Shown here: positions 1-64,000 of the stretch, in pieces | How the letters are laid out: each line of letters starts with the position of its first letter | How positions within the stretch are numbered: the stretch's first letter is position 1 | NCBI GenBank assembly: GCA_038231435.1 | Contig: JBBRLJ010000006.1 | Coordinates: 1 to 64,000, forward strand | From: Planctomycetota bacterium | GTDB lineage: Bacteria; Planctomycetota; UBA11346 | Length of the DNA stretch: 64,000 nucleotides | Direction: 5' to 3' | Notes under the pieces: generated by a model | Seen by the model: only the letters and a program-made list of their open reading frames with translations | Told to the model about the DNA's origin: nothing | The model's database searches: none | Program-made: the position numbers and the translations under genes

Positions 1-177
1 AGAAAACTCAAACCCTACCTACCTGGGCTCCTGGCCCACTGCCGATGGCCGCTGAACACCAGCTTCCTAGAAGGCATGAATAACCGCATCAAGGTCATCA
101 AAAGGATGGCCTACGGGTACAGAGATGACGCCTACTTCTTTCTTCGCATAAGGGCAGCCTTTCCCGGAAAAGCGTGA
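1..177 (+). CDS. ISL3-family transposase, C-terminal fragment (starts upstream of window)
   Basis: Frame +1 reads RKLKPYLPGLLAHCRWPLNTSFLEGMNNRIKVIKRMAYGYRDDAYFFLRIRAAFPGKA*, matching the ISL3 C-terminal EGxNNxIKxIKRxAYG(F/Y)R motif; not in ORF track. Confidence 0.92.
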   Translation, partial: RKLKPYLPGLLAHCRWPLNTSFLEGMNNRIKVIKRMAYGYRDDAYFFLRIRAAFPGKA

Positions 178-183
178 AGAACC
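1..183 (+). mobile_element. Right end of an ISL3 insertion sequence
   Basis: Transposase stop is followed by GAAGAACC (reverse complement GGTTCTTC, ISL3-type terminus) ending at 183; AT-rich AAAAGTTT follows as candidate target duplication. Confidence 0.8.
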
Positions 184-431
184 AAAAGTTTGCGTGATGG
201 CTGCGCCATTATTCACGCAAACCGGAGCTCGGCGGGCGCTCGCGGCTTTGCCGCTCGGGATGGTACTCGGGGGCGCTGCCCCCAAACCCCCGGACGCCCT
301 TTGTCGCTCCTCTTTTTCGCCTGCGGCGAAAAAGTTTGCGTGATGGCTGCGCCATTATTCACGCAAACCGGAGACTCGGCGGGCGCTCGCGGCTTTGCCG
401 CTCGGGATGGTACTCGGGGGCGCTGCCCCCG
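184..431 (+). repeat. Structured intergenic repeat family A: one truncated plus one full tandem copy
   Basis: GTTTGCGTGATGGCTGCGCCATTATTCACGCAAACCGGAG...GGGGGCGCTGCCCCC occurs twice; an inverted copy is at 1399-1558. Confidence 0.9.
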
Positions 432-435
432 ACTA

Positions 436-1314
436 TCAGGCTTGGTCTTGGGCTTTCTTTTTTTTGCTGAACAGCTTGGCGATTCCGCCACCAACCACGG
501 CTAGGCCGATCAGGATCGGCTTGATGGCCAGCAGGATGAACTTGCCGATGATGGCGAAGAAGCCGGATTTCAGCAGCAGTCCACCGGCGATCAGTCCGCC
601 GATGCCATAGGCGGCGACCTTGTCGATGCCGGGCTTGAAGTCCTCGTAGCGGTTGCCGGTGGATATCTCGGTCTTCGCCAGCACCGCCTTCGAAGCGTCG
701 GAGACCATCGCCAGCTCGGTGAGCGGGGCGATGGTGGTGATCTGCAGAACGCCCTTGCGGCCGAGCAGGCGGACATCGTAATTGATGGTCGGTTTCGGCG
801 AATCGTCGAACTGGAGGCTCTTGGCCCAGTACAATTTGTGCGTCGACGCATCGTAGTGGGGTGGCTCGGCCCAGCCGAGCAGCTGGCAGGTCGGGTACCC
901 TTGCTTCTTCAGCTCGGGGGCCGAATCGCGAGCTTCCTGCTGCATCTGCTTGAGCAGGTCGTCGTACTTGATGGTCTTCGCGTCGTCGTCCTTGACGTGA
1001 CCCTCCGATTCCGAATACGAGACCTCGGCCACCCAGTTCGCGGCCTTCTCGTCCTCGGACTCCGCAGGCATGACCAACCCGAGGGTGTCGGGATTCGGCG
1101 GATTACCGTAGACCTGCTCCATCATGTAGCGCGCGTCCTGGGCCTGCAGGTAGCGGCAGCCCTCGGGCAGGTCGATGGTCGCGATATTGGCGCCCACCGT
1201 CACCTTGCCGGTCTGGAAGGCGAGCGCGCGCGCGGGGGCCTCGGCTTTCTCGGCCGCGCTCAGCGCGCACGAGAGCACCACCAGGAAGCAAGGGAGCAGG
1301 GCGCAACGGATCAT
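436..1314 (-). CDS. DUF2167 family membrane-anchored protein
   Basis: Signal peptide MIRCALL..., motifs GHVKDDDA, GWAEPPHYD, KLYWAK, NYDVRLLGRKG, DKVAAYGIGGLIAG, C-terminal TM. Confidence 0.9.
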   Translation of the reverse strand: MIRCALLPCFLVVLSCALSAAEKAEAPARALAFQTGKVTVGANIATIDLPEGCRYLQAQDARYMMEQVYGNPPNPDTLGLVMPAESEDEKAANWVAEVSYSESEGHVKDDDAKTIKYDDLLKQMQQEARDSAPELKKQGYPTCQLLGWAEPPHYDASTHKLYWAKSLQFDDSPKPTINYDVRLLGRKGVLQITTIAPLTELAMVSDASKAVLAKTEISTGNRYEDFKPGIDKVAAYGIGGLIAGGLLLKSGFFAIIGKFILLAIKPILIGLAVVGGGIAKLFSKKKKAQDQA

Positions 1315-1398
1315 GGAGCTCTCCACGGACGACGGGGGAACAGCAGTATAACCCGCAAGGGAATGGTACGTCAACCGCCGGTCGGTCCTGCCGCGGTT

Positions 1399-1558
1399 CG
1401 GGGCAACGCCCCGACTACCATCCCGAGCGGCACGTGCCGCGAGCGCCGAGCTCCGGTTTGCGTGAACAATGGCGCAGCCATCACGCAAACTTTTTCGCCG
1501 TCCGGCAGCGAAAAAGAGGAGCGACAAAGGGCGGGGGTTTGGGGGCGGAGCCCCCAAC
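1399..1558 (-). repeat. Structured repeat family A, inverted copy
   Basis: Reverse complement matches the 268-431 unit (CTTTGTCGCTCCTCTTTTTCGC..., bulged hairpin, GGGATGGTA). Confidence 0.9.
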
Positions 1559-1563
1559 TAAAC

Positions 1564-2223
1564 TCAGGCCAGCACGCCCTTGGTGCTCGGGACACCCGAG
1601 CCGGTGATGCGGATGGCCTGGCGCAGCGAACGCGCGAAGGCCTTGAAGCCGGCCTCGACGATGTGGTGGCTGTTGCGGCCGTGCAGCTGGTGCAGGTGTA
1701 CGCAGATGCGCGCGTTGTCGGTGAGGCCACCGAAGAATTCGGTGACCAGCTCGGTGTCCCATGCGCCGATGTGGGCGGCCTTGGGGCGGAGGTCGTAGAC
1801 CAGGTAGGGGCGACCCGAGATGTCGACGGTCGCCTCGACCAGCGCCTCGTCGAGCGGGCAGGCGATGTGGCCGAAGCGCTCGATGCCGTGGCGATCGCCG
1901 AGGGCCTCGCGCAGGCATTTGCCGAGCACGATGCCGACGTCCTCGGAGGTGTGGTGGCCGTCGATGTGCAGGTCGCCCTTCGCGGCAATGGTCAGGGTCG
2001 TGCCGCTGTGCTTGGCCAGGGCCTCGAGCATGTGATCGAAGAAGCCGATGCCGGTGGACACCGTCGACCGCCCCGCCTGGTCGAGATCCCAGGTGACGCT
2101 GATGTCGGTCTCCTTGGTAGCGCGCTTGACCGTCGCCCGGCGGCCCTCCGGAACCACTCTTGGAGTCGCTCTGGAAGCCGCTTTCGATCCAGTGAGTGCA
2201 TGGCGGGACGCGTTGCCGGACAT
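1564..2223 (-). CDS. hisB: Imidazoleglycerol-phosphate dehydratase
   Basis: RATKETDI, TGIGFFDHML, GDLHIDGHHTSED, GRNSHHIVEAGFKA, PSTKG; TATGCT 7 nt before the ATG. Confidence 0.97.
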   Translation of the reverse strand: MSGNASRHALTGSKAASRATPRVVPEGRRATVKRATKETDISVTWDLDQAGRSTVSTGIGFFDHMLEALAKHSGTTLTIAAKGDLHIDGHHTSEDVGIVLGKCLREALGDRHGIERFGHIACPLDEALVEATVDISGRPYLVYDLRPKAAHIGAWDTELVTEFFGGLTDNARICVHLHQLHGRNSHHIVEAGFKAFARSLRQAIRITGSGVPSTKGVLA

Positions 2224-2360
2224 GCGCGGCAGCATATGGGGGGCCTACGCCACGAATAGCCCGGATCCGCGCCGCAGCGCGTGCCCGCACACATGGAAGT
2301 CGCGTTGAAATAGCGGCTTAGCCCTTGCCGATGGCGAATTTTGGAGGCACATTCATATGA

Positions 2361-3704
2361 ATGGCCGCGTCCTCACCGCCCGTGTCCGCCCGGCTCACTG
2401 CGCCGAGCAATCTCGCCGCGCTGGTGTGCGCTGCCGCCGGCACCACCGCGCTCGGCCTGATCTCTCCGGGGCTTCCCCCGCTCGCCGCCGCAGGGCTCTC
2501 GCTCGCCTGGGCGATCGCCAGCGTACCGGTGATGGGCCCGGCCGCGCTGGCCGCGGCCCTGCCGGCGGCGGCGCTGCTGCCGGGCGGGGGCTGGATGGCC
2601 CTGGGAGGCTGGTCGATCGCCGGCCTCGCGGCGGGCATCGGCTACACGCTGCTGCGCGAGGAGCGCCGCCGCTCGAACCTGAAGGAGCTGCACAACGAGC
2701 TGCGCGACGCCGCGCACGAGCGCGGCATCCTCCAGCGCAACATCGAACGCTATCCGGTGCTGCTCGAGGCCTGCCTCGAACTGTCGGCCGCGCGCGAGCT
2801 CGATCCGCTCGCCAAGGTGCTCTGCGCGCGCGCGCGCGAGCTGGTGCCCGACGCCAAGGAGATCCTGGTGTTCCTCGGCACCGCGAAGAGCCAGAGCTGC
2901 CGCGCGTCGAGCGGCGCCGACGGCAAGTCCTGCCAACGCGACCCCGGCGATGATCAAGTGTTCGTCGCCGCCGAGGCGCGCTCGCTGACCCGGCGCGAAG
3001 GCAACCTGCTGCGCGTGCTGATCCCGCTGCGCAGCGACCGCCGCCAGGGCGGCGTCCAAGGCGATGCCGGCGAGGGACTGCGCGGCGTTCTCGAGGTCGC
3101 GATGGTGTTCACCGAAGTCGGCGAGCGCCTCAGCCTCGAACTGCTGCATGCGCTCGGCCGGCTGGGCGGGCTCGGCCTCGCCGCCGTCGATCTGGTCAAT
3201 CAGGCGCGTGGCCTCGCGCTGCACGACGATCTCACCGGTCTCTATGGCCAGCACGAATTCATGCGCCGTCTCGAGGAGCAGGTCGCGCACGCGCGCCGCT
3301 ACGCCCATCCGCTCGGCGTGATCATGTGCGACATGGATCACCTGAAGAAGTACAACGACCGTCACGGCCATCCCGCCGGCGACGCCGCGCTCAAGGCAGT
3401 GGCGAAATCGGTGAGCGCGTCGCTGCCGAACGGAGCGATCTGCTGCCGTTATGGCGGCGAGGAATTCGCCGCGCTGGTGCCGGGGCTCGACGCGGCGCAG
3501 ATGCGCGCCGCCGCCGAGGCGGTGCGGGCCGCCATCGCCGCCGCGGTTCCCGATCCCACACATCCCGATCGCCGCGTCACCGCCTCGCTCGGCTTCGCGC
3601 TGGTGAACGCCACCGAAGACGGCCGCGACGCGCTGACCCGCGCCGACGCCGCCTGTTACAAGGCCAAGGCTGGTGGACGCAACCGCATCGAGGAAGCCAC
3701 GTGA
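2361..3704 (+). CDS. Membrane-anchored diguanylate cyclase (TM, GAF-like, GGDEF)
   Basis: Hydrophobic N-terminus, DDLTGLY, DMDHLKKYNDRHGHPAGD, RYGGEEF. Confidence 0.9.
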   Translation: MAASSPPVSARLTAPSNLAALVCAAAGTTALGLISPGLPPLAAAGLSLAWAIASVPVMGPAALAAALPAAALLPGGGWMALGGWSIAGLAAGIGYTLLREERRRSNLKELHNELRDAAHERGILQRNIERYPVLLEACLELSAARELDPLAKVLCARARELVPDAKEILVFLGTAKSQSCRASSGADGKSCQRDPGDDQVFVAAEARSLTRREGNLLRVLIPLRSDRRQGGVQGDAGEGLRGVLEVAMVFTEVGERLSLELLHALGRLGGLGLAAVDLVNQARGLALHDDLTGLYGQHEFMRRLEEQVAHARRYAHPLGVIMCDMDHLKKYNDRHGHPAGDAALKAVAKSVSASLPNGAICCRYGGEEFAALVPGLDAAQMRAAAEAVRAAIAAAVPDPTHPDRRVTASLGFALVNATEDGRDALTRADAACYKAKAGGRNRIEEAT

Positions 3705-4903
3705 ACCGCAACAGCGCGCTGCTGGTGTCGGCGATCGCCGGAGCCGTCGCCGCGGCTGGAGCCATGGCGGCCCAGGCGTGGATGGCCGCACCGATCGCCG
3801 GAGCCGCCACCGCGATCGGCGCCTGGGCGATGATCAGGCGCGATCGCGCCGCGGCGCAGAGCCAGACCACCATGCTCGCGGCTTCCCCCGAGATGCTCGA
3901 GCGTCGCCGCAAGGAGATGGGCGAGGAGCTCGGCCAGCTCGAAGAGGTGCAGGAGCTGCAACGCGGCGTGTTCGAGGTCAGCGCCGAGCTGGTCGGCTGC
4001 GTCGAGGAAGCGGACGCGCGCGGACGCTTCACCGCGGCGATGCGCCGTTACTGGGCCTGCGAATCCGCCGACCTGATGGTCTGGGAGCGCGGCAAGTGGC
4101 GCAGCCTCGGCGGCCCCGCCACCGGCGAACCGCCAGACCTGGTCAACCCGATCGCGCTGCCTGAGGAGAACAACGGCGACCTGGTGCTCGATCTCAGCCC
4201 CGGCGTCGACGGGCAGGCGGCGCTGGTCTTGCGCCACGCCAAGGTGCAGCCCAGCCTGGCCGAGAAGAACGAAGAGGACCGCCGCTACATCGCCGACGTG
4301 CTGCGCAGCCAGCTGTCCTTGTCGCTGCGCCGCGTGATGCTCTACGGCGAGCTGCAGGCGCTCGCGCGCATCGATCCGCTCACCGGGACGCACCGCCGCT
4401 GGTACGCCGAGACGCGCCTGAAGGAGGTCGTCGATTCCGGCGAAGTCCTGGCGGTGGCGATGGTCGACATCGATTTCTTCAAGAAGGTCAACGACCAGCA
4501 CGGCCATGCCGCCGGCGACCAGGTGCTCGCGGGCGTCGGCCGCTGCCTGGTGTCGTGGCTGCGCAGCGGCGATCTGGTCAGCCGCTTCGGAGGCGAGGAG
4601 TTCCTCGTCATCCTGCCGGCCACCAATCCCGCCGGCGCGCATCTGGTGGCAGAACGCCTGCGCGGCGGCGTCGCCGCGCTCGACAACCTGCCCATGGGAG
4701 TGACGGTCTCGATCGGCGTCGCGGCGTGCCTGCAGGACGAGACCGCCGAGGCGCTGGTCGCGCGCGCCGATGAGGCCCTCTACCAGGCCAAGACCCTCGG
4801 CCGCAACCGCGTGGTGATGTCCGAATACCTCGCCGAGGGCGCGCTGCTGCGCACCACCTCGCGGCGCGCGCGCACCACCACCGCGCTCGTCAAAAAGGCT
4901 TGA
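3701..4903 (+). CDS. Membrane-anchored diguanylate cyclase
   Basis: GTG start overlaps upstream stop (GTGA); DPLTG, DIDFFKKVNDQHGHAAGD, RSGD I-site, RFGGEEF. Confidence 0.9.
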   Translation: MNRNSALLVSAIAGAVAAAGAMAAQAWMAAPIAGAATAIGAWAMIRRDRAAAQSQTTMLAASPEMLERRRKEMGEELGQLEEVQELQRGVFEVSAELVGCVEEADARGRFTAAMRRYWACESADLMVWERGKWRSLGGPATGEPPDLVNPIALPEENNGDLVLDLSPGVDGQAALVLRHAKVQPSLAEKNEEDRRYIADVLRSQLSLSLRRVMLYGELQALARIDPLTGTHRRWYAETRLKEVVDSGEVLAVAMVDIDFFKKVNDQHGHAAGDQVLAGVGRCLVSWLRSGDLVSRFGGEEFLVILPATNPAGAHLVAERLRGGVAALDNLPMGVTVSIGVAACLQDETAEALVARADEALYQAKTLGRNRVVMSEYLAEGALLRTTSRRARTTTALVKKA

Positions 4904-4914
4904 GCTTTATTTTT

Positions 4915-5141
4915 CAGGGGCTTCGCCCCTACGGCCCTGCGGGCCTACCCCACGGGCTTTGTCGGGGCTCGATTTCTCCGCTGCGCTGCGAAATCGTCGG
5001 CGGATCGGCTGCGCCGATTGTATCCGCCGACCGCCCCTCGGCGCCCGCCCCATCGCGGAGCGATGGGGCCCCCGGTTGAATTAGTTAGTCAGGGGCTTCG
5101 CCCCTACGGCCCTGCGGGCCTACCCCACGGGCTTTGTCGGG
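4915..5141 (+). repeat. Structured repeat subfamily A2: full copy (4915-5080) plus 5' partial copy (5090-5141)
   Basis: CAGGGGCTTCGCCCCTACGGCCCTGCGGGCCTACCCCACGGGCTTTGTCGGG twice; inverted copy at 5575-5744. Confidence 0.9.
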
Positions 5142-5179
5142 ATTCCGCTCTCGCGCTCTGCCCTTGTCGCGACCACCGA

Positions 5180-5413
5180 TCAGGCGTCTTCGAAGGTCTG
5201 GGCGGGTTGATTGTTGAGCGCGGCCTCGACGTAGAGGAGCGGATCGCGCGCCATCATCTGGGCGTGCTCGTGGCCGCACGCGCCCATGCGATGGATGTGA
5301 TCCCCGGCCTCGTCGGCGCAGACCATAGCAATCACCGGCTGCAAATGTTCATCGACGGGCATGGAACAGACTGGACACACGGTGTTGATGACGTCTTGGG
5401 CGAGATTCTGCAT
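5180..5413 (-). CDS. Small Cys/His-rich protein, YHS/TRASH-like metal-binding
   Basis: AGGAGG SD; 77 aa with INTVCPVCSMPVD and GACGHEH...DP. Confidence 0.65.
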   Translation of the reverse strand: MQNLAQDVINTVCPVCSMPVDEHLQPVIAMVCADEAGDHIHRMGACGHEHAQMMARDPLLYVEAALNNQPAQTFEDA

Positions 5414-5454
5414 AGCGCCTCCTAGCACCTGACGATTATGGCGATGGCAGCTCG

Positions 5455-5470
5455 TCTCATGGCCATGAGA
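5455..5470. promoter_or_regulatory. Perfect 16-bp palindrome, candidate operator
   Basis: TCTCATGGCCATGAGA about 40 nt upstream of the small ORF. Confidence 0.4.
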
Positions 5471-5574
5471 TATCGCAACCATAGACATGCCCCGTTCGTC
5501 CGTGCTACAAGACAGCGGCGATAAGACAGTGACGATCGGCCCTCTCCTCTAGGGCCAATCGTCCACGCTGGCGG

Positions 5575-5744
5575 ATTCAACCGGGGGCCCCATCGCTCCG
5601 CGATGGGGCGGGCGCCGAGGGGTGGTGGGCGGATATAATGGGCGAAGCCCATCCGCCCACGAAATCGAAGGCGCAGCCGCAGAATTCGAACCCCGACAAA
5701 GCCCGTGGGGTAGGCCCGCAGGGCCGTAGGGGCGAAGCCCCTGA
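5575..5744 (-). repeat. Structured repeat subfamily A2, inverted copy
   Basis: Reverse complement of 4915-5080 with diverged internal hairpins. Confidence 0.9.
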
Positions 5745-6851
5745 TCAAATAGCCCGGGCGAAGCCGCCCGGGATTTTTTTCGCCATGCGCTTGAGCTCGA
5801 GCGACAGCAGCGTCGCCGATACCGCCGAAGCCGGCAGGTCAGAGACGCGCGCGAGTTCGTCGATGCCGCGCGCCTGGTCGTCGAGCATCTGATAGACCTG
5901 CTTCTCGCGCCCCGACAACGATGCCGAACGCGCGCTGCCGCCGCTGGGCAGCTGTTCGCCGCCGCCAGCGAGCGTGAGCAGTGGATCGACCTCCTCGAGG
6001 ATGTCCTCGAGGCTGCCGACCAGGGTCGCCCCGTCGCGGATCAGCTTGTTGGAGCCGAAGCATTCGGGGTTGTCGATCGGGCCCGGCACCACCAGCACCT
6101 CACGGCCCATCTCCATGGTCAGGCGCGCGGTGATCAGGGCGCCGCTGCGCGCGCCGGCTTCGATCACCAGGGTCGCGAGCGCCAAGGCGGCGACCAGGCG
6201 GTTGCGCCGCGGAAAGGTCCCGGCGCTGGGGGGAGCGGCGAAGGGGAATTCGCTGATCACCGCGCCGCGGCCGGCGGCGATGCGCTCGGCGAGCGGGCGG
6301 TTCTCATCGGGATAGAGTTTGCCGAATCCCGAGCCGAGCACGGCGATGGTGCGAGTGCCGCCCTCGAGCGCCGCTTCGTGCGCGACGGTGTCGACGCCGC
6401 GCGCCAGGCCAGAGACGATGCAGGCGCCGATGCGCGCCAGGCCGATCGACAGGCGATGCGCCTGACGATGACCGTACGCGCTGGGCCGGCGCGGTCCGAC
6501 CACGGCCACGGCGAGCTGGTCGCGCGGTTCGAGCGAGCCACGCATCCACACCGCGAGCGGCGGATCGTTCAGCTTCTCGAAAGAGCGGGGATATTCGGGG
6601 GCGGAGCGGGTGATGATGCGCACGCCGGCGGCATGGCAGGCCGCGCGTTCCTCGGCGACCTTCTCATCGCCGCGCTGGTCGCAGATGCGCCGCGCGCGCT
6701 CGCCGCCGACACCGTCGACCGACTGCAGCTCGGCCATGCCCATTGTGAAGACCGCCGCGGCCGAGCCCGCGCGTTCGAGCAGCTTGTGCGCGGTGATCGG
6801 CCCGAGCCCGGGGATCAGCGCGAGGCGCAGATAGGCGTCGTCATCGTCCAC
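5745..6851 (-). CDS. dprA: DNA-processing protein DprA
   Basis: IPGLGP, DPP, IVSGLARGVDTVAH, FPRRNRLVAAL, EAGARSGALITA, C-terminal winged helix LLSLELK. Confidence 0.96.
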   Translation of the reverse strand: MDDDDAYLRLALIPGLGPITAHKLLERAGSAAAVFTMGMAELQSVDGVGGERARRICDQRGDEKVAEERAACHAAGVRIITRSAPEYPRSFEKLNDPPLAVWMRGSLEPRDQLAVAVVGPRRPSAYGHRQAHRLSIGLARIGACIVSGLARGVDTVAHEAALEGGTRTIAVLGSGFGKLYPDENRPLAERIAAGRGAVISEFPFAAPPSAGTFPRRNRLVAALALATLVIEAGARSGALITARLTMEMGREVLVVPGPIDNPECFGSNKLIRDGATLVGSLEDILEEVDPLLTLAGGGEQLPSGGSARSASLSGREKQVYQMLDDQARGIDELARVSDLPASAVSATLLSLELKRMAKKIPGGFARAI

Positions 6852-7016
6852 GCTACGCAGGATGCCGCGCGGGCACGCGATGCCAGGGAGGATTCGCCGC
6901 GATCGCCATGCGCAACGCTCTCATCACGCTCTCATGCAGCGACTCTCGACGTTCTCGGCCGCGTCCCACGCTCATCGATTCTCTCGCCATCGGCCATAAG
7001 CCATCCGCCCGGGCTC

Positions 7017-8132
7017 TCAGCCCCCAATGATCGCGCTCGCGAACGCCGCGATCACCGCGTCCTCCTCGGGCGAATCATGCAGGGCGACCTCGCCGAGACG
7101 TAGCGGCAGGATGAACCGGGTGCGCCCGGCGGCGACCTTCTTGTCGAGCCGGCAATGGCCGGCGAGGCGGCGCGCGACGGCGGCGGGATCGGCGGCGCGA
7201 TGGACGATGGGCAGGTGGTATGCCGCGAGCAACGCATCCTGGCGCTGGGCGAGCCCGTCGTCGGGCAGCAGGCCGAGATCGCGCGACAGCCGCGTGGCCA
7301 TGCGCATGCCGATGCCCACCGCCTCGCCGTGCAGGTACTCGCGATACCCGGTCTCGCGCTCGAGCGCGTGCCCGAAGGTATGGCCGTAGTTCAACTGCGC
7401 GCGCGCGCCCTGCTCGAACTCGTCCTCGCTGACGTAGTCGGCCTTGATGCGGCAGCTGACCGCCACTGCGCGCGCCACCGCATCGGGATCGCGCGCGGCC
7501 AGCTCGGCGGCATGCGCCTCCTGCCAGGCGAAGAATCCGGCGTCCTTGATCACGCCGTACTTCAGCACCTCGGCGAGGCCGGCGCGGTATTCGCGGTCGT
7601 CCATGGTCGCGACCAGTTCGGTGTCGATGATCACGCAGGTCGGCTGCTTGAACGCGCCGATCAGGTTCTTGCCGGCCGCGCTGTTGACGCCGGTCTTGCC
7701 GCCGACCGAGGAATCGACCATCGCCAGCAGCGTGGTCGGCATCTGCACCAGGCGCACGCCGCGCATCCAGCAGGCCGCGACATAGCCGGCGAGATCGCCG
7801 GTGACGCCGCCGCCGAGGGCGATGACGGTGTCGGAGCGATCGATGCGGTGTTCAGCGCAGGCGCGCCACAGGCGCTCGGCCTGTTCGAGGGTCTTGCTGG
7901 TCTCGCCGCGCGGGAAGGTCTCGAGATGCACCTTCAGGCTGGACTCGACCAGCGCATCGACCACCCGCCGGCCATGGAGCTGCGCGACGTGCTCGTCGGC
8001 GATCACCAGCACCTTGCCGGATGCCAAGTGCTCCTGCAGCAGCGTGCCGACCTCGCCCGCGAGCCCGGGCCCGATGTGGATCGGATAGCTGCGGTCGCCC
8101 AGCGCGACGTCGACGAGGTGGCGGTGGCTCAC
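7017..8132 (-). CDS. aroB: 3-dehydroquinate synthase
   Basis: GETSK, ALGGGVTGDLAG, PTTLLAMVDSSVGGKTGVN, LNYGHTFGHALE, HGEAV. Confidence 0.97.
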   Translation of the reverse strand: MSHRHLVDVALGDRSYPIHIGPGLAGEVGTLLQEHLASGKVLVIADEHVAQLHGRRVVDALVESSLKVHLETFPRGETSKTLEQAERLWRACAEHRIDRSDTVIALGGGVTGDLAGYVAACWMRGVRLVQMPTTLLAMVDSSVGGKTGVNSAAGKNLIGAFKQPTCVIIDTELVATMDDREYRAGLAEVLKYGVIKDAGFFAWQEAHAAELAARDPDAVARAVAVSCRIKADYVSEDEFEQGARAQLNYGHTFGHALERETGYREYLHGEAVGIGMRMATRLSRDLGLLPDDGLAQRQDALLAAYHLPIVHRAADPAAVARRLAGHCRLDKKVAAGRTRFILPLRLGEVALHDSPEEDAVIAAFASAIIGG

Positions 8133-8200
8133 GCCCACATGGTGGCGTCAGCCGGCCGCGGATAAACCATTTTGGAGCCTGGTGCCGCCCGTGAGGACGC

Positions 8201-9241
8201 TCAGCCGGCCTTGTCCAGTCCCCGTCCGCGCAGCAAGCCGAAGATGGCGCGACGCTGCGCGCGACGGCGGCGGCGATCGATTTTCTGGCGCTCATGCCCG
8301 AGGAAGCGCTGCAGGTGATCGTTGAACGCGTGCTTGTGCTTGATCAGCGCGGCGTGCGGCACCTCGCCTCCGTCGCGGTCGTACACCCATTGCACCTGCA
8401 CGTCGGAGAAGACGCGCGAGGCGAGATCCGGTCGCGTTAGCACCGCCGTTCCCGGTCCGTCCATGCTCAGGGTATGGCGCTCCTTGCTGCCCCACAGGAT
8501 CAGGGTCGGCGCGGTGCAGAGCACGCCGCCAGCCCGGTCCGAGCCGGGCTTGGCCGCGATTCCGCCGAGCCGGCGCAGGCTCACCACGCGGTCGACCGCG
8601 CCGCGCGCGGGCAGCGCCGCGAGCGTGCACTCGATGCGCTGGCGCAGGCGGTCCTGATGCCAGGCGCTGCGCCCATCCGGCGTCAGCAGCGACAGCGCTC
8701 CCAGCCACGGTGGCGTGATCCGGCGTGATCCTTTGCCGCCGCTGCCGCTGAAGCCACGGGTGCCGCGGGCCAGGCTCTGGAAGAAGGCGCGGCCACGCTC
8801 GAGCGCCAGCTCCGGCCGCCCATCGGGCAGATCGCTCGCGGCCAGGATCGGATCGAACAGGCGTTTGATCAGCGGCGCCAGGTCGCCGGTGCAGCTCAGC
8901 GGGCTGATCAGCACCACCGCGCCGAGGCGCGGCGGTCGCCCCGCGTCGCGCTCGCGACGCAGCAGCTCGAGGCACAGCCCGCCCCCGACGCTGACGCCCA
9001 GGAGCACCGGCACCTCGCCGCTGGCGCGCACCTGCGCGAGGCGCTCGGTCACCACCTCGAGCACGCGATCGAGATCGAAGCGTTCGTAGGGATAGGTGAC
9101 GATGCTCAGCGAACCGTGGCGCTTGAGCAGCGAGCGCTGCCGCGCGAAGGTTTCGGGGCCATCGGGCACCAGTCCTGGCAGGCACACGACATGGAACGGG
9201 CCGCGCCCGCGATGGCAGGTGATGATGGGTTCCGAGTTCAT
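8201..9241 (-). CDS. Alpha/beta-hydrolase-fold protein
   Basis: GVSVG nucleophile elbow, PTLILWG, candidate catalytic His (VPHA); start overlaps GH3 stop. Confidence 0.65.
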   Translation of the reverse strand: MNSEPIITCHRGRGPFHVVCLPGLVPDGPETFARQRSLLKRHGSLSIVTYPYERFDLDRVLEVVTERLAQVRASGEVPVLLGVSVGGGLCLELLRRERDAGRPPRLGAVVLISPLSCTGDLAPLIKRLFDPILAASDLPDGRPELALERGRAFFQSLARGTRGFSGSGGKGSRRITPPWLGALSLLTPDGRSAWHQDRLRQRIECTLAALPARGAVDRVVSLRRLGGIAAKPGSDRAGGVLCTAPTLILWGSKERHTLSMDGPGTAVLTRPDLASRVFSDVQVQWVYDRDGGEVPHAALIKHKHAFNDHLQRFLGHERQKIDRRRRRAQRRAIFGLLRGRGLDKAG

Positions 9242-10896
9242 GGCTGCTCCTTGGAGCCGTGGATCGCCACCACCCGGGTTTCGGTCGATGCGCCGTGCTG
9301 GAGGCTGCCTGGAAGATGGCGGATCCCGCCTCGCCCATCGGCCGCTTCGGCGAGCGCCTCCGCGATACGTCGATCCGGCCATGCCTGAGGCACCTTGTGC
9401 TGGCCGCCGAGCTTGCCCGCGCTCGCGAGCCAGGCGTGGAAGGTTCCTGGTGCCACCACCGCCAGGGCCGGCGGCTGCAGCTGCAGCTCGCCCACGCGGT
9501 GCGCGTCGTAATCGATGACGTGCGCGCGCAGGTGACGGTCGATCGCGGTGGCGAAAGCGACGGGAGATTCGGGCTCACGCGCGAACTCGATCCACCACTG
9601 GTGCCGTCCGCGCGGCTCGACCGCGCTCGGCATCATCGGGGCGACATGGTAGTGGGCGACCTCACAGCGCTCTTCGGCGCAGGCGTGCGCGAGAGCGGCG
9701 GCCAGGGCGTCGCCCTCGACGTGTTCGCCGAACACCGAGATGCGGGTCTTGATGCGCCCGGCGAAACGCATGCGGCCCGCTCCGGCGCCGCGCACCAGAT
9801 CTCCGAGCTCGTAACGCACCAGGCCGCCCGGTGTGGTGACCAGCACCCGGTAGAGCCCGCCATGCTCGAGCTGTTCGGGTCCGACGCACTCGGCGCCGGA
9901 GCCGCCATCAGGCATGAATTCGAGCACGATGCCGTGATCGCACAACGCCTCGAGCTCGGCGGGAGCGCCATCGCCGAGGCGCCACGGGCGCGCGCCGACG
10001 GCGATGAAGGCCTCGCTCGACGGATAGACCTCCATCATCATGGTCTCGGGGCCGAGCTCGTCGGTTAGGCGCGGGATGAACGGCTCGATCGCGTGTCCGC
10101 CGTGGATGATGCCGGACAGGCGTGGCCACGCCTCGCGCACGCGTGCGACGCCGCGCTCGGCGCGCACGCGCTCGAACAGCACCAGCAACCAGCTCGGGAT
10201 GCCCGAGGCGAGGCGGATGTCGGCGTGGGCGCAGCGACTCGCTGCACGCGTCAGCTTGCGCTCCCAGTCAGGCTCATGCGCGATGTCACGGCCCGGTTCG
10301 TAGAGCCCCTGCAAGAACCACGGTATGCGCTCCGCTACGATCCCTGAGAGATCGCCCGCGAGCACGCCGTGCTGGTTCGGGGCGAGCGCGGTGCTGCCGC
10401 CGAGCATCAGCATGCGACCGCCGAGCAGCGGGTGCCCCACGGCGGATTGCGCGCGCGCGAGGCGCGCCAAGGCCGTCGCGCCGCCGCGCGCATGGTGCGA
10501 GAGCAGGCCGCGGCTCTGCGGTACGTACCGCTCGCCGCTGCTCTCGGTCGAGGTGGTGCCGCTGGTCTGCGCCAGGGCCCGCGCCCGTCCGGGGAACATG
10601 ACGTCGGCGTCTCCGTGCGCGACGCGCGCGATCAGCGTTTCATAATCGACGTAGCGCGTGACCGGCACGTGGGAGCGGAACGCCGCGCGCAGCTGCGCGT
10701 CGGAGGCTCCGCTCGGCAGCCGCTCCAGCCCGAACTCTCCGCCGACCGGCAGCGCGCGCAGGCGCGAGACCAGCCGCGCCAGGGTGCGCCCCTGTGCGCG
10801 CGCCATGCTCGCCCGCGTCAGGCAGCGGCGGTCGCGCCGCTCGATGAGCGGCATGCAGGTGCGGGCGATGAAACGGTTCCAGGCATCGCTGACCAT
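9238..10896 (-). CDS. GH3-family acyl-adenylate/amido synthetase
   Basis: TSGTT P-loop, GDLSGI, YPSSE, TTPGGLVRYELGDLV, GKLGGQHKVP. Confidence 0.9.
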   Translation of the reverse strand: MVSDAWNRFIARTCMPLIERRDRRCLTRASMARAQGRTLARLVSRLRALPVGGEFGLERLPSGASDAQLRAAFRSHVPVTRYVDYETLIARVAHGDADVMFPGRARALAQTSGTTSTESSGERYVPQSRGLLSHHARGGATALARLARAQSAVGHPLLGGRMLMLGGSTALAPNQHGVLAGDLSGIVAERIPWFLQGLYEPGRDIAHEPDWERKLTRAASRCAHADIRLASGIPSWLLVLFERVRAERGVARVREAWPRLSGIIHGGHAIEPFIPRLTDELGPETMMMEVYPSSEAFIAVGARPWRLGDGAPAELEALCDHGIVLEFMPDGGSGAECVGPEQLEHGGLYRVLVTTPGGLVRYELGDLVRGAGAGRMRFAGRIKTRISVFGEHVEGDALAAALAHACAEERCEVAHYHVAPMMPSAVEPRGRHQWWIEFAREPESPVAFATAIDRHLRAHVIDYDAHRVGELQLQPPALAVVAPGTFHAWLASAGKLGGQHKVPQAWPDRRIAEALAEAADGRGGIRHLPGSLQHGASTETRVVAIHGSKEQP

Positions 10897-11058
10897 GGCG
10901 TCTCCTATGCCCAGAGGGGGCAGGCGCCATGTTATCGAACGATTGTTTACTTATCAAGTCTCTGATGGGTCGTTGTTGTGCCTGTTAGGATCTAGGCTTA
11001 GCGTTGTGCGAGTGTATGTGCGGATTATTGTGCGGCCGTCTGTGCGGGTCGCCGAGCG

Positions 11059-11352
11059 CTACGGCTTGGTCGGACACGTGCATGGACTGCCGCCGCAGGC
11101 GACGCACGCGCCTGGGTACTTCGCCGCCGCCGCCGCCGCCAGGTCGACCCCCGACAGGTGCGCGAGCGACGCGAGCCAGGCCAGGCAGTCCGCGAACTCG
11201 CCCTGCAGATCGTGGCTCGCCGGTTCGCGCAGCGCCTCGGCGAGTTCGCCCACTTCCTCCATGAAGTACATGAAGGTGCCAGCGGTTCCGCGAGCCTCGT
11301 CCTTGGGTCCGAAGGTGCGGGCGATGTCGTCTTGGAAGCGGCGGAGATCCAT
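11059..11352 (-). CDS. MazG-like nucleotide pyrophosphohydrolase with Cys-rich tail
   Basis: EEVGELAEA, EFADCLAWLASLA, KYPGACVACGGSPCTC. Confidence 0.88.
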   Translation of the reverse strand: MDLRRFQDDIARTFGPKDEARGTAGTFMYFMEEVGELAEALREPASHDLQGEFADCLAWLASLAHLSGVDLAAAAAAKYPGACVACGGSPCTCPTKP

Positions 11353-11777
11353 CACACCGCCTGGATCGGGCCCCAGGCCGCTCGCAGCTTCTCGGCCCAC
11401 TGCGCGAGCTCGCCATCGCGGTACTCGTGGTGCGCCGAGAATGGTGGCCGCTGGTCGCCCGTATGGCGCGGGATCACGTGGAAATGCGCGTGGGGCACGA
11501 CCTGACCAGCCGCGGGCCCGTCATTGAGCACCACGTTCACCGCGTCGCAGCCACTCGCCGCCTTCACCGTCGTCACCGTGCGCGCCATGTAGCTACCGAG
11601 CGAGGCGAGATATTCCGTGGGCAGATCCGCGACGAACTGCGCCTGGGCGCGCGGCACCAGCAGCACGTGCCCGGGATTGGTCGGCTTGATGTCCAGGAAC
11701 GCAACCCACAGCGGATCCTTGAACACGAACTGCGCCGGCAATTCGCCGATGATGATCTTCGAGAACAGGGAGGCCAT
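11352..11777 (-). CDS. HIT family nucleotide hydrolase
   Basis: LFSKIIIGELP, AFLDIKP, GHVLLVP, AGQVVPHAHFHVIPR histidine triad. Confidence 0.93.
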   Translation of the reverse strand: MASLFSKIIIGELPAQFVFKDPLWVAFLDIKPTNPGHVLLVPRAQAQFVADLPTEYLASLGSYMARTVTTVKAASGCDAVNVVLNDGPAAGQVVPHAHFHVIPRHTGDQRPPFSAHHEYRDGELAQWAEKLRAAWGPIQAV

Positions 11778-11809
11778 GCCCCGCATGGTCGGGGGGCGCG
11801 GGAGAAGCT

Positions 11810-12075
11810 CAAGCCGGGGGGAGGGAGAAGATCGAAGGGAGCAAAGGGGAAGATCGAAGGGGGAAGTTGGAAGAGGGAAGAGCGAAGGAACATGAGCGCC
11901 GGTGGTTGTGGGACGACATCCGATCTCGCGTGGCCTGCCGCCGCACACCAGCCCTTCGGCCTCCCCTTCCTTCCCCCTTCACTCTTCGCTCTTCCCTCTT
12001 CCGGCTTCCAACCTCTCCCCTTCCCCCTTCTTCCCCTCCCCCGCCGTCTTCCCTCTTCTCCCGCCCCCTCCCTGG
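11810..12075. repeat. Purine-rich and inverted pyrimidine-rich heptamer tracts
   Basis: GGAAGAGGGAAGAGCGAAG (11869-11887) is the exact reverse complement of CTTCGCTCTTCCCTCTTCC (11984-12002). Confidence 0.8.
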
Positions 12076-12101
12076 CTACGATCCCGATCCCCGGAGGACG
12101 C

Positions 12102-12314
12102 GTGAACATCATCTCCAATGACGCGTGGCAGAAGATCCAGCCCGAATTGACGAAGCTCTGCCCGCGGCTGACCGTGGTCGATCTCCAGGAAGCCCAGCAG
12201 CGCATCGACCTGCTGATCGCGAAGATCCAGAACCGCCATTGGATCAGCCGCACCGAGGCCCGCCGCGTGATCCTGGGGATCATGTCGCGCGCCGGAGTCC
12301 CCGCCGGCGTCTGA
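12102..12314 (+). CDS. Small CsbD-like protein
   Basis: GGAGG SD, GTG start; WQKI...LTVVDL...LIAKIQNRHWISRTEARR resembles the CsbD/YjbJ pattern. Confidence 0.65.
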   Translation: MNIISNDAWQKIQPELTKLCPRLTVVDLQEAQQRIDLLIAKIQNRHWISRTEARRVILGIMSRAGVPAGV

Positions 12315-12447
12315 ACCGCGTGACGGCTCGCCTGGCCTGTGCCACGTGGTTCCGCTCGCGCTGGCGCCTTGCGCCGCGAACCGATGGTTGGCGATCGCGG
12401 GTGCCGCACCAGATCCCGTGTCCTCACGAGCCAGAAGAACGCGAGCC

Positions 12448-14592
12448 ATGACCACCACCGATACCTCGAATCCCCTGTTCGCCTGCGAGGCGCCGCCGCG
12501 CTTCGACCTCATCCGCCCCGAGCACATGGTGCCCGCGGTGCGCGAGCTCGCGCCGCGCATGCTCGCGGACCTGGCCGCGCTCGAGACCCGGCTCGCGAGC
12601 GGCGAACCGACCTGGTCGACGGTGGTGACTCCGCTCACCGCGCTGTCCGAGCCGCTGCGCTTCGCGTGGGGGGTCATCAACCATCTCAAGGGCGTGCGCG
12701 ACTCCACCGAGCTGCGCCAGGCGCGCGAGGCGGTACAAGGCGAGGTGGTGCAGGCCTTCCTGCGCCTCGCCCAGAGCCAGGCCTGCTACCGCGCCATGAA
12801 GCGCCTGCGCGGCGGGCCTGAATGGGCGTGGCTCGACGGCACGCAGCGGCGCATCCTCGAAGCCGCGCTGCGCGATGCCGAACTCTCCGGTGTCGGGCTC
12901 GAAGGCGCCGAGAAGGCGCGCTTCCAGGCCATCGCGCTCGAGCTCGATGAACTCGGCACGCTCTTCGCCAACCACCTGCTCGACGCCAACAAGGCGTTCT
13001 CGCTGACCCTGACAACGCCCGACGAGATCGCTGGCCTGCCTCCGACCCTGCTCGCGCAGGCGGCCCAGGCCGCCCGCACCGCGGCCACTGCAGCGGCCGA
13101 TCCGTCATCCCCGACCGCGCCGCTCCAGATGGCGAGTGCGGATGCCGATGCGGGCCCCTGGCGCATCACCCTCGACGGGCCGTCGTACATCCCATTCATG
13201 GAACACAGCCGGCGGAGCGATCTGCGCGAAAGCCTGTACCGCGGTTTCGTCACGCGCGCATCCTCGGGGGATACCGACAACCTGCCGCTGGTCGAACGCA
13301 TCCTGCGCCTGCGCGATGAGCAGGCGCGGCTGCTCGGGCGCGCGAGCTACGCCGAGGTCAGCCTCGCCGCCAAGATGGCGCCCAGCGTCGCGGCGATCGA
13401 ATCCCTGTTGGCCGAGCTGCGCGCCGCCGCCCGGCCCAAGGCGCGCACCGAGCTCGACGAGCTCACCGCGTTCGCGCGCAGCGAGTCCGGCCACGCCAGG
13501 CTCGAGCTGTCGCTGTGGGACGTGCCGTTCTGGGCTGAGCGCCTGCGCGAGCGCCGCTATGCCTACACCGACGAGCAGCTGCGACCGTACTTTCCGTTCG
13601 CGCGCGTGCTCGACGGGCTGTTCGCGCTCGCCAATCGCCTGTTCGGGGTCACCGTGCGCGCCGCCGACGGCGAGGCGGCGGTGTGGGAGCCGTCGGTACG
13701 CTTCTTCCGCATCGCCGACGAGGCTGGCCGCGACATCGCCGCGTTCTACCTCGATCCATACAGCCGCCCGGCCGACAAGCGCGGCGGCGCGTGGATGGAC
13801 AACGCCCTCGACCGCAAGCGCCAGGCCGATGGCGCGCTGCGCCTGCCGGTGGCGTACCTGGTCTGCAACCAGACGCCGCCCACCGGCGACACGCCGTCGC
13901 TGATGACCTTCCGCGAGGTCGAGACGCTGTTCCACGAATTCGGCCACGGCCTGCAGCACATGCTGACCACCGTCGAGCACATCGAGGCCGCCGGCATCAA
14001 CAACGTCGAATGGGACGCGGTCGAGCTGCCCAGCCAGTTCATGGAGAACTGGTGCTACCATTGGCCGACGCTCGAGCGCATGGCCCGCCATGTCCGCACC
14101 GGCGAGGCGCTGCCGCGCGAGCTCTTCGACAAGATATGCGCCGCGCGCACCTACCGCGCCGGCGCCGCGACTCTGCGCCAGGTCTACCTCGCGACCCTCG
14201 ATCTCGAACTGCACCACCGCTACCGTCCCGACGACGAGGACGACGAGGACGGCGTGCTCGCGGTCACCAGCCGCGTCGCGTCGGAGAACACCGTGCTGCC
14301 CCCGCTCGAGGAGGACCGCATGCTCTGCGGCTTCTCACACATCTTCGGCGGCGGCTACGCGGCGGGATATTACAGCTACAAGTGGGCCGAGGTGCTCAGC
14401 GCGGATGCGTTCTCCGCGTTCGAGGAGGCGGGGCTCGATGATGCGGCGGTGGTGGCGAAGACCGGGAGGCGGTTTCGGGATACGGTGTTGGCGCTCGGAG
14501 GGAGCAGACATCCGTTGGAGGTGTTCACGGAGTTTCGGGGGCGGGGACCGAGTCCGAAGGCGTTGTTGAGGCAGACGGGGCTGGTTGGGTAG
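12448..14592 (+). CDS. prlC: Oligopeptidase A (M3 family)
   Basis: KRGGAWM, TLFHEFGHGLQH, WDAVELPSQFMENW, FSHIFGGGYAAGYYSYKWAEVL. Confidence 0.95.
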   Translation: MTTTDTSNPLFACEAPPRFDLIRPEHMVPAVRELAPRMLADLAALETRLASGEPTWSTVVTPLTALSEPLRFAWGVINHLKGVRDSTELRQAREAVQGEVVQAFLRLAQSQACYRAMKRLRGGPEWAWLDGTQRRILEAALRDAELSGVGLEGAEKARFQAIALELDELGTLFANHLLDANKAFSLTLTTPDEIAGLPPTLLAQAAQAARTAATAAADPSSPTAPLQMASADADAGPWRITLDGPSYIPFMEHSRRSDLRESLYRGFVTRASSGDTDNLPLVERILRLRDEQARLLGRASYAEVSLAAKMAPSVAAIESLLAELRAAARPKARTELDELTAFARSESGHARLELSLWDVPFWAERLRERRYAYTDEQLRPYFPFARVLDGLFALANRLFGVTVRAADGEAAVWEPSVRFFRIADEAGRDIAAFYLDPYSRPADKRGGAWMDNALDRKRQADGALRLPVAYLVCNQTPPTGDTPSLMTFREVETLFHEFGHGLQHMLTTVEHIEAAGINNVEWDAVELPSQFMENWCYHWPTLERMARHVRTGEALPRELFDKICAARTYRAGAATLRQVYLATLDLELHHRYRPDDEDDEDGVLAVTSRVASENTVLPPLEEDRMLCGFSHIFGGGYAAGYYSYKWAEVLSADAFSAFEEAGLDDAAVVAKTGRRFRDTVLALGGSRHPLEVFTEFRGRGPSPKALLRQTGLVG

Positions 14593-14684
14593 GGAGAGGA
14601 GGGGAAGAGGGAAGAGGGAAGAGATATAGGCGCGTTTTTTGTGGGGCTCTCCTCGGAATCGCGATCGTAGCGGACGTGCTCGCA

Positions 14685-14744
14685 GTCAAGGCTGATCGGC
14701 GGGGCGCCGATCGCCGCGGAGGAACCGCGGTTGGCAGCCTTGAC
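14685..14744. repeat. Hairpin upstream of the four-helix-bundle gene
   Basis: GTCAAGGCTG...CAGCCTTGAC enclosing CCGCGGAGGAACCGCGG. Confidence 0.75.
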
Positions 14745-14787
14745 AGCTGCGCGCGACCGCTGGGGGGTTGCGAAGGAGAGCACAGCC

Positions 14788-15129
14788 ATGGCTCAGTTTG
14801 AAAAGCTCGTCGTGTGGCAGAAGGCGCAGGATTTCGCGATTGCGGTCGAGATGGGGACGCGCGGGATGCGTACCGATGCGGCATCACAGCTACGCCGGTC
14901 GGCGGCTTCCATCCCCGACAACATCGCGGAAGGATCCGAGCGCGGCACCTCCGCGCAGTTCGCGCACTTCCTCGGGATCTCCAACGGATCCTGCGCGGAA
15001 GCGCAGAGCCAGCTGCGCCGCGCGCATGCGTGCGGCTATCTCGATCGCGATGCGTTCCTCGATCTGATCGATGCGGCGCAGCAGATCGGCTGGATGATCG
15101 CAGCGCCGCGCCGGCGGTGGACGACCTGA
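14788..15129 (+). CDS. Four-helix-bundle protein (23S rRNA IVS / S23-like family)
   Basis: FEKLVVWQKA, SQLRRSAASIPDNIAEGSERGT, FAHFLGISNGSCAE; AAGGAG SD. Confidence 0.92.
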   Translation: MAQFEKLVVWQKAQDFAIAVEMGTRGMRTDAASQLRRSAASIPDNIAEGSERGTSAQFAHFLGISNGSCAEAQSQLRRAHACGYLDRDAFLDLIDAAQQIGWMIAAPRRRWTT

Positions 15130-15232
15130 CGGTCTCACGGCGGGGGCCGTAGCCGCCGCTGCAAACCCACCGCCGCTGCCATACGCTCAGATCCTCGCAT
15201 CTCTGCGTATCCGTTCTCCGTGCGCCCCTCCC

Positions 15233-15327
15233 CGCGATCGGCATCGGAGTCAAGGCTGGCCGCCCCGGCCACCGCGGTTCCTCCGCGGTTCCTCCGCGGC
15301 ATGGCCTTGACGCCGATGCCGGTCGCG
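15233..15327. repeat. Hairpin downstream of the four-helix-bundle gene, inverted relative to the upstream one
   Basis: GTCAAGGC...GCCTTGAC enclosing (CCGCGGTTCCT)x2 CCGCGG, with extended stem CGCGATCGGCATCGG/CCGATGCCGGTCGCG. Confidence 0.75.
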
Positions 15328-15454
15328 ACAATCGCGCTGCTAGGGAGAACGCCCACCATCAACATGCCGTCGGCTGCCCCTCGAGCCCTCGTGCCCTCCA
15401 GCCCTCGCAGCCCTCTTCCTTCTCCGTCTCTGGAGATGAAGCAGCGGAACGAGG

Positions 15455-15591
15455 GAAGAGGTGAAGAGGTGAAGAGGTGAAGAGGGAGGCAGAAGAGAAA
15501 TTGGGCTCGAAGGCTCGAAGGCTCGAAGGCTCGAAGGCTCGAAGGCTCGAAGGCTCGAAGGCTCGAAGGCTCGAAGGCTCGAAGGCTCGAA
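15455..15591 (+). repeat. Octamer tandem repeats (GAAGAGGT)x3 and (GGCTCGAA)x11
   Basis: Read directly at 15455-15478 and 15504-15591. Confidence 0.95.
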
Positions 15592-15740
15592 AATCGATGC
15601 CTGGGCCTGAATGCAACCCGGAGGTCTACCACAGACACCTCCCACTATTCGAGCCTCACAGCCTCCAGGCCTCCGAGCCTCTTCCGCTGTCGCCTATCGA
15701 CATCGATCACGCATCGCCGAGAATCGACGCGATTCCGACC

Positions 15741-16565
15741 ATGCCTCCCTCCGACCTCGTCCTCCACCTCAATCGCCCGGTGATCGCAGCCGAAGCCGGC
15801 CTCTTCCTCTCACGCGGCCGCGGCATCCATCCCGACCGCATCGCCCAGGGCCACGAGCTGATCGCGGTGCGGCGGGGGACGCTGCACATGGAGGAGGACG
15901 GTCGCCCCTTCACCGTCGCCGCGGGCGAGACGCTGGTGCTGTGGCCCGATCGCCGGCACCGCGGTACCGCGGCCTACGACCGCGATGTCGAATTCTACTG
16001 GCTGCATTTCCGCGTGCCGTCCGCGTCCGGCGCGCGCGGGCCGTTGGTGACGGTGCGCCAGCAGGCGCGGCCGCGGCGACCGCAGCAGCTGCGCGAGTAC
16101 CTGCACCGCTACCTGGACGACCGCGCCGCGCGACACGACAACGCCATGGCTGCTAGCCTGCTGGCGATGCTGATCCTGTGTGAGGTGGCGAGCGGAACCC
16201 CGCCCGGGGCGGAGGCGTCGGCCGCGGCTGCGCTCGCCGCGCGCGCCGAGACCTGGATCGCGACGCACTTCCACGACGCGATCAGCACCAGCGACGTCGC
16301 GCGTGGCCTGGGATGCAATCCCGACTATCTCGGCCGGGTCTTCCGCAGCGCGCACGGCCACACCATCGTCGATGCCATCCATCGCCATCGCCTCGAGGAC
16401 GCCCGCCGCCTGCTGATCGAGGGCACGGGCGACATCGCCGCGATCGCGCACGAATGCGGCTATGGGAATCTCGGCCACTTCCGTCGCCACTTCCGTCGCC
16501 ACACCGGCCTCGCGCCGCTCGCCTACCGTTCGCTGCACACGCGCGGCTACGTCAACTCGCGCTGA
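15741..16565 (+). CDS. AraC family transcriptional regulator
   Basis: Cupin N-terminus (HELI, FYWLHF) and double HTH (VARGLGCNPDYLGRVF, IAHECGY...FRRHTG). Confidence 0.92.
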   Translation: MPPSDLVLHLNRPVIAAEAGLFLSRGRGIHPDRIAQGHELIAVRRGTLHMEEDGRPFTVAAGETLVLWPDRRHRGTAAYDRDVEFYWLHFRVPSASGARGPLVTVRQQARPRRPQQLREYLHRYLDDRAARHDNAMAASLLAMLILCEVASGTPPGAEASAAAALAARAETWIATHFHDAISTSDVARGLGCNPDYLGRVFRSAHGHTIVDAIHRHRLEDARRLLIEGTGDIAAIAHECGYGNLGHFRRHFRRHTGLAPLAYRSLHTRGYVNSR

Positions 16566-16580
16566 GCGCGCTCGGGTCTC

Positions 16581-18803
16581 TCAGGGCGCGACCGGCACCA
16601 GGCGGAAGGCCGCGTCCCTGCCGCGGTCCTCGCGGTTCGCCTTGGGAAATGCCTCGCGCGGAGTGAGCGCGCGCAGGATCGGCGCCACGTCGATCACCGC
16701 CGCGCGTCCCGGCTCGACCACGACCGGCGTCGGCTCGACCAATGCGGCGGCTCCGGTCCAGGGATCGAACCAGGTCGCGCGGTAGCGTCCGGCGGGCAGG
16801 CCGTCGAAGGCGATGCCGCCGGTGGCGTCGCCCGCGAAGAACCAGCCATGGAGCTCGGGTCGGGCATCGCGCGTGGCCAGGGCGAACGCGCGTACCCCGC
16901 CGACACCGGTCACGCGCGGAGCGGTCTCGCCCGATACGGCGGGCGGGCGCAGCCGATCCGGATCGAGGCCGGCGAGGAACACACGCAATGCCCGCAGCTG
17001 CGCGGCATTGTCGACGGGGTAGTGATCGTGGTCGAATGGCCCGGCGCCCGCCCTCCAGCGCGCCTCGCCGAACTCCTTGCCGTCGTCCCAGTCCATGACC
17101 GTGCCGCTCTCGCCCGAGAACACCGCGGCCCAGATGCCGTGGTGGTAGAGCGTCGGGTACAGCGCCGATGGCGCATCGCTCGGATCGCCGCGATCGGCCG
17201 CGCCGAACTCGCTGATCAGGCGCGCCTGGCCGCCTGCGCCTGGCCGCGACGAGAAAGCGGCGACGCCGTCGATGACGTGGTTCCACACGTCCTTGTAGGT
17301 CGAGTGCGATGGCCAGGTCGGATACCAGTGCCAGCCGACAACGTCCGGCCGCGCATCCGCGAGCGGCCCGCCGTCCCACGCGATGTTGCCCTCGGGGGCG
17401 AACTCGGAGCCGATGCTGGTGGTCGCGGCGTGGAGCGGATGGTGGAACGGATCGCCGGCGTAGGCGAGGCCGTCGGCGCGCGATAGCGAGCCGCGCATCA
17501 GCCTGACCATGTCGGCGAGCCAGCGCGAGCAGTCGGGATGGGCCCACCAGCCGGTCTTCAGCGCCATGATGCCATGCTCGTCTCCGACTCCGTCGAGCTC
17601 GTCGATCAGTACCCACAGGCCGAGCGCGCGCGACGACCCCCAGCGCGCGATCAGGTAGCGCACGTAGTCGGCCTGGTAATCGAACAGCCGTGCCCGCCAG
17701 TCATCGCTCGCAACGCGCGGATCGGCGGCGAAGAATGACCACGCGTCGCCCGCGTGGAACGCGCTGAAGCCATTGAGTTTCGCCGGAGCGCTGGCGCCGC
17801 CATCGTCGGCGACGCTCCAGCCGCTCTCGTTGCGGCCCCAGGCGTGCGACTTCATCTGGAAGCACTGGTGCGGCAGCGGCGACAGCAGCATGCGCACGGT
17901 GGGTTTCCCGGCGGAGCCTTCGCACGAGGCCACCAGCCGATCGAAGGCCTTCGCCCGACCCTGATCGTAGCTCGACCACGACATCCAGGCCGCAGCCGCA
18001 GGCAGCGGCTCGCGCGCCCAGCCGCCATCGTCGCCGCGCCAGTGCTCGGCGCGATCACAATGCACGAGCAGGAATTCCCACGGCGCCATCCACTGGTTCA
18101 GCAGGTCGAAGCCGTTCTCGCGCAGCATCGGCAGCAGGTCGCGGTCGCGGTCGATGCCCTCGCACGCCGCCCAGCCGCCGACCGCAGGATCGCTGGCCAC
18201 CACCCAGGCGCGGCAGGCGCCGAACAGCCAACGCGCGCGCGTGCCGCCGTCGCTCTCGCGGCTGCGCAGGTATGCGGGATGCTCGGATCCGCTCGGAGCC
18301 ACCAGCGGCCCGGCGATGCCGGGTTCGACGCTCGCCAGGATCGTTCCCGGGAGCGCGATCCCGGTGTCGCCGGAACGCGCCCCCATGGCGCCGGCGCCGT
18401 GCAGCGCCACCCGCCAAGCGCCGGCGCGCTGGGGCGACCAACGCACCCGCCAGCGCCAGGGCCCCCCGCGCTGATCGCGCATCGCGAACGCGGGCACGGT
18501 GATGGCCTCGCCAGGATTCCCGGCATCGGGGGTGAAGGTCGCCTGGACGCGAGCCCAGGTGCCTTCGCGATCAGCGTCATAGGCGTCGTGGACCTGGTCA
18601 TCGGGAAGCTCGGCGATGAAGGCCAGCTCGCCGGAGAAGGTCAGGTCGAGCTCGGTGGTGACGAAGACCGTGGCCCCGGTTGGCAGCTGGGCCGACACGG
18701 CATCGGCCGCGCCCAGGTACGCAGCCGCGCACCACGCTCCACACACCGTAGCGCAGACCACCGCCGCCCGGGCGATCGACGGGCACATGGCGTAGCGATG
18801 CAT
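16581..18803 (-). CDS. Secreted putative clan GH-A glycoside hydrolase (DUF5060-like N-domain, TIM barrel)
   Basis: Signal peptide; WRVRWSP..GAW, YVRYLIARWG, WVLIDE, HWY, LISEFG, GRYRATWFDPWTG. Confidence 0.6.
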   Translation of the reverse strand: MHRYAMCPSIARAAVVCATVCGAWCAAAYLGAADAVSAQLPTGATVFVTTELDLTFSGELAFIAELPDDQVHDAYDADREGTWARVQATFTPDAGNPGEAITVPAFAMRDQRGGPWRWRVRWSPQRAGAWRVALHGAGAMGARSGDTGIALPGTILASVEPGIAGPLVAPSGSEHPAYLRSRESDGGTRARWLFGACRAWVVASDPAVGGWAACEGIDRDRDLLPMLRENGFDLLNQWMAPWEFLLVHCDRAEHWRGDDGGWAREPLPAAAAWMSWSSYDQGRAKAFDRLVASCEGSAGKPTVRMLLSPLPHQCFQMKSHAWGRNESGWSVADDGGASAPAKLNGFSAFHAGDAWSFFAADPRVASDDWRARLFDYQADYVRYLIARWGSSRALGLWVLIDELDGVGDEHGIMALKTGWWAHPDCSRWLADMVRLMRGSLSRADGLAYAGDPFHHPLHAATTSIGSEFAPEGNIAWDGGPLADARPDVVGWHWYPTWPSHSTYKDVWNHVIDGVAAFSSRPGAGGQARLISEFGAADRGDPSDAPSALYPTLYHHGIWAAVFSGESGTVMDWDDGKEFGEARWRAGAGPFDHDHYPVDNAAQLRALRVFLAGLDPDRLRPPAVSGETAPRVTGVGGVRAFALATRDARPELHGWFFAGDATGGIAFDGLPAGRYRATWFDPWTGAAALVEPTPVVVEPGRAAVIDVAPILRALTPREAFPKANREDRGRDAAFRLVPVAP

Positions 18804-18858
18804 GCAGAAGAGGTACCGCCGCGCGGGCGCCGCCGTTGAGATGGGCGGGGCGAGCGCA

Positions 18859-18886
18859 TTGACCGCACCCGTGGGCCGGATACGCT
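18859..18886 (+). promoter_or_regulatory. Sigma70-type promoter for the thrS leader
   Basis: TTGACC-N16-TACGCT. Confidence 0.5.
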
Positions 18887-18895
18887 GCTTTTTCC

Positions 18896-18940
18896 ATGTG
18901 CGCCCCGCGAACGACGACTCCTGAGCGAACTATCGGCTGA
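18896..18940 (+). CDS. Putative Thr-rich leader peptide MCAPRTTTPERTIG
   Basis: ATG...ACG ACG ACT...ACT...TGA just after the promoter, ending 100 nt before thrS. Confidence 0.5.
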   Translation: MCAPRTTTPERTIG

Positions 18941-19039
18941 CGCGTCCCCAACAGGTCGCGACGCGTCCCGGTTTCCAGTCGTTCCGCATCCCCCGCGCAT
19001 TCGTCACCGAATGAGCTTCTCCGAATGAAAGGGCGCTCC

Positions 19040-21019
19040 ATGCCCCGCTTCACGCTGCCCGACGGCAAGGTCCTCGAATTCCCCAACCCCGTTTCCGGAC
19101 GCGCCATCGCCGAGTCGATCGGACCCGGCCTCGCCCGCAAGGCGATCGGCATCAAGCTCGGTTCCGAGCTCCGCGATCTCGACCGCCTGATCGCCGAGGA
19201 TGCTCCGATCCGCATCATCACCGCCACCAACGAGGACCCGGACTCGCTCTTCCTGCTGCGCCACAGCTGCGCGCACGTGCTCGCCGAAGCGGTGTGCACG
19301 CTGTTCCCGGGCACGCGCCTGGCCTACGGCCCGGCCATCGAGGACGGCTTCTTCTACGACATGGCGACACCGCGCGCGCTCACCAGCGAGGACTTCGCCG
19401 CCATCGAGCAGGAGATGGCGCGCATCGTCAAGGAGAACCGCCCCTTCGTGCGCACGGACTATCCGTGCGAGGCCGGACTCGCGCGCACGGCCGGCGACAA
19501 GTACAAGCACGACAACGCCGAGCGTGCCATCGCCAAGGGCTCGAAGACGATCTCGTTCTATGCCACGGGCAAGGCCGACGCGCATGGCGGCAAGCAGCCG
19601 TGGGAGGACCTCTGCGCCGGTCCGCACGTGCCGGCGACGGGCGTGCTCGGCGCGCACAAGGTGATGTCGGTGGCCGGCGCCTACTGGCACGGCGACCAGA
19701 ACAGCGATCAGCTGACGCGCATCTACGGCACCTGCTTCGCCGACGACAAGGGCCTCAAGGCCCATCTGCACCGCATCGAGGAAGCGAAGAAGCGCGACCA
19801 CCGCAAGGTCGGCAAGGAGATGGATCTCTTCCACCTCCAGGACGACAACCCCGGCCAGATCTTCTGGCACCCGAAGGGCTGGTCGATCTACCTCGCCCTC
19901 GAGGACTACATCCGCGCCAAGATCCGCTTACGCGGCTACGTCGAGGTCAAGACGCCCTCGGTGATGTCGAAATCGCTGTGGGAGAAGTCGGGGCATTGGG
20001 CGAAGTACCGCGACAACATGTTCATCACCCAGGCCGAGGAACGCGAGTTCGCGCTCAAGCCGATGAACTGCCCAGGGCACATCGAGATCTTCAAGCAGGG
20101 CCTGAAGTCGTACCGCGAGCTGCCGCTGCGCATGGCCGAGTTCGGCTCGTGCGTGCGCAACGAGCTGTCGGGCGCGCTGCACGGCATCATGCGCGTGCGC
20201 GGCTTCGTCCAGGACGACGCGCACATCTTCTGCACCGAGGCCCAGATCCCCGGCGAGGTCGCCGAGTTCTGCGGCCTCTTGAAGGAGGTCTACCGCGACT
20301 TCGGGTTCGGGGACGACCGCATCCTGGTCAAGTTCTCGACGCGGCCGGCGGTGCGCGTCGGCTCCGACGAGACCTGGGACCGCGCCGAGGCGGCGCTGGC
20401 GGGAGCCTGCAAGCAGGCTGGGCTCGCGTACGTGATCCACCCGGGCGAGGGCGCCTTCTACGGTCCCAAGCTCGAATTCACGCTGCTCGACTCGTTGGGC
20501 CGTCACTGGCAGTGCGGCACCATCCAGGTCGACTACCAGCTGCCCTCGGCCGAGCGGCTCGATGCGCAGTACGTGGGCGAGGACGGGCAGAAGCACCACC
20601 CGGTGATCCTGCACCGCGCGATCCTCGGCTCGATCGAGCGCTTCATCGGCATCCTCATCGAGCACTTCTCGGGAAAGTTCCCGCTCTGGCTCTCGCCCGA
20701 GCAGGTGCGCGTGCTGCCGATCACCGACGAGCACGTGCCGTACGCGGCGCAGGTGGTGCGAGGACTCGCCGAGGCCGGCTTCCGCGCGACCTCCGATCCG
20801 ACTCCCGACAAGCTCGGCGCCAAGATCCGCTCGGCACGCAACGACCGCTGCACCTACTTCGCGGTGGTCGGAGCCCAGGAGGTCGCCGACGGCACCGTCG
20901 CCCTGCAGAACCAGGCCGGCGAGAAGTTGGGCACGCTCACGCTCGCCCAGCTGATCGAACGCCTGGGGCGCGAGGTCGCCGACAAGTCGCTCCCGCGCGA
21001 GGCCCCCGCCCAGGCGTGA
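19040..21019 (+). CDS. thrS: Threonine--tRNA ligase
   Basis: TLPDG TGS domain, RHSCAH, DLCAGPH, RDHRKVG, LKPMNCPGH, GAFYGPK, HRAILGSIERF. Confidence 0.98.
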   Translation: MPRFTLPDGKVLEFPNPVSGRAIAESIGPGLARKAIGIKLGSELRDLDRLIAEDAPIRIITATNEDPDSLFLLRHSCAHVLAEAVCTLFPGTRLAYGPAIEDGFFYDMATPRALTSEDFAAIEQEMARIVKENRPFVRTDYPCEAGLARTAGDKYKHDNAERAIAKGSKTISFYATGKADAHGGKQPWEDLCAGPHVPATGVLGAHKVMSVAGAYWHGDQNSDQLTRIYGTCFADDKGLKAHLHRIEEAKKRDHRKVGKEMDLFHLQDDNPGQIFWHPKGWSIYLALEDYIRAKIRLRGYVEVKTPSVMSKSLWEKSGHWAKYRDNMFITQAEEREFALKPMNCPGHIEIFKQGLKSYRELPLRMAEFGSCVRNELSGALHGIMRVRGFVQDDAHIFCTEAQIPGEVAEFCGLLKEVYRDFGFGDDRILVKFSTRPAVRVGSDETWDRAEAALAGACKQAGLAYVIHPGEGAFYGPKLEFTLLDSLGRHWQCGTIQVDYQLPSAERLDAQYVGEDGQKHHPVILHRAILGSIERFIGILIEHFSGKFPLWLSPEQVRVLPITDEHVPYAAQVVRGLAEAGFRATSDPTPDKLGAKIRSARNDRCTYFAVVGAQEVADGTVALQNQAGEKLGTLTLAQLIERLGREVADKSLPREAPAQA

Positions 21020-21070
21020 CCGCGTTGAATCCCGTGCTGATCGCGATGGGTGCGGCCATCCACCTTCACG

Positions 21071-21352
21071 AAACTCACCCCGACCGCCGAGCCCTGGTCT
21101 GCGTGATACAATGGGCGTAGCCCATCACGCAGACTATTCAGCTGCTCCCGCAGCTGAATAGAAGGGCGACAAAGGTGCGCAGGGGCCCGGGGGCAGAGCC
21201 CCTGAAAGTACTGTCCGTAAAACTCACCCCGACCGCCGAGCCCTGGTCTGCGTGATACAATGGGCGTAGCCCATCACGCAGACTATTCAGCTGCTCCCGC
21301 AGCTGAATAGAAGGGCGACAAAGGTGCGCGGGGGCCCGGGGCAGAGCCCCCT
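21071..21352 (-). repeat. Structured repeat subfamily A3, two tandem near-identical copies
   Basis: Copies at 21071-21204 and 21220-21352; reverse strand has GGGGCTCTGCCCC, CTTTGTCG, bulged hairpin, CTCGGCG. Confidence 0.92.
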
Positions 21353-21370
21353 CACCAAAAAAGGAAAGCC

Positions 21371-21733
21371 ATGGATATCGACAGCCTGATGAAGTCGTTC
21401 GGACCGGTGCAGGAGAGCATGAAAAAGGCGGACGCCGAGCGCGCGGCGGCCACCATCGAGGGCAGCGCCGGCGGAGGCGCGGTGAAGGTCTCGCTCAAGG
21501 GTGATCTGACCGTCACCAAGCTGGTGATCGCAACGGCGGCGGCTACGGCCTCGCAGGGCGACGTCGCGATGCTCGAGGACCTGATCCTGGCGGCGGTGAA
21601 CGACGCGCTGCGCCAGTACAAGGTGCGCTTCGGCGCCTCGCCCGACGAGCAGTTGCAGAAGATGCTCGGCGGCACCGGGCTCGGCGCGATGATGGGGCCG
21701 CTGATGAATTCCCTGGGACGCAAGCCCAGCTGA
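21371..21733 (+). CDS. ybaB: YbaB/EbfC nucleoid-associated protein
   Basis: EGSAGGGAVKV, DVAMLEDLILAAVNDA. Confidence 0.9.
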   Translation: MDIDSLMKSFGPVQESMKKADAERAAATIEGSAGGGAVKVSLKGDLTVTKLVIATAAATASQGDVAMLEDLILAAVNDALRQYKVRFGASPDEQLQKMLGGTGLGAMMGPLMNSLGRKPS

Positions 21734-21892
21734 GCCCACGACAGCAGACGAGGGGTCGCTCCGCATATCACGAAGCCTTGCGAGGCTTCGCTCCCCACCA
21801 TGTACGGTTCGTCCAGATGATCCCACCGACCTGGGCGTTTGCCCTGAACGCGAGCACCAGGCGCCGGTACCAGACCGGTAAGGGACCGACCG

Positions 21893-23140
21893 TCAGGCCG
21901 GAGGCTCCCGTCGCCCCACCAGTCCTGGCCGCGATCGTCCGAGCGCCGCGATGAGCGTCGACTCCGATCCGGGTTCCCGCGGCGCGGGCGCCGCCGCGGC
22001 TTCGGGGGAGGTGAAATCGGGCTGTCTGGGAGAACCGAGCACCAGTCCCGGAATGATTGTGGACGCCAACGTGTAGATGACGAGGCCGCCGATGAGGTAC
22101 TCGGGAACCGCGAATTGCTCCTTCAGAATGCGCGAGAGCACCAAGGTGAAGACCAATGTCGGCAAGAGGGCCGTGGCGATCCGCGTGGACGACCGGAGTG
22201 GTTTGGCGAGCGCCAGCTTACGATGTCCGATGATGGTCGCGACGCGCAGAGGCAGCACGACCACGACGAATGCAGCGCCGACCTCGAGCGCAGGGAGGCC
22301 GAAGTCCTCACGGCTGAACTCCAACCCCGCGTGGAAGAAATAGAACGGGATGAAAAAGGAAGCGAACAGCTCGATCGCATCGATGATGCGCGGCGATACG
22401 AGTTCGGGGACGAACGCGCGCGTGCGCTGGGCGATGACTCCGGCGAGGAACGCTCCCAAGAGATAGTACGCTCCGAGCATCTTGGTCGCGTAGGCGCACA
22501 CCACCGCGAGGACGAGCAGGAAGGCGAATTCGGAGCGCGGCGCGGTTGGCATCAGGAATCGCGCGAAGATCCACATGGCCACTGGCAGGACGACCACCAA
22601 TCCGGTCAGAGCAAGCCCGGACAGCACGAGTTGCTGGGTCGACGAGGATTGGGTACATACGAACAAGACTCCCAGCGCGAGCAGTTCAGCAGCGATCGAT
22701 TTGGTCTTCACCATGAAGCGGTCCTCGGCGTTCAACCCGAACGCATCCAGACTGCTGAGGATGAATCCGGTCGAGGGCGTCAGGAGCGCGAGCGCCACGA
22801 TCACCGCGGGGCGGAGATCGAGGGAAAAACACCAATGCACCGCGTACGCGGTCGCGGCGATGCTGGCGGAACGGATGAGGATATGCTGCAGCAGCAGCTT
22901 CGCTCGAGCCCGCAACTCGCCGAAGTCGACCTCGAGCCCTGCGAAAAGGAACAGCGATACGATGCCGAATACCGACAGCAGCGAGATCGTGCTCTCATGC
23001 TGGAAGATCCCGAATCCCAATCCGCATGCCGCCCCGAGGCCGAGGCTGGTGATCGCCGTCGGCAAGCGCAATCGTTGAAGCGCCTGTGGCAGCACGAACA
23101 GCGCGAAGACGAGAGCGATGTACCAGAGATCGCTCGGCAT
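21893..23140 (-). CDS. Cation:proton antiporter (CPA2/Kef-type membrane domain)
   Basis: Many TMs, LFLFAGLEVD, LLGAFLAG, FFIPFYFFHAG. Confidence 0.85.
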   Translation of the reverse strand: MPSDLWYIALVFALFVLPQALQRLRLPTAITSLGLGAACGLGFGIFQHESTISLLSVFGIVSLFLFAGLEVDFGELRARAKLLLQHILIRSASIAATAYAVHWCFSLDLRPAVIVALALLTPSTGFILSSLDAFGLNAEDRFMVKTKSIAAELLALGVLFVCTQSSSTQQLVLSGLALTGLVVVLPVAMWIFARFLMPTAPRSEFAFLLVLAVVCAYATKMLGAYYLLGAFLAGVIAQRTRAFVPELVSPRIIDAIELFASFFIPFYFFHAGLEFSREDFGLPALEVGAAFVVVVLPLRVATIIGHRKLALAKPLRSSTRIATALLPTLVFTLVLSRILKEQFAVPEYLIGGLVIYTLASTIIPGLVLGSPRQPDFTSPEAAAAPAPREPGSESTLIAALGRSRPGLVGRREPPA

Positions 23141-23380
23141 GTCAGGGGACCTCAGCAGGGCGGAGCGCGTCAAATACCGAGACCTTAGTCACAATACCCC
23201 TGATTCCGCTGTCATCGAGCCTGGCTGCCGACAAAGGTCTAGATACCTGTCCGGCACCATCATTTGACAGCAAATGCATTGTCCAGACCGTCATCTTCGA
23301 TGCCTCGCACTGGTCCGTCGTCTACAGGGAGGGCCGCTTCTCGGCCTCGGGGCGGTGCTGCAACCCGGCCATGGAAAGGC

Positions 23381-23878
23381 GTGACTGCGCTGGACCAGGA
23401 GCCCACCCACCGTCGCATCCTCCGATCCGTGCGACGCGTGATGCGGCGGGTCGAGATGAGTTCGCGATTACTAGAGAACGATTACGGAGTCACCGCTCCG
23501 CAATTGATCTGCCTGATCGAGATCGGCGCCGTCGAGTCGATCACCCAGATCCAGCTGAGCGATCGTGTCCATGTGACCCCGAGCACGTTGGTGGGAGTCC
23601 TTGATCGGCTGCAGGCCAAGAAACGGATCCGTCGACGACGCGATCAGGTGGATCGTCGACGCATCAATGTGTCGGCGACGGCGGCCGGGCTGCACCTTGT
23701 CCAGCAAGCGCCTCCGCCGCTCCAAGACACGCTTCTCAAGGGTCTCGGTCGGCTTCCCGAACGAGACTTGAAGTCGATGGCGGTAGCGCTCGAACGACTG
23801 GTCGACCTGCTCGAAGCACGTGGCGTCGCGGCCGAACCCCTGCTGGCCCCGGGCCCCATCCCGAAGCCCAACGGTTGA
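23381..23878 (+). CDS. MarR family transcriptional regulator
   Basis: GVTAPQLICL, STLVGVLDRL, RDQVDRR. Confidence 0.9.
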   Translation: MTALDQEPTHRRILRSVRRVMRRVEMSSRLLENDYGVTAPQLICLIEIGAVESITQIQLSDRVHVTPSTLVGVLDRLQAKKRIRRRRDQVDRRRINVSATAAGLHLVQQAPPPLQDTLLKGLGRLPERDLKSMAVALERLVDLLEARGVAAEPLLAPGPIPKPNG

Positions 23879-25869
23879 CCGACACCGAACGACATTCGAC
23901 GGCGCATCAGGCGCCAGCCGCTCATCCACCGCGCAGCCCCCGTTCCTGGATACGGAGCGCGCTCACCCATGAGACAGGGCGTTGGATCATGCTGGCTGGC
24001 AGCGTGGGCGTGATCTGCGGTGTCGCCGGATTCGTGCTCCAGGCCGGAGCCGACGCACTCGGGCTGCTCCTGCTGCAACGGATTGGTGGACTGCCACCAC
24101 TGATCGCGGCTGGTCACGCTACGATGCCGACCCAGGACGCTGGGGCGATCCGGTGGCCGGTCCTGCTGCTGGTGCTCGGAGCCGGAGGGGCTCTCTCAGG
24201 ATATCTGGCCTCGCGATTCGCCCTGGCTGCCAAGGGCGGCGGGACCAGCCACGCGATCATCGCGTACCATCAGCATCGCGGACATATTCCCGTGAGCGTG
24301 CCGCTGACCAAGATCGCCGCTTCGGTGGCCACCCTGGGGTCTGGAGGCAGCGCCGGTCGCGAGGGGCCGATCGCCCTGGTCGGTGCGGGATTCGCGAGCT
24401 GGTTCGCTCAACGACTGCACCTGTCCACGCGGGACCGGCGCATCTTGTTGATCGCGGGTATCGCCGGTGGCATCGCCGCCGTGTTCCGGGCTCCGCTGGC
24501 CGCGTCCCTCTTCGCCTGCGAGGTGCTCTACTTCGGTGCCGATCTCGAGGCTGAGGCGCTGATTCCGGCCTTCATCGCCGCGATCGTCGGCTACTGCGTC
24601 TCTGGCCAGCTCGATGGCCTCTGGTGTTCTGTCACCGGGTGGTTTACGCCGTATGGATCGACGTTGTTCGATCCACCCACCGGACTCGGGTTTGGTATCG
24701 GAGATTGGCCCCAGCTCGTCGGCTACACGATCCTGGTGCTGGCGGTGGTGATGACGGCTCATGCGTTCATTGGGGCGACCTCACGCATCGGTCGCGCCAT
24801 CGATGCGAGTCGTCGTCCCCTGTGGCTGACTGCGGGCCTGGGGGCGATGACGGCTGGGGCCCTGGCATTGTCGTTGGTCGCCATCGGCAGTGTGCTCGCT
24901 CCTCGTGGCCTGGGAACGATCCTGCCGTCGACCCTCGGAAGCGGCTATGGCGCGATCCATTGGTGTCTGCATGGCGGCATGCATGCCGCGAGTTGGGCAG
25001 TGCCCGTCGCCCTCATCGCCATCGCCCTGGGCAAGGTCCTGACCACAGCGTTCACCGTCGCCAGCGGAGGTTCGGGCGGGATGTTCGGCCCCAGCATCGC
25101 GATCGGTGGCTGCGTCGGTGGCGCGGTTGGCACCGCAATGGATGGTCTCGCCATCGCACCACCGCCTGCCGCGGCGCTGCTGCTGGGCATGGCGGGTCTG
25201 CTGACCGCCACCCACCGGACTCCCGTGGCGGCGATGCTCATGGTCGCGGAGATTTCTGGCAGCTATCTGCTGCTGATCCCGTCGATGTGGGTGGTCGGCC
25301 TGAGCTTCCTGCTCATGCGCGGACGCAGCGTCCTCGTCGGGCAGATCGAGCATCTGCATGAGAGTCCCGCTCATCGCAGCCACCTGTTCTCCGACGTGTT
25401 CGCCGCGGCATCGGTCGGGGACCTGCTTCCGCTCGCTCCGGCCCTGGTGCCGGTGCCGCTCACGATGGCACTGGGGAGATGCCGGGAGATCATCATGGAA
25501 AGCGATCAGGCGGTGCTTCCGGTCGTTGATGGCGCGGGTCGACTCGTCGGCATGGTGTCGCACGAGGACCTTCGGACGCTGGGGCGCGAACCGATGCTCG
25601 ATCACATCGTCCTCGCGGGCGATGTCGCCAGCGGAGCCGCCTCGGCCCTCGTCGCGGCAGATTCCCTCGCACGAGCGATGCGCCGCATGACCGATCAACG
25701 CCTCGATGGCTTGCCAGTGGTCGATGCGGCCCGGCGTCCGATCGCGGTCATCAGCAGACGGATGCTGCTCGATCATTACCAGCGCGCGCTTGAACGCTCC
25801 CGATCCGACCAGCGAGCGGAAGGGTACGACACCTCCGAATCCTCGCGTCGCACCTCAGTGGACTCGTGA
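23875..25869 (+). CDS. ClC family anion channel/transporter with two CBS domains
   Basis: GSAGREGP, AVFRAPLA, SGGSGGMFGP, CBS motifs LPVVD twice. Confidence 0.92.
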   Translation: MTDTERHSTAHQAPAAHPPRSPRSWIRSALTHETGRWIMLAGSVGVICGVAGFVLQAGADALGLLLLQRIGGLPPLIAAGHATMPTQDAGAIRWPVLLLVLGAGGALSGYLASRFALAAKGGGTSHAIIAYHQHRGHIPVSVPLTKIAASVATLGSGGSAGREGPIALVGAGFASWFAQRLHLSTRDRRILLIAGIAGGIAAVFRAPLAASLFACEVLYFGADLEAEALIPAFIAAIVGYCVSGQLDGLWCSVTGWFTPYGSTLFDPPTGLGFGIGDWPQLVGYTILVLAVVMTAHAFIGATSRIGRAIDASRRPLWLTAGLGAMTAGALALSLVAIGSVLAPRGLGTILPSTLGSGYGAIHWCLHGGMHAASWAVPVALIAIALGKVLTTAFTVASGGSGGMFGPSIAIGGCVGGAVGTAMDGLAIAPPPAAALLLGMAGLLTATHRTPVAAMLMVAEISGSYLLLIPSMWVVGLSFLLMRGRSVLVGQIEHLHESPAHRSHLFSDVFAAASVGDLLPLAPALVPVPLTMALGRCREIIMESDQAVLPVVDGAGRLVGMVSHEDLRTLGREPMLDHIVLAGDVASGAASALVAADSLARAMRRMTDQRLDGLPVVDAARRPIAVISRRMLLDHYQRALERSRSDQRAEGYDTSESSRRTSVDS

Positions 25870-25955
25870 GCCATGGCATCATCCGCACTCGAGACGCACC
25901 GTGACACCGCTCCAGCTGCTCGAACGGAACGTTCAATGACATGCGCGTCAATGGT

Positions 25956-26216
25956 TCACGGATGCCTGCGCAGGTTCCGGTCGATGATGGCGTACAGGAT
26001 GAGGACATAGGACAGGAGGCGTACCCAGTATACCCATGTACCGACCTCGTTGTGGACGTCCAGGATGGCGAGCATCACGCGGTGCGTGGCCATGAGCGCG
26101 AACGAAATAGCGAAGAAGAGGAAGAGTCGATCGTGGGACCGCAACCAATAGCGCACGAAGAACAATGCGATCACAGCATATCCGAGAAAGAGGACCCCGT
26201 GGAGGAACTGGCTCAT
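25956..26216 (-). CDS. DUF5985-like small membrane protein
   Basis: FLHG...LFFVRYW..SHDRLF..FA.SF...YWVRL...IIDRN. Confidence 0.75.
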   Translation of the reverse strand: MSQFLHGVLFLGYAVIALFFVRYWLRSHDRLFLFFAISFALMATHRVMLAILDVHNEVGTWVYWVRLLSYVLILYAIIDRNLRRHP

Positions 26217-26476
26217 TTCCGCTCCCCATCGAGAGTCATCGAGACCAGCAATGTGACCATGCCAAGAATCGCCGCGATCGTAGGCCATAGCGACAGGTCC
26301 ACCTGCGGCAACACGACCCGGTCGATGAACAGCAGGACATTGCTGAGCGCCAAGAACGCGAAGCAGATGCCTGCGTGCAGGAGCAGCTTCAACCGGCTGC
26401 GGGCGTACCCGCGCCACAGGAAGATCGCCGCCAGCAAGGCGGTGACGGCGCACAGCAGATAGACGGCGGGTTCCAT
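26213..26476 (-). CDS. DUF5985-like small membrane protein
   Basis: VYLLCAVT...RGY..SR..LLL....CF..LALSN.LLF.D. Confidence 0.8.
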   Translation of the reverse strand: MEPAVYLLCAVTALLAAIFLWRGYARSRLKLLLHAGICFAFLALSNVLLFIDRVVLPQVDLSLWPTIAAILGMVTLLVSMTLDGERK

Positions 26477-26862
26477 CAGGGACTCCGTGGGTCGCGTAGG
26501 CGGAAGGCGTCGGAAAAGGCACGCAAGGTTCGGTCGGGGCTGTTGATAATGTAGGTGATCACTGAGACCCGCCGCTCTCGATAGGCGTGGGCCACGTGCT
26601 CCAAGACGACATCGTGAGTGGCATCCGAGTGGAACCGGAAGCCGTCCGTTCCGGTCTCTGCGAGACCAGCCGTCACCAGACCCTGCAACCGCTTGCGGAT
26701 GGAATCCAGGTTCGACCCGAGGTCACGCGTGATGGCGGAAGCGGTCAATTCACCCGGGCGTCCCCGCCAAAGCATCAGCAGGACTTCGAGCTGCTCGACT
26801 GAATCGATGCAGCGATCGAGGAACAGGCGCACGTCCGGCGGTACACCCTCGGTAGGAGCCAT
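26476..26862 (-). CDS. Conserved hypothetical winged-helix-like protein
   Basis: FLDRCIDSVEQLEVLL, AYRERRVSVI, LRAFSDAFRL; overlaps next gene. Confidence 0.7.
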   Translation of the reverse strand: MAPTEGVPPDVRLFLDRCIDSVEQLEVLLMLWRGRPGELTASAITRDLGSNLDSIRKRLQGLVTAGLAETGTDGFRFHSDATHDVVLEHVAHAYRERRVSVITYIINSPDRTLRAFSDAFRLRDPRSP

Positions 26863-27189
26863 GCTCCAGTTTCAATGGACCTCAGACTCCCGGAACCTTG
26901 GAATCGGCCAGGTTCGACAATCATCGTGGCGACCGGAGGTAGGACCCCGCGGAAGTATCTTCCGCGGGTATAGGCCGCTCGGTACGGACCGCGTGATGAA
27001 GGCTGGCTCGCGAGCCGCTCCGTCAGCGACGCAGGGCTCGCCCGCGAAGGGCTGGCTTGATTTCTAGGCGCACACCGCGCGCATCGGCTGGATTTTCAGC
27101 GGATTCTTTGTGCGGAATATCATGGTCAGGAAAACGATCCCTCAGCAGGCCGACTCGATGCTCACGCCTGATCCTGGTTGGGCATCGCG

Positions 27190-27729
27190 TCAGTTGACGC
27201 TGGGCTCGGGCAGGCCGCCGGTGCGGCCTTCCACCAGCTGCTGCCAGAGGTTCTTCGGCGGCGCGATGTCGAGCAGCAGCTCCTTGCGGCCGGGCCGCAC
27301 CAGCCACGAGCCCTGGCCGATCTCGGCGTCGAGCTGGCCGGGCATCCAGCCGCTGTGGCCCAGGAACAGGCGCGGTCCGGTGGCGTCGCAGCCGTCGCGA
27401 TAGCGTTCGGCCAGAGCGTCGGCATCGCCACCCACCGCGATCTCGACACCAGGCCCCATCGCCTGCGCACCGGGAAGATCCATGCAGCCGTGCAACAGCA
27501 GGCCCTTGGCCTGCTCGACCGGACCGCCTTCAGCGGCGGCCTTGGCTGATGCCAAGCCCGCGGGCACCTCGCTCCAGATATCGCCGAGCACGGCCTCGAG
27601 CGGACGGTTGATGATGAAGCCCAGCGTGCCGTTTTCGCCGTGATCCAGGATGTAGATCACGCTGCGCGCGAAATTGGCGTCGGTGAGCTGCGGGCTCGCC
27701 ACCAGGATGGTTCCCGCCGAGGGCTTCAT
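27190..27729 (-). CDS. YqgE/AlgH family protein
   Basis: LVASPQLTDANFARSVI, GFIINRP, GGPV, FLGHSGWMPGQLDAEI..GSW. Confidence 0.92.
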   Translation of the reverse strand: MKPSAGTILVASPQLTDANFARSVIYILDHGENGTLGFIINRPLEAVLGDIWSEVPAGLASAKAAAEGGPVEQAKGLLLHGCMDLPGAQAMGPGVEIAVGGDADALAERYRDGCDATGPRLFLGHSGWMPGQLDAEIGQGSWLVRPGRKELLLDIAPPKNLWQQLVEGRTGGLPEPSVN

Positions 27730-27824
27730 GGCGTCGATGGTACCCCGGCCGCCGTCGCCCGCCAGCGCGCGGCGGCCAGGTTGCCGGACGCCGCGTGGCC
27801 TACCCGGCCGTCGCCGGCGTGCGG

Positions 27825-30800
27825 TTATTGCGGATCGCCGTCGTAGATCTCGCTCACGGTGCGTACCACGTTCACGCCGAAGGGTGTGAAGGGCGGCTGG
27901 CCGGCGCGGTTGAGCAGGTCGCTGTTGAAGCGCTGGTCGCGTCTCGGCGGCGAGTAGGCCGACTGGCCGGCTTGCACGTTGGCGGGACTGGCGGGGACAC
28001 CGGAGAGGATGCCTCCGCGCGTGTACCCCGCCCTGCCCATGCACACCAGGCTGCCGCGGAAGTGGTAGAAGTTGCCGCCCCAGTTTTCGAGGTAGCGGAT
28101 GGCGTTGTGCACGCCGCCGCTGCCTTCGTCGCTGCCGTGGGTGGTCATGACGTCGGACGGGACGTTGTTGAGGATGGTCGACATGTGGTACCAGGTCTCG
28201 ATGCCGCCGGTCAGCGAGTCGTAGCGGATGTTGTCGTCGACCCATGCGTTGGACATCACCGCCAGGCCGTCGCAGAACACCGCGACCGGCGGGAAGTTGA
28301 TGCCCTGGATCTGGGCGCTGGTGAGCGGCGTGCCGACATATCCGGGATTGCCGCGCTGGAGCTGGGTCTGCATGTACGCCGGGGTCAGCGGGCTCGGCGG
28401 AGCCGCGAGCACCGTCAGGTCAGAGGCGTTCGGATCCGGCATGATGTTGAGGTTGCCTTTGACATAGAATTTGTTCGGCGTGATCATGGTCAGCCCCTTG
28501 ATGCGCGGGCTGGCGGCGGTGGTGCGACCACCCCAGTCGATCTTGGATGCCTGGTCGATGCGGAAGCCAGAATGGAAGCAGACATCCGGGCAATCGGGGA
28601 TGCGGTTGTTGATGCGGTTCTCGAAGAACACCGATGGCAGGGCGTTGTTCACCAGGTCGCCGCCGATGGGATCCCAGGCGCGGAAGGCTCCTTGGGGATC
28701 GGTGTAGAACGTCGGATCCCAGGTCGCGCGATAGACGGGGTGGTAGCCTCCGGCCGCGATCGCGCCGAAATGGGTGCTGGTGCGGTGCTTGCGCGCCATG
28801 TAGATCAGGCCGTTGAAGGTGTTCACGTAGTTGGCGGCGATGTAGGCCTGCACGTGGTCGAGGTTGAGCGTGAGGGTGTTCACCCAGTAGGTGCGCGGAT
28901 TCGGCGTGTTGCCTGCGACCGGTGCCGCCACCGAGGCCTGGATCGGATTGGTGATCGGCCCCTGCATGAAGAACTGGCGCACGTAGTCGGACTCGCGGCG
29001 ATCCATGATGTCGGTCTCGTAGGCGATCACCTGCGAGTACGCCGTGGCTCCCACTGCGCCGTAGGAGAAGAAGCCGGTATTGGCGGCGGCGCTGACGGTG
29101 AGGTCGACGGCAGGATTCGGGGCGTTGCCATACATCGCCGCGTACTGGCTCTTGAGGTACTGGCACAACGCACTGCCGGTATCGACCGGGAGCGCCGGCA
29201 CGGTGGCGGGGCGGGCCCTGGTCGGCCCGACCAGCACGCTGAGGGCGGGGGTATCGCCGATGAGCGGCGCGGCGCCACGGGTCAGCATGATCTCGTCGAT
29301 GACGACGCCGTCCTCGGCCATGTACATGTGCAGCACGTAATCCCCGGCCGATGGGATCACCAGGCGGGCGATGCCGCCGGCGGTGGGGGCCGAGTTGGGA
29401 GTGACCGGCGCATTGCCGCCGGTGTTCCAGCCGGTGACGCCGACCTGGAGGTTGACGTTGTCGGCCGTGGTGCGGGGATTGTTGATGTAATCGTAGGCGT
29501 ACAGCGGCGAGAAGCCGAAATGCAGCTTGTTGGAGGTCACGTTGGGACAGTTCGCGCGCACGTAGATGTTATAGGTTCCGGCGGTGTTGATGTGGATGTT
29601 GTAGTCGGCCCGGGGTGAGAAGTCGTAACGGGCGCCGGCGTTGCCGGCCGCGCATTGGGCGCGGGTGTAGCTCTTGCTGACATTGGGGTAGATCTGCAGG
29701 CCCGACCCGCCGGTGAACCCGGCGAAGGGAAGACTCTGCCAGCGCTGGATCGGCGAATTGAGCACCCCGGTGCAGGCCTGGGCATTGATCACCACCACGC
29801 CACCTACTTCGTTCGCGCACAGCTGGTTGCCGAAGATCGGCCAGAACGGCTCGGGCCTGAGCCCGTTCATCGGATCGGTGCCGGGAGACGCACTGGTGCC
29901 GTGGGGCAGCAGGCCTTCGGCCTGCAGGAAGCCGGTCCAGGCGATGGCGGTGCCATTCACGAAGGATTGGGGCCAGTAGGTCAGATCCTGGGCGTCGCGT
30001 TCGCGGATGATCAGGCCGAAGGTGCCGTCGAGCTTGGAGCCCAGGGCGTTGTCGTAGTACACGCCGACCTTCTCATTGATGTTGAAGCCGCCGGTGGTGG
30101 TGGCGCCCGTGGGAACGATGATGTCGTCGGGCTTCTGCCCGCCCTGGTTCTTGTAGATCGGCAGCGAGGTCGCGGGTACCGGCTTGCTCACCAGCACCGA
30201 GACGCCCGCCACGTACGAGCCGCTGGTCTTCGGGTAGGCGTTGGCCATCAGCATGGCGCCGACGTTGGCCGGATTGACGTACCACTCGGTGCCGTTCTTG
30301 TAGATGTCGAAAGCGGTGGCGGAACCGGCGCCGGCGGCGTCTGGATACTTGTAGAAGAGCTTCGCCGAGCCGGGGTAGCTGGTCGGATTGATGGTGATGT
30401 TGTTCGGCGCGTAGAGCGCGGCGCCGGCTAGGCTCGGGTCGATGGCGTAGATGGTCTTGGTCTTGTCGGCGAGGCGCACCGGCTCGAAGGGCCGGCCGGC
30501 GAGGTCGGGGATGTTCGACAACGTCTTGACCACGGTGGCGCCGAGGTTGATGCCGTCGCGCACGTAGGAGCCCCAACGCGCCGACAGCCGACCAGGCTCG
30601 CGGCTGTCGTTGCAGTCGGCGGCCGTGCTGCACACCAGCGACAGGTCGTTCATCTTGAACATCGTGCCGGCGCCGCCGTTGAGCGCGCTGGTTTCCGGCA
30701 CGGACATGGGATCGATGACCGGAGGCGTCTGCGAGTAGTTGTAGCTCTTGCGCTGGCGGAAGATGCCGTCGACGCCGACGATCGAGGTGGGCACGCCGAG

Positions 30801-31631
30801 ACCGCTACCCACGCCGCCGAGCTCGACGCCACCGCCATCCCCCGGCGAATTGCCGCCCGCGCCGCCGGCGAGATAGATTGCGCCGTTGGAATGCACGGCG
30901 CCGGGCACGTACATGGTCGCGCCGCCGCCGCAATGCCACTCGATGTCGCCTTCGGGGCCTTCAGCAGCGTAGAAGATCGCGTACTTGAACAGCGAGTTGA
31001 GCTTGAGCTGGACCACGCGGTTGGACTGCACCGTGGCGCGGCTGCGGTCGGGGCCAGACCACGGCATCTGCGCGTCGGTCTTGCCGCTCATGTCGAAGTT
31101 CGGGTCCTTGAGCGCCCAGGCCTCGGTGGTGATGCGATAATCGTAATAATCGTAGTTGGTCATGTAGGTGCCGTCGGATGCGGCGCCGCCGTACTGCGAG
31201 TTGAAGGCCGCCATCGTCGAGTACTGCGAGACATCGGATGGCGGATTGACAGTCCAGTTGCTGCCGCCATCAGTGACGCGGATCGGCTCGATGCGCCAGC
31301 GCACCACGCAGTCGCTCATCCATTCGATGCCGTAGTTCTGGCCGTTGTAGGCGGTGAAGTTCTCCAGCGATTTGAGGTCGTTGGTCGCGGCGCAGTTGAC
31401 CAGCTTCACCTCTTGCTCGGCGGCCACGGCTTCGGCCGCGTAGGTCGCCTTCTGCTTGTAGAGCGCGGTGTCGTACAGCCTGCGCGTGCCCAGCACCTGC
31501 TCTGAGGAGGTGGTCAGCAGGAAGGCGACCATCATCACCACGCCGAGCGTGACGACGAGGATGTTGCCGGTGCGCGTGCGCGCCGGAGCGGCGTCGTCCG
31601 TGACCACGGTATCCTTGTCGAGGATGTTCAT
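27825..31631 (-). CDS. Giant PilX-like minor pilin / pilus-associated adhesin
   Basis: RTG|NILVVTLGVV prepilin-like TM lacking Glu+5, KATYAAEA, LFKYAIFY, VHSNG, C-terminal GGVHNAIRYLENW...YSPPRR; GGAGG SD. Confidence 0.7.
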   Translation of the reverse strand: MNILDKDTVVTDDAAPARTRTGNILVVTLGVVMMVAFLLTTSSEQVLGTRRLYDTALYKQKATYAAEAVAAEQEVKLVNCAATNDLKSLENFTAYNGQNYGIEWMSDCVVRWRIEPIRVTDGGSNWTVNPPSDVSQYSTMAAFNSQYGGAASDGTYMTNYDYYDYRITTEAWALKDPNFDMSGKTDAQMPWSGPDRSRATVQSNRVVQLKLNSLFKYAIFYAAEGPEGDIEWHCGGGATMYVPGAVHSNGAIYLAGGAGGNSPGDGGGVELGGVGSGLGVPTSIVGVDGIFRQRKSYNYSQTPPVIDPMSVPETSALNGGAGTMFKMNDLSLVCSTAADCNDSREPGRLSARWGSYVRDGINLGATVVKTLSNIPDLAGRPFEPVRLADKTKTIYAIDPSLAGAALYAPNNITINPTSYPGSAKLFYKYPDAAGAGSATAFDIYKNGTEWYVNPANVGAMLMANAYPKTSGSYVAGVSVLVSKPVPATSLPIYKNQGGQKPDDIIVPTGATTTGGFNINEKVGVYYDNALGSKLDGTFGLIIRERDAQDLTYWPQSFVNGTAIAWTGFLQAEGLLPHGTSASPGTDPMNGLRPEPFWPIFGNQLCANEVGGVVVINAQACTGVLNSPIQRWQSLPFAGFTGGSGLQIYPNVSKSYTRAQCAAGNAGARYDFSPRADYNIHINTAGTYNIYVRANCPNVTSNKLHFGFSPLYAYDYINNPRTTADNVNLQVGVTGWNTGGNAPVTPNSAPTAGGIARLVIPSAGDYVLHMYMAEDGVVIDEIMLTRGAAPLIGDTPALSVLVGPTRARPATVPALPVDTGSALCQYLKSQYAAMYGNAPNPAVDLTVSAAANTGFFSYGAVGATAYSQVIAYETDIMDRRESDYVRQFFMQGPITNPIQASVAAPVAGNTPNPRTYWVNTLTLNLDHVQAYIAANYVNTFNGLIYMARKHRTSTHFGAIAAGGYHPVYRATWDPTFYTDPQGAFRAWDPIGGDLVNNALPSVFFENRINNRIPDCPDVCFHSGFRIDQASKIDWGGRTTAASPRIKGLTMITPNKFYVKGNLNIMPDPNASDLTVLAAPPSPLTPAYMQTQLQRGNPGYVGTPLTSAQIQGINFPPVAVFCDGLAVMSNAWVDDNIRYDSLTGGIETWYHMSTILNNVPSDVMTTHGSDEGSGGVHNAIRYLENWGGNFYHFRGSLVCMGRAGYTRGGILSGVPASPANVQAGQSAYSPPRRDQRFNSDLLNRAGQPPFTPFGVNVVRTVSEIYDGDPQ

Positions 31632-31651
31632 GACGAGCCTCCGGTGCGGGT

Positions 31652-32779
31652 TCAATTGGTGCCCTGGGCGCGCATCAGGCCGGCGTTGCCGAGCCAGGTG
31701 CCCAGGTTCAGGCTGTATTCGGGATCCACGGTGCTGCGCAGCGCCACCGTCGCGTCGATGCGGGATGAGACGAAGCGCGCGCCGCCGTCGACCGCCTCTT
31801 TGGACATGTAAAGCTGAATGCGCACCTGGTTGACGTTGAGCGACGACAGGGTGCGGTAGGTGTCGATGACGATGCGGTCGACGTTCTCTGAAAGGACTTC
31901 GCCCGGGACGACCACCGCGCCGGTGCCGTCGCGCCAGCGACGCTCGAGCCGGCCCTTACGGCTATTGGCGTTGGGAACAACCACGTAGGAATATTCGCGC
32001 AGGTAGTCGGGGTTGAAGCGCAGCGCGGGATTGGTGAGCGCGGTGGAGCCGGCGAAGCTCTCCATCACCATCGGCGTGTCGCCCACCACCGTCGCGGTGA
32101 CGATGTCCGGCTTCACGGTGAGCGAGGGCACCTTGACGCCATTCTTGAACTGGCTCATCGGCTGCACGCCGTCGCGCCAGTCGATGGAGCCATCGCCGAC
32201 GTCCGAGGTGCCGGACATCAAACCCCTGCTGTCGGTGGCGATCACCGCGCCGTCCCAGCGCCGATTGAAATTGACGCGCTGCGAGACGAAGCCGATGGGC
32301 GACGAGTTCGGCGGGCCGTGCTGCACGCGCAGGAAGATCAGCTCCTGGCTGGGCAGGCGGTTGGCCGCGGGCAGGGCGTTGAACCATGGGTCGGTCCACT
32401 GCAGCACGTTGGCGGCGGTGCGCTGCCAGGCGGCGAACTGGGTGCCCGCGGGGAAGCCGTTCGTGCTCTGCACCACCACGAACGGATAATAGCGCAGCAG
32501 GCGGTCCTTCGCCGGATTCAGCAGGTCGGCGAGATCGGTCGCCTTCGCCGCTGGCGGGCTGGTGCGGATGGTCACCAGCCAGGCGCTGTTGCCGAGATCG
32601 TTCACCAGCTCGCGCATCACGCGCCGGCTCTCGAGGGTGAGGTCGTTGGTGGTGGACTCGGTGCTGATGAAGCCGCGCATCGACGACAGCGACTGCAGCA
32701 CGGCGAGCATGATGATCGAAAACATGCTCATGGCGATGATGACCTCGAGCACCGAGAGGCCGCGGCGGGGGGCTGACAT
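31652..32779 (-). CDS. Type IV prepilin-like protein (PilW-like)
   Basis: RRG|LSVLEVIIAMSMFSII N-methylation motif. Confidence 0.85.
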   Translation of the reverse strand: MSAPRRGLSVLEVIIAMSMFSIIMLAVLQSLSSMRGFISTESTTNDLTLESRRVMRELVNDLGNSAWLVTIRTSPPAAKATDLADLLNPAKDRLLRYYPFVVVQSTNGFPAGTQFAAWQRTAANVLQWTDPWFNALPAANRLPSQELIFLRVQHGPPNSSPIGFVSQRVNFNRRWDGAVIATDSRGLMSGTSDVGDGSIDWRDGVQPMSQFKNGVKVPSLTVKPDIVTATVVGDTPMVMESFAGSTALTNPALRFNPDYLREYSYVVVPNANSRKGRLERRWRDGTGAVVVPGEVLSENVDRIVIDTYRTLSSLNVNQVRIQLYMSKEAVDGGARFVSSRIDATVALRSTVDPEYSLNLGTWLGNAGLMRAQGTN

Positions 32780-32781
32780 GA

Positions 32782-34284
32782 TCACTTCCTCCTCTCGAAG
32801 ACGAGTTCGTGACGACGGGTGCCCGAGCGGGTGCTGGGGGCGGCAAGGTTGGTGACGTCGTCGAGCACCGAGTCCCAGGTGATGACCACGCGGATGCCGA
32901 CCGAGCCGACGACATCGACCAGGCCGACGGTGTCGAAGTCGAAGGGCGTTTCGATGCGGCGCAGCGGGCCGGTGGTGTTGGCGGGGTCCGGGACCGCGAG
33001 CAAGTAGGTCTCGGTCGCACCGCTGACAGGCAGCACCCTGGTGGGCAGCCGCTTGGCGAAATCAGTGCGACTGGCGTGGTTGTTCACCGTGCCGTCGAAA
33101 GAGAAGATGTTCATCGCGCCGACTCCGCCGGTCGGGAAGGTATTGTAATATTCCAGGAAGATCTGCAGGTTACGCAGTCCGGGCGGATCGTGGAAAAGAC
33201 CCAGTCCACGCACCGGAGTGGCGGCGGTGTAGTCGGGATCACCCGACCAGGTAGCTCGCGCCTGCGCGTCGACGGCGGCGGTGACGGATTCGAGCGCGCA
33301 GTCGACGACCACGATCTCCTGGTAGGGCAGGCCCTGGTTGATGAACAGCGAGCGTGCGCCGCTGCCGGTGAGCGTGATGGGGGGATTGTACAGACCGGTC
33401 TGGAGCGCCGGCCCAGGAGACGCCACCGCAGTCGGGATGGCGGGCTGCGCGCCGTTCGGCGACCAGTAGACCGGACCCGGAGTGGTCCAGGCCGGATTGG
33501 GATAGACCTCGCGCCGGAACCACGACCACGGCTCCTCGGGCACGCCGAGGCGATGCCAGCTGGCGCCCTGGATGCGTTCGGCCATGAGCTGGGCGACTTC
33601 CTGCACCTTGGCGGTTTCGCGCGCAGCCTGGTGGCTCTTCCCGAGTCCGACGATGGTTCCGAACATGGTCATCAGGCACACCGCCAGGATGACGGTGGCG
33701 ACCAGCACCTCGAGGATGCTGAAGCCCTTGCGGGGGCCGCCACTCTTGGTGGTCGGCGAGCCGAACTTGGATTTGATCTGGACGACCAGGGGCCCTTGCT
33801 GCGATTTGGCGGGCTTGGGCGCCGCGATCGCGCCAACCGAACGACGACGCCAGAAGGCGACTCCCGCGGCGAATGCCGCCACGATCGCCAACGGCATCAG
33901 CAGGCTGCCCGATTCGGACTTCGCCTCATCCGCGCGCGCGGCGGCGAGTGCGGCGGCGGTGGGCGCGGGTTCGCCCGATGGACCCGTCGGCGCGGCGGGG
34001 GGTAGCGGCGGCCGCGAGGCGGTCTCCTGCTGGAGCCACGGCGGCGTGGTCTCCTCGGGCCTGGTCGGGTTCCTGGTCTCCGGAATCGCGGGCTTCGGTT
34101 TCTCGAACTGCTTGTACCAGTCATCGCGCTCCGACTTCGCGGGGATCGGCATGCCGTCGGAGTCGTACTGCGTGGGCGTCGTGGCCGTGGCCGACCAGCC
34201 GTGGTTGGCGACGACCGCGAGGACGGCCGACAGCGCCGAGGTGCGGAAGCGGACGGGGGAACGGAATGAGGCTGCGCGGGGCAT
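32782..34284 (-). CDS. Prepilin-like protein (PilV-like) with long N-terminal extension
   Basis: Internal RKG|FSILEVLVATVILAV after residue 187; signal peptide-like start, Pro-rich region and TM upstream. Confidence 0.8.
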   Translation of the reverse strand: MPRAASFRSPVRFRTSALSAVLAVVANHGWSATATTPTQYDSDGMPIPAKSERDDWYKQFEKPKPAIPETRNPTRPEETTPPWLQQETASRPPLPPAAPTGPSGEPAPTAAALAAARADEAKSESGSLLMPLAIVAAFAAGVAFWRRRSVGAIAAPKPAKSQQGPLVVQIKSKFGSPTTKSGGPRKGFSILEVLVATVILAVCLMTMFGTIVGLGKSHQAARETAKVQEVAQLMAERIQGASWHRLGVPEEPWSWFRREVYPNPAWTTPGPVYWSPNGAQPAIPTAVASPGPALQTGLYNPPITLTGSGARSLFINQGLPYQEIVVVDCALESVTAAVDAQARATWSGDPDYTAATPVRGLGLFHDPPGLRNLQIFLEYYNTFPTGGVGAMNIFSFDGTVNNHASRTDFAKRLPTRVLPVSGATETYLLAVPDPANTTGPLRRIETPFDFDTVGLVDVVGSVGIRVVITWDSVLDDVTNLAAPSTRSGTRRHELVFERRK

Positions 34285-34507
34285 GCGGATCTCCACAAGA
34301 TGATACCCGGCACGCGGGCCGGCGGCAAAGCCTGAAGGACGACCGCAGCCGGCATCGGTGATCCGTGAGGAGCGCATGATCCGAAGAGAGCACGCGGCGT
34401 ACCGAGACGATTGCTACGACTGGCCGGTTCGTGCGCTCTGTCCGGGGCGGATCTGCCCCTTCCAGGGCGGAACGGGACGTTTCGGCGCCGTCAGGCCGCC
34501 GATTGGG

Positions 34508-36286
34508 TCAGGCCTGGCGGCGGGCGGAACTGGCGAGGCGCATCCGCGTGAGGAACGCCACCGCGAACGCGATCAGGATGGCGGTTCCGGAGCCCAGGCC
34601 GCAGCCCTTGCTGCTCGAGGACGTCGGCAGGGTGCGGACGGGCGCGGTCGGAGTGGTGGTCGCGCCCGTGGTGCCCGACGGAGTGGTCGGGGTGGTCGCG
34701 ATCGGAACGCCCGAATCGGCGATGTTCACCGTGACGGATGGCCCCGTGGTGGATCCTGGCGAGGACACGTTGACGAAATCGAACGACGTCTGCATCGTGA
34801 TCACCACGGTCTCGATGGTTTCGGTCAGCGCGTCGCTGATCGCAACGATCGGAATGTCGATCGTGGTCGCCCCCGCCGGGATGGTGACAGAGCCCGACAG
34901 CGTCGCATTGTCGAGACCGGCTATGGTGTAGTCGACTCCCGGAGTCGCGCTTCCAGCCACCGTGAATGGGACCTGGACGGCCACCGGGAACGATCCGGAC
35001 AAGGTGACGCGGGCGATGCCGTTGGTGCTGCCTTCGATGGCATTGCTGATGAGGTTGATCGAGGCCGTAACGTTGTCATCGCCGATCGTCACCGTGCCGA
35101 CCGTCGGATCCAACGTCGAATAATCCGGAGATTGGACCAGTGAGCAGACGACGGTCTCGCCGCCTTCGGCGGTGGTATCGGTCAACGGGTAGATCTCGTA
35201 CTCGATCTGCCGGTATCCGGCGGGAAGATTGATGGTCAGGCGGTTGTTTCCCGTCAGATCGATGGGAATAGACGTCTGGATCTCTGCGCCGTTGAGCAGA
35301 TCGCCCGCGAGAGGCGGGAAGACCGTGAACGACCTGGTGCTGGTGACCAGGGGAGCGGGTCCGGCCGGAGCCACAGCGGAAACCTGGTAGGTTCCCGTGA
35401 CGCCCGAGAACGTGACCACGTCGCCGTTTTCGATCTGCCCGACGCCATTGCGGCTGTTGCCCACGATGATGGCGGCGGTCGTCGTACCCTTGGCATATCC
35501 GCTGGTTCCCGTGCTGCCGATCGGGGTGCCGCCGGTGACGACCCCGTTGAGCGATCGCCTGCCAGCATCCAGCAGGATGCCGGCGCCGCTGCCTGCCGGG
35601 ATGTCATGCCCATAGACGATCTGGAGCGAGTAATCTACTCCCGGTGTTGCGCTGCCGGTAAACTGCACCTGGAGATTGCGATTGAAGGTGGTCGCGGTGA
35701 AGCTGGCACGAAATACCGCGGCGCTGAACGGATCCAGCGGGGTGCCGGGCGGAGCGACGCCGGGTTCGTAGCACACCGCGATCGGGGTCTCCATGCTCGC
35801 GGTCAATTCGTCATCGAGGATGGTGATGAGCGCGACCGACGGCGTTCCGATCGTGTAGGTGAACGGCGCCGCATCCTTCACCAGGGTCAGGACGACGGAT
35901 TCGGATCCCTCTGGAAGGGCGTCATCGAACGGCTGAACGACCACATCGACATCGTCAGGGCGAAGCGGATCGGCACTCGGGAAGGTCGCCGTGCCCGACA
36001 GGGTCAGGTAATCATTGCCGCCGCCGGCCACGGGGCCGGGAGTCGCTGAGCCGGTGACGACATACAGCACCGTCAACGGACCCGTCGAGCCCGAGCGATG
36101 GATGGTGAAATGTGCGGTACCACCGCCGGCTTCCGACACCGACGCGGTCGAGGCGACTACCGAGACCTGGTCTTGGGATGACGAGGCCGCCGATAGCGAC
36201 GTCGTAGCGGCCAGGGTCAGGGCTACAGCCAGGCCGGCACGCCAGAGGGCGGAGGCGAAGGACCGGGGCGGAGTGCAAGGGATCAT
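34508..36286 (-). CDS. Calx-beta repeat surface protein with C-terminal GCGLGSG-TM-basic tail
   Basis: Signal peptide; repeated GSATPG.DY and D...EG.E(S/T)V motifs; Thr/Pro linker, SSSKGCGLGSG, TM, Arg-rich end. Confidence 0.8.
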   Translation of the reverse strand: MIPCTPPRSFASALWRAGLAVALTLAATTSLSAASSSQDQVSVVASTASVSEAGGGTAHFTIHRSGSTGPLTVLYVVTGSATPGPVAGGGNDYLTLSGTATFPSADPLRPDDVDVVVQPFDDALPEGSESVVLTLVKDAAPFTYTIGTPSVALITILDDELTASMETPIAVCYEPGVAPPGTPLDPFSAAVFRASFTATTFNRNLQVQFTGSATPGVDYSLQIVYGHDIPAGSGAGILLDAGRRSLNGVVTGGTPIGSTGTSGYAKGTTTAAIIVGNSRNGVGQIENGDVVTFSGVTGTYQVSAVAPAGPAPLVTSTRSFTVFPPLAGDLLNGAEIQTSIPIDLTGNNRLTINLPAGYRQIEYEIYPLTDTTAEGGETVVCSLVQSPDYSTLDPTVGTVTIGDDNVTASINLISNAIEGSTNGIARVTLSGSFPVAVQVPFTVAGSATPGVDYTIAGLDNATLSGSVTIPAGATTIDIPIVAISDALTETIETVVITMQTSFDFVNVSSPGSTTGPSVTVNIADSGVPIATTPTTPSGTTGATTTPTAPVRTLPTSSSSKGCGLGSGTAILIAFAVAFLTRMRLASSARRQA

Positions 36287-36324
36287 GGTGTCCTCAGTGG
36301 TAGCCGGGAAATACGCGGAGGGCG

Positions 36325-37050
36325 TCAGAAACGCCAGCCGACTTCGCCGCCGAATCCGAATCCGTCGCGGTCTAGGGTGAGCTTGCTCTTGCCGCCATTG
36401 GAGAGGTCAATGTCGACCTGGCCGGATCCGGCGACGTAGAAGCCGGTGATGCCGGCGATCACGTGGCGCTCGGTGACGAAGGCGCCGGCGCGCACGCCGT
36501 ATTCGTAGAAATATCCGAAGCCGCTGAAACGCTCGAGGTTGCCCGCGGAGTTCAACCCGGCGGTTTCGCCGTACGCGCCGCCGCCGCCCGCGAAGGGAGC
36601 GAGCTCGCCGTAGAATGAGAATTCCTCGGGATCCTGGCTCGACCACCAGCCGACTCCCGCGGAGAAATCGACGCCAGCGGTGCCCGAGCGCAGTTTCTGC
36701 GAGCCCGTCGAGAATACCGTGCCGTTGTCCTGCACGATCTGGGCGGGGGTGCTGTCGTAGCGCGCCACGGGCAGCGACAGGCCGAGGACCAGGCTGCCGC
36801 CGCACGGATGGAGGCAGCCGCCGAATGCGGCGATCTCGCCCTGGACGCCGTGGGACTTGGCGCCCTGCCAATCGAAGCGTGAAGAAGCGCCTCCGGAGGT
36901 CACCTTCTCGGTGATGTCCGGGCTCGGCGAGCTGCTCACGCCGATGCGCAGGTCGAGGAAGTGGGCACGCTCGTCATCGACGGCGAAGCATCCCGAGGAG
37001 ACGGCGAGGAGGAGGGCCGAGGCCGAGAACCGAAGGTACGGGTAAGACAT
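36325..37050 (-). CDS. Putative outer-membrane beta-barrel protein
   Basis: Signal peptide, alternating beta strands, terminal GEVGWRF beta-signal. Confidence 0.7.
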   Translation of the reverse strand: MSYPYLRFSASALLLAVSSGCFAVDDERAHFLDLRIGVSSSPSPDITEKVTSGGASSRFDWQGAKSHGVQGEIAAFGGCLHPCGGSLVLGLSLPVARYDSTPAQIVQDNGTVFSTGSQKLRSGTAGVDFSAGVGWWSSQDPEEFSFYGELAPFAGGGGAYGETAGLNSAGNLERFSGFGYFYEYGVRAGAFVTERHVIAGITGFYVAGSGQVDIDLSNGGKSKLTLDRDGFGFGGEVGWRF

Positions 37051-37100
37051 CCACGCTCCGAGGGTAGCGGCCGGTGGGACCGCGCAGTTGACCCGTCGCT

Positions 37101-37129
37101 TCCGTCGCCATGAGTGTAATGGCGACGGA
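37101..37129. promoter_or_regulatory. Inverted repeat (operator or hairpin)
   Basis: TCCGTCGCCAT-N7-ATGGCGACGGA. Confidence 0.4.
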
Positions 37130-37217
37130 GACAGCAGGTTATCTACGTGCATATACAACGCCGGGCCTCAAACCGCAATAAGCAAGCGGTCGCGCCAGAA
37201 GCTTGCACGCCAATCAC

Positions 37218-38513
37218 TTAGGGGTCGGTCATGACCGATCTGATCTCGGCCTCGCAGCACAGTTGGCCATCCACCAGGATCTTCCCCTGGCAGGCGCTCA
37301 TGCGCGAGCGCATGCGCAGGACGTCGACCTCGATGCGCAGGGTGTCGCCTGGGTGCACCGGACGGCGGAACTTCACCCGGTCCATGCTCATCAGGTAGGG
37401 GATCTTGCCTTTGTTCTCTGGCTGGCTCATCAGCAGGATCGCCCCGACCTGGGCGATCGATTCGAGCTGCAGCACGCCGGGCATCACCGGCATGCCCGGG
37501 AAGTGCCCTTGGAAGAACGGCTCGTTCACGGTCACGTTCTTGAGGCCGACGATCATCGAGCCGGGGACGTAGTCGATGATGCGGTCGACGAGCAGGAAGG
37601 GATAGCGGTGCGGCAGCAGCTCGAGCACCTTGCGGATGTCGAACACCAGCTTGGGCTTGGCAGCCGCCTCGATGCGGCGGTTGATCTCCTGGACCAGGAG
37701 CATGTTCTCGCGATGGCCAGTGCGCACCGCGATGACATGGGCGTTGAGCTTGCGGGTGGCGTGGGCGAGGTCGCCGATCAGATCGAGGATCTTGTGGCGC
37801 GCAGCCTCATCGGTGAAGCGCAACTGGTTGTCGATGACGCGGGTGCCGTCGTAGACGCAGGTGTTCTGGTAGTTCGCGCCCTTGCCCAGGCCCATGGCGC
37901 GCAGCGCCTCGACCTCCTTGGCCAGGCAGAAGGTGCGCGCGGGGGCGATCTGCTCGGCGAATGAACGCTCGTTGAGCTCGACCTCGACCACCTGGGCCCC
38001 CTTCAGGGCGCCGCCATGGTCATCCAAGGTATAGGTGATCTTGAGCCCCGCCTTGTAGGGCAGCGCGACGATCGAGTTATGGCCGTCGCTCACCGAGATC
38101 GGCTCGGTCAGGTCGAAGGTCAGGCGCGTTTCGGCCTGCTCGACGATGCCGGCGCCGTGGAGGCAGTCGACGAAGTCCTTGGCCGAGCCGTCGAGTCCGG
38201 GCAATTCCACCGCGTTCAGCTCGATGCGCAGGTTGTCGATGCCCAGGCCCTGGCAGGCGGCCAGGAAGTGCTCGGTGGTGTGGACCTCGACCTCGTGGCC
38301 GTCGACGACCGCGGCGATGGCGGTGCGGCGCATGCGCTGGCACAGCCGGCTGGGATGGGCGACGATGGCCGGCGAGCCGGCGAGATCGGTGCGAACGAAC
38401 GTCATGCCGGTGTTGGCTGCCGCCGGCTTGAACACCACCGTGCACGGTTCGCCCGAATGCAGCCCGATGCCCGAGACGCTCGCTTCCTTCGCGATGGTGC
38501 GTTGGGCGGTCAT
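37218..38513 (-). CDS. lpxC-fabZ: Bifunctional LpxC / FabZ
   Basis: QRTI, GIGLHSG, TTEHFLAA, RHKILDLIGDL, then LPHRYPFLLVDR, FFQGHFPGMPVMPGV. Confidence 0.96.
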   Translation of the reverse strand: MTAQRTIAKEASVSGIGLHSGEPCTVVFKPAAANTGMTFVRTDLAGSPAIVAHPSRLCQRMRRTAIAAVVDGHEVEVHTTEHFLAACQGLGIDNLRIELNAVELPGLDGSAKDFVDCLHGAGIVEQAETRLTFDLTEPISVSDGHNSIVALPYKAGLKITYTLDDHGGALKGAQVVEVELNERSFAEQIAPARTFCLAKEVEALRAMGLGKGANYQNTCVYDGTRVIDNQLRFTDEAARHKILDLIGDLAHATRKLNAHVIAVRTGHRENMLLVQEINRRIEAAAKPKLVFDIRKVLELLPHRYPFLLVDRIIDYVPGSMIVGLKNVTVNEPFFQGHFPGMPVMPGVLQLESIAQVGAILLMSQPENKGKIPYLMSMDRVKFRRPVHPGDTLRIEVDVLRMRSRMSACQGKILVDGQLCCEAEIRSVMTDP

Positions 38514-38556
38514 GCGGGCTCTCGCCTGGATGGCGGCGCGCGGCGTGCGGCAGTCC

Positions 38557-39627
38557 TCACGGCTTCTTCCCTAATTCCGCCAGGCGCTTCTCGAGCTCCG
38601 AGACCCGCGCCAGCAGCTCCTTCACTTGCGCCTGGGTACCAGGTAGCCGGCGCAACGCGATCTCGGACGCCTGCGCGGATTTGATCTCCTGCGCCGGGAT
38701 GCCGCGCACCACCATCTTCGGCGGCACGCTCTTCGACACGCCGGACATGGCGGTGACGATCGCCTGGTCACCGATGGTGACGTGGCCGACGATGCCGGCC
38801 TGGCCGGCGATGGTCACGTGGTTGCCGAGGCGCGTCGAGCCGGCGATGCCCACCTGCGAGATGACGATGCAGTGGCTGCCGGTCTCGACGTTGTGGGCGA
38901 TCTGCACCAGGTTGTCGATCTTGGTTCCCTTGCCGATCTTGGTCTTGCCGAAGCGCGCGCGGTCGATCGCGGTGTTGGCGCCGATCTCGACGTCGTCCTC
39001 GACGACCACGGTGCCGACTTGTGGGATCTTGTGGTGCACGCCCTCGACCGAGGCGTAGCCGAAGCCGTCCGAGCCGATGACCGCCCCGCTGTGGACGATC
39101 ACGCGGCTGCCGAGCCGACAGCGCTCGCGGATGCTCACCTGCGGGTAGATCAGGCAGTCGCTGCCCAGCGCGGCCTCGACGCCGATATAGACGTGGGGGT
39201 AGAGGATGGTGTTGTCGCCGATCTCGGCCTGGTCGCCGATGACCACGTAGGCGCCGATCGCGACGTTCTTGCCCAGGCGCACGCGCTCGCCGATCACGGC
39301 CGTGGCATGCACGCCCGGCGGCGGCGGAACCGCCCGCGGCCCGAAGGTGGCGACCACCTTGGCGAAGGCGAAATCCGCGTTCGCGACCACGATCTGCGCG
39401 AGCGAGCCTCCGCGGCTGGCGGCCTCGGGCTGCGCCGCGGTGACCAGCACCGCGGTGGCGCGGGTCTCGGCCACGTACTGCGCGTACTTGGGATTGGCCA
39501 GGAAGCTGATGTCGCCGGGGCTCGCCTCGCTGAGGCTGGAGATGCCGGTGATCACCTGGTCGCCATCGCCGATCACGGTGCCGCCGACGACCCCGGCGAT
39601 GTCGCGCACGGTCACCCGCATGGTCAT
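38557..39627 (-). CDS. lpxD: UDP-3-O-acylglucosamine N-acyltransferase
   Basis: ISFLANPKY, hexapeptide repeats, [24 protein letters not shown]. Confidence 0.96.
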
Positions 39628-40352
39628 TTTGGCGGTGCCGGAGCCGGCGCCGGTTCCTTGGTCCCGTTGGAAACCGGATCCTTGGGCGTCGCGTCCTTCG
39701 CTGGCGCATCCTTCGCCGGCGCATCCTTGGATACGGGCTCCTTGGTGCTCTCGGCGATCCAGCGTTCATTCAGGTACTGGATGAACGCGTCGGTGATGTC
39801 GAGCGACGGATCGAAGTAGAGCACCGACTGCGCGAACAACTGCTGGTTGATGTCCATGTTGCTGTTGGCGTTGATCTCAGGATTCGGAGCGAGGTGCACA
39901 AGCTTGATGCCGCGCTCCTGGCAGAACACCTGCAGATTGCCGCGCAGCGTCGCGTACGAATCCTTCACCAGGGCCGCGCGCTGGCGGGCGATGTCCAGGT
40001 TGCCGCGCTCGACCATCATCTTCTCGCGCTGGCGCGTGAGCTCGAAGTCCATCTTCAGGTCGGCGAAGGCCTTGCTGTCCTCCTTCATCACCTGGAGCTT
40101 GGACTCGAGATCCGCGAGGTGCTCCTCCATCTTCTTGATCTCGACCTGGCCCTCGGCGACGACCTGCTTGAGCTTGTCCATGCCCCCGGTGTAGAGCTTG
40201 AACGCCATCAGCGTGTCCTCGAGCCGCAGCACTGCGATGCGCGGCGCCTCGGGCTTGGACTCCACCGCCCGGGCGACCGTCGCGCAGCACAGGCTCAGCG
40301 CCATCGCCAACATGAACGGCATCGGGAACAGGGTCGTGCTCATCGCTCGCAT
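39624..40352 (-). CDS. skp: OmpH/Skp outer membrane chaperone
   Basis: Between bamA and lpxD; signal peptide, RIAV, coiled coil, VLY...DIT. Confidence 0.8.
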
Positions 40353-40413
40353 GGTCGGTCCTTCGGGGTCGCCGGATGCTAGACCGGGCCCCCGCATGGT
40401 CCAGCGCGGCCCG

Positions 40414-40678
40414 CCCCCTTCTGCAGACAGGGCTGCCAGCCGCCGCAGGCGGCTGAGTCGGCGCGCCCCGCGACGACCAAGCGCGCAGCGCGCAGCGGCC
40501 CGTTCTGTCTCCGCGTGCGCGGGTAACGCCTCGACAGCGCAATGGGGGGCAGCGCCGAAGGCGCGTTGATGGGGGGATCGTCCTCGATCCCCCCATCTGC
40601 AGACAGAGCTGCCAGCCGGCGCAGGCGGCTGAGTCGACGCGCCCCGCGACGACCAAGCGCGCAGCGCGCAGCAGCCCG
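40414..40678. repeat. Structured repeat family B: two direct copies around a central hairpin module
   Basis: 40414-40502 and 40590-40678 near-identical; central 40543-40595 resembles the reverse complement of the 54581 and 56526 repeats. Confidence 0.85.
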
Positions 40679-40685
40679 CGAAGTC

Positions 40686-43109
40686 CTAGAAGCGGATGTT
40701 CCCCAGCCCGAAATGCACCTGCGTCTGCGACTCGCCGTAGCCCGGATTCACCAGCCACGCGAAGTCGAGCGCGACCGGGATCTGGATCGGGAAGCGGATG
40801 CCGAAGCCGAAGGCGGTGCGCAGATCGTGGAAGTCGACCGCCTGCTCCTGCCCCCACACGTTGCCGCAGTCCGCGAAGACGATGGCACGCACGCCTTCGT
40901 TGGTCATCTGCACCGGCACCGAGAGCTCGAGCGTGGCCAGCGCGTTGCGCGTGCCGCCGTAGCGGGTCAGGAAACCGTTGGCGTTGATCTGCTCGGGGCT
41001 GAGGTCGTCGTAGTCGAAGCCGCGATGGCGCGGCGCCGGTCCACCGTCGCGGTAGCGCTGGTAGAACGGCACGGTGGGCGAGGAATCGATCGGGTCTTCC
41101 TGGCGCCAACGCCCGGACAGTCGGAAGTAGGTCACGCCGCCGTCCTCGAACTCCGCCACCGGCAGGAAACCGTCGCCCTTGCCGGTGAGCTCGGTGTAGT
41201 TCGCCGACGAATCCATGACGTCGCCGGTGACGCTCTCGGACGCGCTGAGCTGGTAACCCGAGGTCGGACTGTTGCGGTCCGGCTTCAAACGATCGTAGCT
41301 CTGGCCGAGCGTCCAGGTGTTGAGGAAGTAGTGCCCTCCCACCGCGTCATCCGCCGCGGTCGGCAGCACGTTGGTGATCTTCAGGTCGGTGTAGTTGTAT
41401 CCGAGACTGAGGCTCAACCGGTTGTTGAGGAAGTAGCGCCCGGCCGTTCCGGAAGTGGAGATGCGCACCTCGTCCCACTCGCGCAGCGTCGAGTCGCTGC
41501 GGCTGATGGTGCCGGACAGCGAGTAGGGGCCGTCGAGGACATGCGGATTCGTCCAGCTGGTCGACACCGACTTGGCTGGTTTCGACCAACTCGCCTGGAA
41601 TTCGAGGGTCTGGTTGGCGCCCCGGAAATGGTCGATGCCGCCGGTGACGAATCCGAGCAGGTCGAAGTTGCGTTCGGTATAGCCGAGCGAGCCGAAGATC
41701 TTGGTCGCCGAGCTGTAGCCCACCTGGAAATTCAGCGAGCCGGTGCTCTCCTCGTCGACGTTCACGATCAGGTCCGCCTCGTCCGGCCGGTCGTCGGGGA
41801 AATCCGGCTCGATCGCCAGGGGGCGCGGCAGGCCAGCCTTGAACACGCCGGTTCGCCGCACCTGGTCGAGCGATTCGTCCTTGGCGTCGTCGTTCCACAG
41901 ATCGCCTGGATGCAGGAACATCGCGCGCCGAACCACCGCATCGCGGGTATGCTCGTTGCCGTGCACATCGACGCGGCCGATCTTGTATTTGCGGCCTTCG
42001 AAGACGTGCAGCACCAGGTCGACGATGTGGTTCTTCACGTCCAGCCGGCGGTCGACGCGCAGATCGCAGCGCGCGTAGCCCTGGTTGCTGATTACCCGCC
42101 GCGAATGCTCGATCGCGCCCTTGTCGCCGCCCGGACGCGGCTCTCCGTAGAGGTCGTCGCGCTTGTACCAGGCCCCCTCGGGCATGCCGAAGGCCGAGCG
42201 CATCTGCTCCTGCGTCGCCACCGTGTTGTCGACGAAGCCGACCTTGCCGAGCCGATAGCGCTCGCCGGGCTCCACGATGTAGGTGAGCACCATGCGGTCG
42301 TTGTAGTAGCCGTCCGGGGCGAATTCCGGCCCGTGGCGCCGCCGTTCCTCGACCGGACGCACGTAGTCGGCCACCTCACGGCGGGTCTCGATCAGCCGCG
42401 CGTCGAGCCAGCCGAGATCCTGGAGCTTGCGCACCACCGCCTCTTGGTCGATCTGGACCAGTTCTGGCTGGTACGCGGCGCCGCGCGGCATCAGCAGCAC
42501 CTTGTCGATGACGCGCGGGCGCGCGCCGTCGGGCAGGCCGATGTAGTTGACCTGCGCGACCTTCACCTCCTGCCCGAGGTTGACCGAGAAGACCACGCTG
42601 ATCGAGCCGCGGTCCTCGTTCTGGTCGGTATGCACGCGGCACCAGCGATCGCCGCGGTCCTGGAACAGGCGCTCGAGGGCGCGACGGTCGTTCTCGAGCA
42701 GCAGCTCGTTGAGATAGCTGCCGGACCTGGTGGTCACCACCTTCTCGGCCTTCTCCTTGTCGAAGTAGTCGAGGCCTTCGAAGGCGACCTTGGCGACGTA
42801 CGGCAGTTCACGGAAGCGGTAGACGACGGTGACCTCGCGCCCGTCATCGCTGCGGCGGAGCTCGCTGCGGGTGCCGGTGAACGGCCCCATGGTCTCGATC
42901 GCGCGCACGTCGTCGGCCACCGCTTCGTGCAGCTGGCGCTCGGTGTAGGTCTTGGTCGAGCGCACCTCGAGCAGGAAGCGGATGCGCTCCTGGTTCACGT
43001 GGTGGTTGCCTTCGACGATGACGTCCTTCACGACCAGCGTCGGATCCGCGGCGAAAGCGGCCGCGCAAGCGAGGCTGGGAAGCAGGAACGTCAGCCTCAG
43101 TGCGGCCAA
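40686..43109 (-). CDS. bamA: Outer membrane protein assembly factor BamA
   Basis: POTRA repeats ([19 protein letters not shown]), [16 protein letters not shown] loop, terminal F; TTG start uncertain. Confidence 0.93.
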
Positions 43110-43258
43110 AGGCTCTCCGGGGAGCCGGGATGGTAGGCGAGACCCGCCCGGGGCAAGACGGGGCGGGTCGTGGAGCACCGATGAGCCGGGTCCGGCCATT
43201 CCGGAGCGGCGCCGGCCAGAATCCATTCCGGCCCACTTGGGGCGCGCTAGCGTCGAGC

Positions 43259-44269
43259 ATGGCCGAGCCGCTGCTGACCGTCCGTGGGCTGAAGAAACTC
43301 TTCCCGATCCGCAAGGGCGTGCTCGGTCGGGTCGTGGGCCACGTGCGCGCGGTGGACGGCGTCGATCTCGACCTCGATGCCGGCAGCGCGCTGGGCCTGG
43401 TCGGCGAATCGGGCTGCGGCAAGACCACTACCGGCCGCTGCCTGCTGCGCCTGGTCGAGCCCACCGCGGGCTCGGTGCGCTTCGCCGGCGAGGACCTGCT
43501 CGCGATGCCGCAGCGACGGCTGCGGCCGTTTAGGCGCCACCTGCAGATGATCTTCCAGGATCCCTACGGCAGCCTGAACCCGCGCATGACCATCGGCGAC
43601 ATCCTCGCCGAGCCGCTGATCGTCCACGGCCTGGCGCGACGCAAGGACGCCTGGGACCAGGCCGCGGCGCTGATGACGCGCGTCGGCATGCCGCCCGAGC
43701 GGCTCGGCGACTACCCGCACCAGTTCTCGGGCGGCCAGCGCCAACGCATCGGCATCGCGCGCGCCCTCGCGCTCAAGCCCAAGCTGATCGTCTGCGACGA
43801 GCCGGTCTCGGCCCTCGACGTGTCGGTCCAGGCGCAGGTGCTGAACCTGCTCAAGGAGCTCCAGGAGGAGTTCGGCATCGCCTACCTGTTCATCTCGCAC
43901 GACTTGGCGGTGGTCGCCCACCTGTGCGCGCGCGTCGCGGTGATGTACCTGGGAGAGATCGTGGAAGTCGGCCCGGTGTCGGCGATCTACGACACCCCCC
44001 TGCACCCGTACACGCAGGCGCTGCTGTCCGCGATCCCGTCGGGGATACCCGGCGGCAGCGGCAAGCGCATCATCCTCGAGGGCGATCCTCCGAGTCCTCT
44101 CGAGCCGAGCTCGGCGAAGCGCTTCGTCGGCAGGTTCCCGAAGCACGCGGCCGCGTTCACCGAGGGCGAGATCCGCCTGCGCGAAGCCGATCCGGGGCAT
44201 TTCGTGCGCTGTGCGAATCTCGATGCGCTGCGTAGCCTGGCGGCGCGCGGCGCCGAGGCTTGGGCCTGA
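43259..44269 (+). CDS. Oligopeptide/dipeptide ABC transporter ATP-binding protein (OppF/DppF-like)
   Basis: [44 protein letters not shown]. Confidence 0.94.
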
Positions 44270-44275
44270 GCGAGC

Positions 44276-45442
44276 CTAGCCCGCCGACCGGTCCCCGAAG
44301 CGCAATACCACCCATGCGCCGCGATCCGCTGAACCGCGGCACGCGTGCAGTTCGCGGCGCGCCGGCACCGCCACCACGCAAGCGTTGGTGCTGGTGCCCT
44401 GGTTGTCCTCGGCGAAGCGGTTCACCGAATCGACTCCGTCACTGCGATCCGCGAACACGCGCTTGAGCGATTCCACCGACTGTTTTCCGGTGGTGATGGA
44501 TGCGCCCGTGCGGGCCAGGCGCGCCAACGACGATGACGTCGGCGGCTCGCCCTCGATGCGGCGATGCGCATCATCCAGGCAATGGTTGGTGCGCGCGAGC
44601 GGCGCCTCGGCGACGCGGTGGACGCAGCGCTCGACCGAGCATTCGAAGTCCTCGGCGCCGGCGGCGTCGGCGATCCAATAGGTGTGCGCGGCGGCGCGCG
44701 GCGCATCTCCGATCACCGCGGCGGCCTCGGCGCGGGTGTGCGAGCCTAGCGCGCGGTGCAGGATCGACAGGTAGGGCACGCCCACGCGCGCGCCGCGGGT
44801 CTTGATGTTGGTGGTGCCCACCGCCACGCCGTGCTCGTTCATGCCGATCAACGACGGGCAGCCCGCGCAGGTGATGCTCCAGGTCTCGGGGGCGCCCGTC
44901 GGGCGGCGATGCACGGCGACCACGAAGTCGAGGTCGGTGGGATTCAGATCCCAGGTCTGCGCGGCGATGACCTCGCCACCGGCCGTCGCTCGGCCCGGAA
45001 GCAGGAGCGCGGTGCAGCCCTCGCCGTCGACCTTCGGCGCGTGATGTCCAGAGGCGTGACCCCCGGCGTGCGGAGCGTGCGGCTTATGGCCGTGGCCGAT
45101 CACCGCCTCGCGATCGAGGGGAAAGGTCACGACGTCGCGGAGGTCGGTGTAGTTGGCGGCGGTGTAGAGCTCGTCGACGGGGATGCCGGCGCCCTCGGCC
45201 ACGCCACGGTGCTCGAGCCAGCCCTCGTGGTCCCACTGCTTGAGCTGCTCCAGGCAGCGGCGGCCGAGATCGCTGATCGCCGCGGCGTCGCGGATGCCGC
45301 GCTCGCGCAGGTAAGCCTTCGCCGCGCGCTGGCGCTGCGCGACGAATTCGCGCGCCATGCCGGCGACCGCCGCGCCATATGCACGGCCCATGGCCTCGGT
45401 CGAGCCGGAGACAGTGATCAGGGGGAGTTCGAGCAGGGACAT
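44276..45442 (-). CDS. C45 family Ntn-hydrolase / acyltransferase
   Basis: MGRAYG, EG|CT autocleavage site, AQTWD, IGMNEHG, RTNH. Confidence 0.88.
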   Translation of the reverse strand: MSLLELPLITVSGSTEAMGRAYGAAVAGMAREFVAQRQRAAKAYLRERGIRDAAAISDLGRRCLEQLKQWDHEGWLEHRGVAEGAGIPVDELYTAANYTDLRDVVTFPLDREAVIGHGHKPHAPHAGGHASGHHAPKVDGEGCTALLLPGRATAGGEVIAAQTWDLNPTDLDFVVAVHRRPTGAPETWSITCAGCPSLIGMNEHGVAVGTTNIKTRGARVGVPYLSILHRALGSHTRAEAAAVIGDAPRAAAHTYWIADAAGAEDFECSVERCVHRVAEAPLARTNHCLDDAHRRIEGEPPTSSSLARLARTGASITTGKQSVESLKRVFADRSDGVDSVNRFAEDNQGTSTNACVVAVPARRELHACRGSADRGAWVVLRFGDRSAG

Positions 45443-45538
45443 CCCCCGAGTCTATCCGGGCGGGGCGCGGGACAAATCGGCATTGTCCATGTCGCACACG
45501 CGGTCTGGCCAGGAGGAGACCAAGACGCTGGAAGACGG

Positions 45539-45628
45539 AAGGGGGAAGGCCGACGGCACGGAGTGGTGTCCGCTGTATTCACTCTTCACTCTTCACTCTT
45601 CGGTCTTCGGTCTTCGGCCTTCCCCCTT
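45539..45628. repeat. Heptamer tract bounded by a 15-bp inverted repeat
   Basis: AAGGGGGAAGGCCGA / TCGGCCTTCCCCCTT; (TTCACTC)x3 (TTCGGTC)x2 TTCGGCC. Confidence 0.8.
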
Positions 45629-45646
45629 GCCCCCGTTCTCCCCCTC

Positions 45647-46684
45647 CTACCAGTCCAACGGCATCGCCCAGCACGGCGATCCGGGCTCCAGGCCCAGGCG
45701 ATGCGAGAGTTCGTGATAGAGCCGCAGGCCCTCGGAGGTGATCTCGCACGGGGCGGACAGGAAGCAGTGGCTGGCGGGATTGGCGACGAGGTGCATCGGC
45801 AGCGCGACGCCCTTGGCCACGAGCGGCGGCAGATCGAGCCGCACCAGCCGGCGGCTGCGCTGGATCGGCTTGATCTCGCTGACCAGCGCGCCGTCGTGCG
45901 GGCCGGCATCGAAGGGATCGACGGTGCCGAGGTACTTGAATCCTGCGCGCGTCAGCAGCGAACGCACCGGGGTGGTCGCCGGGCCCTCGTGGCCGATCAG
46001 TTCACGCGCCTCGGGCGGCAGCAGATCGACGACGATCTCCTCATGGGGGAAGAACGCGTCGATGAATTCCTTGTCGCTGCGGCACAGCAGATCGGCGCGG
46101 TAGTAGTCGAGGCCGGTGAGCGGCGCGCCGACCGAATCCCAGAAGGCATTGCCGCCGTCCTCGCGCCGCGGCGGCAGAAGCTCGGCGAGCAGACGACGGC
46201 AGAAGCGCTCGGGGTGCATCGCCACCAGCAGCAGGCGCGCCGCGACCAGCAGCTTGCCGACGCCGTGCCCGCGCGCCTCGGGGTGCACGACCAGCCCGCC
46301 GAACTCGGTCCACGGCTCGGTGTCCTTGCCGAGCTTGAGCAGACGTCGGGTGCGATCGGCGTTCAGTTGCCGGCTGTGCACGACCTGGTCGACCACCTTG
46401 AGGAAGTAGTGCGGCTCGTCGGGCATGCCGTGGTAGGCGAACAGGCTGCCGGTGCCGAGCAGCTTCTCGGGCCCACCGCCATCGGGCTCGCGCACCGCCA
46501 CGAAGGTGTAGCTGGCATGGCGCGGGTCGACGCCGGCGTAGCTCTTCTCGCTGTCCGCGATGAGCTTGCCGATCGCGGCGGGATCATCCGGCAGATTCAC
46601 GGTGTCCAGCAGGTCGGCGAGCGCGAGCAGCTGCGCGGCGTCCTCGGCGCGCGCCGGCCTGATGATCACCGGATTGCTGGGCAT
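45647..46684 (-). CDS. astA: Arginine N-succinyltransferase
   Basis: IRPA, NLP, GKLL..ARLL, FWD, DPFDAGP; clustered with astB and astD. Confidence 0.88.
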   Translation of the reverse strand: MPSNPVIIRPARAEDAAQLLALADLLDTVNLPDDPAAIGKLIADSEKSYAGVDPRHASYTFVAVREPDGGGPEKLLGTGSLFAYHGMPDEPHYFLKVVDQVVHSRQLNADRTRRLLKLGKDTEPWTEFGGLVVHPEARGHGVGKLLVAARLLLVAMHPERFCRRLLAELLPPRREDGGNAFWDSVGAPLTGLDYYRADLLCRSDKEFIDAFFPHEEIVVDLLPPEARELIGHEGPATTPVRSLLTRAGFKYLGTVDPFDAGPHDGALVSEIKPIQRSRRLVRLDLPPLVAKGVALPMHLVANPASHCFLSAPCEITSEGLRLYHELSHRLGLEPGSPCWAMPLDW

Positions 46685-46870
46685 CGCCCTCCTTGTACGC
46701 GGCGGTGGCGGAGAGCCAAGACGGCAGGCCACACCAGTCTACGCCGTTGATCCGCCTGTGGCGTGCTCCCGACACCTGATGCCACCAACTCGCACCCCGT
46801 CATGCCGTTCGCTGTCCGTCGTCTGCTTTCGGCTTTCTCCTTCCTGCTTAAAGCTCTCCGCTCTTCCCCC

Positions 46871-48220
46871 TCACTCCCACACCGCCGTCTCGTCAGCGAA
46901 GATCTGGCAGGCGGCGACCGCCGCCGGGCGGCCGTTGCCGCTCAGGCCGCAGCCGCCGAACGGCAGGTCCGAACGGGCGCCAGCGGTCGGGCGGTTCCAG
47001 TTCACCTGGCCGTACGGCAGGCGCGCGGCCATGGTGCGGAAACGCTCGTTCGAGGCGGTGAACACCGATGCCGCGAGCCGGTGCGGATTGGCGGCGACGC
47101 GCGCGACGCACTCGTCCGGGTCGTCGTAGGCGTCGACGATCAGCGCCGGACCGAAATGCTCGTCTCGATACAGGTCGCTCGCGCGCGCCCCGCTATCGCG
47201 CGCCACCAGCAGCAACGGATCCGCGAAGCACGACGCCGGCGACGCTGGCTGCGCGCGGCCCGCGATCAGCTCGATGCCGCGCGGAAGCGCGCGGTACGGG
47301 CCCTGGAAGCCCTCACGCAGCGTTGCCGAGATCATCGGACCAGCGGCGGCGCTGGGATCGCGGCCCGGCACCCAGCGCCCTCGCGCCGTGGCCAGCGCAT
47401 CCAGCGCGTCGTCCAGCAGTGCGCGGGGAACATGCGCGATGCGCGTCGCCGTGCAGCGCTGACCGGCCATGCGCCAGGCGCCGTCGGCGATCGCCTCGAC
47501 GGCCGCGGGCAGTGCTGCGTCGTCGCAGACGAGGGCATGATTCACGCCACCCAGCTCGAGCGCGAGCACCGTCTCTGGACGCACGGCGAGCACGTGCGCG
47601 AGGCCGAGGCCCATGCCCCGGCTGCCGACCGCCGCCACGGTGGCGACACGCGCATCGCCCGCGAGTGCCGCGGCGATGGCGCTGCCGCCCTGGACCACGC
47701 GGCAGACGCCATCGAGCCCGGCGCGCGCGAGCAGGTCGCGGTACAGCTCGCCCAGCGCCGGGCAGCGCTCGCTGGGCTTGGCCACCACCGTGCAGCCCAC
47801 CGCCAGCGCCGGCGCCACCAGCCCGTGCAGCAGGTGGAGCGGGAAGTTGTACGGGCCGATGGCCAGGGCGACGCCGCGCGCGCGCCAGGCGATCGACGAG
47901 CCCGCCGTCGCGGTGACGCGCGCGAGCGCCTGCTCGAGCGTGACCGCGATCTTCTTGGGCAAGAGATCGGCTTCGGCATCCGCGTCGGCGCGCGTCTTCC
48001 CCGCCTCGCGCACCAGCAGCGCGCTGATCTCCTGCCGCGCGGCGGCGAGGACCTGGGCGAATCCGCGCAGGCGTTCGGCGCGATCGTGGGCTGAGGACCA
48101 GGCGGGAAACGCCGCAGCCATCGTGGCGACCGCGGCGGTGGCATCGCCCGCGTCCGCGGCCTGGCCGGTGAACACCTGCTCGCGCGGGTTCCACGGACTG
48201 ACGCTCACCAATGCGGTCAC
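46871..48220 (-). CDS. astD: Succinylglutamate-semialdehyde dehydrogenase
   Basis: GPYNFPLHL..G, KPSE, LELGG.N, AGQRCT, EHFGP, NWNRPTAGA..LPFGG.GLSGN.RP. Confidence 0.9.
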   Translation of the reverse strand: MTALVSVSPWNPREQVFTGQAADAGDATAAVATMAAAFPAWSSAHDRAERLRGFAQVLAAARQEISALLVREAGKTRADADAEADLLPKKIAVTLEQALARVTATAGSSIAWRARGVALAIGPYNFPLHLLHGLVAPALAVGCTVVAKPSERCPALGELYRDLLARAGLDGVCRVVQGGSAIAAALAGDARVATVAAVGSRGMGLGLAHVLAVRPETVLALELGGVNHALVCDDAALPAAVEAIADGAWRMAGQRCTATRIAHVPRALLDDALDALATARGRWVPGRDPSAAAGPMISATLREGFQGPYRALPRGIELIAGRAQPASPASCFADPLLLVARDSGARASDLYRDEHFGPALIVDAYDDPDECVARVAANPHRLAASVFTASNERFRTMAARLPYGQVNWNRPTAGARSDLPFGGCGLSGNGRPAAVAACQIFADETAVWE

Positions 48221-49575
48221 ACCGGCCCGCCTTGGAAGCGGTAGAGTCGCGGAAGGCCCAGCAGGATTGACAGCTCTTCGAGCGCGACGCGGCTCTCGTC
48301 GAGCAGGCGCTCGTCGCGCAGATCGGCGATCGAGAGTTCGCGGCGATAGCGCCGGTCGACCCACTGTTCGAGTTGCCGCAGCTTGTCCTCGTCAAGCACG
48401 ATGCCCGCTGGCAGCGCGGCGAGTTCGCGCGCGTTCAGCGGCACGCGCAGGCGCAGGCACGCAGGGCCGCCTCCGCCCATCATGCTCTCGCGCAGGTCGA
48501 TGAACTCGACGCGGTCGACGAAGCCGTCGGCGCGCAGGCGGTCGATGACCGCGCGCGCAGTGCCGTCCGCGCTCTCGGCGGGCGCCACCAACGCGACGCC
48601 GCGCGGAGTGTGCAGGATCTGGCTGTTGAAGAGGTACGAGCGCACCGCCTGATCGAGCGCGAGCTCGGCCTCGCCGACCACCGCCACGCGCAGCTCGCCT
48701 GCGTGCGCGGCGAGGTCGGCGAGCACCCGCGGCTGGTCGACCAGGGCGCGCTCGTGGATCAGGATCCGCTCGCGCGAACCGACCATGACCACATCGTTGT
48801 GGAAGGCGCCGGCATCGATGGCCGCGGGATGCTGGCGCGCATGCACGACCGCCTTGGCGCCGCCGAGCCGCGCCGCGGCGGCGGAGGCCTCGCGCCATTG
48901 GCGCGGGGCGAAGCGCCGGGGCAGCTCCTCGGCGCTGGTCGACGCCGAGCGCCCGTGCACGAACAGGTGGCAGGCGCCGGCCGGGCCGACCGCGCGGTGG
49001 TGGTTGGCCGCGCCTTCGTCGCCCAGCGCGGCGGTGGACGGCAGGGGATCGTGGACCACGAAGCGCTGGCCATCGGCGAAGATGCGGCGCAGCATGCGCG
49101 CGCGCGGCTCGGCCTCGAGCGCGCGGTGCGGCATCGCCGCGAGATTGGCCGTGATCAGGTGGCAGAGCCCGTCGGGGCTGTCGCTGGATGGGATGACGGT
49201 GGCGCAGTTCGCCGTCCACATGAACGCGCTCGAGCAGGCGTGACGCAGCAGCTGGGGCTCGGCCTTGGCGGCCTGCGCGACGATCTGCGCGTCGCTGCCG
49301 GCGAAGCCGAGCCGGCGCAGGAAATCGACCTCGGGCCTGGGCAGCGGCGGCAGCACCGCCTGGGTCACGCCCAGCGCCATGACCACGCGCATCTTCGCCA
49401 GGCACTGGCGCGCCGCGGCGCGCGGATTGGCCTTGGCGCCAGCGTTCGCCTGGCTGGCGAGATTGCCGGGGCTGAGTCCGCCGTGGAAGCTGGTCGGCCC
49501 GGGCAGGCCGTCGAATTGGACTTCGGTTTCGACGGCGTCGGCGTGCGGCGTGCGGGGTGCGACGTGCGGCGACAT
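48217..49575 (-). CDS. astB: N-succinylarginine dihydrolase
   Basis: EVQFDGLPGPT, GNLAS, DEGAANH, GAFHNDV, SYLFNSQ, GGGPACLRLRV. Confidence 0.95.
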   Translation of the reverse strand: MSPHVAPRTPHADAVETEVQFDGLPGPTSFHGGLSPGNLASQANAGAKANPRAAARQCLAKMRVVMALGVTQAVLPPLPRPEVDFLRRLGFAGSDAQIVAQAAKAEPQLLRHACSSAFMWTANCATVIPSSDSPDGLCHLITANLAAMPHRALEAEPRARMLRRIFADGQRFVVHDPLPSTAALGDEGAANHHRAVGPAGACHLFVHGRSASTSAEELPRRFAPRQWREASAAAARLGGAKAVVHARQHPAAIDAGAFHNDVVMVGSRERILIHERALVDQPRVLADLAAHAGELRVAVVGEAELALDQAVRSYLFNSQILHTPRGVALVAPAESADGTARAVIDRLRADGFVDRVEFIDLRESMMGGGGPACLRLRVPLNARELAALPAGIVLDEDKLRQLEQWVDRRYRRELSIADLRDERLLDESRVALEELSILLGLPRLYRFQGGPV

Positions 49576-49635
49576 GAACGGCAGTTTCCCCCTCTCGGCG
49601 CTTGCCGCCATCCTGAAATGGCATCCTCTGACGCC

Positions 49636-50484
49636 ATGACCGATCGTACCTCAGACGCCGCATCCCGCACCCCGCACCCCGCACTGCCGCCGTTGGCCTT
49701 CATTGGCGGCGGCAACATGGCCACGGCGATGATCAACGGCCTGCGCGCGCTGCCTCAGGCTCCAGCCATCACGGTGGCCGAGCCCGATCCCGGCAAGCGC
49801 GCGTCGTTCACCGCGCTCGGGCTGGTCGCCACCGCCGACAACGGCATGGCCACCGCGTCGGCCGGACTGGTGTGCCTGGCGATCAAGCCGCAGATGGGCG
49901 CGCAGGTGGTGCCCGAGATCGGCGCCGCGTGGGCGACCGACAAGCTGCTGGTCTCGATCCTCGCCGGCACGCCGACCGCGAAGCTCGCCGGCTGGCTGCC
50001 GCGCGGCGCGCGCGTGGTGCGTGCGATGCCGAACACCCCGCTGGCAATCGGCAAGGGCATGGTCGGCCTATGCCGGGGTGAACACGCCACCGAGGCCGAT
50101 CTCGCGGTGGCCGAGGCGCTGTTCGCGCCCTGCGCGAAGGTGTTGCGCGTGAGCGATGAATCGCGCATGGATGCGGTCACCGCGGTCTCGGGCAGCGGAC
50201 CCGCCTATTTCTTCGCCTTCGCCGAGGCGCTGGTCGCGGCGGCAGAACGGCTCGGTTTCACCCGCGACGAAGCGGTGCTGCTGGTCGGGCAGACCGGCGC
50301 CGGCGCATGGGACTACCTGCTCGGCAGCGGCTTCGAGGCCAGGCGTCTGCGCGAACAGGTGACCAGCCCGGGGGGTACCACCGCGGCGGCGCTGAAGGTG
50401 CTCGACGATGCGGGTTTCGCCGCGCTCATCGATAAGGCCCTGGCCGCTGCGGAGCGGCGCGGCCGCGAGCTCGCGAAGCTGTAG
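49636..50484 (+). CDS. proC: Pyrroline-5-carboxylate reductase
   Basis: FIGGGNMA, RAMPNTP, TAVSGSGPAY, VTSPGGTT. Confidence 0.96.
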   Translation: MTDRTSDAASRTPHPALPPLAFIGGGNMATAMINGLRALPQAPAITVAEPDPGKRASFTALGLVATADNGMATASAGLVCLAIKPQMGAQVVPEIGAAWATDKLLVSILAGTPTAKLAGWLPRGARVVRAMPNTPLAIGKGMVGLCRGEHATEADLAVAEALFAPCAKVLRVSDESRMDAVTAVSGSGPAYFFAFAEALVAAAERLGFTRDEAVLLVGQTGAGAWDYLLGSGFEARRLREQVTSPGGTTAAALKVLDDAGFAALIDKALAAAERRGRELAKL

Positions 50485-50621
50485 CGGCGCGAATCTGTAT
50501 CCGCGCGAAGTTGAAGCCGCGCGGTGCTTAAGCCGCACGATGCCTAGCCGCGCGAAGCCGTTGCCGAGAGTCGAGAAGGTCGCCAAGAAAGCCGCCTCGC
50601 ATGGACGCGGCGGTGGTTTCG

Positions 50622-51113
50622 CTAATACGTGATAGGCTGCCTCACGCCCTCGGCGGCCTTGCCGGCGCCGTTCCCGCTGCCGTGCATGCTCGCGACGTAC
50701 GCGGCCAGCGCGTGAATGTCCTCGACGGGCATGAAATTCTTCCACACCGGCATGGCCTTCGCCGCGTTGCCCTCGGCGATCGCCCGGCAGAGGTCGCGCA
50801 TGTCCGAGCCGTGCAGCCAGTAATCGTCGCGCAGGTTGGGGCCTTGGGTGCCCTCGCCCGCGGGGCCATGGCAGCCGATGCAATTTCCCCACAGCGCGCG
50901 CCCCCTCGCGACGACCGCCGGATCGTGGGCCAGTTGGCGCAGCTCGGCCTCGGGAAGCTCGGTTGCCGGCGCGCTGACGGCAACGCCGACCGGAGCGGCG
51001 AGCGATCCGATCCAGAGCAGGGGAAGACCGGCGGCGACCGCGATCGCCCACCACCACCACGGTGGCTTCCACCCTCGGGGCTGGGCGGCGGGCTGCGTCG
51101 GGCCGGGCGGCAT
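50622..51113 (-). CDS. Monoheme c-type cytochrome (CcoP-like domain)
   Basis: N-terminal TM, CIGCH, GPNLRDDYWLHG, MPVW. Confidence 0.85.
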   Translation of the reverse strand: MPPGPTQPAAQPRGWKPPWWWWAIAVAAGLPLLWIGSLAAPVGVAVSAPATELPEAELRQLAHDPAVVARGRALWGNCIGCHGPAGEGTQGPNLRDDYWLHGSDMRDLCRAIAEGNAAKAMPVWKNFMPVEDIHALAAYVASMHGSGNGAGKAAEGVRQPITY

Positions 51114-51247
51114 GGCGAGAGGGTGCCAGCGCGGCGGCGCGCGCAATCCGCCGCTCGGCGGCGCGGGCCGGCAGCGCCGTCCAGCCCAGGGAACCCTTTC
51201 GCTAGCGCGGAAGAATCGGACCCTAATGCTCTCGGTGAGAGGTCACC

Positions 51248-51748
51248 ATGGACATCGGCGCCAATTCGATCGTCAGCATGCACTACCGCGTCGCCACCGC
51301 CGAGGGACAACACGTCGACCAGAGCGAGGAAGGTCAACCGATGGTCTACATGCACGGCCACGGACAGATCATCCCCGGACTCGAGGCCGCGCTGATAGGT
51401 CACAAGAAAGGCGAGAAGATCGAGGCCGAGATCGCGCCCGCCGACGCCTACGGCGACTACGACGCCGGACTCGACCTCAAGGTCTCGAAGGATCTCTTCC
51501 CGAAGGATGTGCAGAAGAAGCTGAAGCCCGGATTCCAGTTCATGGCCGAGCACCCCACCAAGGAGGGCGAGAACGTCCTCTTCACCGTCCACAAGATCGA
51601 GGACGACGCGGTGCTGGTGAGCGGTAACCATCCGCTCGCCGGGCAGCGCCTGCTTTTCAAGGTCGAGGTCGTGGACGTGCGCCCGGCCACCGAGGAGGAG
51701 CTGTCGCACGGCCACGCCCACGGTCCTGGTGGCCACCACCACCACTGA
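51248..51748 (+). CDS. slyD: FKBP-type peptidyl-prolyl isomerase SlyD
   Basis: HGHGQIIPGLE, AYG, NHPLAG, His-rich tail. Confidence 0.95.
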   Translation: MDIGANSIVSMHYRVATAEGQHVDQSEEGQPMVYMHGHGQIIPGLEAALIGHKKGEKIEAEIAPADAYGDYDAGLDLKVSKDLFPKDVQKKLKPGFQFMAEHPTKEGENVLFTVHKIEDDAVLVSGNHPLAGQRLLFKVEVVDVRPATEEELSHGHAHGPGGHHHH

Positions 51749-51860
51749 GATCAGGTCTCTACGAGAGTGCACGTCGCTTGGCGCCTGGGCCCGGTCGCCC
51801 CTGTCCCACCCTGCGGGGCCAGCCCTGGCGCCGGCTGGTCGCGCCCTAGGCTGCTTCGCG

Positions 51861-52634
51861 ATGCGGCACGCGACGGATCCTGACGGCGTCTTGGCGGTGA
51901 TCCCGGCCTATAACGAAGCCGGCCGGATCGTTGCGGTCATCGAGGGTCTGCTGGCGATCGGCCTGCCCGTGCTGGTGGTCGACGACGGCAGCCGCGATGG
52001 CACCGGCGACGCGGCGCGCGCCGCGGGCGCGCGGGTGCTGCGCAAGATCAATGGCGGCAAAGGCACGGCGATCCTCGCGGGCTGCGCCTGGGCGATCGAG
52101 CGCGGCTTCGCGAAGGTGGTGCTGCTCGACGGCGACGGCCAGCACGATCCGCGCGAGGCTCTGCGCCTGATCCGTTCCTCGGGCCGCGCCGATCTGGTGA
52201 TCGGCAAGCGCGTGCTCGGCCTGTCCGCCCAGCCGCTCTACCGCCGCGTCTTCAATCGCCTGAGCAGCCTGCTGGTCACGCTCGCCGCGGGACGCCGCAT
52301 CATCGACAGCCAGAGCGGCTTCCGCATGTGCGATCCCCGACTGCTGCTGCGCCTGCCGCTCGCTGGCCTGCGCTACGATCTGGAAAGCGAGCTGTGCGTG
52401 CTCGCCGCGCGCGCCGGCATGCGCATCTCCGAGGTGCCCATCTCGGTGATCTACAACGACAAGCGCTCCGGCGTCCATCCGGTCTACGATACCGCCCGCT
52501 TCGTGCGCGCGGTGGCTCGCAGCGTGGTCAGCAGTCGCCCGCGCCTGCGACCGGTGCGCATTCCGGCGGCTGCGACTCCCCTGGCGCCGGCCGCCGCGCA
52601 AGGTCTTGCGCTCGCCTCCTCAGCCGCTTCCTAG
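51861..52634 (+). CDS. Family 2 glycosyltransferase (DPM1-like)
   Basis: VIPAYNE, VVDDGSRDGT, DGDGQH, DSQSGFR. Confidence 0.92.
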   Translation: MRHATDPDGVLAVIPAYNEAGRIVAVIEGLLAIGLPVLVVDDGSRDGTGDAARAAGARVLRKINGGKGTAILAGCAWAIERGFAKVVLLDGDGQHDPREALRLIRSSGRADLVIGKRVLGLSAQPLYRRVFNRLSSLLVTLAAGRRIIDSQSGFRMCDPRLLLRLPLAGLRYDLESELCVLAARAGMRISEVPISVIYNDKRSGVHPVYDTARFVRAVARSVVSSRPRLRPVRIPAAATPLAPAAAQGLALASSAAS

Positions 52635-52660
52635 CGCCCCAGCGCCGCTACGGTGTGGCG

Positions 52661-54574
52661 ATGGCTACGCCCCCGACCATCCGCCAGCTTCCCGAGATCG
52701 TCGCCAACCAGATCGCGGCTGGCGAAGTCGTCGAACGCCCCGCCGCGGTGGTGAAGGAGCTCGCCGAGAACAGCCTCGATGCCGGCGCGCGCCGCGTGAT
52801 CGTGCGCTGCGAGGATGGCGGACGGCGCCTGGTCGAGGTCGAGGACGACGGCCACGGCATGCGCCCTGGCGATCTGCGCCTCGCGATGTCGCGCCACGCC
52901 ACCAGCAAACTATCGACCGCCGAGGACCTGTTCCGCGTCGGCACCCTGGGCTTCCGCGGCGAAGCCTTGCCATCGATCGCGGCGGTGAGCGAATTCTCGC
53001 TCGCGAGCCGGCCGCACGGCGCCGAGATGGGCCAGCGCCTGGCGCTCAGCGGCTCGCGCGAGGACGCCTACGAGGCTTGCGCCATGGCCGCCGGGACCCG
53101 CGTGACGGTGCGCAACCTGTTCTGGAACGTGCCCGCGCGGCTCAAGTTCCTCAAGAATGAGGCCTCCGAGACCGGCCATGTCACCGAGCAGGTCATCCGC
53201 CTCGCGCTCGGGCACCCGCGCGTCGCCTTCCGACTCGAGACCGGTGGCCGCGCGCCCGTGGATCTGCCGGCCGACCAGACGCTCGAGCTGCGCGTGTGCG
53301 CGCTGTTCGGCAAGGGCTTCGCCGACAGCTTGCTGGCGGTGGCTGAGAGCAACGAGGGCATGCAGCTCGCCGGCTTCGTCGCGCATCCGCGCGAGGCCAA
53401 GCCGACGGCGAAGCGCCAGTATTGCTTCCTCAACGGCCGCTTCGTGCGCGACAAGCTGCTGCTGGCCGCGGTGCGCGAGGGCTTCAAGGGCTTCCTCGAG
53501 CCGCGCCTGCATGGCGCGGTGTTCCTGCACCTCGATCTCGATCCCGCGCTGGTCGACGTCAACGTGCATCCGACGAAATCCGAAGTGCGATTCCGCCGCG
53601 AGAGCGAGGTCTTCGTGCTGGTCAGCCGCGCCCTGCGCCGCGCGCTCGAAGCCAACAGCGGGAATTTCAGCCTGCTCACACCAGCTGATGCGGCGCTGCA
53701 ATCGTCGGCGCGACCGGCGGCGCCCTACCGCGAGATCGTCAAGCCGGCTTTCGCGCCCACGGCGCCGACGGTGCAGGAACGCTACCTGCCGCATACGCCG
53801 ATGACCCACGAGGCGCCTCGACAGGCCCCCGCGACGGTGGCTCATTCCATCTCCCCGGCAAATCCTGGTGCGGCGCCCGTTCGCGAGCGCGCCGCCGAGC
53901 CCGCGAGCGGCTACTCAGTCAGGGACTCGGCGAGGGACTCCGCGCGCGGGGTCGTCATCGCCGCGCGCGGTCCGGCCGAGGATTCCGCACGCGATACCAG
54001 CATGCCCGCCGGCGTGCGGCGCGTGCTGCAGCTCAATCGCATGTACCTGCTGATCGAGACCGACGACGGCGTGCGCATCGTCGACCAGCACGCCCTGCAC
54101 GAGAAGGCGCTGTTCCTGTGCCTCGATCCGGCGATCGGCGATTTCACCGCCGGCGGCCGCCAGGAGCTGCTCATTCCCAAGACCATCGAGCTGACCGCCG
54201 CCGAGGTCTCTGCCGTCGAACCGCTGCTGCCGAGCCTCGAGGCGCACGGCATCCACGCCGAGGTCTTCGGCCCCACCTGCGTGCTGGTGCGCTCGAGCCC
54301 GGCCGCGCTCAAGCGGCTGAACTGGGTGGCCTTCTTCTCGGGCCTCGCCGATTCGGGCTCGGGCGCCAAGGCCGCGGGCACCATCTCGGAGCGCATCGCG
54401 CACAGCGCCGCGTGCCATGGGGCGGTGAAGGCCGGCCAGGAGCTGGCCCCGGAAGAGCAGCTCGAGCTGGTGCGCCTGCTCTACCGGCTCGAACACATGG
54501 AGCACTGCCCGCATGGGCGGCCGACGACGCTCGATCTTGGTTGGGGCGAACTCGCCCGCCGATTCCAGCGCTGA
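52661..54574 (+). CDS. mutL: DNA mismatch repair endonuclease MutL
   Basis: NQIAAGEVVERP, GFRGEAL, DVNVHPTK, DQHALHE, CPHGRP. Confidence 0.97.
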   Translation: MATPPTIRQLPEIVANQIAAGEVVERPAAVVKELAENSLDAGARRVIVRCEDGGRRLVEVEDDGHGMRPGDLRLAMSRHATSKLSTAEDLFRVGTLGFRGEALPSIAAVSEFSLASRPHGAEMGQRLALSGSREDAYEACAMAAGTRVTVRNLFWNVPARLKFLKNEASETGHVTEQVIRLALGHPRVAFRLETGGRAPVDLPADQTLELRVCALFGKGFADSLLAVAESNEGMQLAGFVAHPREAKPTAKRQYCFLNGRFVRDKLLLAAVREGFKGFLEPRLHGAVFLHLDLDPALVDVNVHPTKSEVRFRRESEVFVLVSRALRRALEANSGNFSLLTPADAALQSSARPAAPYREIVKPAFAPTAPTVQERYLPHTPMTHEAPRQAPATVAHSISPANPGAAPVRERAAEPASGYSVRDSARDSARGVVIAARGPAEDSARDTSMPAGVRRVLQLNRMYLLIETDDGVRIVDQHALHEKALFLCLDPAIGDFTAGGRQELLIPKTIELTAAEVSAVEPLLPSLEAHGIHAEVFGPTCVLVRSSPAALKRLNWVAFFSGLADSGSGAKAAGTISERIAHSAACHGAVKAGQELAPEEQLELVRLLYRLEHMEHCPHGRPTTLDLGWGELARRFQR

Positions 54575-54580
54575 CTTTTT

Positions 54581-54659
54581 GTTGGGGGGCTACGGCCCCC
54601 CAACATCGGCCTCCGGCCTGCCCCCCAGACAGCTGGGGGACCTGGGGTGGGACGGCGGA
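54581..54659 (+). repeat. Family B-related hairpin repeat
   Basis: GTTGGGGGGCTACGGCCCCCCAACATCG...CTGCCCCCCAG...GACGGCGGA; second copy at 56526-56603. Confidence 0.8.
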
Positions 54660-54693
54660 CTACTGGTGATTGCGATCCTGATGCTTTCTTGAG

Positions 54694-55578
54694 TCAACGC
54701 AGACGCGGGGTCTTCTTGCCATGCTTCTGTTCCCGCCAGGTGCTGGCGGAACAGCCGGCGATGGCGGTGAAGGATTTGGCGAAGTGCTGGGATGAGGAGA
54801 AGCCGAGGTCGAGGGCGATCGCGGTGATGGCGGCGTCGCTGGTGGCGAGTTGGTGCTTGGCGCGCTCGATGCGTTGGCGCAGCAGGTACTGGCGCGGCGA
54901 GACGCCGACCTCGTGGGTGAAGAGGTTGACCAGATGGTTGGGCGACATGCCGACCAGGCGGCCGAGCTCGATGAGGCGCCAGGCCTGCTCGGGATGACTC
55001 TCGATCAGGTGCTTGGCCTTGGTGACCGCCGGATGCATGGGGATGAGCGGATCGCCGCGCCGCGCGCCGGCGGCGGCCTCGAGCAGGCGCGTCGCCTCGA
55101 TGACCACGGTGTCCAGCGCCGCGCGCAGGCCCTCGGCGCGATGCGGCTGGGCCATGGTGACTTCGCGCACTAGTTGGCGGAACGGCGGCTCGATGGCTTC
55201 GGCGTTCTCGATGCGCAAGAACGAGCCCTTCCGCCACGGCCCCGCCAGGCCGGGCAGGCGCGCGAAGACGGCATCGAGGTCGACGATGGCGAAGACGAAG
55301 TGGTGCTTGCGGGTAGAGCTGTCGACCAGGCGGTGCTCGACGTCGGGCGGCGCCGCGTACATGTCCCCTGGCCCGAGTTGCACGCCACCGCGCGCGCTCC
55401 GCCAACGCGACACCCCGTCGAGCTGCAGGTACAGCTCCCAGGCATGATGGGCATGTACGCCGATCTCGCGCTGCCTGGGGAACCACTGCTCGCCCAGGGC
55501 CAGCAGCTCAGGCACCGTCTCGTCAGGTGCATCGGCATGGAATCCGGCGATGACGCCGTGGGGTCTGACGTACTGCAT
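54694..55578 (-). CDS. AraC family transcriptional regulator
   Basis: Cupin HAHHAWE, HTH ending IALDLGFSSSQHF. Confidence 0.92.
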   Translation of the reverse strand: MQYVRPHGVIAGFHADAPDETVPELLALGEQWFPRQREIGVHAHHAWELYLQLDGVSRWRSARGGVQLGPGDMYAAPPDVEHRLVDSSTRKHHFVFAIVDLDAVFARLPGLAGPWRKGSFLRIENAEAIEPPFRQLVREVTMAQPHRAEGLRAALDTVVIEATRLLEAAAGARRGDPLIPMHPAVTKAKHLIESHPEQAWRLIELGRLVGMSPNHLVNLFTHEVGVSPRQYLLRQRIERAKHQLATSDAAITAIALDLGFSSSQHFAKSFTAIAGCSASTWREQKHGKKTPRLR

Positions 55579-55648
55579 GGCGTAATATTTGATACATGTG
55601 CGATGCGCGCGGACAAGCCCCGGCGCCGCGTGCGGAGATGATCCCGAC

Positions 55649-56596
55649 ATGGACTTCCTGCTGACGGACGAGGAACGCGCCCTGCTGCCAACCGAGGACG
55701 AGGTCGAGTCCTTCCGCGAGCGCGGCTGGTACATCTCGCGGCCGCTGTTCACCGCCGAACGCCTGGCGCGCGTGGTCGCTGCCAGCGAGCGCTTCTACAC
55801 CGGTGAACGCGACATGCCGATGCCCGACGGCAGCGCCGACTACAAATGGACCTGGAAGCCCGAGCACGGCGATGGACTGCGCAAGAGCGACTATTCGTCG
55901 CTGCAGAACCGCGAGCTCCAGGCGCTGGTGCGCTCGCCGATCCTGGGCGCGATCGCCGCGGTGCTGACCGGGTCGGACGAGATCCGGCTGTGGCACGATC
56001 AACTGCTGTACAAGCCGGTCGACTCAGGCGAGCGCAACAACAGCGTCGGCTGGCACACCGATCGCGGTTATTGGAAGACCTGCTCGTCGAGCGCGATGCT
56101 CACCGCGTGGGTGCCGTTCCACGATTGCGACGCCACGATGGGCACCGTCAGCATGATCGATGGCAGCAACCATTGGCCGGACAACACCGAGAAGCTGAAC
56201 TTCTTCGATCCGAACCTCGAAGCGCTCGAACGCCAGTTCATCACCGGCGGGAAACCGGTGGTGAAGGTGCCGATGGAGCTGCGCGCCGGGCAGGTCAGCT
56301 TCCACAGCTGCCTCACCATCCATGGCAGCGGCCAGAACCGCTCCCACCGCCCTCGCCGCTCGATCGCCATCCACATGCAGGACGCCTCCAACCGCTGGCA
56401 GGAATACCGCCACGCCGACGGCAAGCTCGCCACCCACGCCAACGACGACTTCGCGCGCAAGCTCGACGGCAATCCAGACTACAGCGATCCCGCCATCTGC
56501 CCCGTGCTGTGGAGCGGTGCTGTCGGTTGGGGGACTACGGCCCCCCAACATCGCGCTCTGCGCTGCCCCCCAGGAAGCAGGACGGCCGAGGTTTGA
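55649..56596 (+). CDS. PhyH-family Fe(II)/2-oxoglutarate dioxygenase
   Basis: HDQLLYKP, WHTD, LTAWV, FH...IHGSGQN...RR. Confidence 0.9.
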   Translation: MDFLLTDEERALLPTEDEVESFRERGWYISRPLFTAERLARVVAASERFYTGERDMPMPDGSADYKWTWKPEHGDGLRKSDYSSLQNRELQALVRSPILGAIAAVLTGSDEIRLWHDQLLYKPVDSGERNNSVGWHTDRGYWKTCSSSAMLTAWVPFHDCDATMGTVSMIDGSNHWPDNTEKLNFFDPNLEALERQFITGGKPVVKVPMELRAGQVSFHSCLTIHGSGQNRSHRPRRSIAIHMQDASNRWQEYRHADGKLATHANDDFARKLDGNPDYSDPAICPVLWSGAVGWGTTAPQHRALRCPPGSRTAEV

Positions 56597-56603
56597 CGGC
56601 GGA
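56526..56603 (+). repeat. Family B-related hairpin repeat overlapping the 3' end of the PhyH-family gene
   Basis: Matches 54581-54659. Confidence 0.8.
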
Positions 56604-56672
56604 TGTCGCGCCCCATCCCTCCTTCCTCCCCTCTCCCCTTCACGCGGGCGTGCACGTGGACACCATGCGCGC

Positions 56673-57950
56673 ATGGATACCGCCCCCGCCCAGGCCCTCT
56701 GTCGCTTCATCGATGATTCGCCGAGCCCGGCGCATGCCGCGACCACGTTGTCGCGCGGCCTGGCCGCGGCTGGATTCGCAGAGGTGCAGGCCGAGCGTCC
56801 GGACTGGGGTCTGTCTCCCGGTCGCTACCAGGTGCGCCGGGGCGCGAGCGTGGTCGCGTTCATCGTGCGCGGCAGCGATCCGAACCGGTTCTCGCTCGTC
56901 GGCGCGCACACCGACAGCCCGCACCTGCGCCTGAAGCCGCGGCCCGCCTTCCAGGCCGAAGGCTGCAGCCAGCTCGGGGTCGAGGTCTACGGCGGCGCGC
57001 TCCTGAACTCGTGGCTCGACCGCGATCTCGGCCTTGCCGGCACCGTGCACGGCGCCGACGGCACCGCGCGCCTGGTCTGCATCGACCGCCCGATCGCGCG
57101 CGTCGCGCAGCTGGCGATCCACCTCGACCGCAAGGTCAACGAGGACGGATTGAAGCTGAACCCCCAGACCCAGCTCGCGCCGATCTGGGGCCTCGCGCGC
57201 GCGGGCGGCGATGTCCAGGCGGAGTTCGCGACCCTGCTCGAGAAGGCCAGCGGCATCCCCGCGGCCGAGATCGTCGCCCACGACCTCTCGCTCTTCGATC
57301 TCACCGAGAGCCGTCTCGGCGGCGCGTCGGAGGACCTGATCCTGGCGCCGCGCCTGGACAACCTCGCCTCGTGCCATGCCGGACTGATCGCACTGGTCGC
57401 CGCCGGCGATGGCGAGCCCCGCACCGTGCCGGTGCTCGCCTGCCTCGATCACGAGGAGGTCGGCTCAACCAGCGACCGCGGCGCCGACGGCACCTTCGTG
57501 GGCATGGTGCTCGAACGCATCGCGCTCGAGCTCGGCCTGTCGCGCTCGGCCTTCCTCGCCGCGCTGTCGTCGAGCCTAATGATCTCGGCGGACATGGCGC
57601 ATGCCGCGCATCCGAACTACGCCGACCGCCACGAGCCGCGCCACAAGCCGCTGCTCGGCCACGGCCCGGTGCTCAAGTGCAACCACAACCAGCGCTACGC
57701 CACCTCGGGAGCCAGCGCCGCCGCCCTGCGCACCCTCGCCAGGCGCGCCGAGGTGCCGCTCCAGGACTTCGTCGCCCGCACCGATCTCGGCTGCGGCTCG
57801 ACCATCGGCCCGATCGCCGCCGCGCGCCTGGGCATGTCGGTGGTCGATGTCGGCAACCCGATGCTCTCGATGCATTCGGCCCGGGAATGCGCCGCCACTG
57901 CCGATCACCCGCTGTACATCGCGCTGTTGCGTGCGCACCTGGGCGCCTGA
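56673..57950 (+). CDS. M18 family aminopeptidase
   Basis: GAHTDSP, EVYGG, WLDRDL, RLDN, DHEEVGS, SADMAHA.HPNY, GSTIGP, SMHS.RE. Confidence 0.95.
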   Translation: MDTAPAQALCRFIDDSPSPAHAATTLSRGLAAAGFAEVQAERPDWGLSPGRYQVRRGASVVAFIVRGSDPNRFSLVGAHTDSPHLRLKPRPAFQAEGCSQLGVEVYGGALLNSWLDRDLGLAGTVHGADGTARLVCIDRPIARVAQLAIHLDRKVNEDGLKLNPQTQLAPIWGLARAGGDVQAEFATLLEKASGIPAAEIVAHDLSLFDLTESRLGGASEDLILAPRLDNLASCHAGLIALVAAGDGEPRTVPVLACLDHEEVGSTSDRGADGTFVGMVLERIALELGLSRSAFLAALSSSLMISADMAHAAHPNYADRHEPRHKPLLGHGPVLKCNHNQRYATSGASAAALRTLARRAEVPLQDFVARTDLGCGSTIGPIAAARLGMSVVDVGNPMLSMHSARECAATADHPLYIALLRAHLGA

Positions 57951-58026
57951 GCGCTTCCACCGTACTTCGGCTGTCGCTCTTCCGCCTTCGTCTTCGCGCC
58001 TCCTCGGACCGGCCGCGATGTCCCGA

Positions 58027-59367
58027 TCAGGCGAATTCGTTGTAGATGGCGCGGATGGCGGTGGCGAGATCGTTCTCCTCAATGCCCACGATGATGTTCT
58101 GCTCGCTCGATCCCTGATCGATCATGCGCACGTTGACGCGCGCCTTGGCGAGCGCGGTGAACAGCCGAGCGGCGGTGCCGATCGCGTGATTCATGCCTTG
58201 GCCCACAGTGGCGATCATGGCCATGCCCGGCACCACCTTCACCGTGTCGGGTTTCACCGCGCCAGTGATGTCGTCGACGATGCGGTCGATCTTGCTGATG
58301 CCCTTGGCGTCGATCAGCTGCTTGTCGCTGACCACCACCGACATGGTGTCGATGCCGGTCGGCGTGTGCTCGTACGAGACGCCGAGGCTCTCGAACACGT
58401 CGAGCAGCCGGCGGCCGAAACCGACCTCGGCGTTCATCAGCGCCTTCTCGACGTTGACCACGGTGAAGCCCTTGGTGCCGGCGATGCCGACCACCACCTG
58501 GTGGCCCGCGTCGCGCTCGGCGACGATCATGGTGCCGGGGTCCTCTGGCTTGTTGGTGTTGCGGATGTTGATCGGGATGCCCTTGCCCTGCGAGGGGAAG
58601 TCGCGCACCGGGAACACCGCCTCCTCGTGCAGCACGCTGGCGCCCATGTACGACAGCTCACGCAGCTCGCGGTAGGTGATCTCGGTGATCGGCTTGGCCT
58701 CTGGCACCACGCGCGGATCGGTCATCAGCACACCAGAGACGTCCGTCCAGTTCTCGTAGAGCGCCACCTCGCACGCACGCGCCACGATCGCGCCGGTGAC
58801 GTCGGAGCCGCCGCGGCTGAAGGTCTTGACCTCGCCATCGGGAGACGACCCGTAGAAGCCGGGGATGACGTAATGGTGCGGGCCCGAGCAGCGCGCCTTG
58901 ATGGCCGCGAAGGTCTTCGGGTCGAGGCGGCCCGAGCGGTCGAAGTGCACGACCTCTGCGGCGTCCACGTATTCGGCGCCCAGGAGAGCGGCCAGCACCC
59001 GCCCGTGCAGCGCCTCGCCGCGGCTGGCCGCATAGTCGGGCGTGCAGCCGGCCTGGATCCTGCCGCGTACCTCCTCGAGGGCCGGGGCGAGATCGAGATT
59101 GAGCTTGAGCTCGGAGATGATGGAGGTGAAGCGCGCCGCGATGCCGTCCCACACCTGGCCGATCGGCTGGCGCTTGGCGCCGAGCTGCTGCGCGAGGTAG
59201 AGGAGGTCGGTCACCTTGGTGTCGCCGGATGACGCCTTGCCGGGCGCCGACGGCACGATCAGGCGACGGCCCGGATCGGCCGCGATGATCGCCTTGACCT
59301 TGAGCAGCTGCGCGGCGGTGGCCACCGAGGTGCCGCCGAACTTCGCGACCTTGAGCGCTGCCGCCAT
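58027..59367 (-). CDS. lysC: Aspartate kinase
   Basis: KFGGTS, TFSRGGSDVTG, WTDVSG, ELSYMGASVLH, two ACT domains. Confidence 0.95.
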   Translation of the reverse strand: MAAALKVAKFGGTSVATAAQLLKVKAIIAADPGRRLIVPSAPGKASSGDTKVTDLLYLAQQLGAKRQPIGQVWDGIAARFTSIISELKLNLDLAPALEEVRGRIQAGCTPDYAASRGEALHGRVLAALLGAEYVDAAEVVHFDRSGRLDPKTFAAIKARCSGPHHYVIPGFYGSSPDGEVKTFSRGGSDVTGAIVARACEVALYENWTDVSGVLMTDPRVVPEAKPITEITYRELRELSYMGASVLHEEAVFPVRDFPSQGKGIPINIRNTNKPEDPGTMIVAERDAGHQVVVGIAGTKGFTVVNVEKALMNAEVGFGRRLLDVFESLGVSYEHTPTGIDTMSVVVSDKQLIDAKGISKIDRIVDDITGAVKPDTVKVVPGMAMIATVGQGMNHAIGTAARLFTALAKARVNVRMIDQGSSEQNIIVGIEENDLATAIRAIYNEFA

Positions 59368-59508
59368 GACTCTCCCCGTGCTTTCACCGGCGTCGCCGGA
59401 CGTTCTGCCTGCCGCGTGCTGCCTGCTCGAAGGCGCGGAGGCTAGCGCGCGTGGTGAAAAGGAAATGCCTGGGGCGACTTCGCCGTCGCTTGGCTTGGGC
59501 CGGCTTAC

Positions 59509-60006
59509 CTACCGGTTCAAGAGGTGCACGAAGGCGCTGATGATCACCACCAGGCTGGCGACCACCGCCGCGAAGCCGACCAGCGCCATCGCCACCCACA
59601 CGAAGAAGCCGAGCACGGTAGGCAGGAACCACAGCAGGGGCGAGCGGTGCAGGTAGCACCAGCGGGGATAGTCGCGCAGCCAGCGCGCGATCGGCAGCAG
59701 CACCCACGAGCTGAACATGACCACGACGCAGGCCGCCACGATGCCGATGGCGAAGCGCGTGGTCTTGGGGTCGAGCGTCGGCCGCACCTTGGGGCCGTGG
59801 TCCCAGGTGAAGAACAGGCAGCTCAGGCCGACGATCGGGATGATGTTCACCACCACCAGGAAGCGCAGCCGCTCCCACAGACCGAGCGCCAGCCGTGGCG
59901 GCGAGCCTGATTCATGTCCGGCCGATGTCCGGGCCGATGCCTTGGCGGACCCCCTTGCGGATCCCCCCGCGGAAGTCCCGGTGCTGGTGCGCGCGCGTTC
60001 CGGCAT
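59509..60006 (-). CDS. Hypothetical membrane protein
   Basis: Three hydrophobic segments; fills the gap between hemL and lysC on the same strand. Confidence 0.6.
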   Translation of the reverse strand: MPERARTSTGTSAGGSARGSAKASARTSAGHESGSPPRLALGLWERLRFLVVVNIIPIVGLSCLFFTWDHGPKVRPTLDPKTTRFAIGIVAACVVVMFSSWVLLPIARWLRDYPRWCYLHRSPLLWFLPTVLGFFVWVAMALVGFAAVVASLVVIISAFVHLLNR

Positions 60007-60014
60007 CGCGCTCT

Positions 60015-61352
<1,338 letters not shown>

Positions 61353-61361
61353 GGTTCGGTG

Positions 61362-61943
61362 ATGATCCTGCTCGCCAGCCGGAGTCCGCAACGGGCGCTG
61401 CTGCTCGAACGGGCCGGCCTCGCCTTCGGCGTCGTCGCTTCGAGCGCCGACGAGGAGCTGGTGTCGGCGGCCGATCCCGACGCGCTCGCCCTGGCGCGAG
61501 CCCGCGACAAGGCGCGTCAGGCCCAGGTCGTCGATGGCCTGGCGCTGGGCGCCGACACCGTGGTGGCCCTGGGCGAGCGCGATTTCGGCAAGCCGCGCGA
61601 TCGCGCCGATGCCGAGCGCATCCTCGCGTCGCTCGCGGGCACCACCCATCGCGTCATCACCGGGCACTGGTTTTCGCGCTTCTCCGGAGGCAGGGTGGTG
61701 GGCGAGGCCGGCGAGACCGCCACCACCTGGGTGTCGATGCGCGCGATGAGCCTGGCGCAGATCCGCGCCTACGTGGACACCGGCGAGAGCGACGGCCGCG
61801 CCGGCGCCTATGCCATCCAGGAGAGCGGTGACCGCTTCGTCGAGGATCTCGACGGCGCCTGGGACACGGTGGTCGGCCTGCACCTGCCCGCGGTGGTGCG
61901 CCTGCACCAGCTGGTGGCGGGCAAGCCACCGACACGCGCCTGA
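61362..61943 (+). CDS. maf: Maf family nucleoside triphosphate pyrophosphatase
   Basis: ILLASRSPQR, GADTVV, GKP, AGAYAIQ, VVGL. Confidence 0.93.
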   Translation: MILLASRSPQRALLLERAGLAFGVVASSADEELVSAADPDALALARARDKARQAQVVDGLALGADTVVALGERDFGKPRDRADAERILASLAGTTHRVITGHWFSRFSGGRVVGEAGETATTWVSMRAMSLAQIRAYVDTGESDGRAGAYAIQESGDRFVEDLDGAWDTVVGLHLPAVVRLHQLVAGKPPTRA

Positions 61944-62064
61944 GCACCACCGCTCTGGCCTGGCCGAGCGAACGCCGCCGGTTGAACCCGTCGGCCCCCC
62001 TCGCACCATCCGCGCCGGCGTCGGAGACCCGTCGGTAAGCGGCAGTCAGCGCGGAGGAATGGCC

Positions 62065-63351
62065 ATGGAACGATGTGCGATCGGCCTGATCGGCTGGGGT
62101 ACCGTCGGCACGGGTGTCGTCGACATCCTCGCTCGCGACGCGGCGGTGATCAGCGAACGCTGCGGGCTGGACCTGTACATCAAGACCATCGTCACGCGCT
62201 CACCCGCCCGCCGGCGCGAACAATCGCCCGGCGCGGCCACGGTTACTTCCGATATCCAGGTGCTGCTGCGCGATCCGGAAATCGCCACCGTCATCCACCT
62301 GGTCGGCGGCACCACGGACGCGCGCACCCTCTGCCTGCAGTGCATTTCTGCGGGTAAAAACGTGGTTACCGCCAACAAGGCGATGCTCGCCGAGCATGGC
62401 GACGAGATCTTCGCCGCGGCCGCGGAGCGCGGCGTCGGCATCGCCTTCGAGGCCGCGGTCGCCGGTGGCATCCCGGTGATCGCCGCGCTGCGCGACGGCC
62501 TGGTGGCCAACCGCATCCAGGCGATCTACGCCATCCTCAACGGCACCTGCAACTTCATCCTCACCAAGATGGAGTCGGAGGGAAAGGGCTACCAGGAGGC
62601 CCTGGCCGAGGCGCAGAAGCTCGGCTACGCGGAATCCGATCCCACCCTGGACGTCGACGGCACCGATACCGCCCACAAGCTCGCCCTGCTCGCGCGCATT
62701 GCCTTCAACGCTCGCATCCCCGTAGTCAAGGTGCGGGTCGAGGGCATTCAGAACCTCGGTTTCCTCGACATCCGCTCGGCGAAGACCATGGGCGCGCGCA
62801 TCAAGCTGATCGCCGCCGCTCGGCATCGGCCCGAGGGGCTGGAGCTGCGAGTCGCGCCGACGCTGGTGCCGCTCGACCACCCCCTCGCCGACGTCAGCAA
62901 GAACTACAACGGCATCTACATCGTGGGCGACGCCGCTGGCCCCACCCTGCTGGTCGGGCAGGGCGCTGGCGCGCTGCCCACCGCGAGCGCGGTGCTCGCC
63001 GACGTGGTCGATGTCGCGAGCGGCCGTTACCAGCATACCGCCAGCCGCTTCGCCTTCTTCCGCGGCGGCAAGGACATCAATTTCCTCCCCGAGAGCGAGG
63101 AATACACCGGCAGCTACGCCCGGTTTGCAGTGCCGGACCGTGCTGGCGTGCTAGCGGGCATCAGCAATGTCCTGAGTGCCCATGGCGTCAGCGTGCTGAG
63201 CATCCACCAGGGTGAGCCTGATGAAGCCGGCAGCGCTCTTATAGAGGTAGTAACACACCCCGTCCGCGGCGGGTCCTTTTTGACCGCTGTTGAGGCCATA
63301 GACTCCTCTGGCCTGACCCTCAAGCCCACCGTCACCCTCCGGCGCCTATGA
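62065..63351 (+). CDS. hom: Homoserine dehydrogenase with ACT domain
   Basis: GWGTVG, VVTANK, FEAAVAGGIP, ILNGTCNFIL, GYAESDPTLD, GAGALPTASAV. Confidence 0.96.
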   Translation: MERCAIGLIGWGTVGTGVVDILARDAAVISERCGLDLYIKTIVTRSPARRREQSPGAATVTSDIQVLLRDPEIATVIHLVGGTTDARTLCLQCISAGKNVVTANKAMLAEHGDEIFAAAAERGVGIAFEAAVAGGIPVIAALRDGLVANRIQAIYAILNGTCNFILTKMESEGKGYQEALAEAQKLGYAESDPTLDVDGTDTAHKLALLARIAFNARIPVVKVRVEGIQNLGFLDIRSAKTMGARIKLIAAARHRPEGLELRVAPTLVPLDHPLADVSKNYNGIYIVGDAAGPTLLVGQGAGALPTASAVLADVVDVASGRYQHTASRFAFFRGGKDINFLPESEEYTGSYARFAVPDRAGVLAGISNVLSAHGVSVLSIHQGEPDEAGSALIEVVTHPVRGGSFLTAVEAIDSSGLTLKPTVTLRRL

Positions 63352-63394
63352 TGTTCCACGTGGAACCTTGCGGCTCGTGGTTCCACGTGGAACC
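63352..63394. promoter_or_regulatory. parS: Two parS centromere-like sites
   Basis: TGTTCCACGTGGAACC (63352-63367) and GGTTCCACGTGGAACC (63379-63394), close to the GTTNCACGTGNAAC consensus, directly before parA. Confidence 0.9.
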
Positions 63395-63403
63395 TTCTCG
63401 CCC

Positions 63404-64000
63404 ATGACTCGGGTGGTTGCCGTTTCGAATCAAAAGGGCGGCGTGGGAAAGACCACGTCGGTGGTGAATCTCGCGGGCTATTGCGCGCTGGCAGGCAAGC
63501 GTGTCCTGGTCGTTGACAACGATCCCCAGGGAAACGCCTCAAGCGTACTCGCTCAAGGGCTGGGTGACAAATCCGTCTATAGTGGCCAGGCGCCCATCCA
63601 GTCGCGCATGAGTGGCTTGGCGGTCATTCCGGCGAGTCGGGATTTGAACGAGCGAGAACGCTCTCTGTCTGGAGGGGACGGCCGCCTCTCCCTCCGTCGG
63701 GCTCTCGCCCCCTATGTGGCTAGCTTCGACATCATCTTGATCGATTGCCCTCCAAACCTGTCCTTGTTGCCCATCAATGCCCTGCTCGCGGCTGATCGGC
63801 TGCTGCTGCCCCTCCAGTGCGAGTACTTCGCGATGGAGGGCATGGCTCAGCTCCTGGCCTTCATGGAGGATCTCCGCGACGAACAAACTGCCGCCGTTGA
63901 GCTCCTGGGCATCCTGTTGACCATGCACGACGCCGGACATCCTCTCTGCCGACAGGTCGAGACCGACATCCGCGCGCATTTCGGTGAGAGGACCTTTGCG
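63404..64000 (+). CDS. parA: ParA/Soj ATPase (runs off window)
   Basis: MTRVVAVSNQKGGVGKTT, DNDPQGNAS, IDCPP, PLQCEYFAMEG; not in ORF track because no stop in window. Confidence 0.95.
   Translation, partial: MTRVVAVSNQKGGVGKTTSVVNLAGYCALAGKRVLVVDNDPQGNASSVLAQGLGDKSVYSGQAPIQSRMSGLAVIPASRDLNERERSLSGGDGRLSLRRALAPYVASFDIILIDCPPNLSLLPINALLAADRLLLPLQCEYFAMEGMAQLLAFMEDLRDEQTAAVELLGILLTMHDAGHPLCRQVETDIRAHFGERTFA

Follow-up and report, generated by a model that had tools for sequence, protein, structure and literature searches.

Our favoured reading of positions 14593..15690 of the window, the 64,000-nt stretch of planctomycetotal DNA analysed here, is that they hold one copy of a multicopy, transposase-free chromosomal cassette, in which a small four-helix-bundle gene stands behind repeats and a likely single-stranded-DNA promoter and would be expressed from an unpaired template strand only; we give this explanation a probability of about 0.55. 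Directly established are the anatomy of the cassette, the covariation and bubble geometry of its leader, the conservation of the promoter boxes and the occurrence of the leader core before leading-region genes elsewhere, together with gains and losses among relatives, purifying selection acting on the protein and a cytosine-poor halo in neighbouring genes. The leader, which the original prediction had missed, is the most informative part.

A single cassette with two genes and two leaders

Two separate repeat sites had originally been described at 14593-15430 and 15450-15690, with one gene at only one site. Both stretches are real, but they form a single cassette, and besides its one intact gene the element holds a second, deleted gene and two leaders. 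The order is repeats, a 140-nt leader, the intact gene, the facing deleted gene and the second leader:

14593..14623, plus strand: left G/A-rich arm, (GGGAAGA)3, from repeat detection
14645..14797, plus strand: leader A, a conserved fold-back (model R1, 112 bits; fold z −5.2)
14689-14684 (−35) and 14669-14664 (−10), minus strand: predicted promoter boxes of leader A, from geometry
14740-14745: second −35 copy in leader A, with the Shine-Dalgarno sequence at 14773-14778
14788..15129, plus strand: intact four-helix-bundle gene, subfamily A, 113 aa (TIGR02436, 89 bits; PF05635, 96 bits)
15135..15208, minus strand: remnant of a second four-helix-bundle gene, subfamily B, with start codon lost and an internal deletion
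15199..15351, minus strand: leader B (R1, 87.6 bits)
15307-15312 (−35) and 15327-15332 (−10), plus strand: predicted boxes of leader B
15378..15430, minus strand: period-8 array outside leader B, G-rich when read toward the leader
15450..15690, no strand assigned: additional period-8 hairpin containing (GGCTCGAA)11, regularly found at subfamily-B ends

The remnant matches subfamily B in its first 12 codons and its last codons, and two Logan contigs that cross it are identical to the window there. Four DNA contig sets from one study contained no joint across the cassette, their contigs ending at the repeats. The eleven copies of GGCTCGAA, and TTCGAGCC at 15648, are present as first described. 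A layout identical to that of 15450..15690 precedes B genes on C13, C23, C25 and C30, and this hairpin belongs to the subfamily-B end and is no independent site. The cassette copies of the window sit between housekeeping genes, outside any conjugative leading region.

The leader as a predicted fold-back promoter

By analogy with promoters of plasmid leading regions, the leader is likely a fold-back promoter that works only on single-stranded DNA. The template strand (n = 56) folds into a stem bearing −35 and −10 boxes directed at the gene, in which positions −19 to −12 are paired (0.46–0.91) and those from −11 (0.04) to −7 (0.11) are open. The box residues within this bubble are conserved as A at −11 in 56/56 leaders and T at −7 in 55/56, and the predicted +1 lies within 4 nt of the start of the Shine-Dalgarno sequence in 50 of 53. 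The core stem is 98% paired, with two-sided change at 7 of 17 pairs and no one-sided change of the G-U type; only 0–3 of 500 shuffles reach an equal covariation score. Of 54 leaders, 28 have a GCGNAGC minihairpin motif on the template strand and 7 have one on the sense strand. An outward promoter acting on duplex DNA was rejected, as promoter-like spacers native to the genome peak at 15–17 (94, 55 and 43) and the 14-bp spacing is at background level (21). Several features count against the promoter reading: the first base of the −10 box is G in 38/56 leaders; the non-template spacer, at 14, is one shorter than in F and in conjugative-element copies; and the leader as RNA has a stable fold that hides the ribosome site. 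A known RNA family is unsupported, the window having no Rfam match.

The leader resembles Frpo/ssi/ssp, the single-stranded-DNA promoters of plasmid leading regions that include F ssp2 (PMC12672017, PMC13478746, PMC11541004, 10.64898/2026.01.09.698686), in its long template-strand fold-back that rebuilds the −35 and −10 boxes, with −12 paired and the −10 core open, in the short branched hairpins above the −35 box and in the gene start just below the stem. Unlike these promoters, the cassette is chromosomal and multicopy, is predicted to drive a four-helix-bundle gene, often with one promoter per strand, adjoins neither oriT nor a relaxase, has a 14-nt spacer and shows no sequence match to F. 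The hairpin preceding ardB on the F plasmid is laid out like the leader, with a 15-nt spacer. Model R1 found no match in 52–68 kb of the F plasmid (best E 0.58), and the link to proven promoters therefore rests on architecture.

In the mechanism that we propose, the two boxes would point away from the gene on duplex DNA, and their 14-bp spacing is not one used by native promoters. Once the template strand folds, RNA polymerase would begin transcription at the ribosome site; a read-through RNA would bury that site within the same stem. The gene would switch on when the template strand is single, most likely on entry into another cell, a tail-to-tail pair would supply one expressible gene whichever strand enters, and the protein would favour survival or integration of the incoming strand.

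Occurrence of the leader core in other genomes

Scanning a collection for the leader core gave 41 Planctomycetota-labelled loci, 34 of which precede a four-helix-bundle gene, and 39 others. Among the latter, 21 loci in other phyla precede DUF932 (13), RadC (5), ArdB (2) or ArdC (1). Another 17 core loci, mostly alphaproteobacterial, lack both a clear gene and a −10 box; the core by itself is therefore no promoter signature. The conjugative context was examined in full at one locus, in G192, where two core copies precede radC and DUF932 beside mobC, relaxase, VirB/VirD4 and integrase genes. A blastn search of plasmids with a homologous leader gave one partial match, and 18 plasmid records contain a four-helix-bundle protein. 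We found no published description of the cassette (a gene within a heptamer hairpin) or of the promoter idea in our literature searches.

Neighbouring genes carry a cytosine-poor halo

Both genes that flank the cassette are altered in composition on the side that faces it:

14413..14592, plus strand: cytosine-poor halo in third-position C, last ~180 nt of the oligopeptidase A (prlC-like) gene
15741..15863, plus strand: mirror, G-poor halo, first 120 nt of the AraC-family gene (C3 0.72, G3 0.12)

Third-position C in the prlC-like gene is 0.07–0.08 in the last 120–150 nt versus 0.52 mid-gene, and 0.28–0.70 in 16 orthologous ends without a cassette; mid-gene values of the AraC-family gene are 0.50 for C3 and 0.39 for G3. 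Across 18 host genes that end at cassettes, four-fold C is 0.09 versus 0.45 (p = 1e-11), with an extent of ~180 nt. The halo is present at 16/20 leader cassettes in relatives, and the mirror halo in 7 genes reading away from the cassette (p = 0.015). The skew flip, strong where a cassette bears a leader but weak at gene-less hairpins, thus tracks the leader more than the repeats. Plain cytosine deamination is poorly supported as the cause, as G, A and T gain about equally over C and the shift from CGR to AGR rises to 0.67. In our view the halo most plausibly reflects selection that disfavours G in the 3′ tail of the template strand once folded. The excess of flanking genes that point their 3′ end at the cassette (18/25, p = 0.04) fits a role of the halo at the mRNA level and counts against this DNA reading.

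Copies, decay and the encoded protein

This genome (G000) has 17 four-helix-bundle genes with six convergent pairs, and G056 has 10 convergent pairs among 30 genes; G033 and G057, like many other relatives, carry their genes mostly singly, which shows pairing to be dispensable. The leader precedes 16/16 genes having upstream sequence and is found in 21 of 48 family genomes, with 1–47 leader matches per genome. Cassette copies are 77–85% identical (dS 0.4–0.9), showing no recent burst. An insertion sequence or MITE was rejected given that there are no near-identical recent copies and that the ends are different repeat words. A ComEC gene is present in the genome and in 10/14 controls, and its presence is thus uninformative.

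The subfamily A protein scores above the curated cut-off for its two family models and matches PDB 2GSC in sequence (E 3e-9); a single-sequence structure model is all-helical, but with a pLDDT of 53. dN/dS values of 0.09–0.34 in 17 gene pairs indicate purifying selection. In a tree of 76 proteins, subfamilies A and B are sisters, and leader-bearing genes are not confined to one side of a branch (5 changes, with at least 2 rows mislabelled); we therefore make no claim of a single origin. PF05635 resembles Avd, a four-helix-bundle pentamer family (PMC10053308), and as a relative of Avd the protein is predicted to bind nucleic acid.

Heptamer and octamer repeats across the genome

The mirror-image 7/8-base repeats are real and genome-wide. 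TRF (score ≥50) detected 77 period-7 and 24 period-8 arrays versus 0 and 0 in a triplet-shuffled genome, and a second detector found 152 period-7/8 arrays versus 0, of which 144 are intergenic or at gene edges. Outside the cassette, the window contains three hairpin sites and two candidate tracts, none with a strand assigned:

11810..12075: period-7 hairpin with no gene inside, flanked by a HIT gene and a 70-aa gene
45530..45645: period-7 hairpin without a gene, at the 3′ end of astA; the orthologue in G018:C663 carries leader and gene
49533..49689: hairpin of the GTGCGGC type, its arms coding for the N-termini of the divergent genes astB and proC
46790..46870: C-rich, degenerate tract at the 3′ end of astD; skew only, no array detected
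57960..58005: degenerate C-rich tract between convergent genes; skew only, no array detected

The perfect inverted arms of 19 bp (11869/11984) and 15 bp (45539/45614) are as claimed. The site at 49543-49685 is not intergenic but falls within N-terminal codons of both astB and proC. Neither array detector picked up the lone tracts at 46790 and 57960, which show C skew and may be no more than chance. All five window sites described as having a fixed polarity open with G over C and close with C over G. Genome-wide, a universal G-then-C polarity is rejected and a bias is left: 32/50 hairpins are G-first (p = 0.065), or 28/39 outside cassettes (p = 0.009). Polarity is instead a property of the repeat word, with GAAGCT-type words purine-first in 9/9 cases and GTCCGTC-type words pyrimidine-first, the reverse, in 9/10.

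The original prediction had also seen in these sites the empty and filled states of one system that would generate the repeats and the skew flips. In its favour, the astA 3′ junction, gene-less here, is filled in G018, and stages of decay occur within the genome, from a pair through a single gene and leaders alone to a leader fragment. A single generator fits less well, as a search for cassette remnants at gene-less arrays across the genome gave 1 match versus 5.3 expected and thus no general remnant, and 3 of 4 junctions filled in relatives are clean in this genome when orthologous loci are compared. The proposed association of arrays with four-helix-bundle genes is similarly divided: repeats and gene are present or absent together at two operon junctions, but G015 (79% complete) lacks any PF05635/TIGR02436 or leader match although it has 11 arrays in 160 kb. 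Leaderless PF05635 genes in heptamer hairpins occur in relatives. The junction orthologous to 11810..12075 has arrays with other words in G001, G002 and G015 and none in G018, and the astB/proC junction in G002 also bears other words. The gene-less hairpins probably comprise both decayed cassettes and arms copied locally, and how they arose is the weakest step of the favoured explanation.

Alternative explanations

The evidence on the leader bears on three further readings. We consider it unlikely that the leader acts as RNA, with a read-through transcript hiding the ribosome site until it is opened by an Avd-like protein or cut by RNase III, as in ORF-bearing 23S rRNA intervening sequences, and with the halo keeping Rho off the incoming mRNA. 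The leader RNA folds with z of −4.3 to −6.2 in 6/6 cases, its anti-Shine-Dalgarno pairing covaries, flanking genes mostly read into the cassette, and the Coxiella intervening sequence (PMC4990558) has heptamers, a terminal stem and RNase III cleavage. Left unexplained are the invariant A and T at −11/−7 spacing on the opposite strand, the −35 word, the template-strand minihairpins, the absent G-U pairs and the core before leading-region genes; the mirror halo in genes that read away also speaks against it. The promoter might instead be real but fire within the cell, through cruciforms formed by supercoiling or gaps at stalled forks, its protein serving a DNA-stress response and its copies spreading by ordinary recombination. 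Chromosomal sites by housekeeping genes, purifying selection, the age of the copies and the stalling of DNA synthesis by F hairpin ssp2 (10.64898/2026.01.09.698686) favour this, but the patchy presence among family genomes, the widely varying number of matches and the frequent decay look selfish, and we judge it quite unlikely. Rather unlikely, too, is the bolder extension of the favoured explanation to a new class of selfish, transposase-free chromosomal element that would sense single-stranded DNA in transformation or conjugal transfer through a captured leading-region promoter, one per strand; its Avd-like pentamer would act at the heptamer arms of the entering strand and promote integration of the cassette, and the element would seed the heptamer arrays known for long from bacterial genomes and rewrite host synonymous codons.

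Two readings concern the repeats. A tentative possibility, compatible with the favoured explanation, is that gene-less hairpins are independent of the cassette, being intergenic 7-mers that arose by slippage and template switching and were kept as RNA stems, which cassettes merely share. It would account for 152 arrays beside 17 genes, the lack of remnants, the array-rich G015 and the excess of neighbouring sites with a common word family (20/91 versus 10 expected, p = 0.002), and convergent heptamer pairs are described for Xanthomonas (PMC4692102). Period 7 is left unexplained, however, and the joint presence or absence of repeats and gene at the two operon junctions, the filled G018 orthologue and the 0–4 arrays per Mb in three relatives without leader matches (G006, G016 and G032) count against it. 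Highly improbable is a telomerase-like reverse transcriptase that extends DNA ends by repeats, using the leader as template RNA and helped by an Avd-like partner. The usual pointing of the G-rich strand toward the centre and the likeness of PF05635 to Avd suit it, but no PF00078 match was found in G000, G002 or G013, all multicopy (71–88% complete), leaving such an origin of the repeats unsupported; moreover, many unrelated words stand behind near-identical leaders, and one word family has reversed polarity.

Relation to known systems and significance

The ORF-bearing 23S rRNA intervening sequence of Coxiella (S23p; PMC4990558) has the same protein family, heptamers and inverted ends. Unlike it, the cassette lies outside rRNA, flanked by protein genes; unlike it and the leaderless PF05635 hairpins, the cassette has a 140-nt leader, convergent pairs, a strong halo and different words in the two arms of a pair. 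The protein is related to the Avd pentamer family of diversity-generating retroelements (PMC10053308; 2GSC match); unlike these, G000 (88% complete) has 0 PF00078 matches. Heptamers in Xanthomonas, Nostoc and Beggiatoaceae likewise have period 7, are intergenic, often form convergent inverted pairs and are of unknown origin, according to the available parts of PMC4692102 and PMC4679880, which mention neither a four-helix-bundle gene nor a promoter hairpin; here, by comparison with those parts, several words and period 8 occur within one genome. The cassette may share dispersed hairpins with REP/RAYT elements, but its gene is no transposase and its repeats are tandem.

The cassette joins three open items: heptamer repeats of obscure origin, the role of the PF05635 protein, which is very common, and single-stranded-DNA promoters, for which the published descriptions that we found are confined to conjugative elements. 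The compact leader pattern finds candidate promoters of this kind before DUF932, RadC, ArdB and ArdC in integrative elements. Through the halo, a short element is seen to reshape ~60 codons of neighbouring genes, and our reading of the leader names a condition, an unpaired template strand, under which the protein should appear.

Anatomy of the cassette

The four-helix-bundle gene in the window lies in a cassette with the following parts:

14788–15129: four-helix-bundle gene, TIGR02436/PF05635
15199–15351, minus strand: second leader, running into the remnant of a subfamily-B gene
15450–15690: hairpin, the regular outer part of subfamily-B ends

Because the hairpin is a regular part of B ends, the repeat sites at 14593–15430 and 15450–15690 make up a single 1.1-kb cassette. 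The window is C6:1–64000. The whole assembly (5.2 Mb, 67% GC, 88% complete) has 17 four-helix-bundle genes, 12 of which form six tail-to-tail pairs, and a conserved leader of ~140 nt, itself preceded by repeats, precedes each of the 16 genes that have upstream sequence. Other loci are decayed: the second gene is missing on contig C47, leaders stand alone on C28 and C14, and C25 keeps a leader fragment. The copies are 77–85% identical and dN/dS is 0.09–0.34 across 17 protein pairs; the proteins are under purifying selection. Two more gene fragments were found with a nucleotide profile (C56:27559–27691 and C12:26–100). A 9.3-Mb single-contig genome from the phylum (G026:C1; L034, L045) has 52 PF05635 matches, many with stops, and 14 reverse-transcriptase matches.

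Repeat arrays in the genome and its relatives

The inverted arms, 11 octamers and G-then-C skew at all five sites are as the original prediction gave them; the two lone C-rich tracts (46790–46870 and 57960–58005) received no array call by repeat detection. Genome-wide, a TRF score of 50 yields 77 period-7 and 24 period-8 arrays, with 0 in a shuffled genome, and a second method, a lag detector, finds 152 versus 0 in its control, nearly all at gene edges. The supposedly fixed polarity holds within word families; across the genome, 32 of 50 inverted pairs are G-first (28 of 39 hairpins outside cassettes), and the GTCCGTC family is reversed relative to the others. Neighbouring sites share a word family more often than chance. 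GAAGAC-type hairpins of both polarities cluster at C4:49900–108200. Within the window, AstB and ProC have N-terminal extensions translated from repeat arms (49533–49689), a 16-nt unit recurs in six degenerate copies 3′ of proC (50472–50566), and a direct tandem duplication of 149 bp, 98% identical, lies directly past thrS (21071–21350).

The proposal that these are filled and empty sites of one system fares unevenly. The astA end is filled in one relative (G018), but the gene-less arrays of the genome, searched for cassette remnants, show no general sign of them. In G015 the orthologous astA end bears an array, and in G002 it has other palindromes. Relatives have other repeat words at the HIT and astB/proC junctions, and of four junctions that are filled in relatives, three are clean in this genome. 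At the astA 3′ junction of G002 (L096:1–270), a different palindromic repeat occurs twice. The expected association of array density with four-helix-bundle genes is not borne out as tight tracking across nine genomes (samples of 80–240 kb): gene-bearing genomes have 200, 75, 17 and 0 arrays per Mb (G033, G057, G056, G004) versus 69, 19, 4, 0 and 0 in those without the gene (G015, G008, G006, G016, G032). In G015 (L269–L276, L004, L097, L113), GAAGCTC-type arrays are dense, some unpaired, and neither gene nor leader was found. In G001 and G002, prlC and thrS are neighbours; in this genome ~4.3 kb separates them (14593–18900: cassette, AraC gene, 740-aa gene). A short threonine-rich frame and hairpin ahead of thrS (~18896–18940), kept in G001 and G002 (L002, L003 after prlC), is possibly an attenuator leader peptide.

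The leader as a candidate ssDNA promoter

The leader matches no Rfam family. Its fold shows covariation, with a shuffle control that favours the fold since the structure was drawn from the same rows; GNA triloops are stable in DNA. The leader model matches 21 of the 48 genomes searched in the family and 6 of the 151 searched in the phylum; of three matches outside the family, only that in G069 looked genuine, and a four-helix-bundle gene lies downstream there too. On the template strand of 56 leaders (59 distinct minus 3 unanchored), TT(G/T)AC is followed after 14 nt by a hexamer with A at −11 in 56 and T at −7 in 55, positions with roles in promoters. The folded template strand is predicted to pair up to −12 and to be open from −11 on, and in 50 of 53 leaders no more than 4 nt separate the start of the Shine–Dalgarno from the predicted +1. 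Promoter-like sites native to the genome have spacers of 15–17 nt, not 14.

ssDNA promoters have this layout, as described in PMC12672017, PMC13478746, PMC11541004 and 10.64898/2026.01.09.698686. The F-plasmid hairpin upstream of ardB, taken to be ssp2 on the basis of PMC13478746, shares it with a 15-nt spacer; the leader model found no match in that hairpin region.

A pattern scan for the leader core matched at least 133 stretches, 80 with DNA. Among the matches listed, the core lies upstream of a four-helix-bundle gene at 34 of 41 Planctomycetota loci (grouped by title) and at 0 of the other 39. Pfam matched 22 of 24 downstream proteins from listed loci other than 17 mostly alphaproteobacterial ones without a clear gene: DUF932 (13), RadC (5), ArdB (2) and ArdC (2, one from a Phycisphaerae locus). 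In 23 listed gene-bearing loci, the −10 box sits at 15 nt in 21, at 14 nt in one and is absent in one. The 17 or so alphaproteobacterial copies listed have neither −10 box nor clear gene and run into more palindromes (for example L127, L139, L141, L152, L153, L156); they are possibly another element type. In one genome (G192), two copies lie upstream of radC and DUF932, immediately ahead of mobC and a relaxase, and the element around them also has genes for VirB, VirD4 and an integrase; position and direction are those of leading genes, and F carries ardB and DUF932 there. The core marks candidate ssDNA promoters upstream of DUF932, RadC, ArdB and ArdC genes in integrative conjugative elements of Gammaproteobacteria and Acidobacteria, frequently in tandem (non-Planctomycetota loci in L123–L199; L318:5677, 6456).

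Codon skew beside cassettes

With codons within arrays masked, four-fold C is 0.09 and G 0.77 in the last 60 nt of 18 genes whose 3′ ends lie at cassettes, versus 0.45 and 0.39 elsewhere (p = 1e-11), and the skew fades by ~180 nt. The mirror skew is seen in seven genes that start at cassettes (p = 0.015). There is little skew at gene-less hairpins (p = 0.07), and beside lone arrays the shift is small (p = 1e-4). At the prlC end C3 is 0.08, versus 0.28–0.70 in 16 orthologues. In relatives, where kin are not independent and the leader pattern mislabels a few, the shift occurs at 16 of 20 cassettes with a leader and at 8 of 11 that lack one (medians +0.54 and +0.05 versus −0.22, p = 0.027). Rho favours C-rich RNA. 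Since C is lost along every synonymous route, selection fits the skew better than deamination.

Overall reading

We put the whole reading, a cassette triggered by ssDNA, at a probability of about 0.55; the predicted ssDNA promoter step, taken alone, is likely, and a role of the cassette in transfer is less so. The literature covered, thin for subscription papers and including PMC4692102 and PMC4679880 (heptamer repeats), PMC10053308 (Avd) and PMC4990558 (Coxiella 23S rRNA intervening sequence), yielded no paper joining repeats, leader and four-helix-bundle gene. What is new is the link to leading-region genes, the pairs with one gene per strand and the codon skew specific to the leader.

Follow-up and report, generated by a model that had tools for sequence, protein, structure and literature searches.

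A 500-residue open reading frame (ORF) in the window, by which we mean the whole 64,000-nucleotide stretch of Planctomycetota DNA that was analysed, appears to fuse a predicted single-pass inner-membrane protein to a GspI/PilV-like minor pilin, and its product is likely a variant of the type IV prepilin whose leader is a protein in its own right. Judged from the sequence around the site, the prepilin peptidase PilD very probably cleaves this precursor between Gly187 and Phe188 (Table 1), and we regard as probable the full model in which the membrane protein so released has a function of its own.

Table 1. Coordinates in the window of the fused precursor, its parts and the neighbouring cassette genes
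Feature	Position	Strand	Basis
Ribosome-binding-like GGAG, 6 nt 5' of ATG 34284	34291..34294	(-)	
Fused precursor ORF (P0001), 500 aa	32782..34284	(-)	codon signature; 0 differences from a second run's contig across 33490-34381
Sec signal peptide (predicted), aa 1-34, with basic n-region, h-region at aa 16-26 and A-T-A in the c-region	34183..34284	(-)	heuristic hydropathy
Pro/Ala-rich spacer, predicted periplasmic, aa 35-125	33910..34182	(-)	layout also found in P0002 and P0003
TM1 (aa 126-144), a predicted stop-transfer helix with WRRR after it	33853..33909	(-)	hydropathy 2.07; net charge -1 before, +3 after
Predicted cytoplasmic linker, aa 145-187, ending in RKG	33724..33852	(-)	
In-frame CTG (Leu166) with weak AAGG upstream, sole candidate internal start	33787..33789	(-)	
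Class III site Gly187/Phe188 with Glu192 and pilin hydrophobic helix	33661..33726	(-)	PF07963 and TIGR02532 above cut-off
Mature minor pilin of 313 aa (predicted) in the first, GspI/PilV-like slot of the cassette	32785..33723	(-)	
Second prepilin, PilW/GspJ-like slot, ordinary 7-aa leader	31652..32785	(-)	PRK10557 E 2.8e-5; overlaps first gene's stop
Third cassette gene, 1276 aa, PilX/GspK-like slot (name inferred)	27825..31655	(-)	position and Glu-less N-terminal hydrophobic stretch

Re-reading of the frame upheld the first-pass annotation in its basic claim of a 187-residue leader within a single ORF, with the Phe codon at 33723-33721 specifying residue 188 in the motif RKG↓FSILE and Glu at +5. 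As in type IV prepilins (IPR012902/PF07963), Gly at -1 is followed by Phe at +1, Glu at +5 and a 21-residue hydrophobic helix (20-25 hydrophobic residues being the usual criterion), with a basic residue at -3 and PilD encoded in the genome; the match to PF07963 at residues 185-207 scores 22.2 bits against a cut-off of 21.2, and that of the precursor to TIGR02532 scores 19.5 against 16.3. The departure lies in the leader. Known prepilin leaders are hydrophilic, cytoplasmic and 6-26 aa long (PMC4471445), and the training pilins of PilFind have the motif strictly within their first 35 residues (PMC3244431), whereas the leader here is 187 aa long (140-417 in relatives), includes a TM helix and, by prediction, a Sec signal, and is coding throughout. 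Codon usage of the leader is gene-like in every part and that of the DNA before ATG 34284 is not: GC3 is 0.88 overall and 0.79-0.91 across the parts, and the synonymous-codon score of the whole leader (0.115) compares with 0.137 +/- 0.078 in genes, -0.32 out of frame and -0.10 in the DNA 5' of the ATG. Among nine candidate starts checked, GGAG, AGGA or GAGG occurs only at ATG 34284. The genome holds 70 matches to PF07963, and for the 65 whose sites a script could place (five were missed by its pattern) the median distance from the site to the nearest start codon is 11 codons, the fused ORF being the extreme at 53; it alone among these has a coding-like upstream frame with a strong hydrophobic segment. 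Two other prepilins of the same genome (contig C9, 95944, and contig C16, 34116, both on the (+) strand) have their nearest standard start 41 and 33 codons off, with no TM helix, and may possibly use non-standard starts.

The fusion recurs in relatives, as the first-pass annotation had proposed to check. The two nearest homologs (39-40% identical) keep the same order of signal, spacer, TM helix, linker and site with 193-aa leaders, and the layout is found in many further relatives. The pilin-slot family is present in 38 of the 48 genomes of the bacterial family. Classification of 54 of the 63 listed places of this family (the nine omitted being the weakest matches, one that was duplicated, one that was truncated and the second stretch of an ORF), together with six metagenome loci, gave 11 long leaders, one case at a contig edge and 48 short leaders, to which one more fused copy (L073) was later added. 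A profile of the mature domain beginning at residue -3, from which leaders were thus excluded, was then searched against 1.84 billion representatives; among the best 150, the only ones analysed, the site lies at least 70 residues in for 30, leaders are 4-54 aa in 105, and 15 are truncated. The 30 comprise 26 complete signal-TM-linker forms, two fragments and two without a TM helix, the last probably with miscalled starts. Searching with a profile of the full-length alignment yielded nothing further, and the same-genus genomes G001 (61% complete) and G002 (79%) yielded no clear ortholog. The 26 complete forms and P0002 make up the fused set (n = 27), with leaders of 140-417 aa and cytoplasmic linkers of 36-271 aa. 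Gly or Ala at -1, Phe or Leu at +1 and Glu at +5 are each present in 27 of 27, and Lys or Arg at -3 in 67% of fused and 67% of short forms, while Gly or Ala at positions -2 to -10 of the fused forms reaches 0-44%; these site counts are slightly biased, for the profile held -3 to -1 and Glu+5 was used to place the site, and related sequences are not independent. One member of the window's own clade (L033:2-70), cut at a contig edge, has an ATG at the codon equivalent to Leu166 and Val in place of Glu at +5, and may be a short-leader form. At short-leader loci such as L006, L013, L016, L019 and L010, L018, L023, L065 the cassette often stands right behind a gene whose translation reads by eye like glutamate-semialdehyde aminotransferase or a PilT-like ATPase.

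The topology proposed in the first-pass annotation (out, TM, in, cut, TM, out) is also the one towards which heuristic prediction leans, in which an exported N-terminus followed by TM1 would leave the site cytoplasmic. The signal-peptide heuristic gives an h-region of 2.35, an n-region of +4 and A-T-A for the window precursor, weaker values than in its homologs. An N-terminal hydrophobic stretch occurs in 27 of 27 fused forms as against 468 of 1632 ORFs of the genome, and net charge rises across TM1 in 23 of 27 when windows of 10 residues are compared and in 14-16 of 27 with windows of 20, a heuristic measure only. The SESGSLL...WRRR segment and the basic linker of about 40 aa that follows are both present as described earlier, but the label 'sorting-signal-like' gains no support: the segment is internal, no NCBIfam model, those for PEP-CTERM and GlyGly-CTERM sorting included, matched the protein or the leader, and it is better called a stop-transfer TM helix. 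Against Pfam and NCBIfam no leader gave a family above cut-off. The linker of the window precursor and those of P0002 and P0003 have in common a motif P-hydrophobic-x-hydrophobic-x-I. Cytoplasmic tails are 12% Thr, and Thr-x-x-Ile motifs within them were considered as candidate phospho-docking sites from sequence. The longest fused leader (P0013, 417 aa) apparently carries two copies of an ITIR/ITVR strand motif in its cytoplasmic part.

In some relatives the leader is a gene of its own. A profile of the leaders of genus g7 identified 11 places in 5 of the 48 genomes, and at two of them (L054/L075 and L057/L076) the leader is encoded as a separate ORF, of 249 and 233 aa respectively. At L054 and L057, 128-132 nt separate the end of the stand-alone ORF from the Phe codon of the pilin that follows, which has a short leader itself; the stand-alone proteins share with the fused forms a coiled-coil-like segment, the TM helix, NATITIRN and a final DRL..V.VKPGT, a motif which in the fused forms runs directly into G↓F. 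Residues 6-243 of the fused protein P0065, whose site lies at 251/252, match the L057 stand-alone protein (45%, E 2e-51) to within about 8 residues of the cut, and residues 247-530 match the L057 pilin (61%, E 3e-110). In genome G015 all three slot paralogs have, immediately before the pilin start, a stand-alone gene for signal, TM helix and tail, in one case with an ATGA overlap. The product of one of these genes (at L043) and the fused leader of L034/P0016 are homologs, by phmmer at E 2e-10 in a set of 36 sequences and by BLASTP at only E 0.002. For two leader families, then, represented by P0065 against L057/L054 and by P0016 against L043, both halves exist separately elsewhere with the boundary at the cut. 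Such a stand-alone gene lies upstream at 5 of the 48 short-leader loci, the remainder having unrelated genes or too little sequence. The first-pass annotation had reckoned that homologs consisting of two separate genes would speak against its proposal; they do exist in some relatives, but because the separate gene is the leader itself, a membrane protein ending near the cut point, they strengthen the polyprotein reading instead. The L054 pilin has an atypical Thr at +1 (ARSA↓TTIVE, site at 640 (-)).

A tree of the mature domain (81 rows: 29 fused, 5 split and 47 other, with the first 45 short representatives only; quick LG+G4) requires 10 changes of the fused state, at least 3 of which well-supported branches make unavoidable, and rejects a single clade of fused forms (p-AU 1.2e-9). 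An earlier and weaker tree of 30 rows (also quick LG+G4) gave p 0.038 for a single origin of all fused forms and did not reject the window clade joined with g7 (p 0.064). Since the fused forms are not one clade, fusion or fission has recurred. One split pair is nested among fused forms, its exclusion from them being rejected (p 0.006), which suggests a fission with both halves kept.

The window's own leader significantly matches neither a stand-alone protein nor the g7 leaders. In 47 genomes of the family, most of them 60-95% complete, no stand-alone relative of it was found; a word-limited comparison of this low-complexity query with proteins of 102-338 aa gave none at E 0.1 or better; its profile has no match to the leaders of L002, L043, L060 and P0011/14/18/47 that is significant over local shuffles, and hhalign assigns a probability of 1.9 to its match with the g7 leaders. 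A 'WL' periplasmic motif and a post-TM beta-strand seen by eye to be common to these leaders were considered as signs of homology and dropped, the profile matches not being significant. By rough pairwise estimates dN/dS is 0.52-0.83 in the window-clade leader, 0.30-0.60 in the mature part and 0.30-0.46 in the g7 leaders, and selection on the window-clade leader is weak. Because this leader matches no stand-alone protein, the split/fused argument reaches it by analogy from two other leader families, with which it has only its layout in common. The strongest of the alternatives, which we nevertheless regard as unlikely, is that cleavage occurs, but the leader in the window lineage is the decayed remnant of an old neighbour gene, which targets the chain to Sec and is then degraded. 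Such a remnant would explain a low-complexity leader only 26-27% identical among close homologs, its dN/dS of 0.5-0.8, a cytoplasmic tail of the shortest class (36-64 aa) and the lack of such a gene upstream, as far as the sequence was examined, at 43 of 48 short-leader loci. Yet signal, a spacer of about 90 aa, TM helix and linker are all kept while the mature domains are about 48% identical, a short leader would target equally well, and the g7 leader is both conserved and persists as its own gene.

A start within the ORF would give the pilin a short leader. ATG, GTG and TTG are missing in frame between TM1 and the motif, as had been claimed, the nearest lying at -58, -56 and -53 codons inside the TM1 helix and being the only ones within 60 codons of the site. 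For translation starting closer to the motif, which would have undone the first-pass proposal, the only candidate is the CTG at -22 codons (33789). On that reading the pilin would come mostly from this codon, with a 22-aa leader, and the long chain would be minor read-through of two once-separate genes. The AAGG lies 4 nt before the CTG, L033 has its ATG at the same codon, the residues from the CTG to the site resemble an ordinary leader of the family (4-54 aa), and 11 of 27 fused forms have a Met 35 residues or fewer from the site. Both close homologs have TTC at that codon, however; the Mets of the other fused forms are scattered over positions 4-35, with none in 16 of 27; and with a stop-free upstream frame the long chain would be made anyway and would still end in a cleavable pilin. 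We give this reading a low probability, below that of a decayed leader.

Lower again we place the alternative raised in the first-pass annotation itself, that the chain remains uncut, or is cut only on a signal, and that a pilin tethered by TM1 gates or nucleates pilus initiation. A membrane-held leader could hinder access of PilD, linkers of relatives extend to 271 aa with conserved motifs, and regulated cleavage would be an effective gate, for an uncut pilin fails to assemble (10.1101/2022.05.13.491915). The tether is disfavoured by Gly or Ala at -1 (27 of 27) and the basic residue at -3 being as conserved as in short forms, and by split relatives, nested among the fused ones, which work without any tether. 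An assembly error or recently lost stop codon joining two genes, to which the stop/start overlaps of split relatives (ATGA in L002), fusable by one indel, might point, is effectively refuted by the fusion being common to homologs at 40% identity and by contigs of two further runs of the same study (in which one run may be the source), which show 0 differences, the X2 contig spanning the whole leader and the site and the third run's contigs covering the region piecewise. The polyprotein reading, in which the precursor yields an anchored peptide and a PilV-like pilin, is supported over all of these by the conserved fusion, the kept cleavage determinants and the predicted topology.

The pilin half occupies the place of the minor pilins GspI/PilV/XcpV of the GspIJK (PilVWX) priming complex, being the first of three coupled genes with I-, J- and K-like slots, and the same three-gene order was seen in all eight related loci inspected (L031, L032, L034, L050, L056, L057, L060 and L068). 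It differs from them in its 313-aa mature domain with large insertions, in its membrane-protein leader and in its best family match, TIGR02523 (PilV), which at 26.4 bits is under the cut-off of 52.2; NF047828 (XpsI) gives 18.9 against 150. In an AF2 model of the mature domain (pLDDT 69), alpha1 is a helix of 51 residues (6-56); the three best VIA structure rows are pilins at Z 4.6 or less, with GspI (3ci0_I) and EpsI (2ret_A) among the top rows as weak matches (Z 3.6-4.1), and Foldseek with the same model returned no match. In the ESM Atlas the whole protein matched only unnamed or N_methyl clusters, at 0.86, and one g7 leader gave no usable match. As the PilV match is under cut-off, structural Z scores are low and Foldseek is empty, the fused pilin is GspI/PilV-like by slot and not by family membership. 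The third gene has no Glu+5, a GH115_C-like match above cut-off at 616-795 and a weak HpsA-like C-terminal match, and is likely an adhesin-bearing subunit of the K/X slot.

The genome encodes a prepilin peptidase (PilD) with both Asp motifs, its single match to PF01478, in contrast to the 70 prepilin motifs, together with two strong PilM matches, 5 secretin genes, several PilC and 5 PilT above cut-off. Directly upstream of the fused gene (34508-36286 (-)) lies a secreted-looking Calx-beta protein of 592 aa, absent from that place in L031 and L032, whose C-terminus (a Ser-rich GCGLGSG, a TM helix and basic residues) resembles an unnamed sorting signal and has no NCBIfam match. Further on (37218-43226 (-)), an LpxC-FabZ fusion (Pfam) and adjoining genes reading by eye like LpxD, Skp and BamA mark a diderm envelope. 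A short tandem repeat at 15477-15600 (+) consists of four RRLEGSKA-like units at an ORF start.

Taken as a polyprotein, the precursor would be processed as follows. The frame is open and coding all the way from ATG 34284 to beyond the class III motif. Residues 35-125 are predicted to be exported by Sec, with signal peptidase I taking off the signal peptide; TM1 would halt transfer and leave the 43-aa linker in the cytoplasm, and the pilin helix would re-insert N-in/C-out. According to a 2023 review (PMC10191384), PilD cleaves after Gly or Ala at the cytoplasmic face without help from other pilus proteins; with its determinants conserved it would be expected to cut here on the cytoplasmic face and could methylate Phe188. 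The piece of about 150 aa released in this way would correspond, by comparison with split relatives, to the protein that other members of the family encode by a stand-alone gene ahead of the pilin. The least certain step is that this piece would be a cassette-specific accessory needed at about 1:1 with the priming pilin, a stoichiometry, like co-insertion, that fusion would fix. It might then be an adaptor whose cytoplasmic beta-strand motif docks the tip cassette on a shared type IV machine; gene linkage and the conserved cytoplasmic motif point that way, and we put the adaptor role forward tentatively, as a possibility short of an even chance. That the prepilin peptidase acts as a polyprotein-processing protease, the accessory being repeatedly fused and split since PilD makes the two states equivalent and the released leader being a functional membrane protein, is a proposal towards which we lean slightly.

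We know of no PilD substrate with a membrane-tethered leader, and a full-text literature search, with subscription papers largely outside it and supplements excluded, found no prepilin with a membrane-spanning leader. Pilus accessory proteins of the FimV/HubP type are single-pass, with a signal peptide, a periplasmic part, one TM helix and a low-complexity cytoplasmic tail. The leaders resemble these in layout only, the periplasmic part being coiled-coil-like in genus g7; they are much smaller, lack LysM or TPR and have no Pfam or NCBIfam match to such families. The fbcH precursor of Bradyrhizobium cytochrome b-c1 is reportedly a polyprotein in which, likewise, a single chain carries two membrane proteins that have their own genes elsewhere, and a housekeeping signal peptidase separates them; that cut is said to be periplasmic and made by signal peptidase I, whereas the cut proposed here would be cytoplasmic, made by prepilin peptidase, and recurs across a gene family. 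Modular pilins such as PilB and PilC of Streptococcus sanguinis also have an unrelated module grafted onto a pilin (PMC10191384), but their grafts are periplasmic or extracellular and stay on the pilus, while the graft in the window is N-terminal to the cut and would be released. As a possible precedent for a functional leader we weighed the signalling peptide of Caulobacter PilA, but rejected it, since that peptide is the TM helix (PMC7196804).

A class III signal is by definition N-terminal, its leader short and discarded; the window precursor departs from that definition. If precursors of this kind are cut, annotation misses internal class III sites, and PilD tolerates leaders of up to about 400 residues that are tethered in the membrane; this would constrain models of substrate engagement, a step described as poorly understood in the 2023 review (PMC10191384). 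Pairs that occur in nature as fused and split forms make it easy to ask by experiment whether leaders can do work of their own, and they point towards an accessory protein, as yet unnamed, that goes with certain pilus-tip cassettes in bacteria carrying some 70 prepilins. With such a layout a membrane protein and a pilin might simply be co-produced at 1:1.
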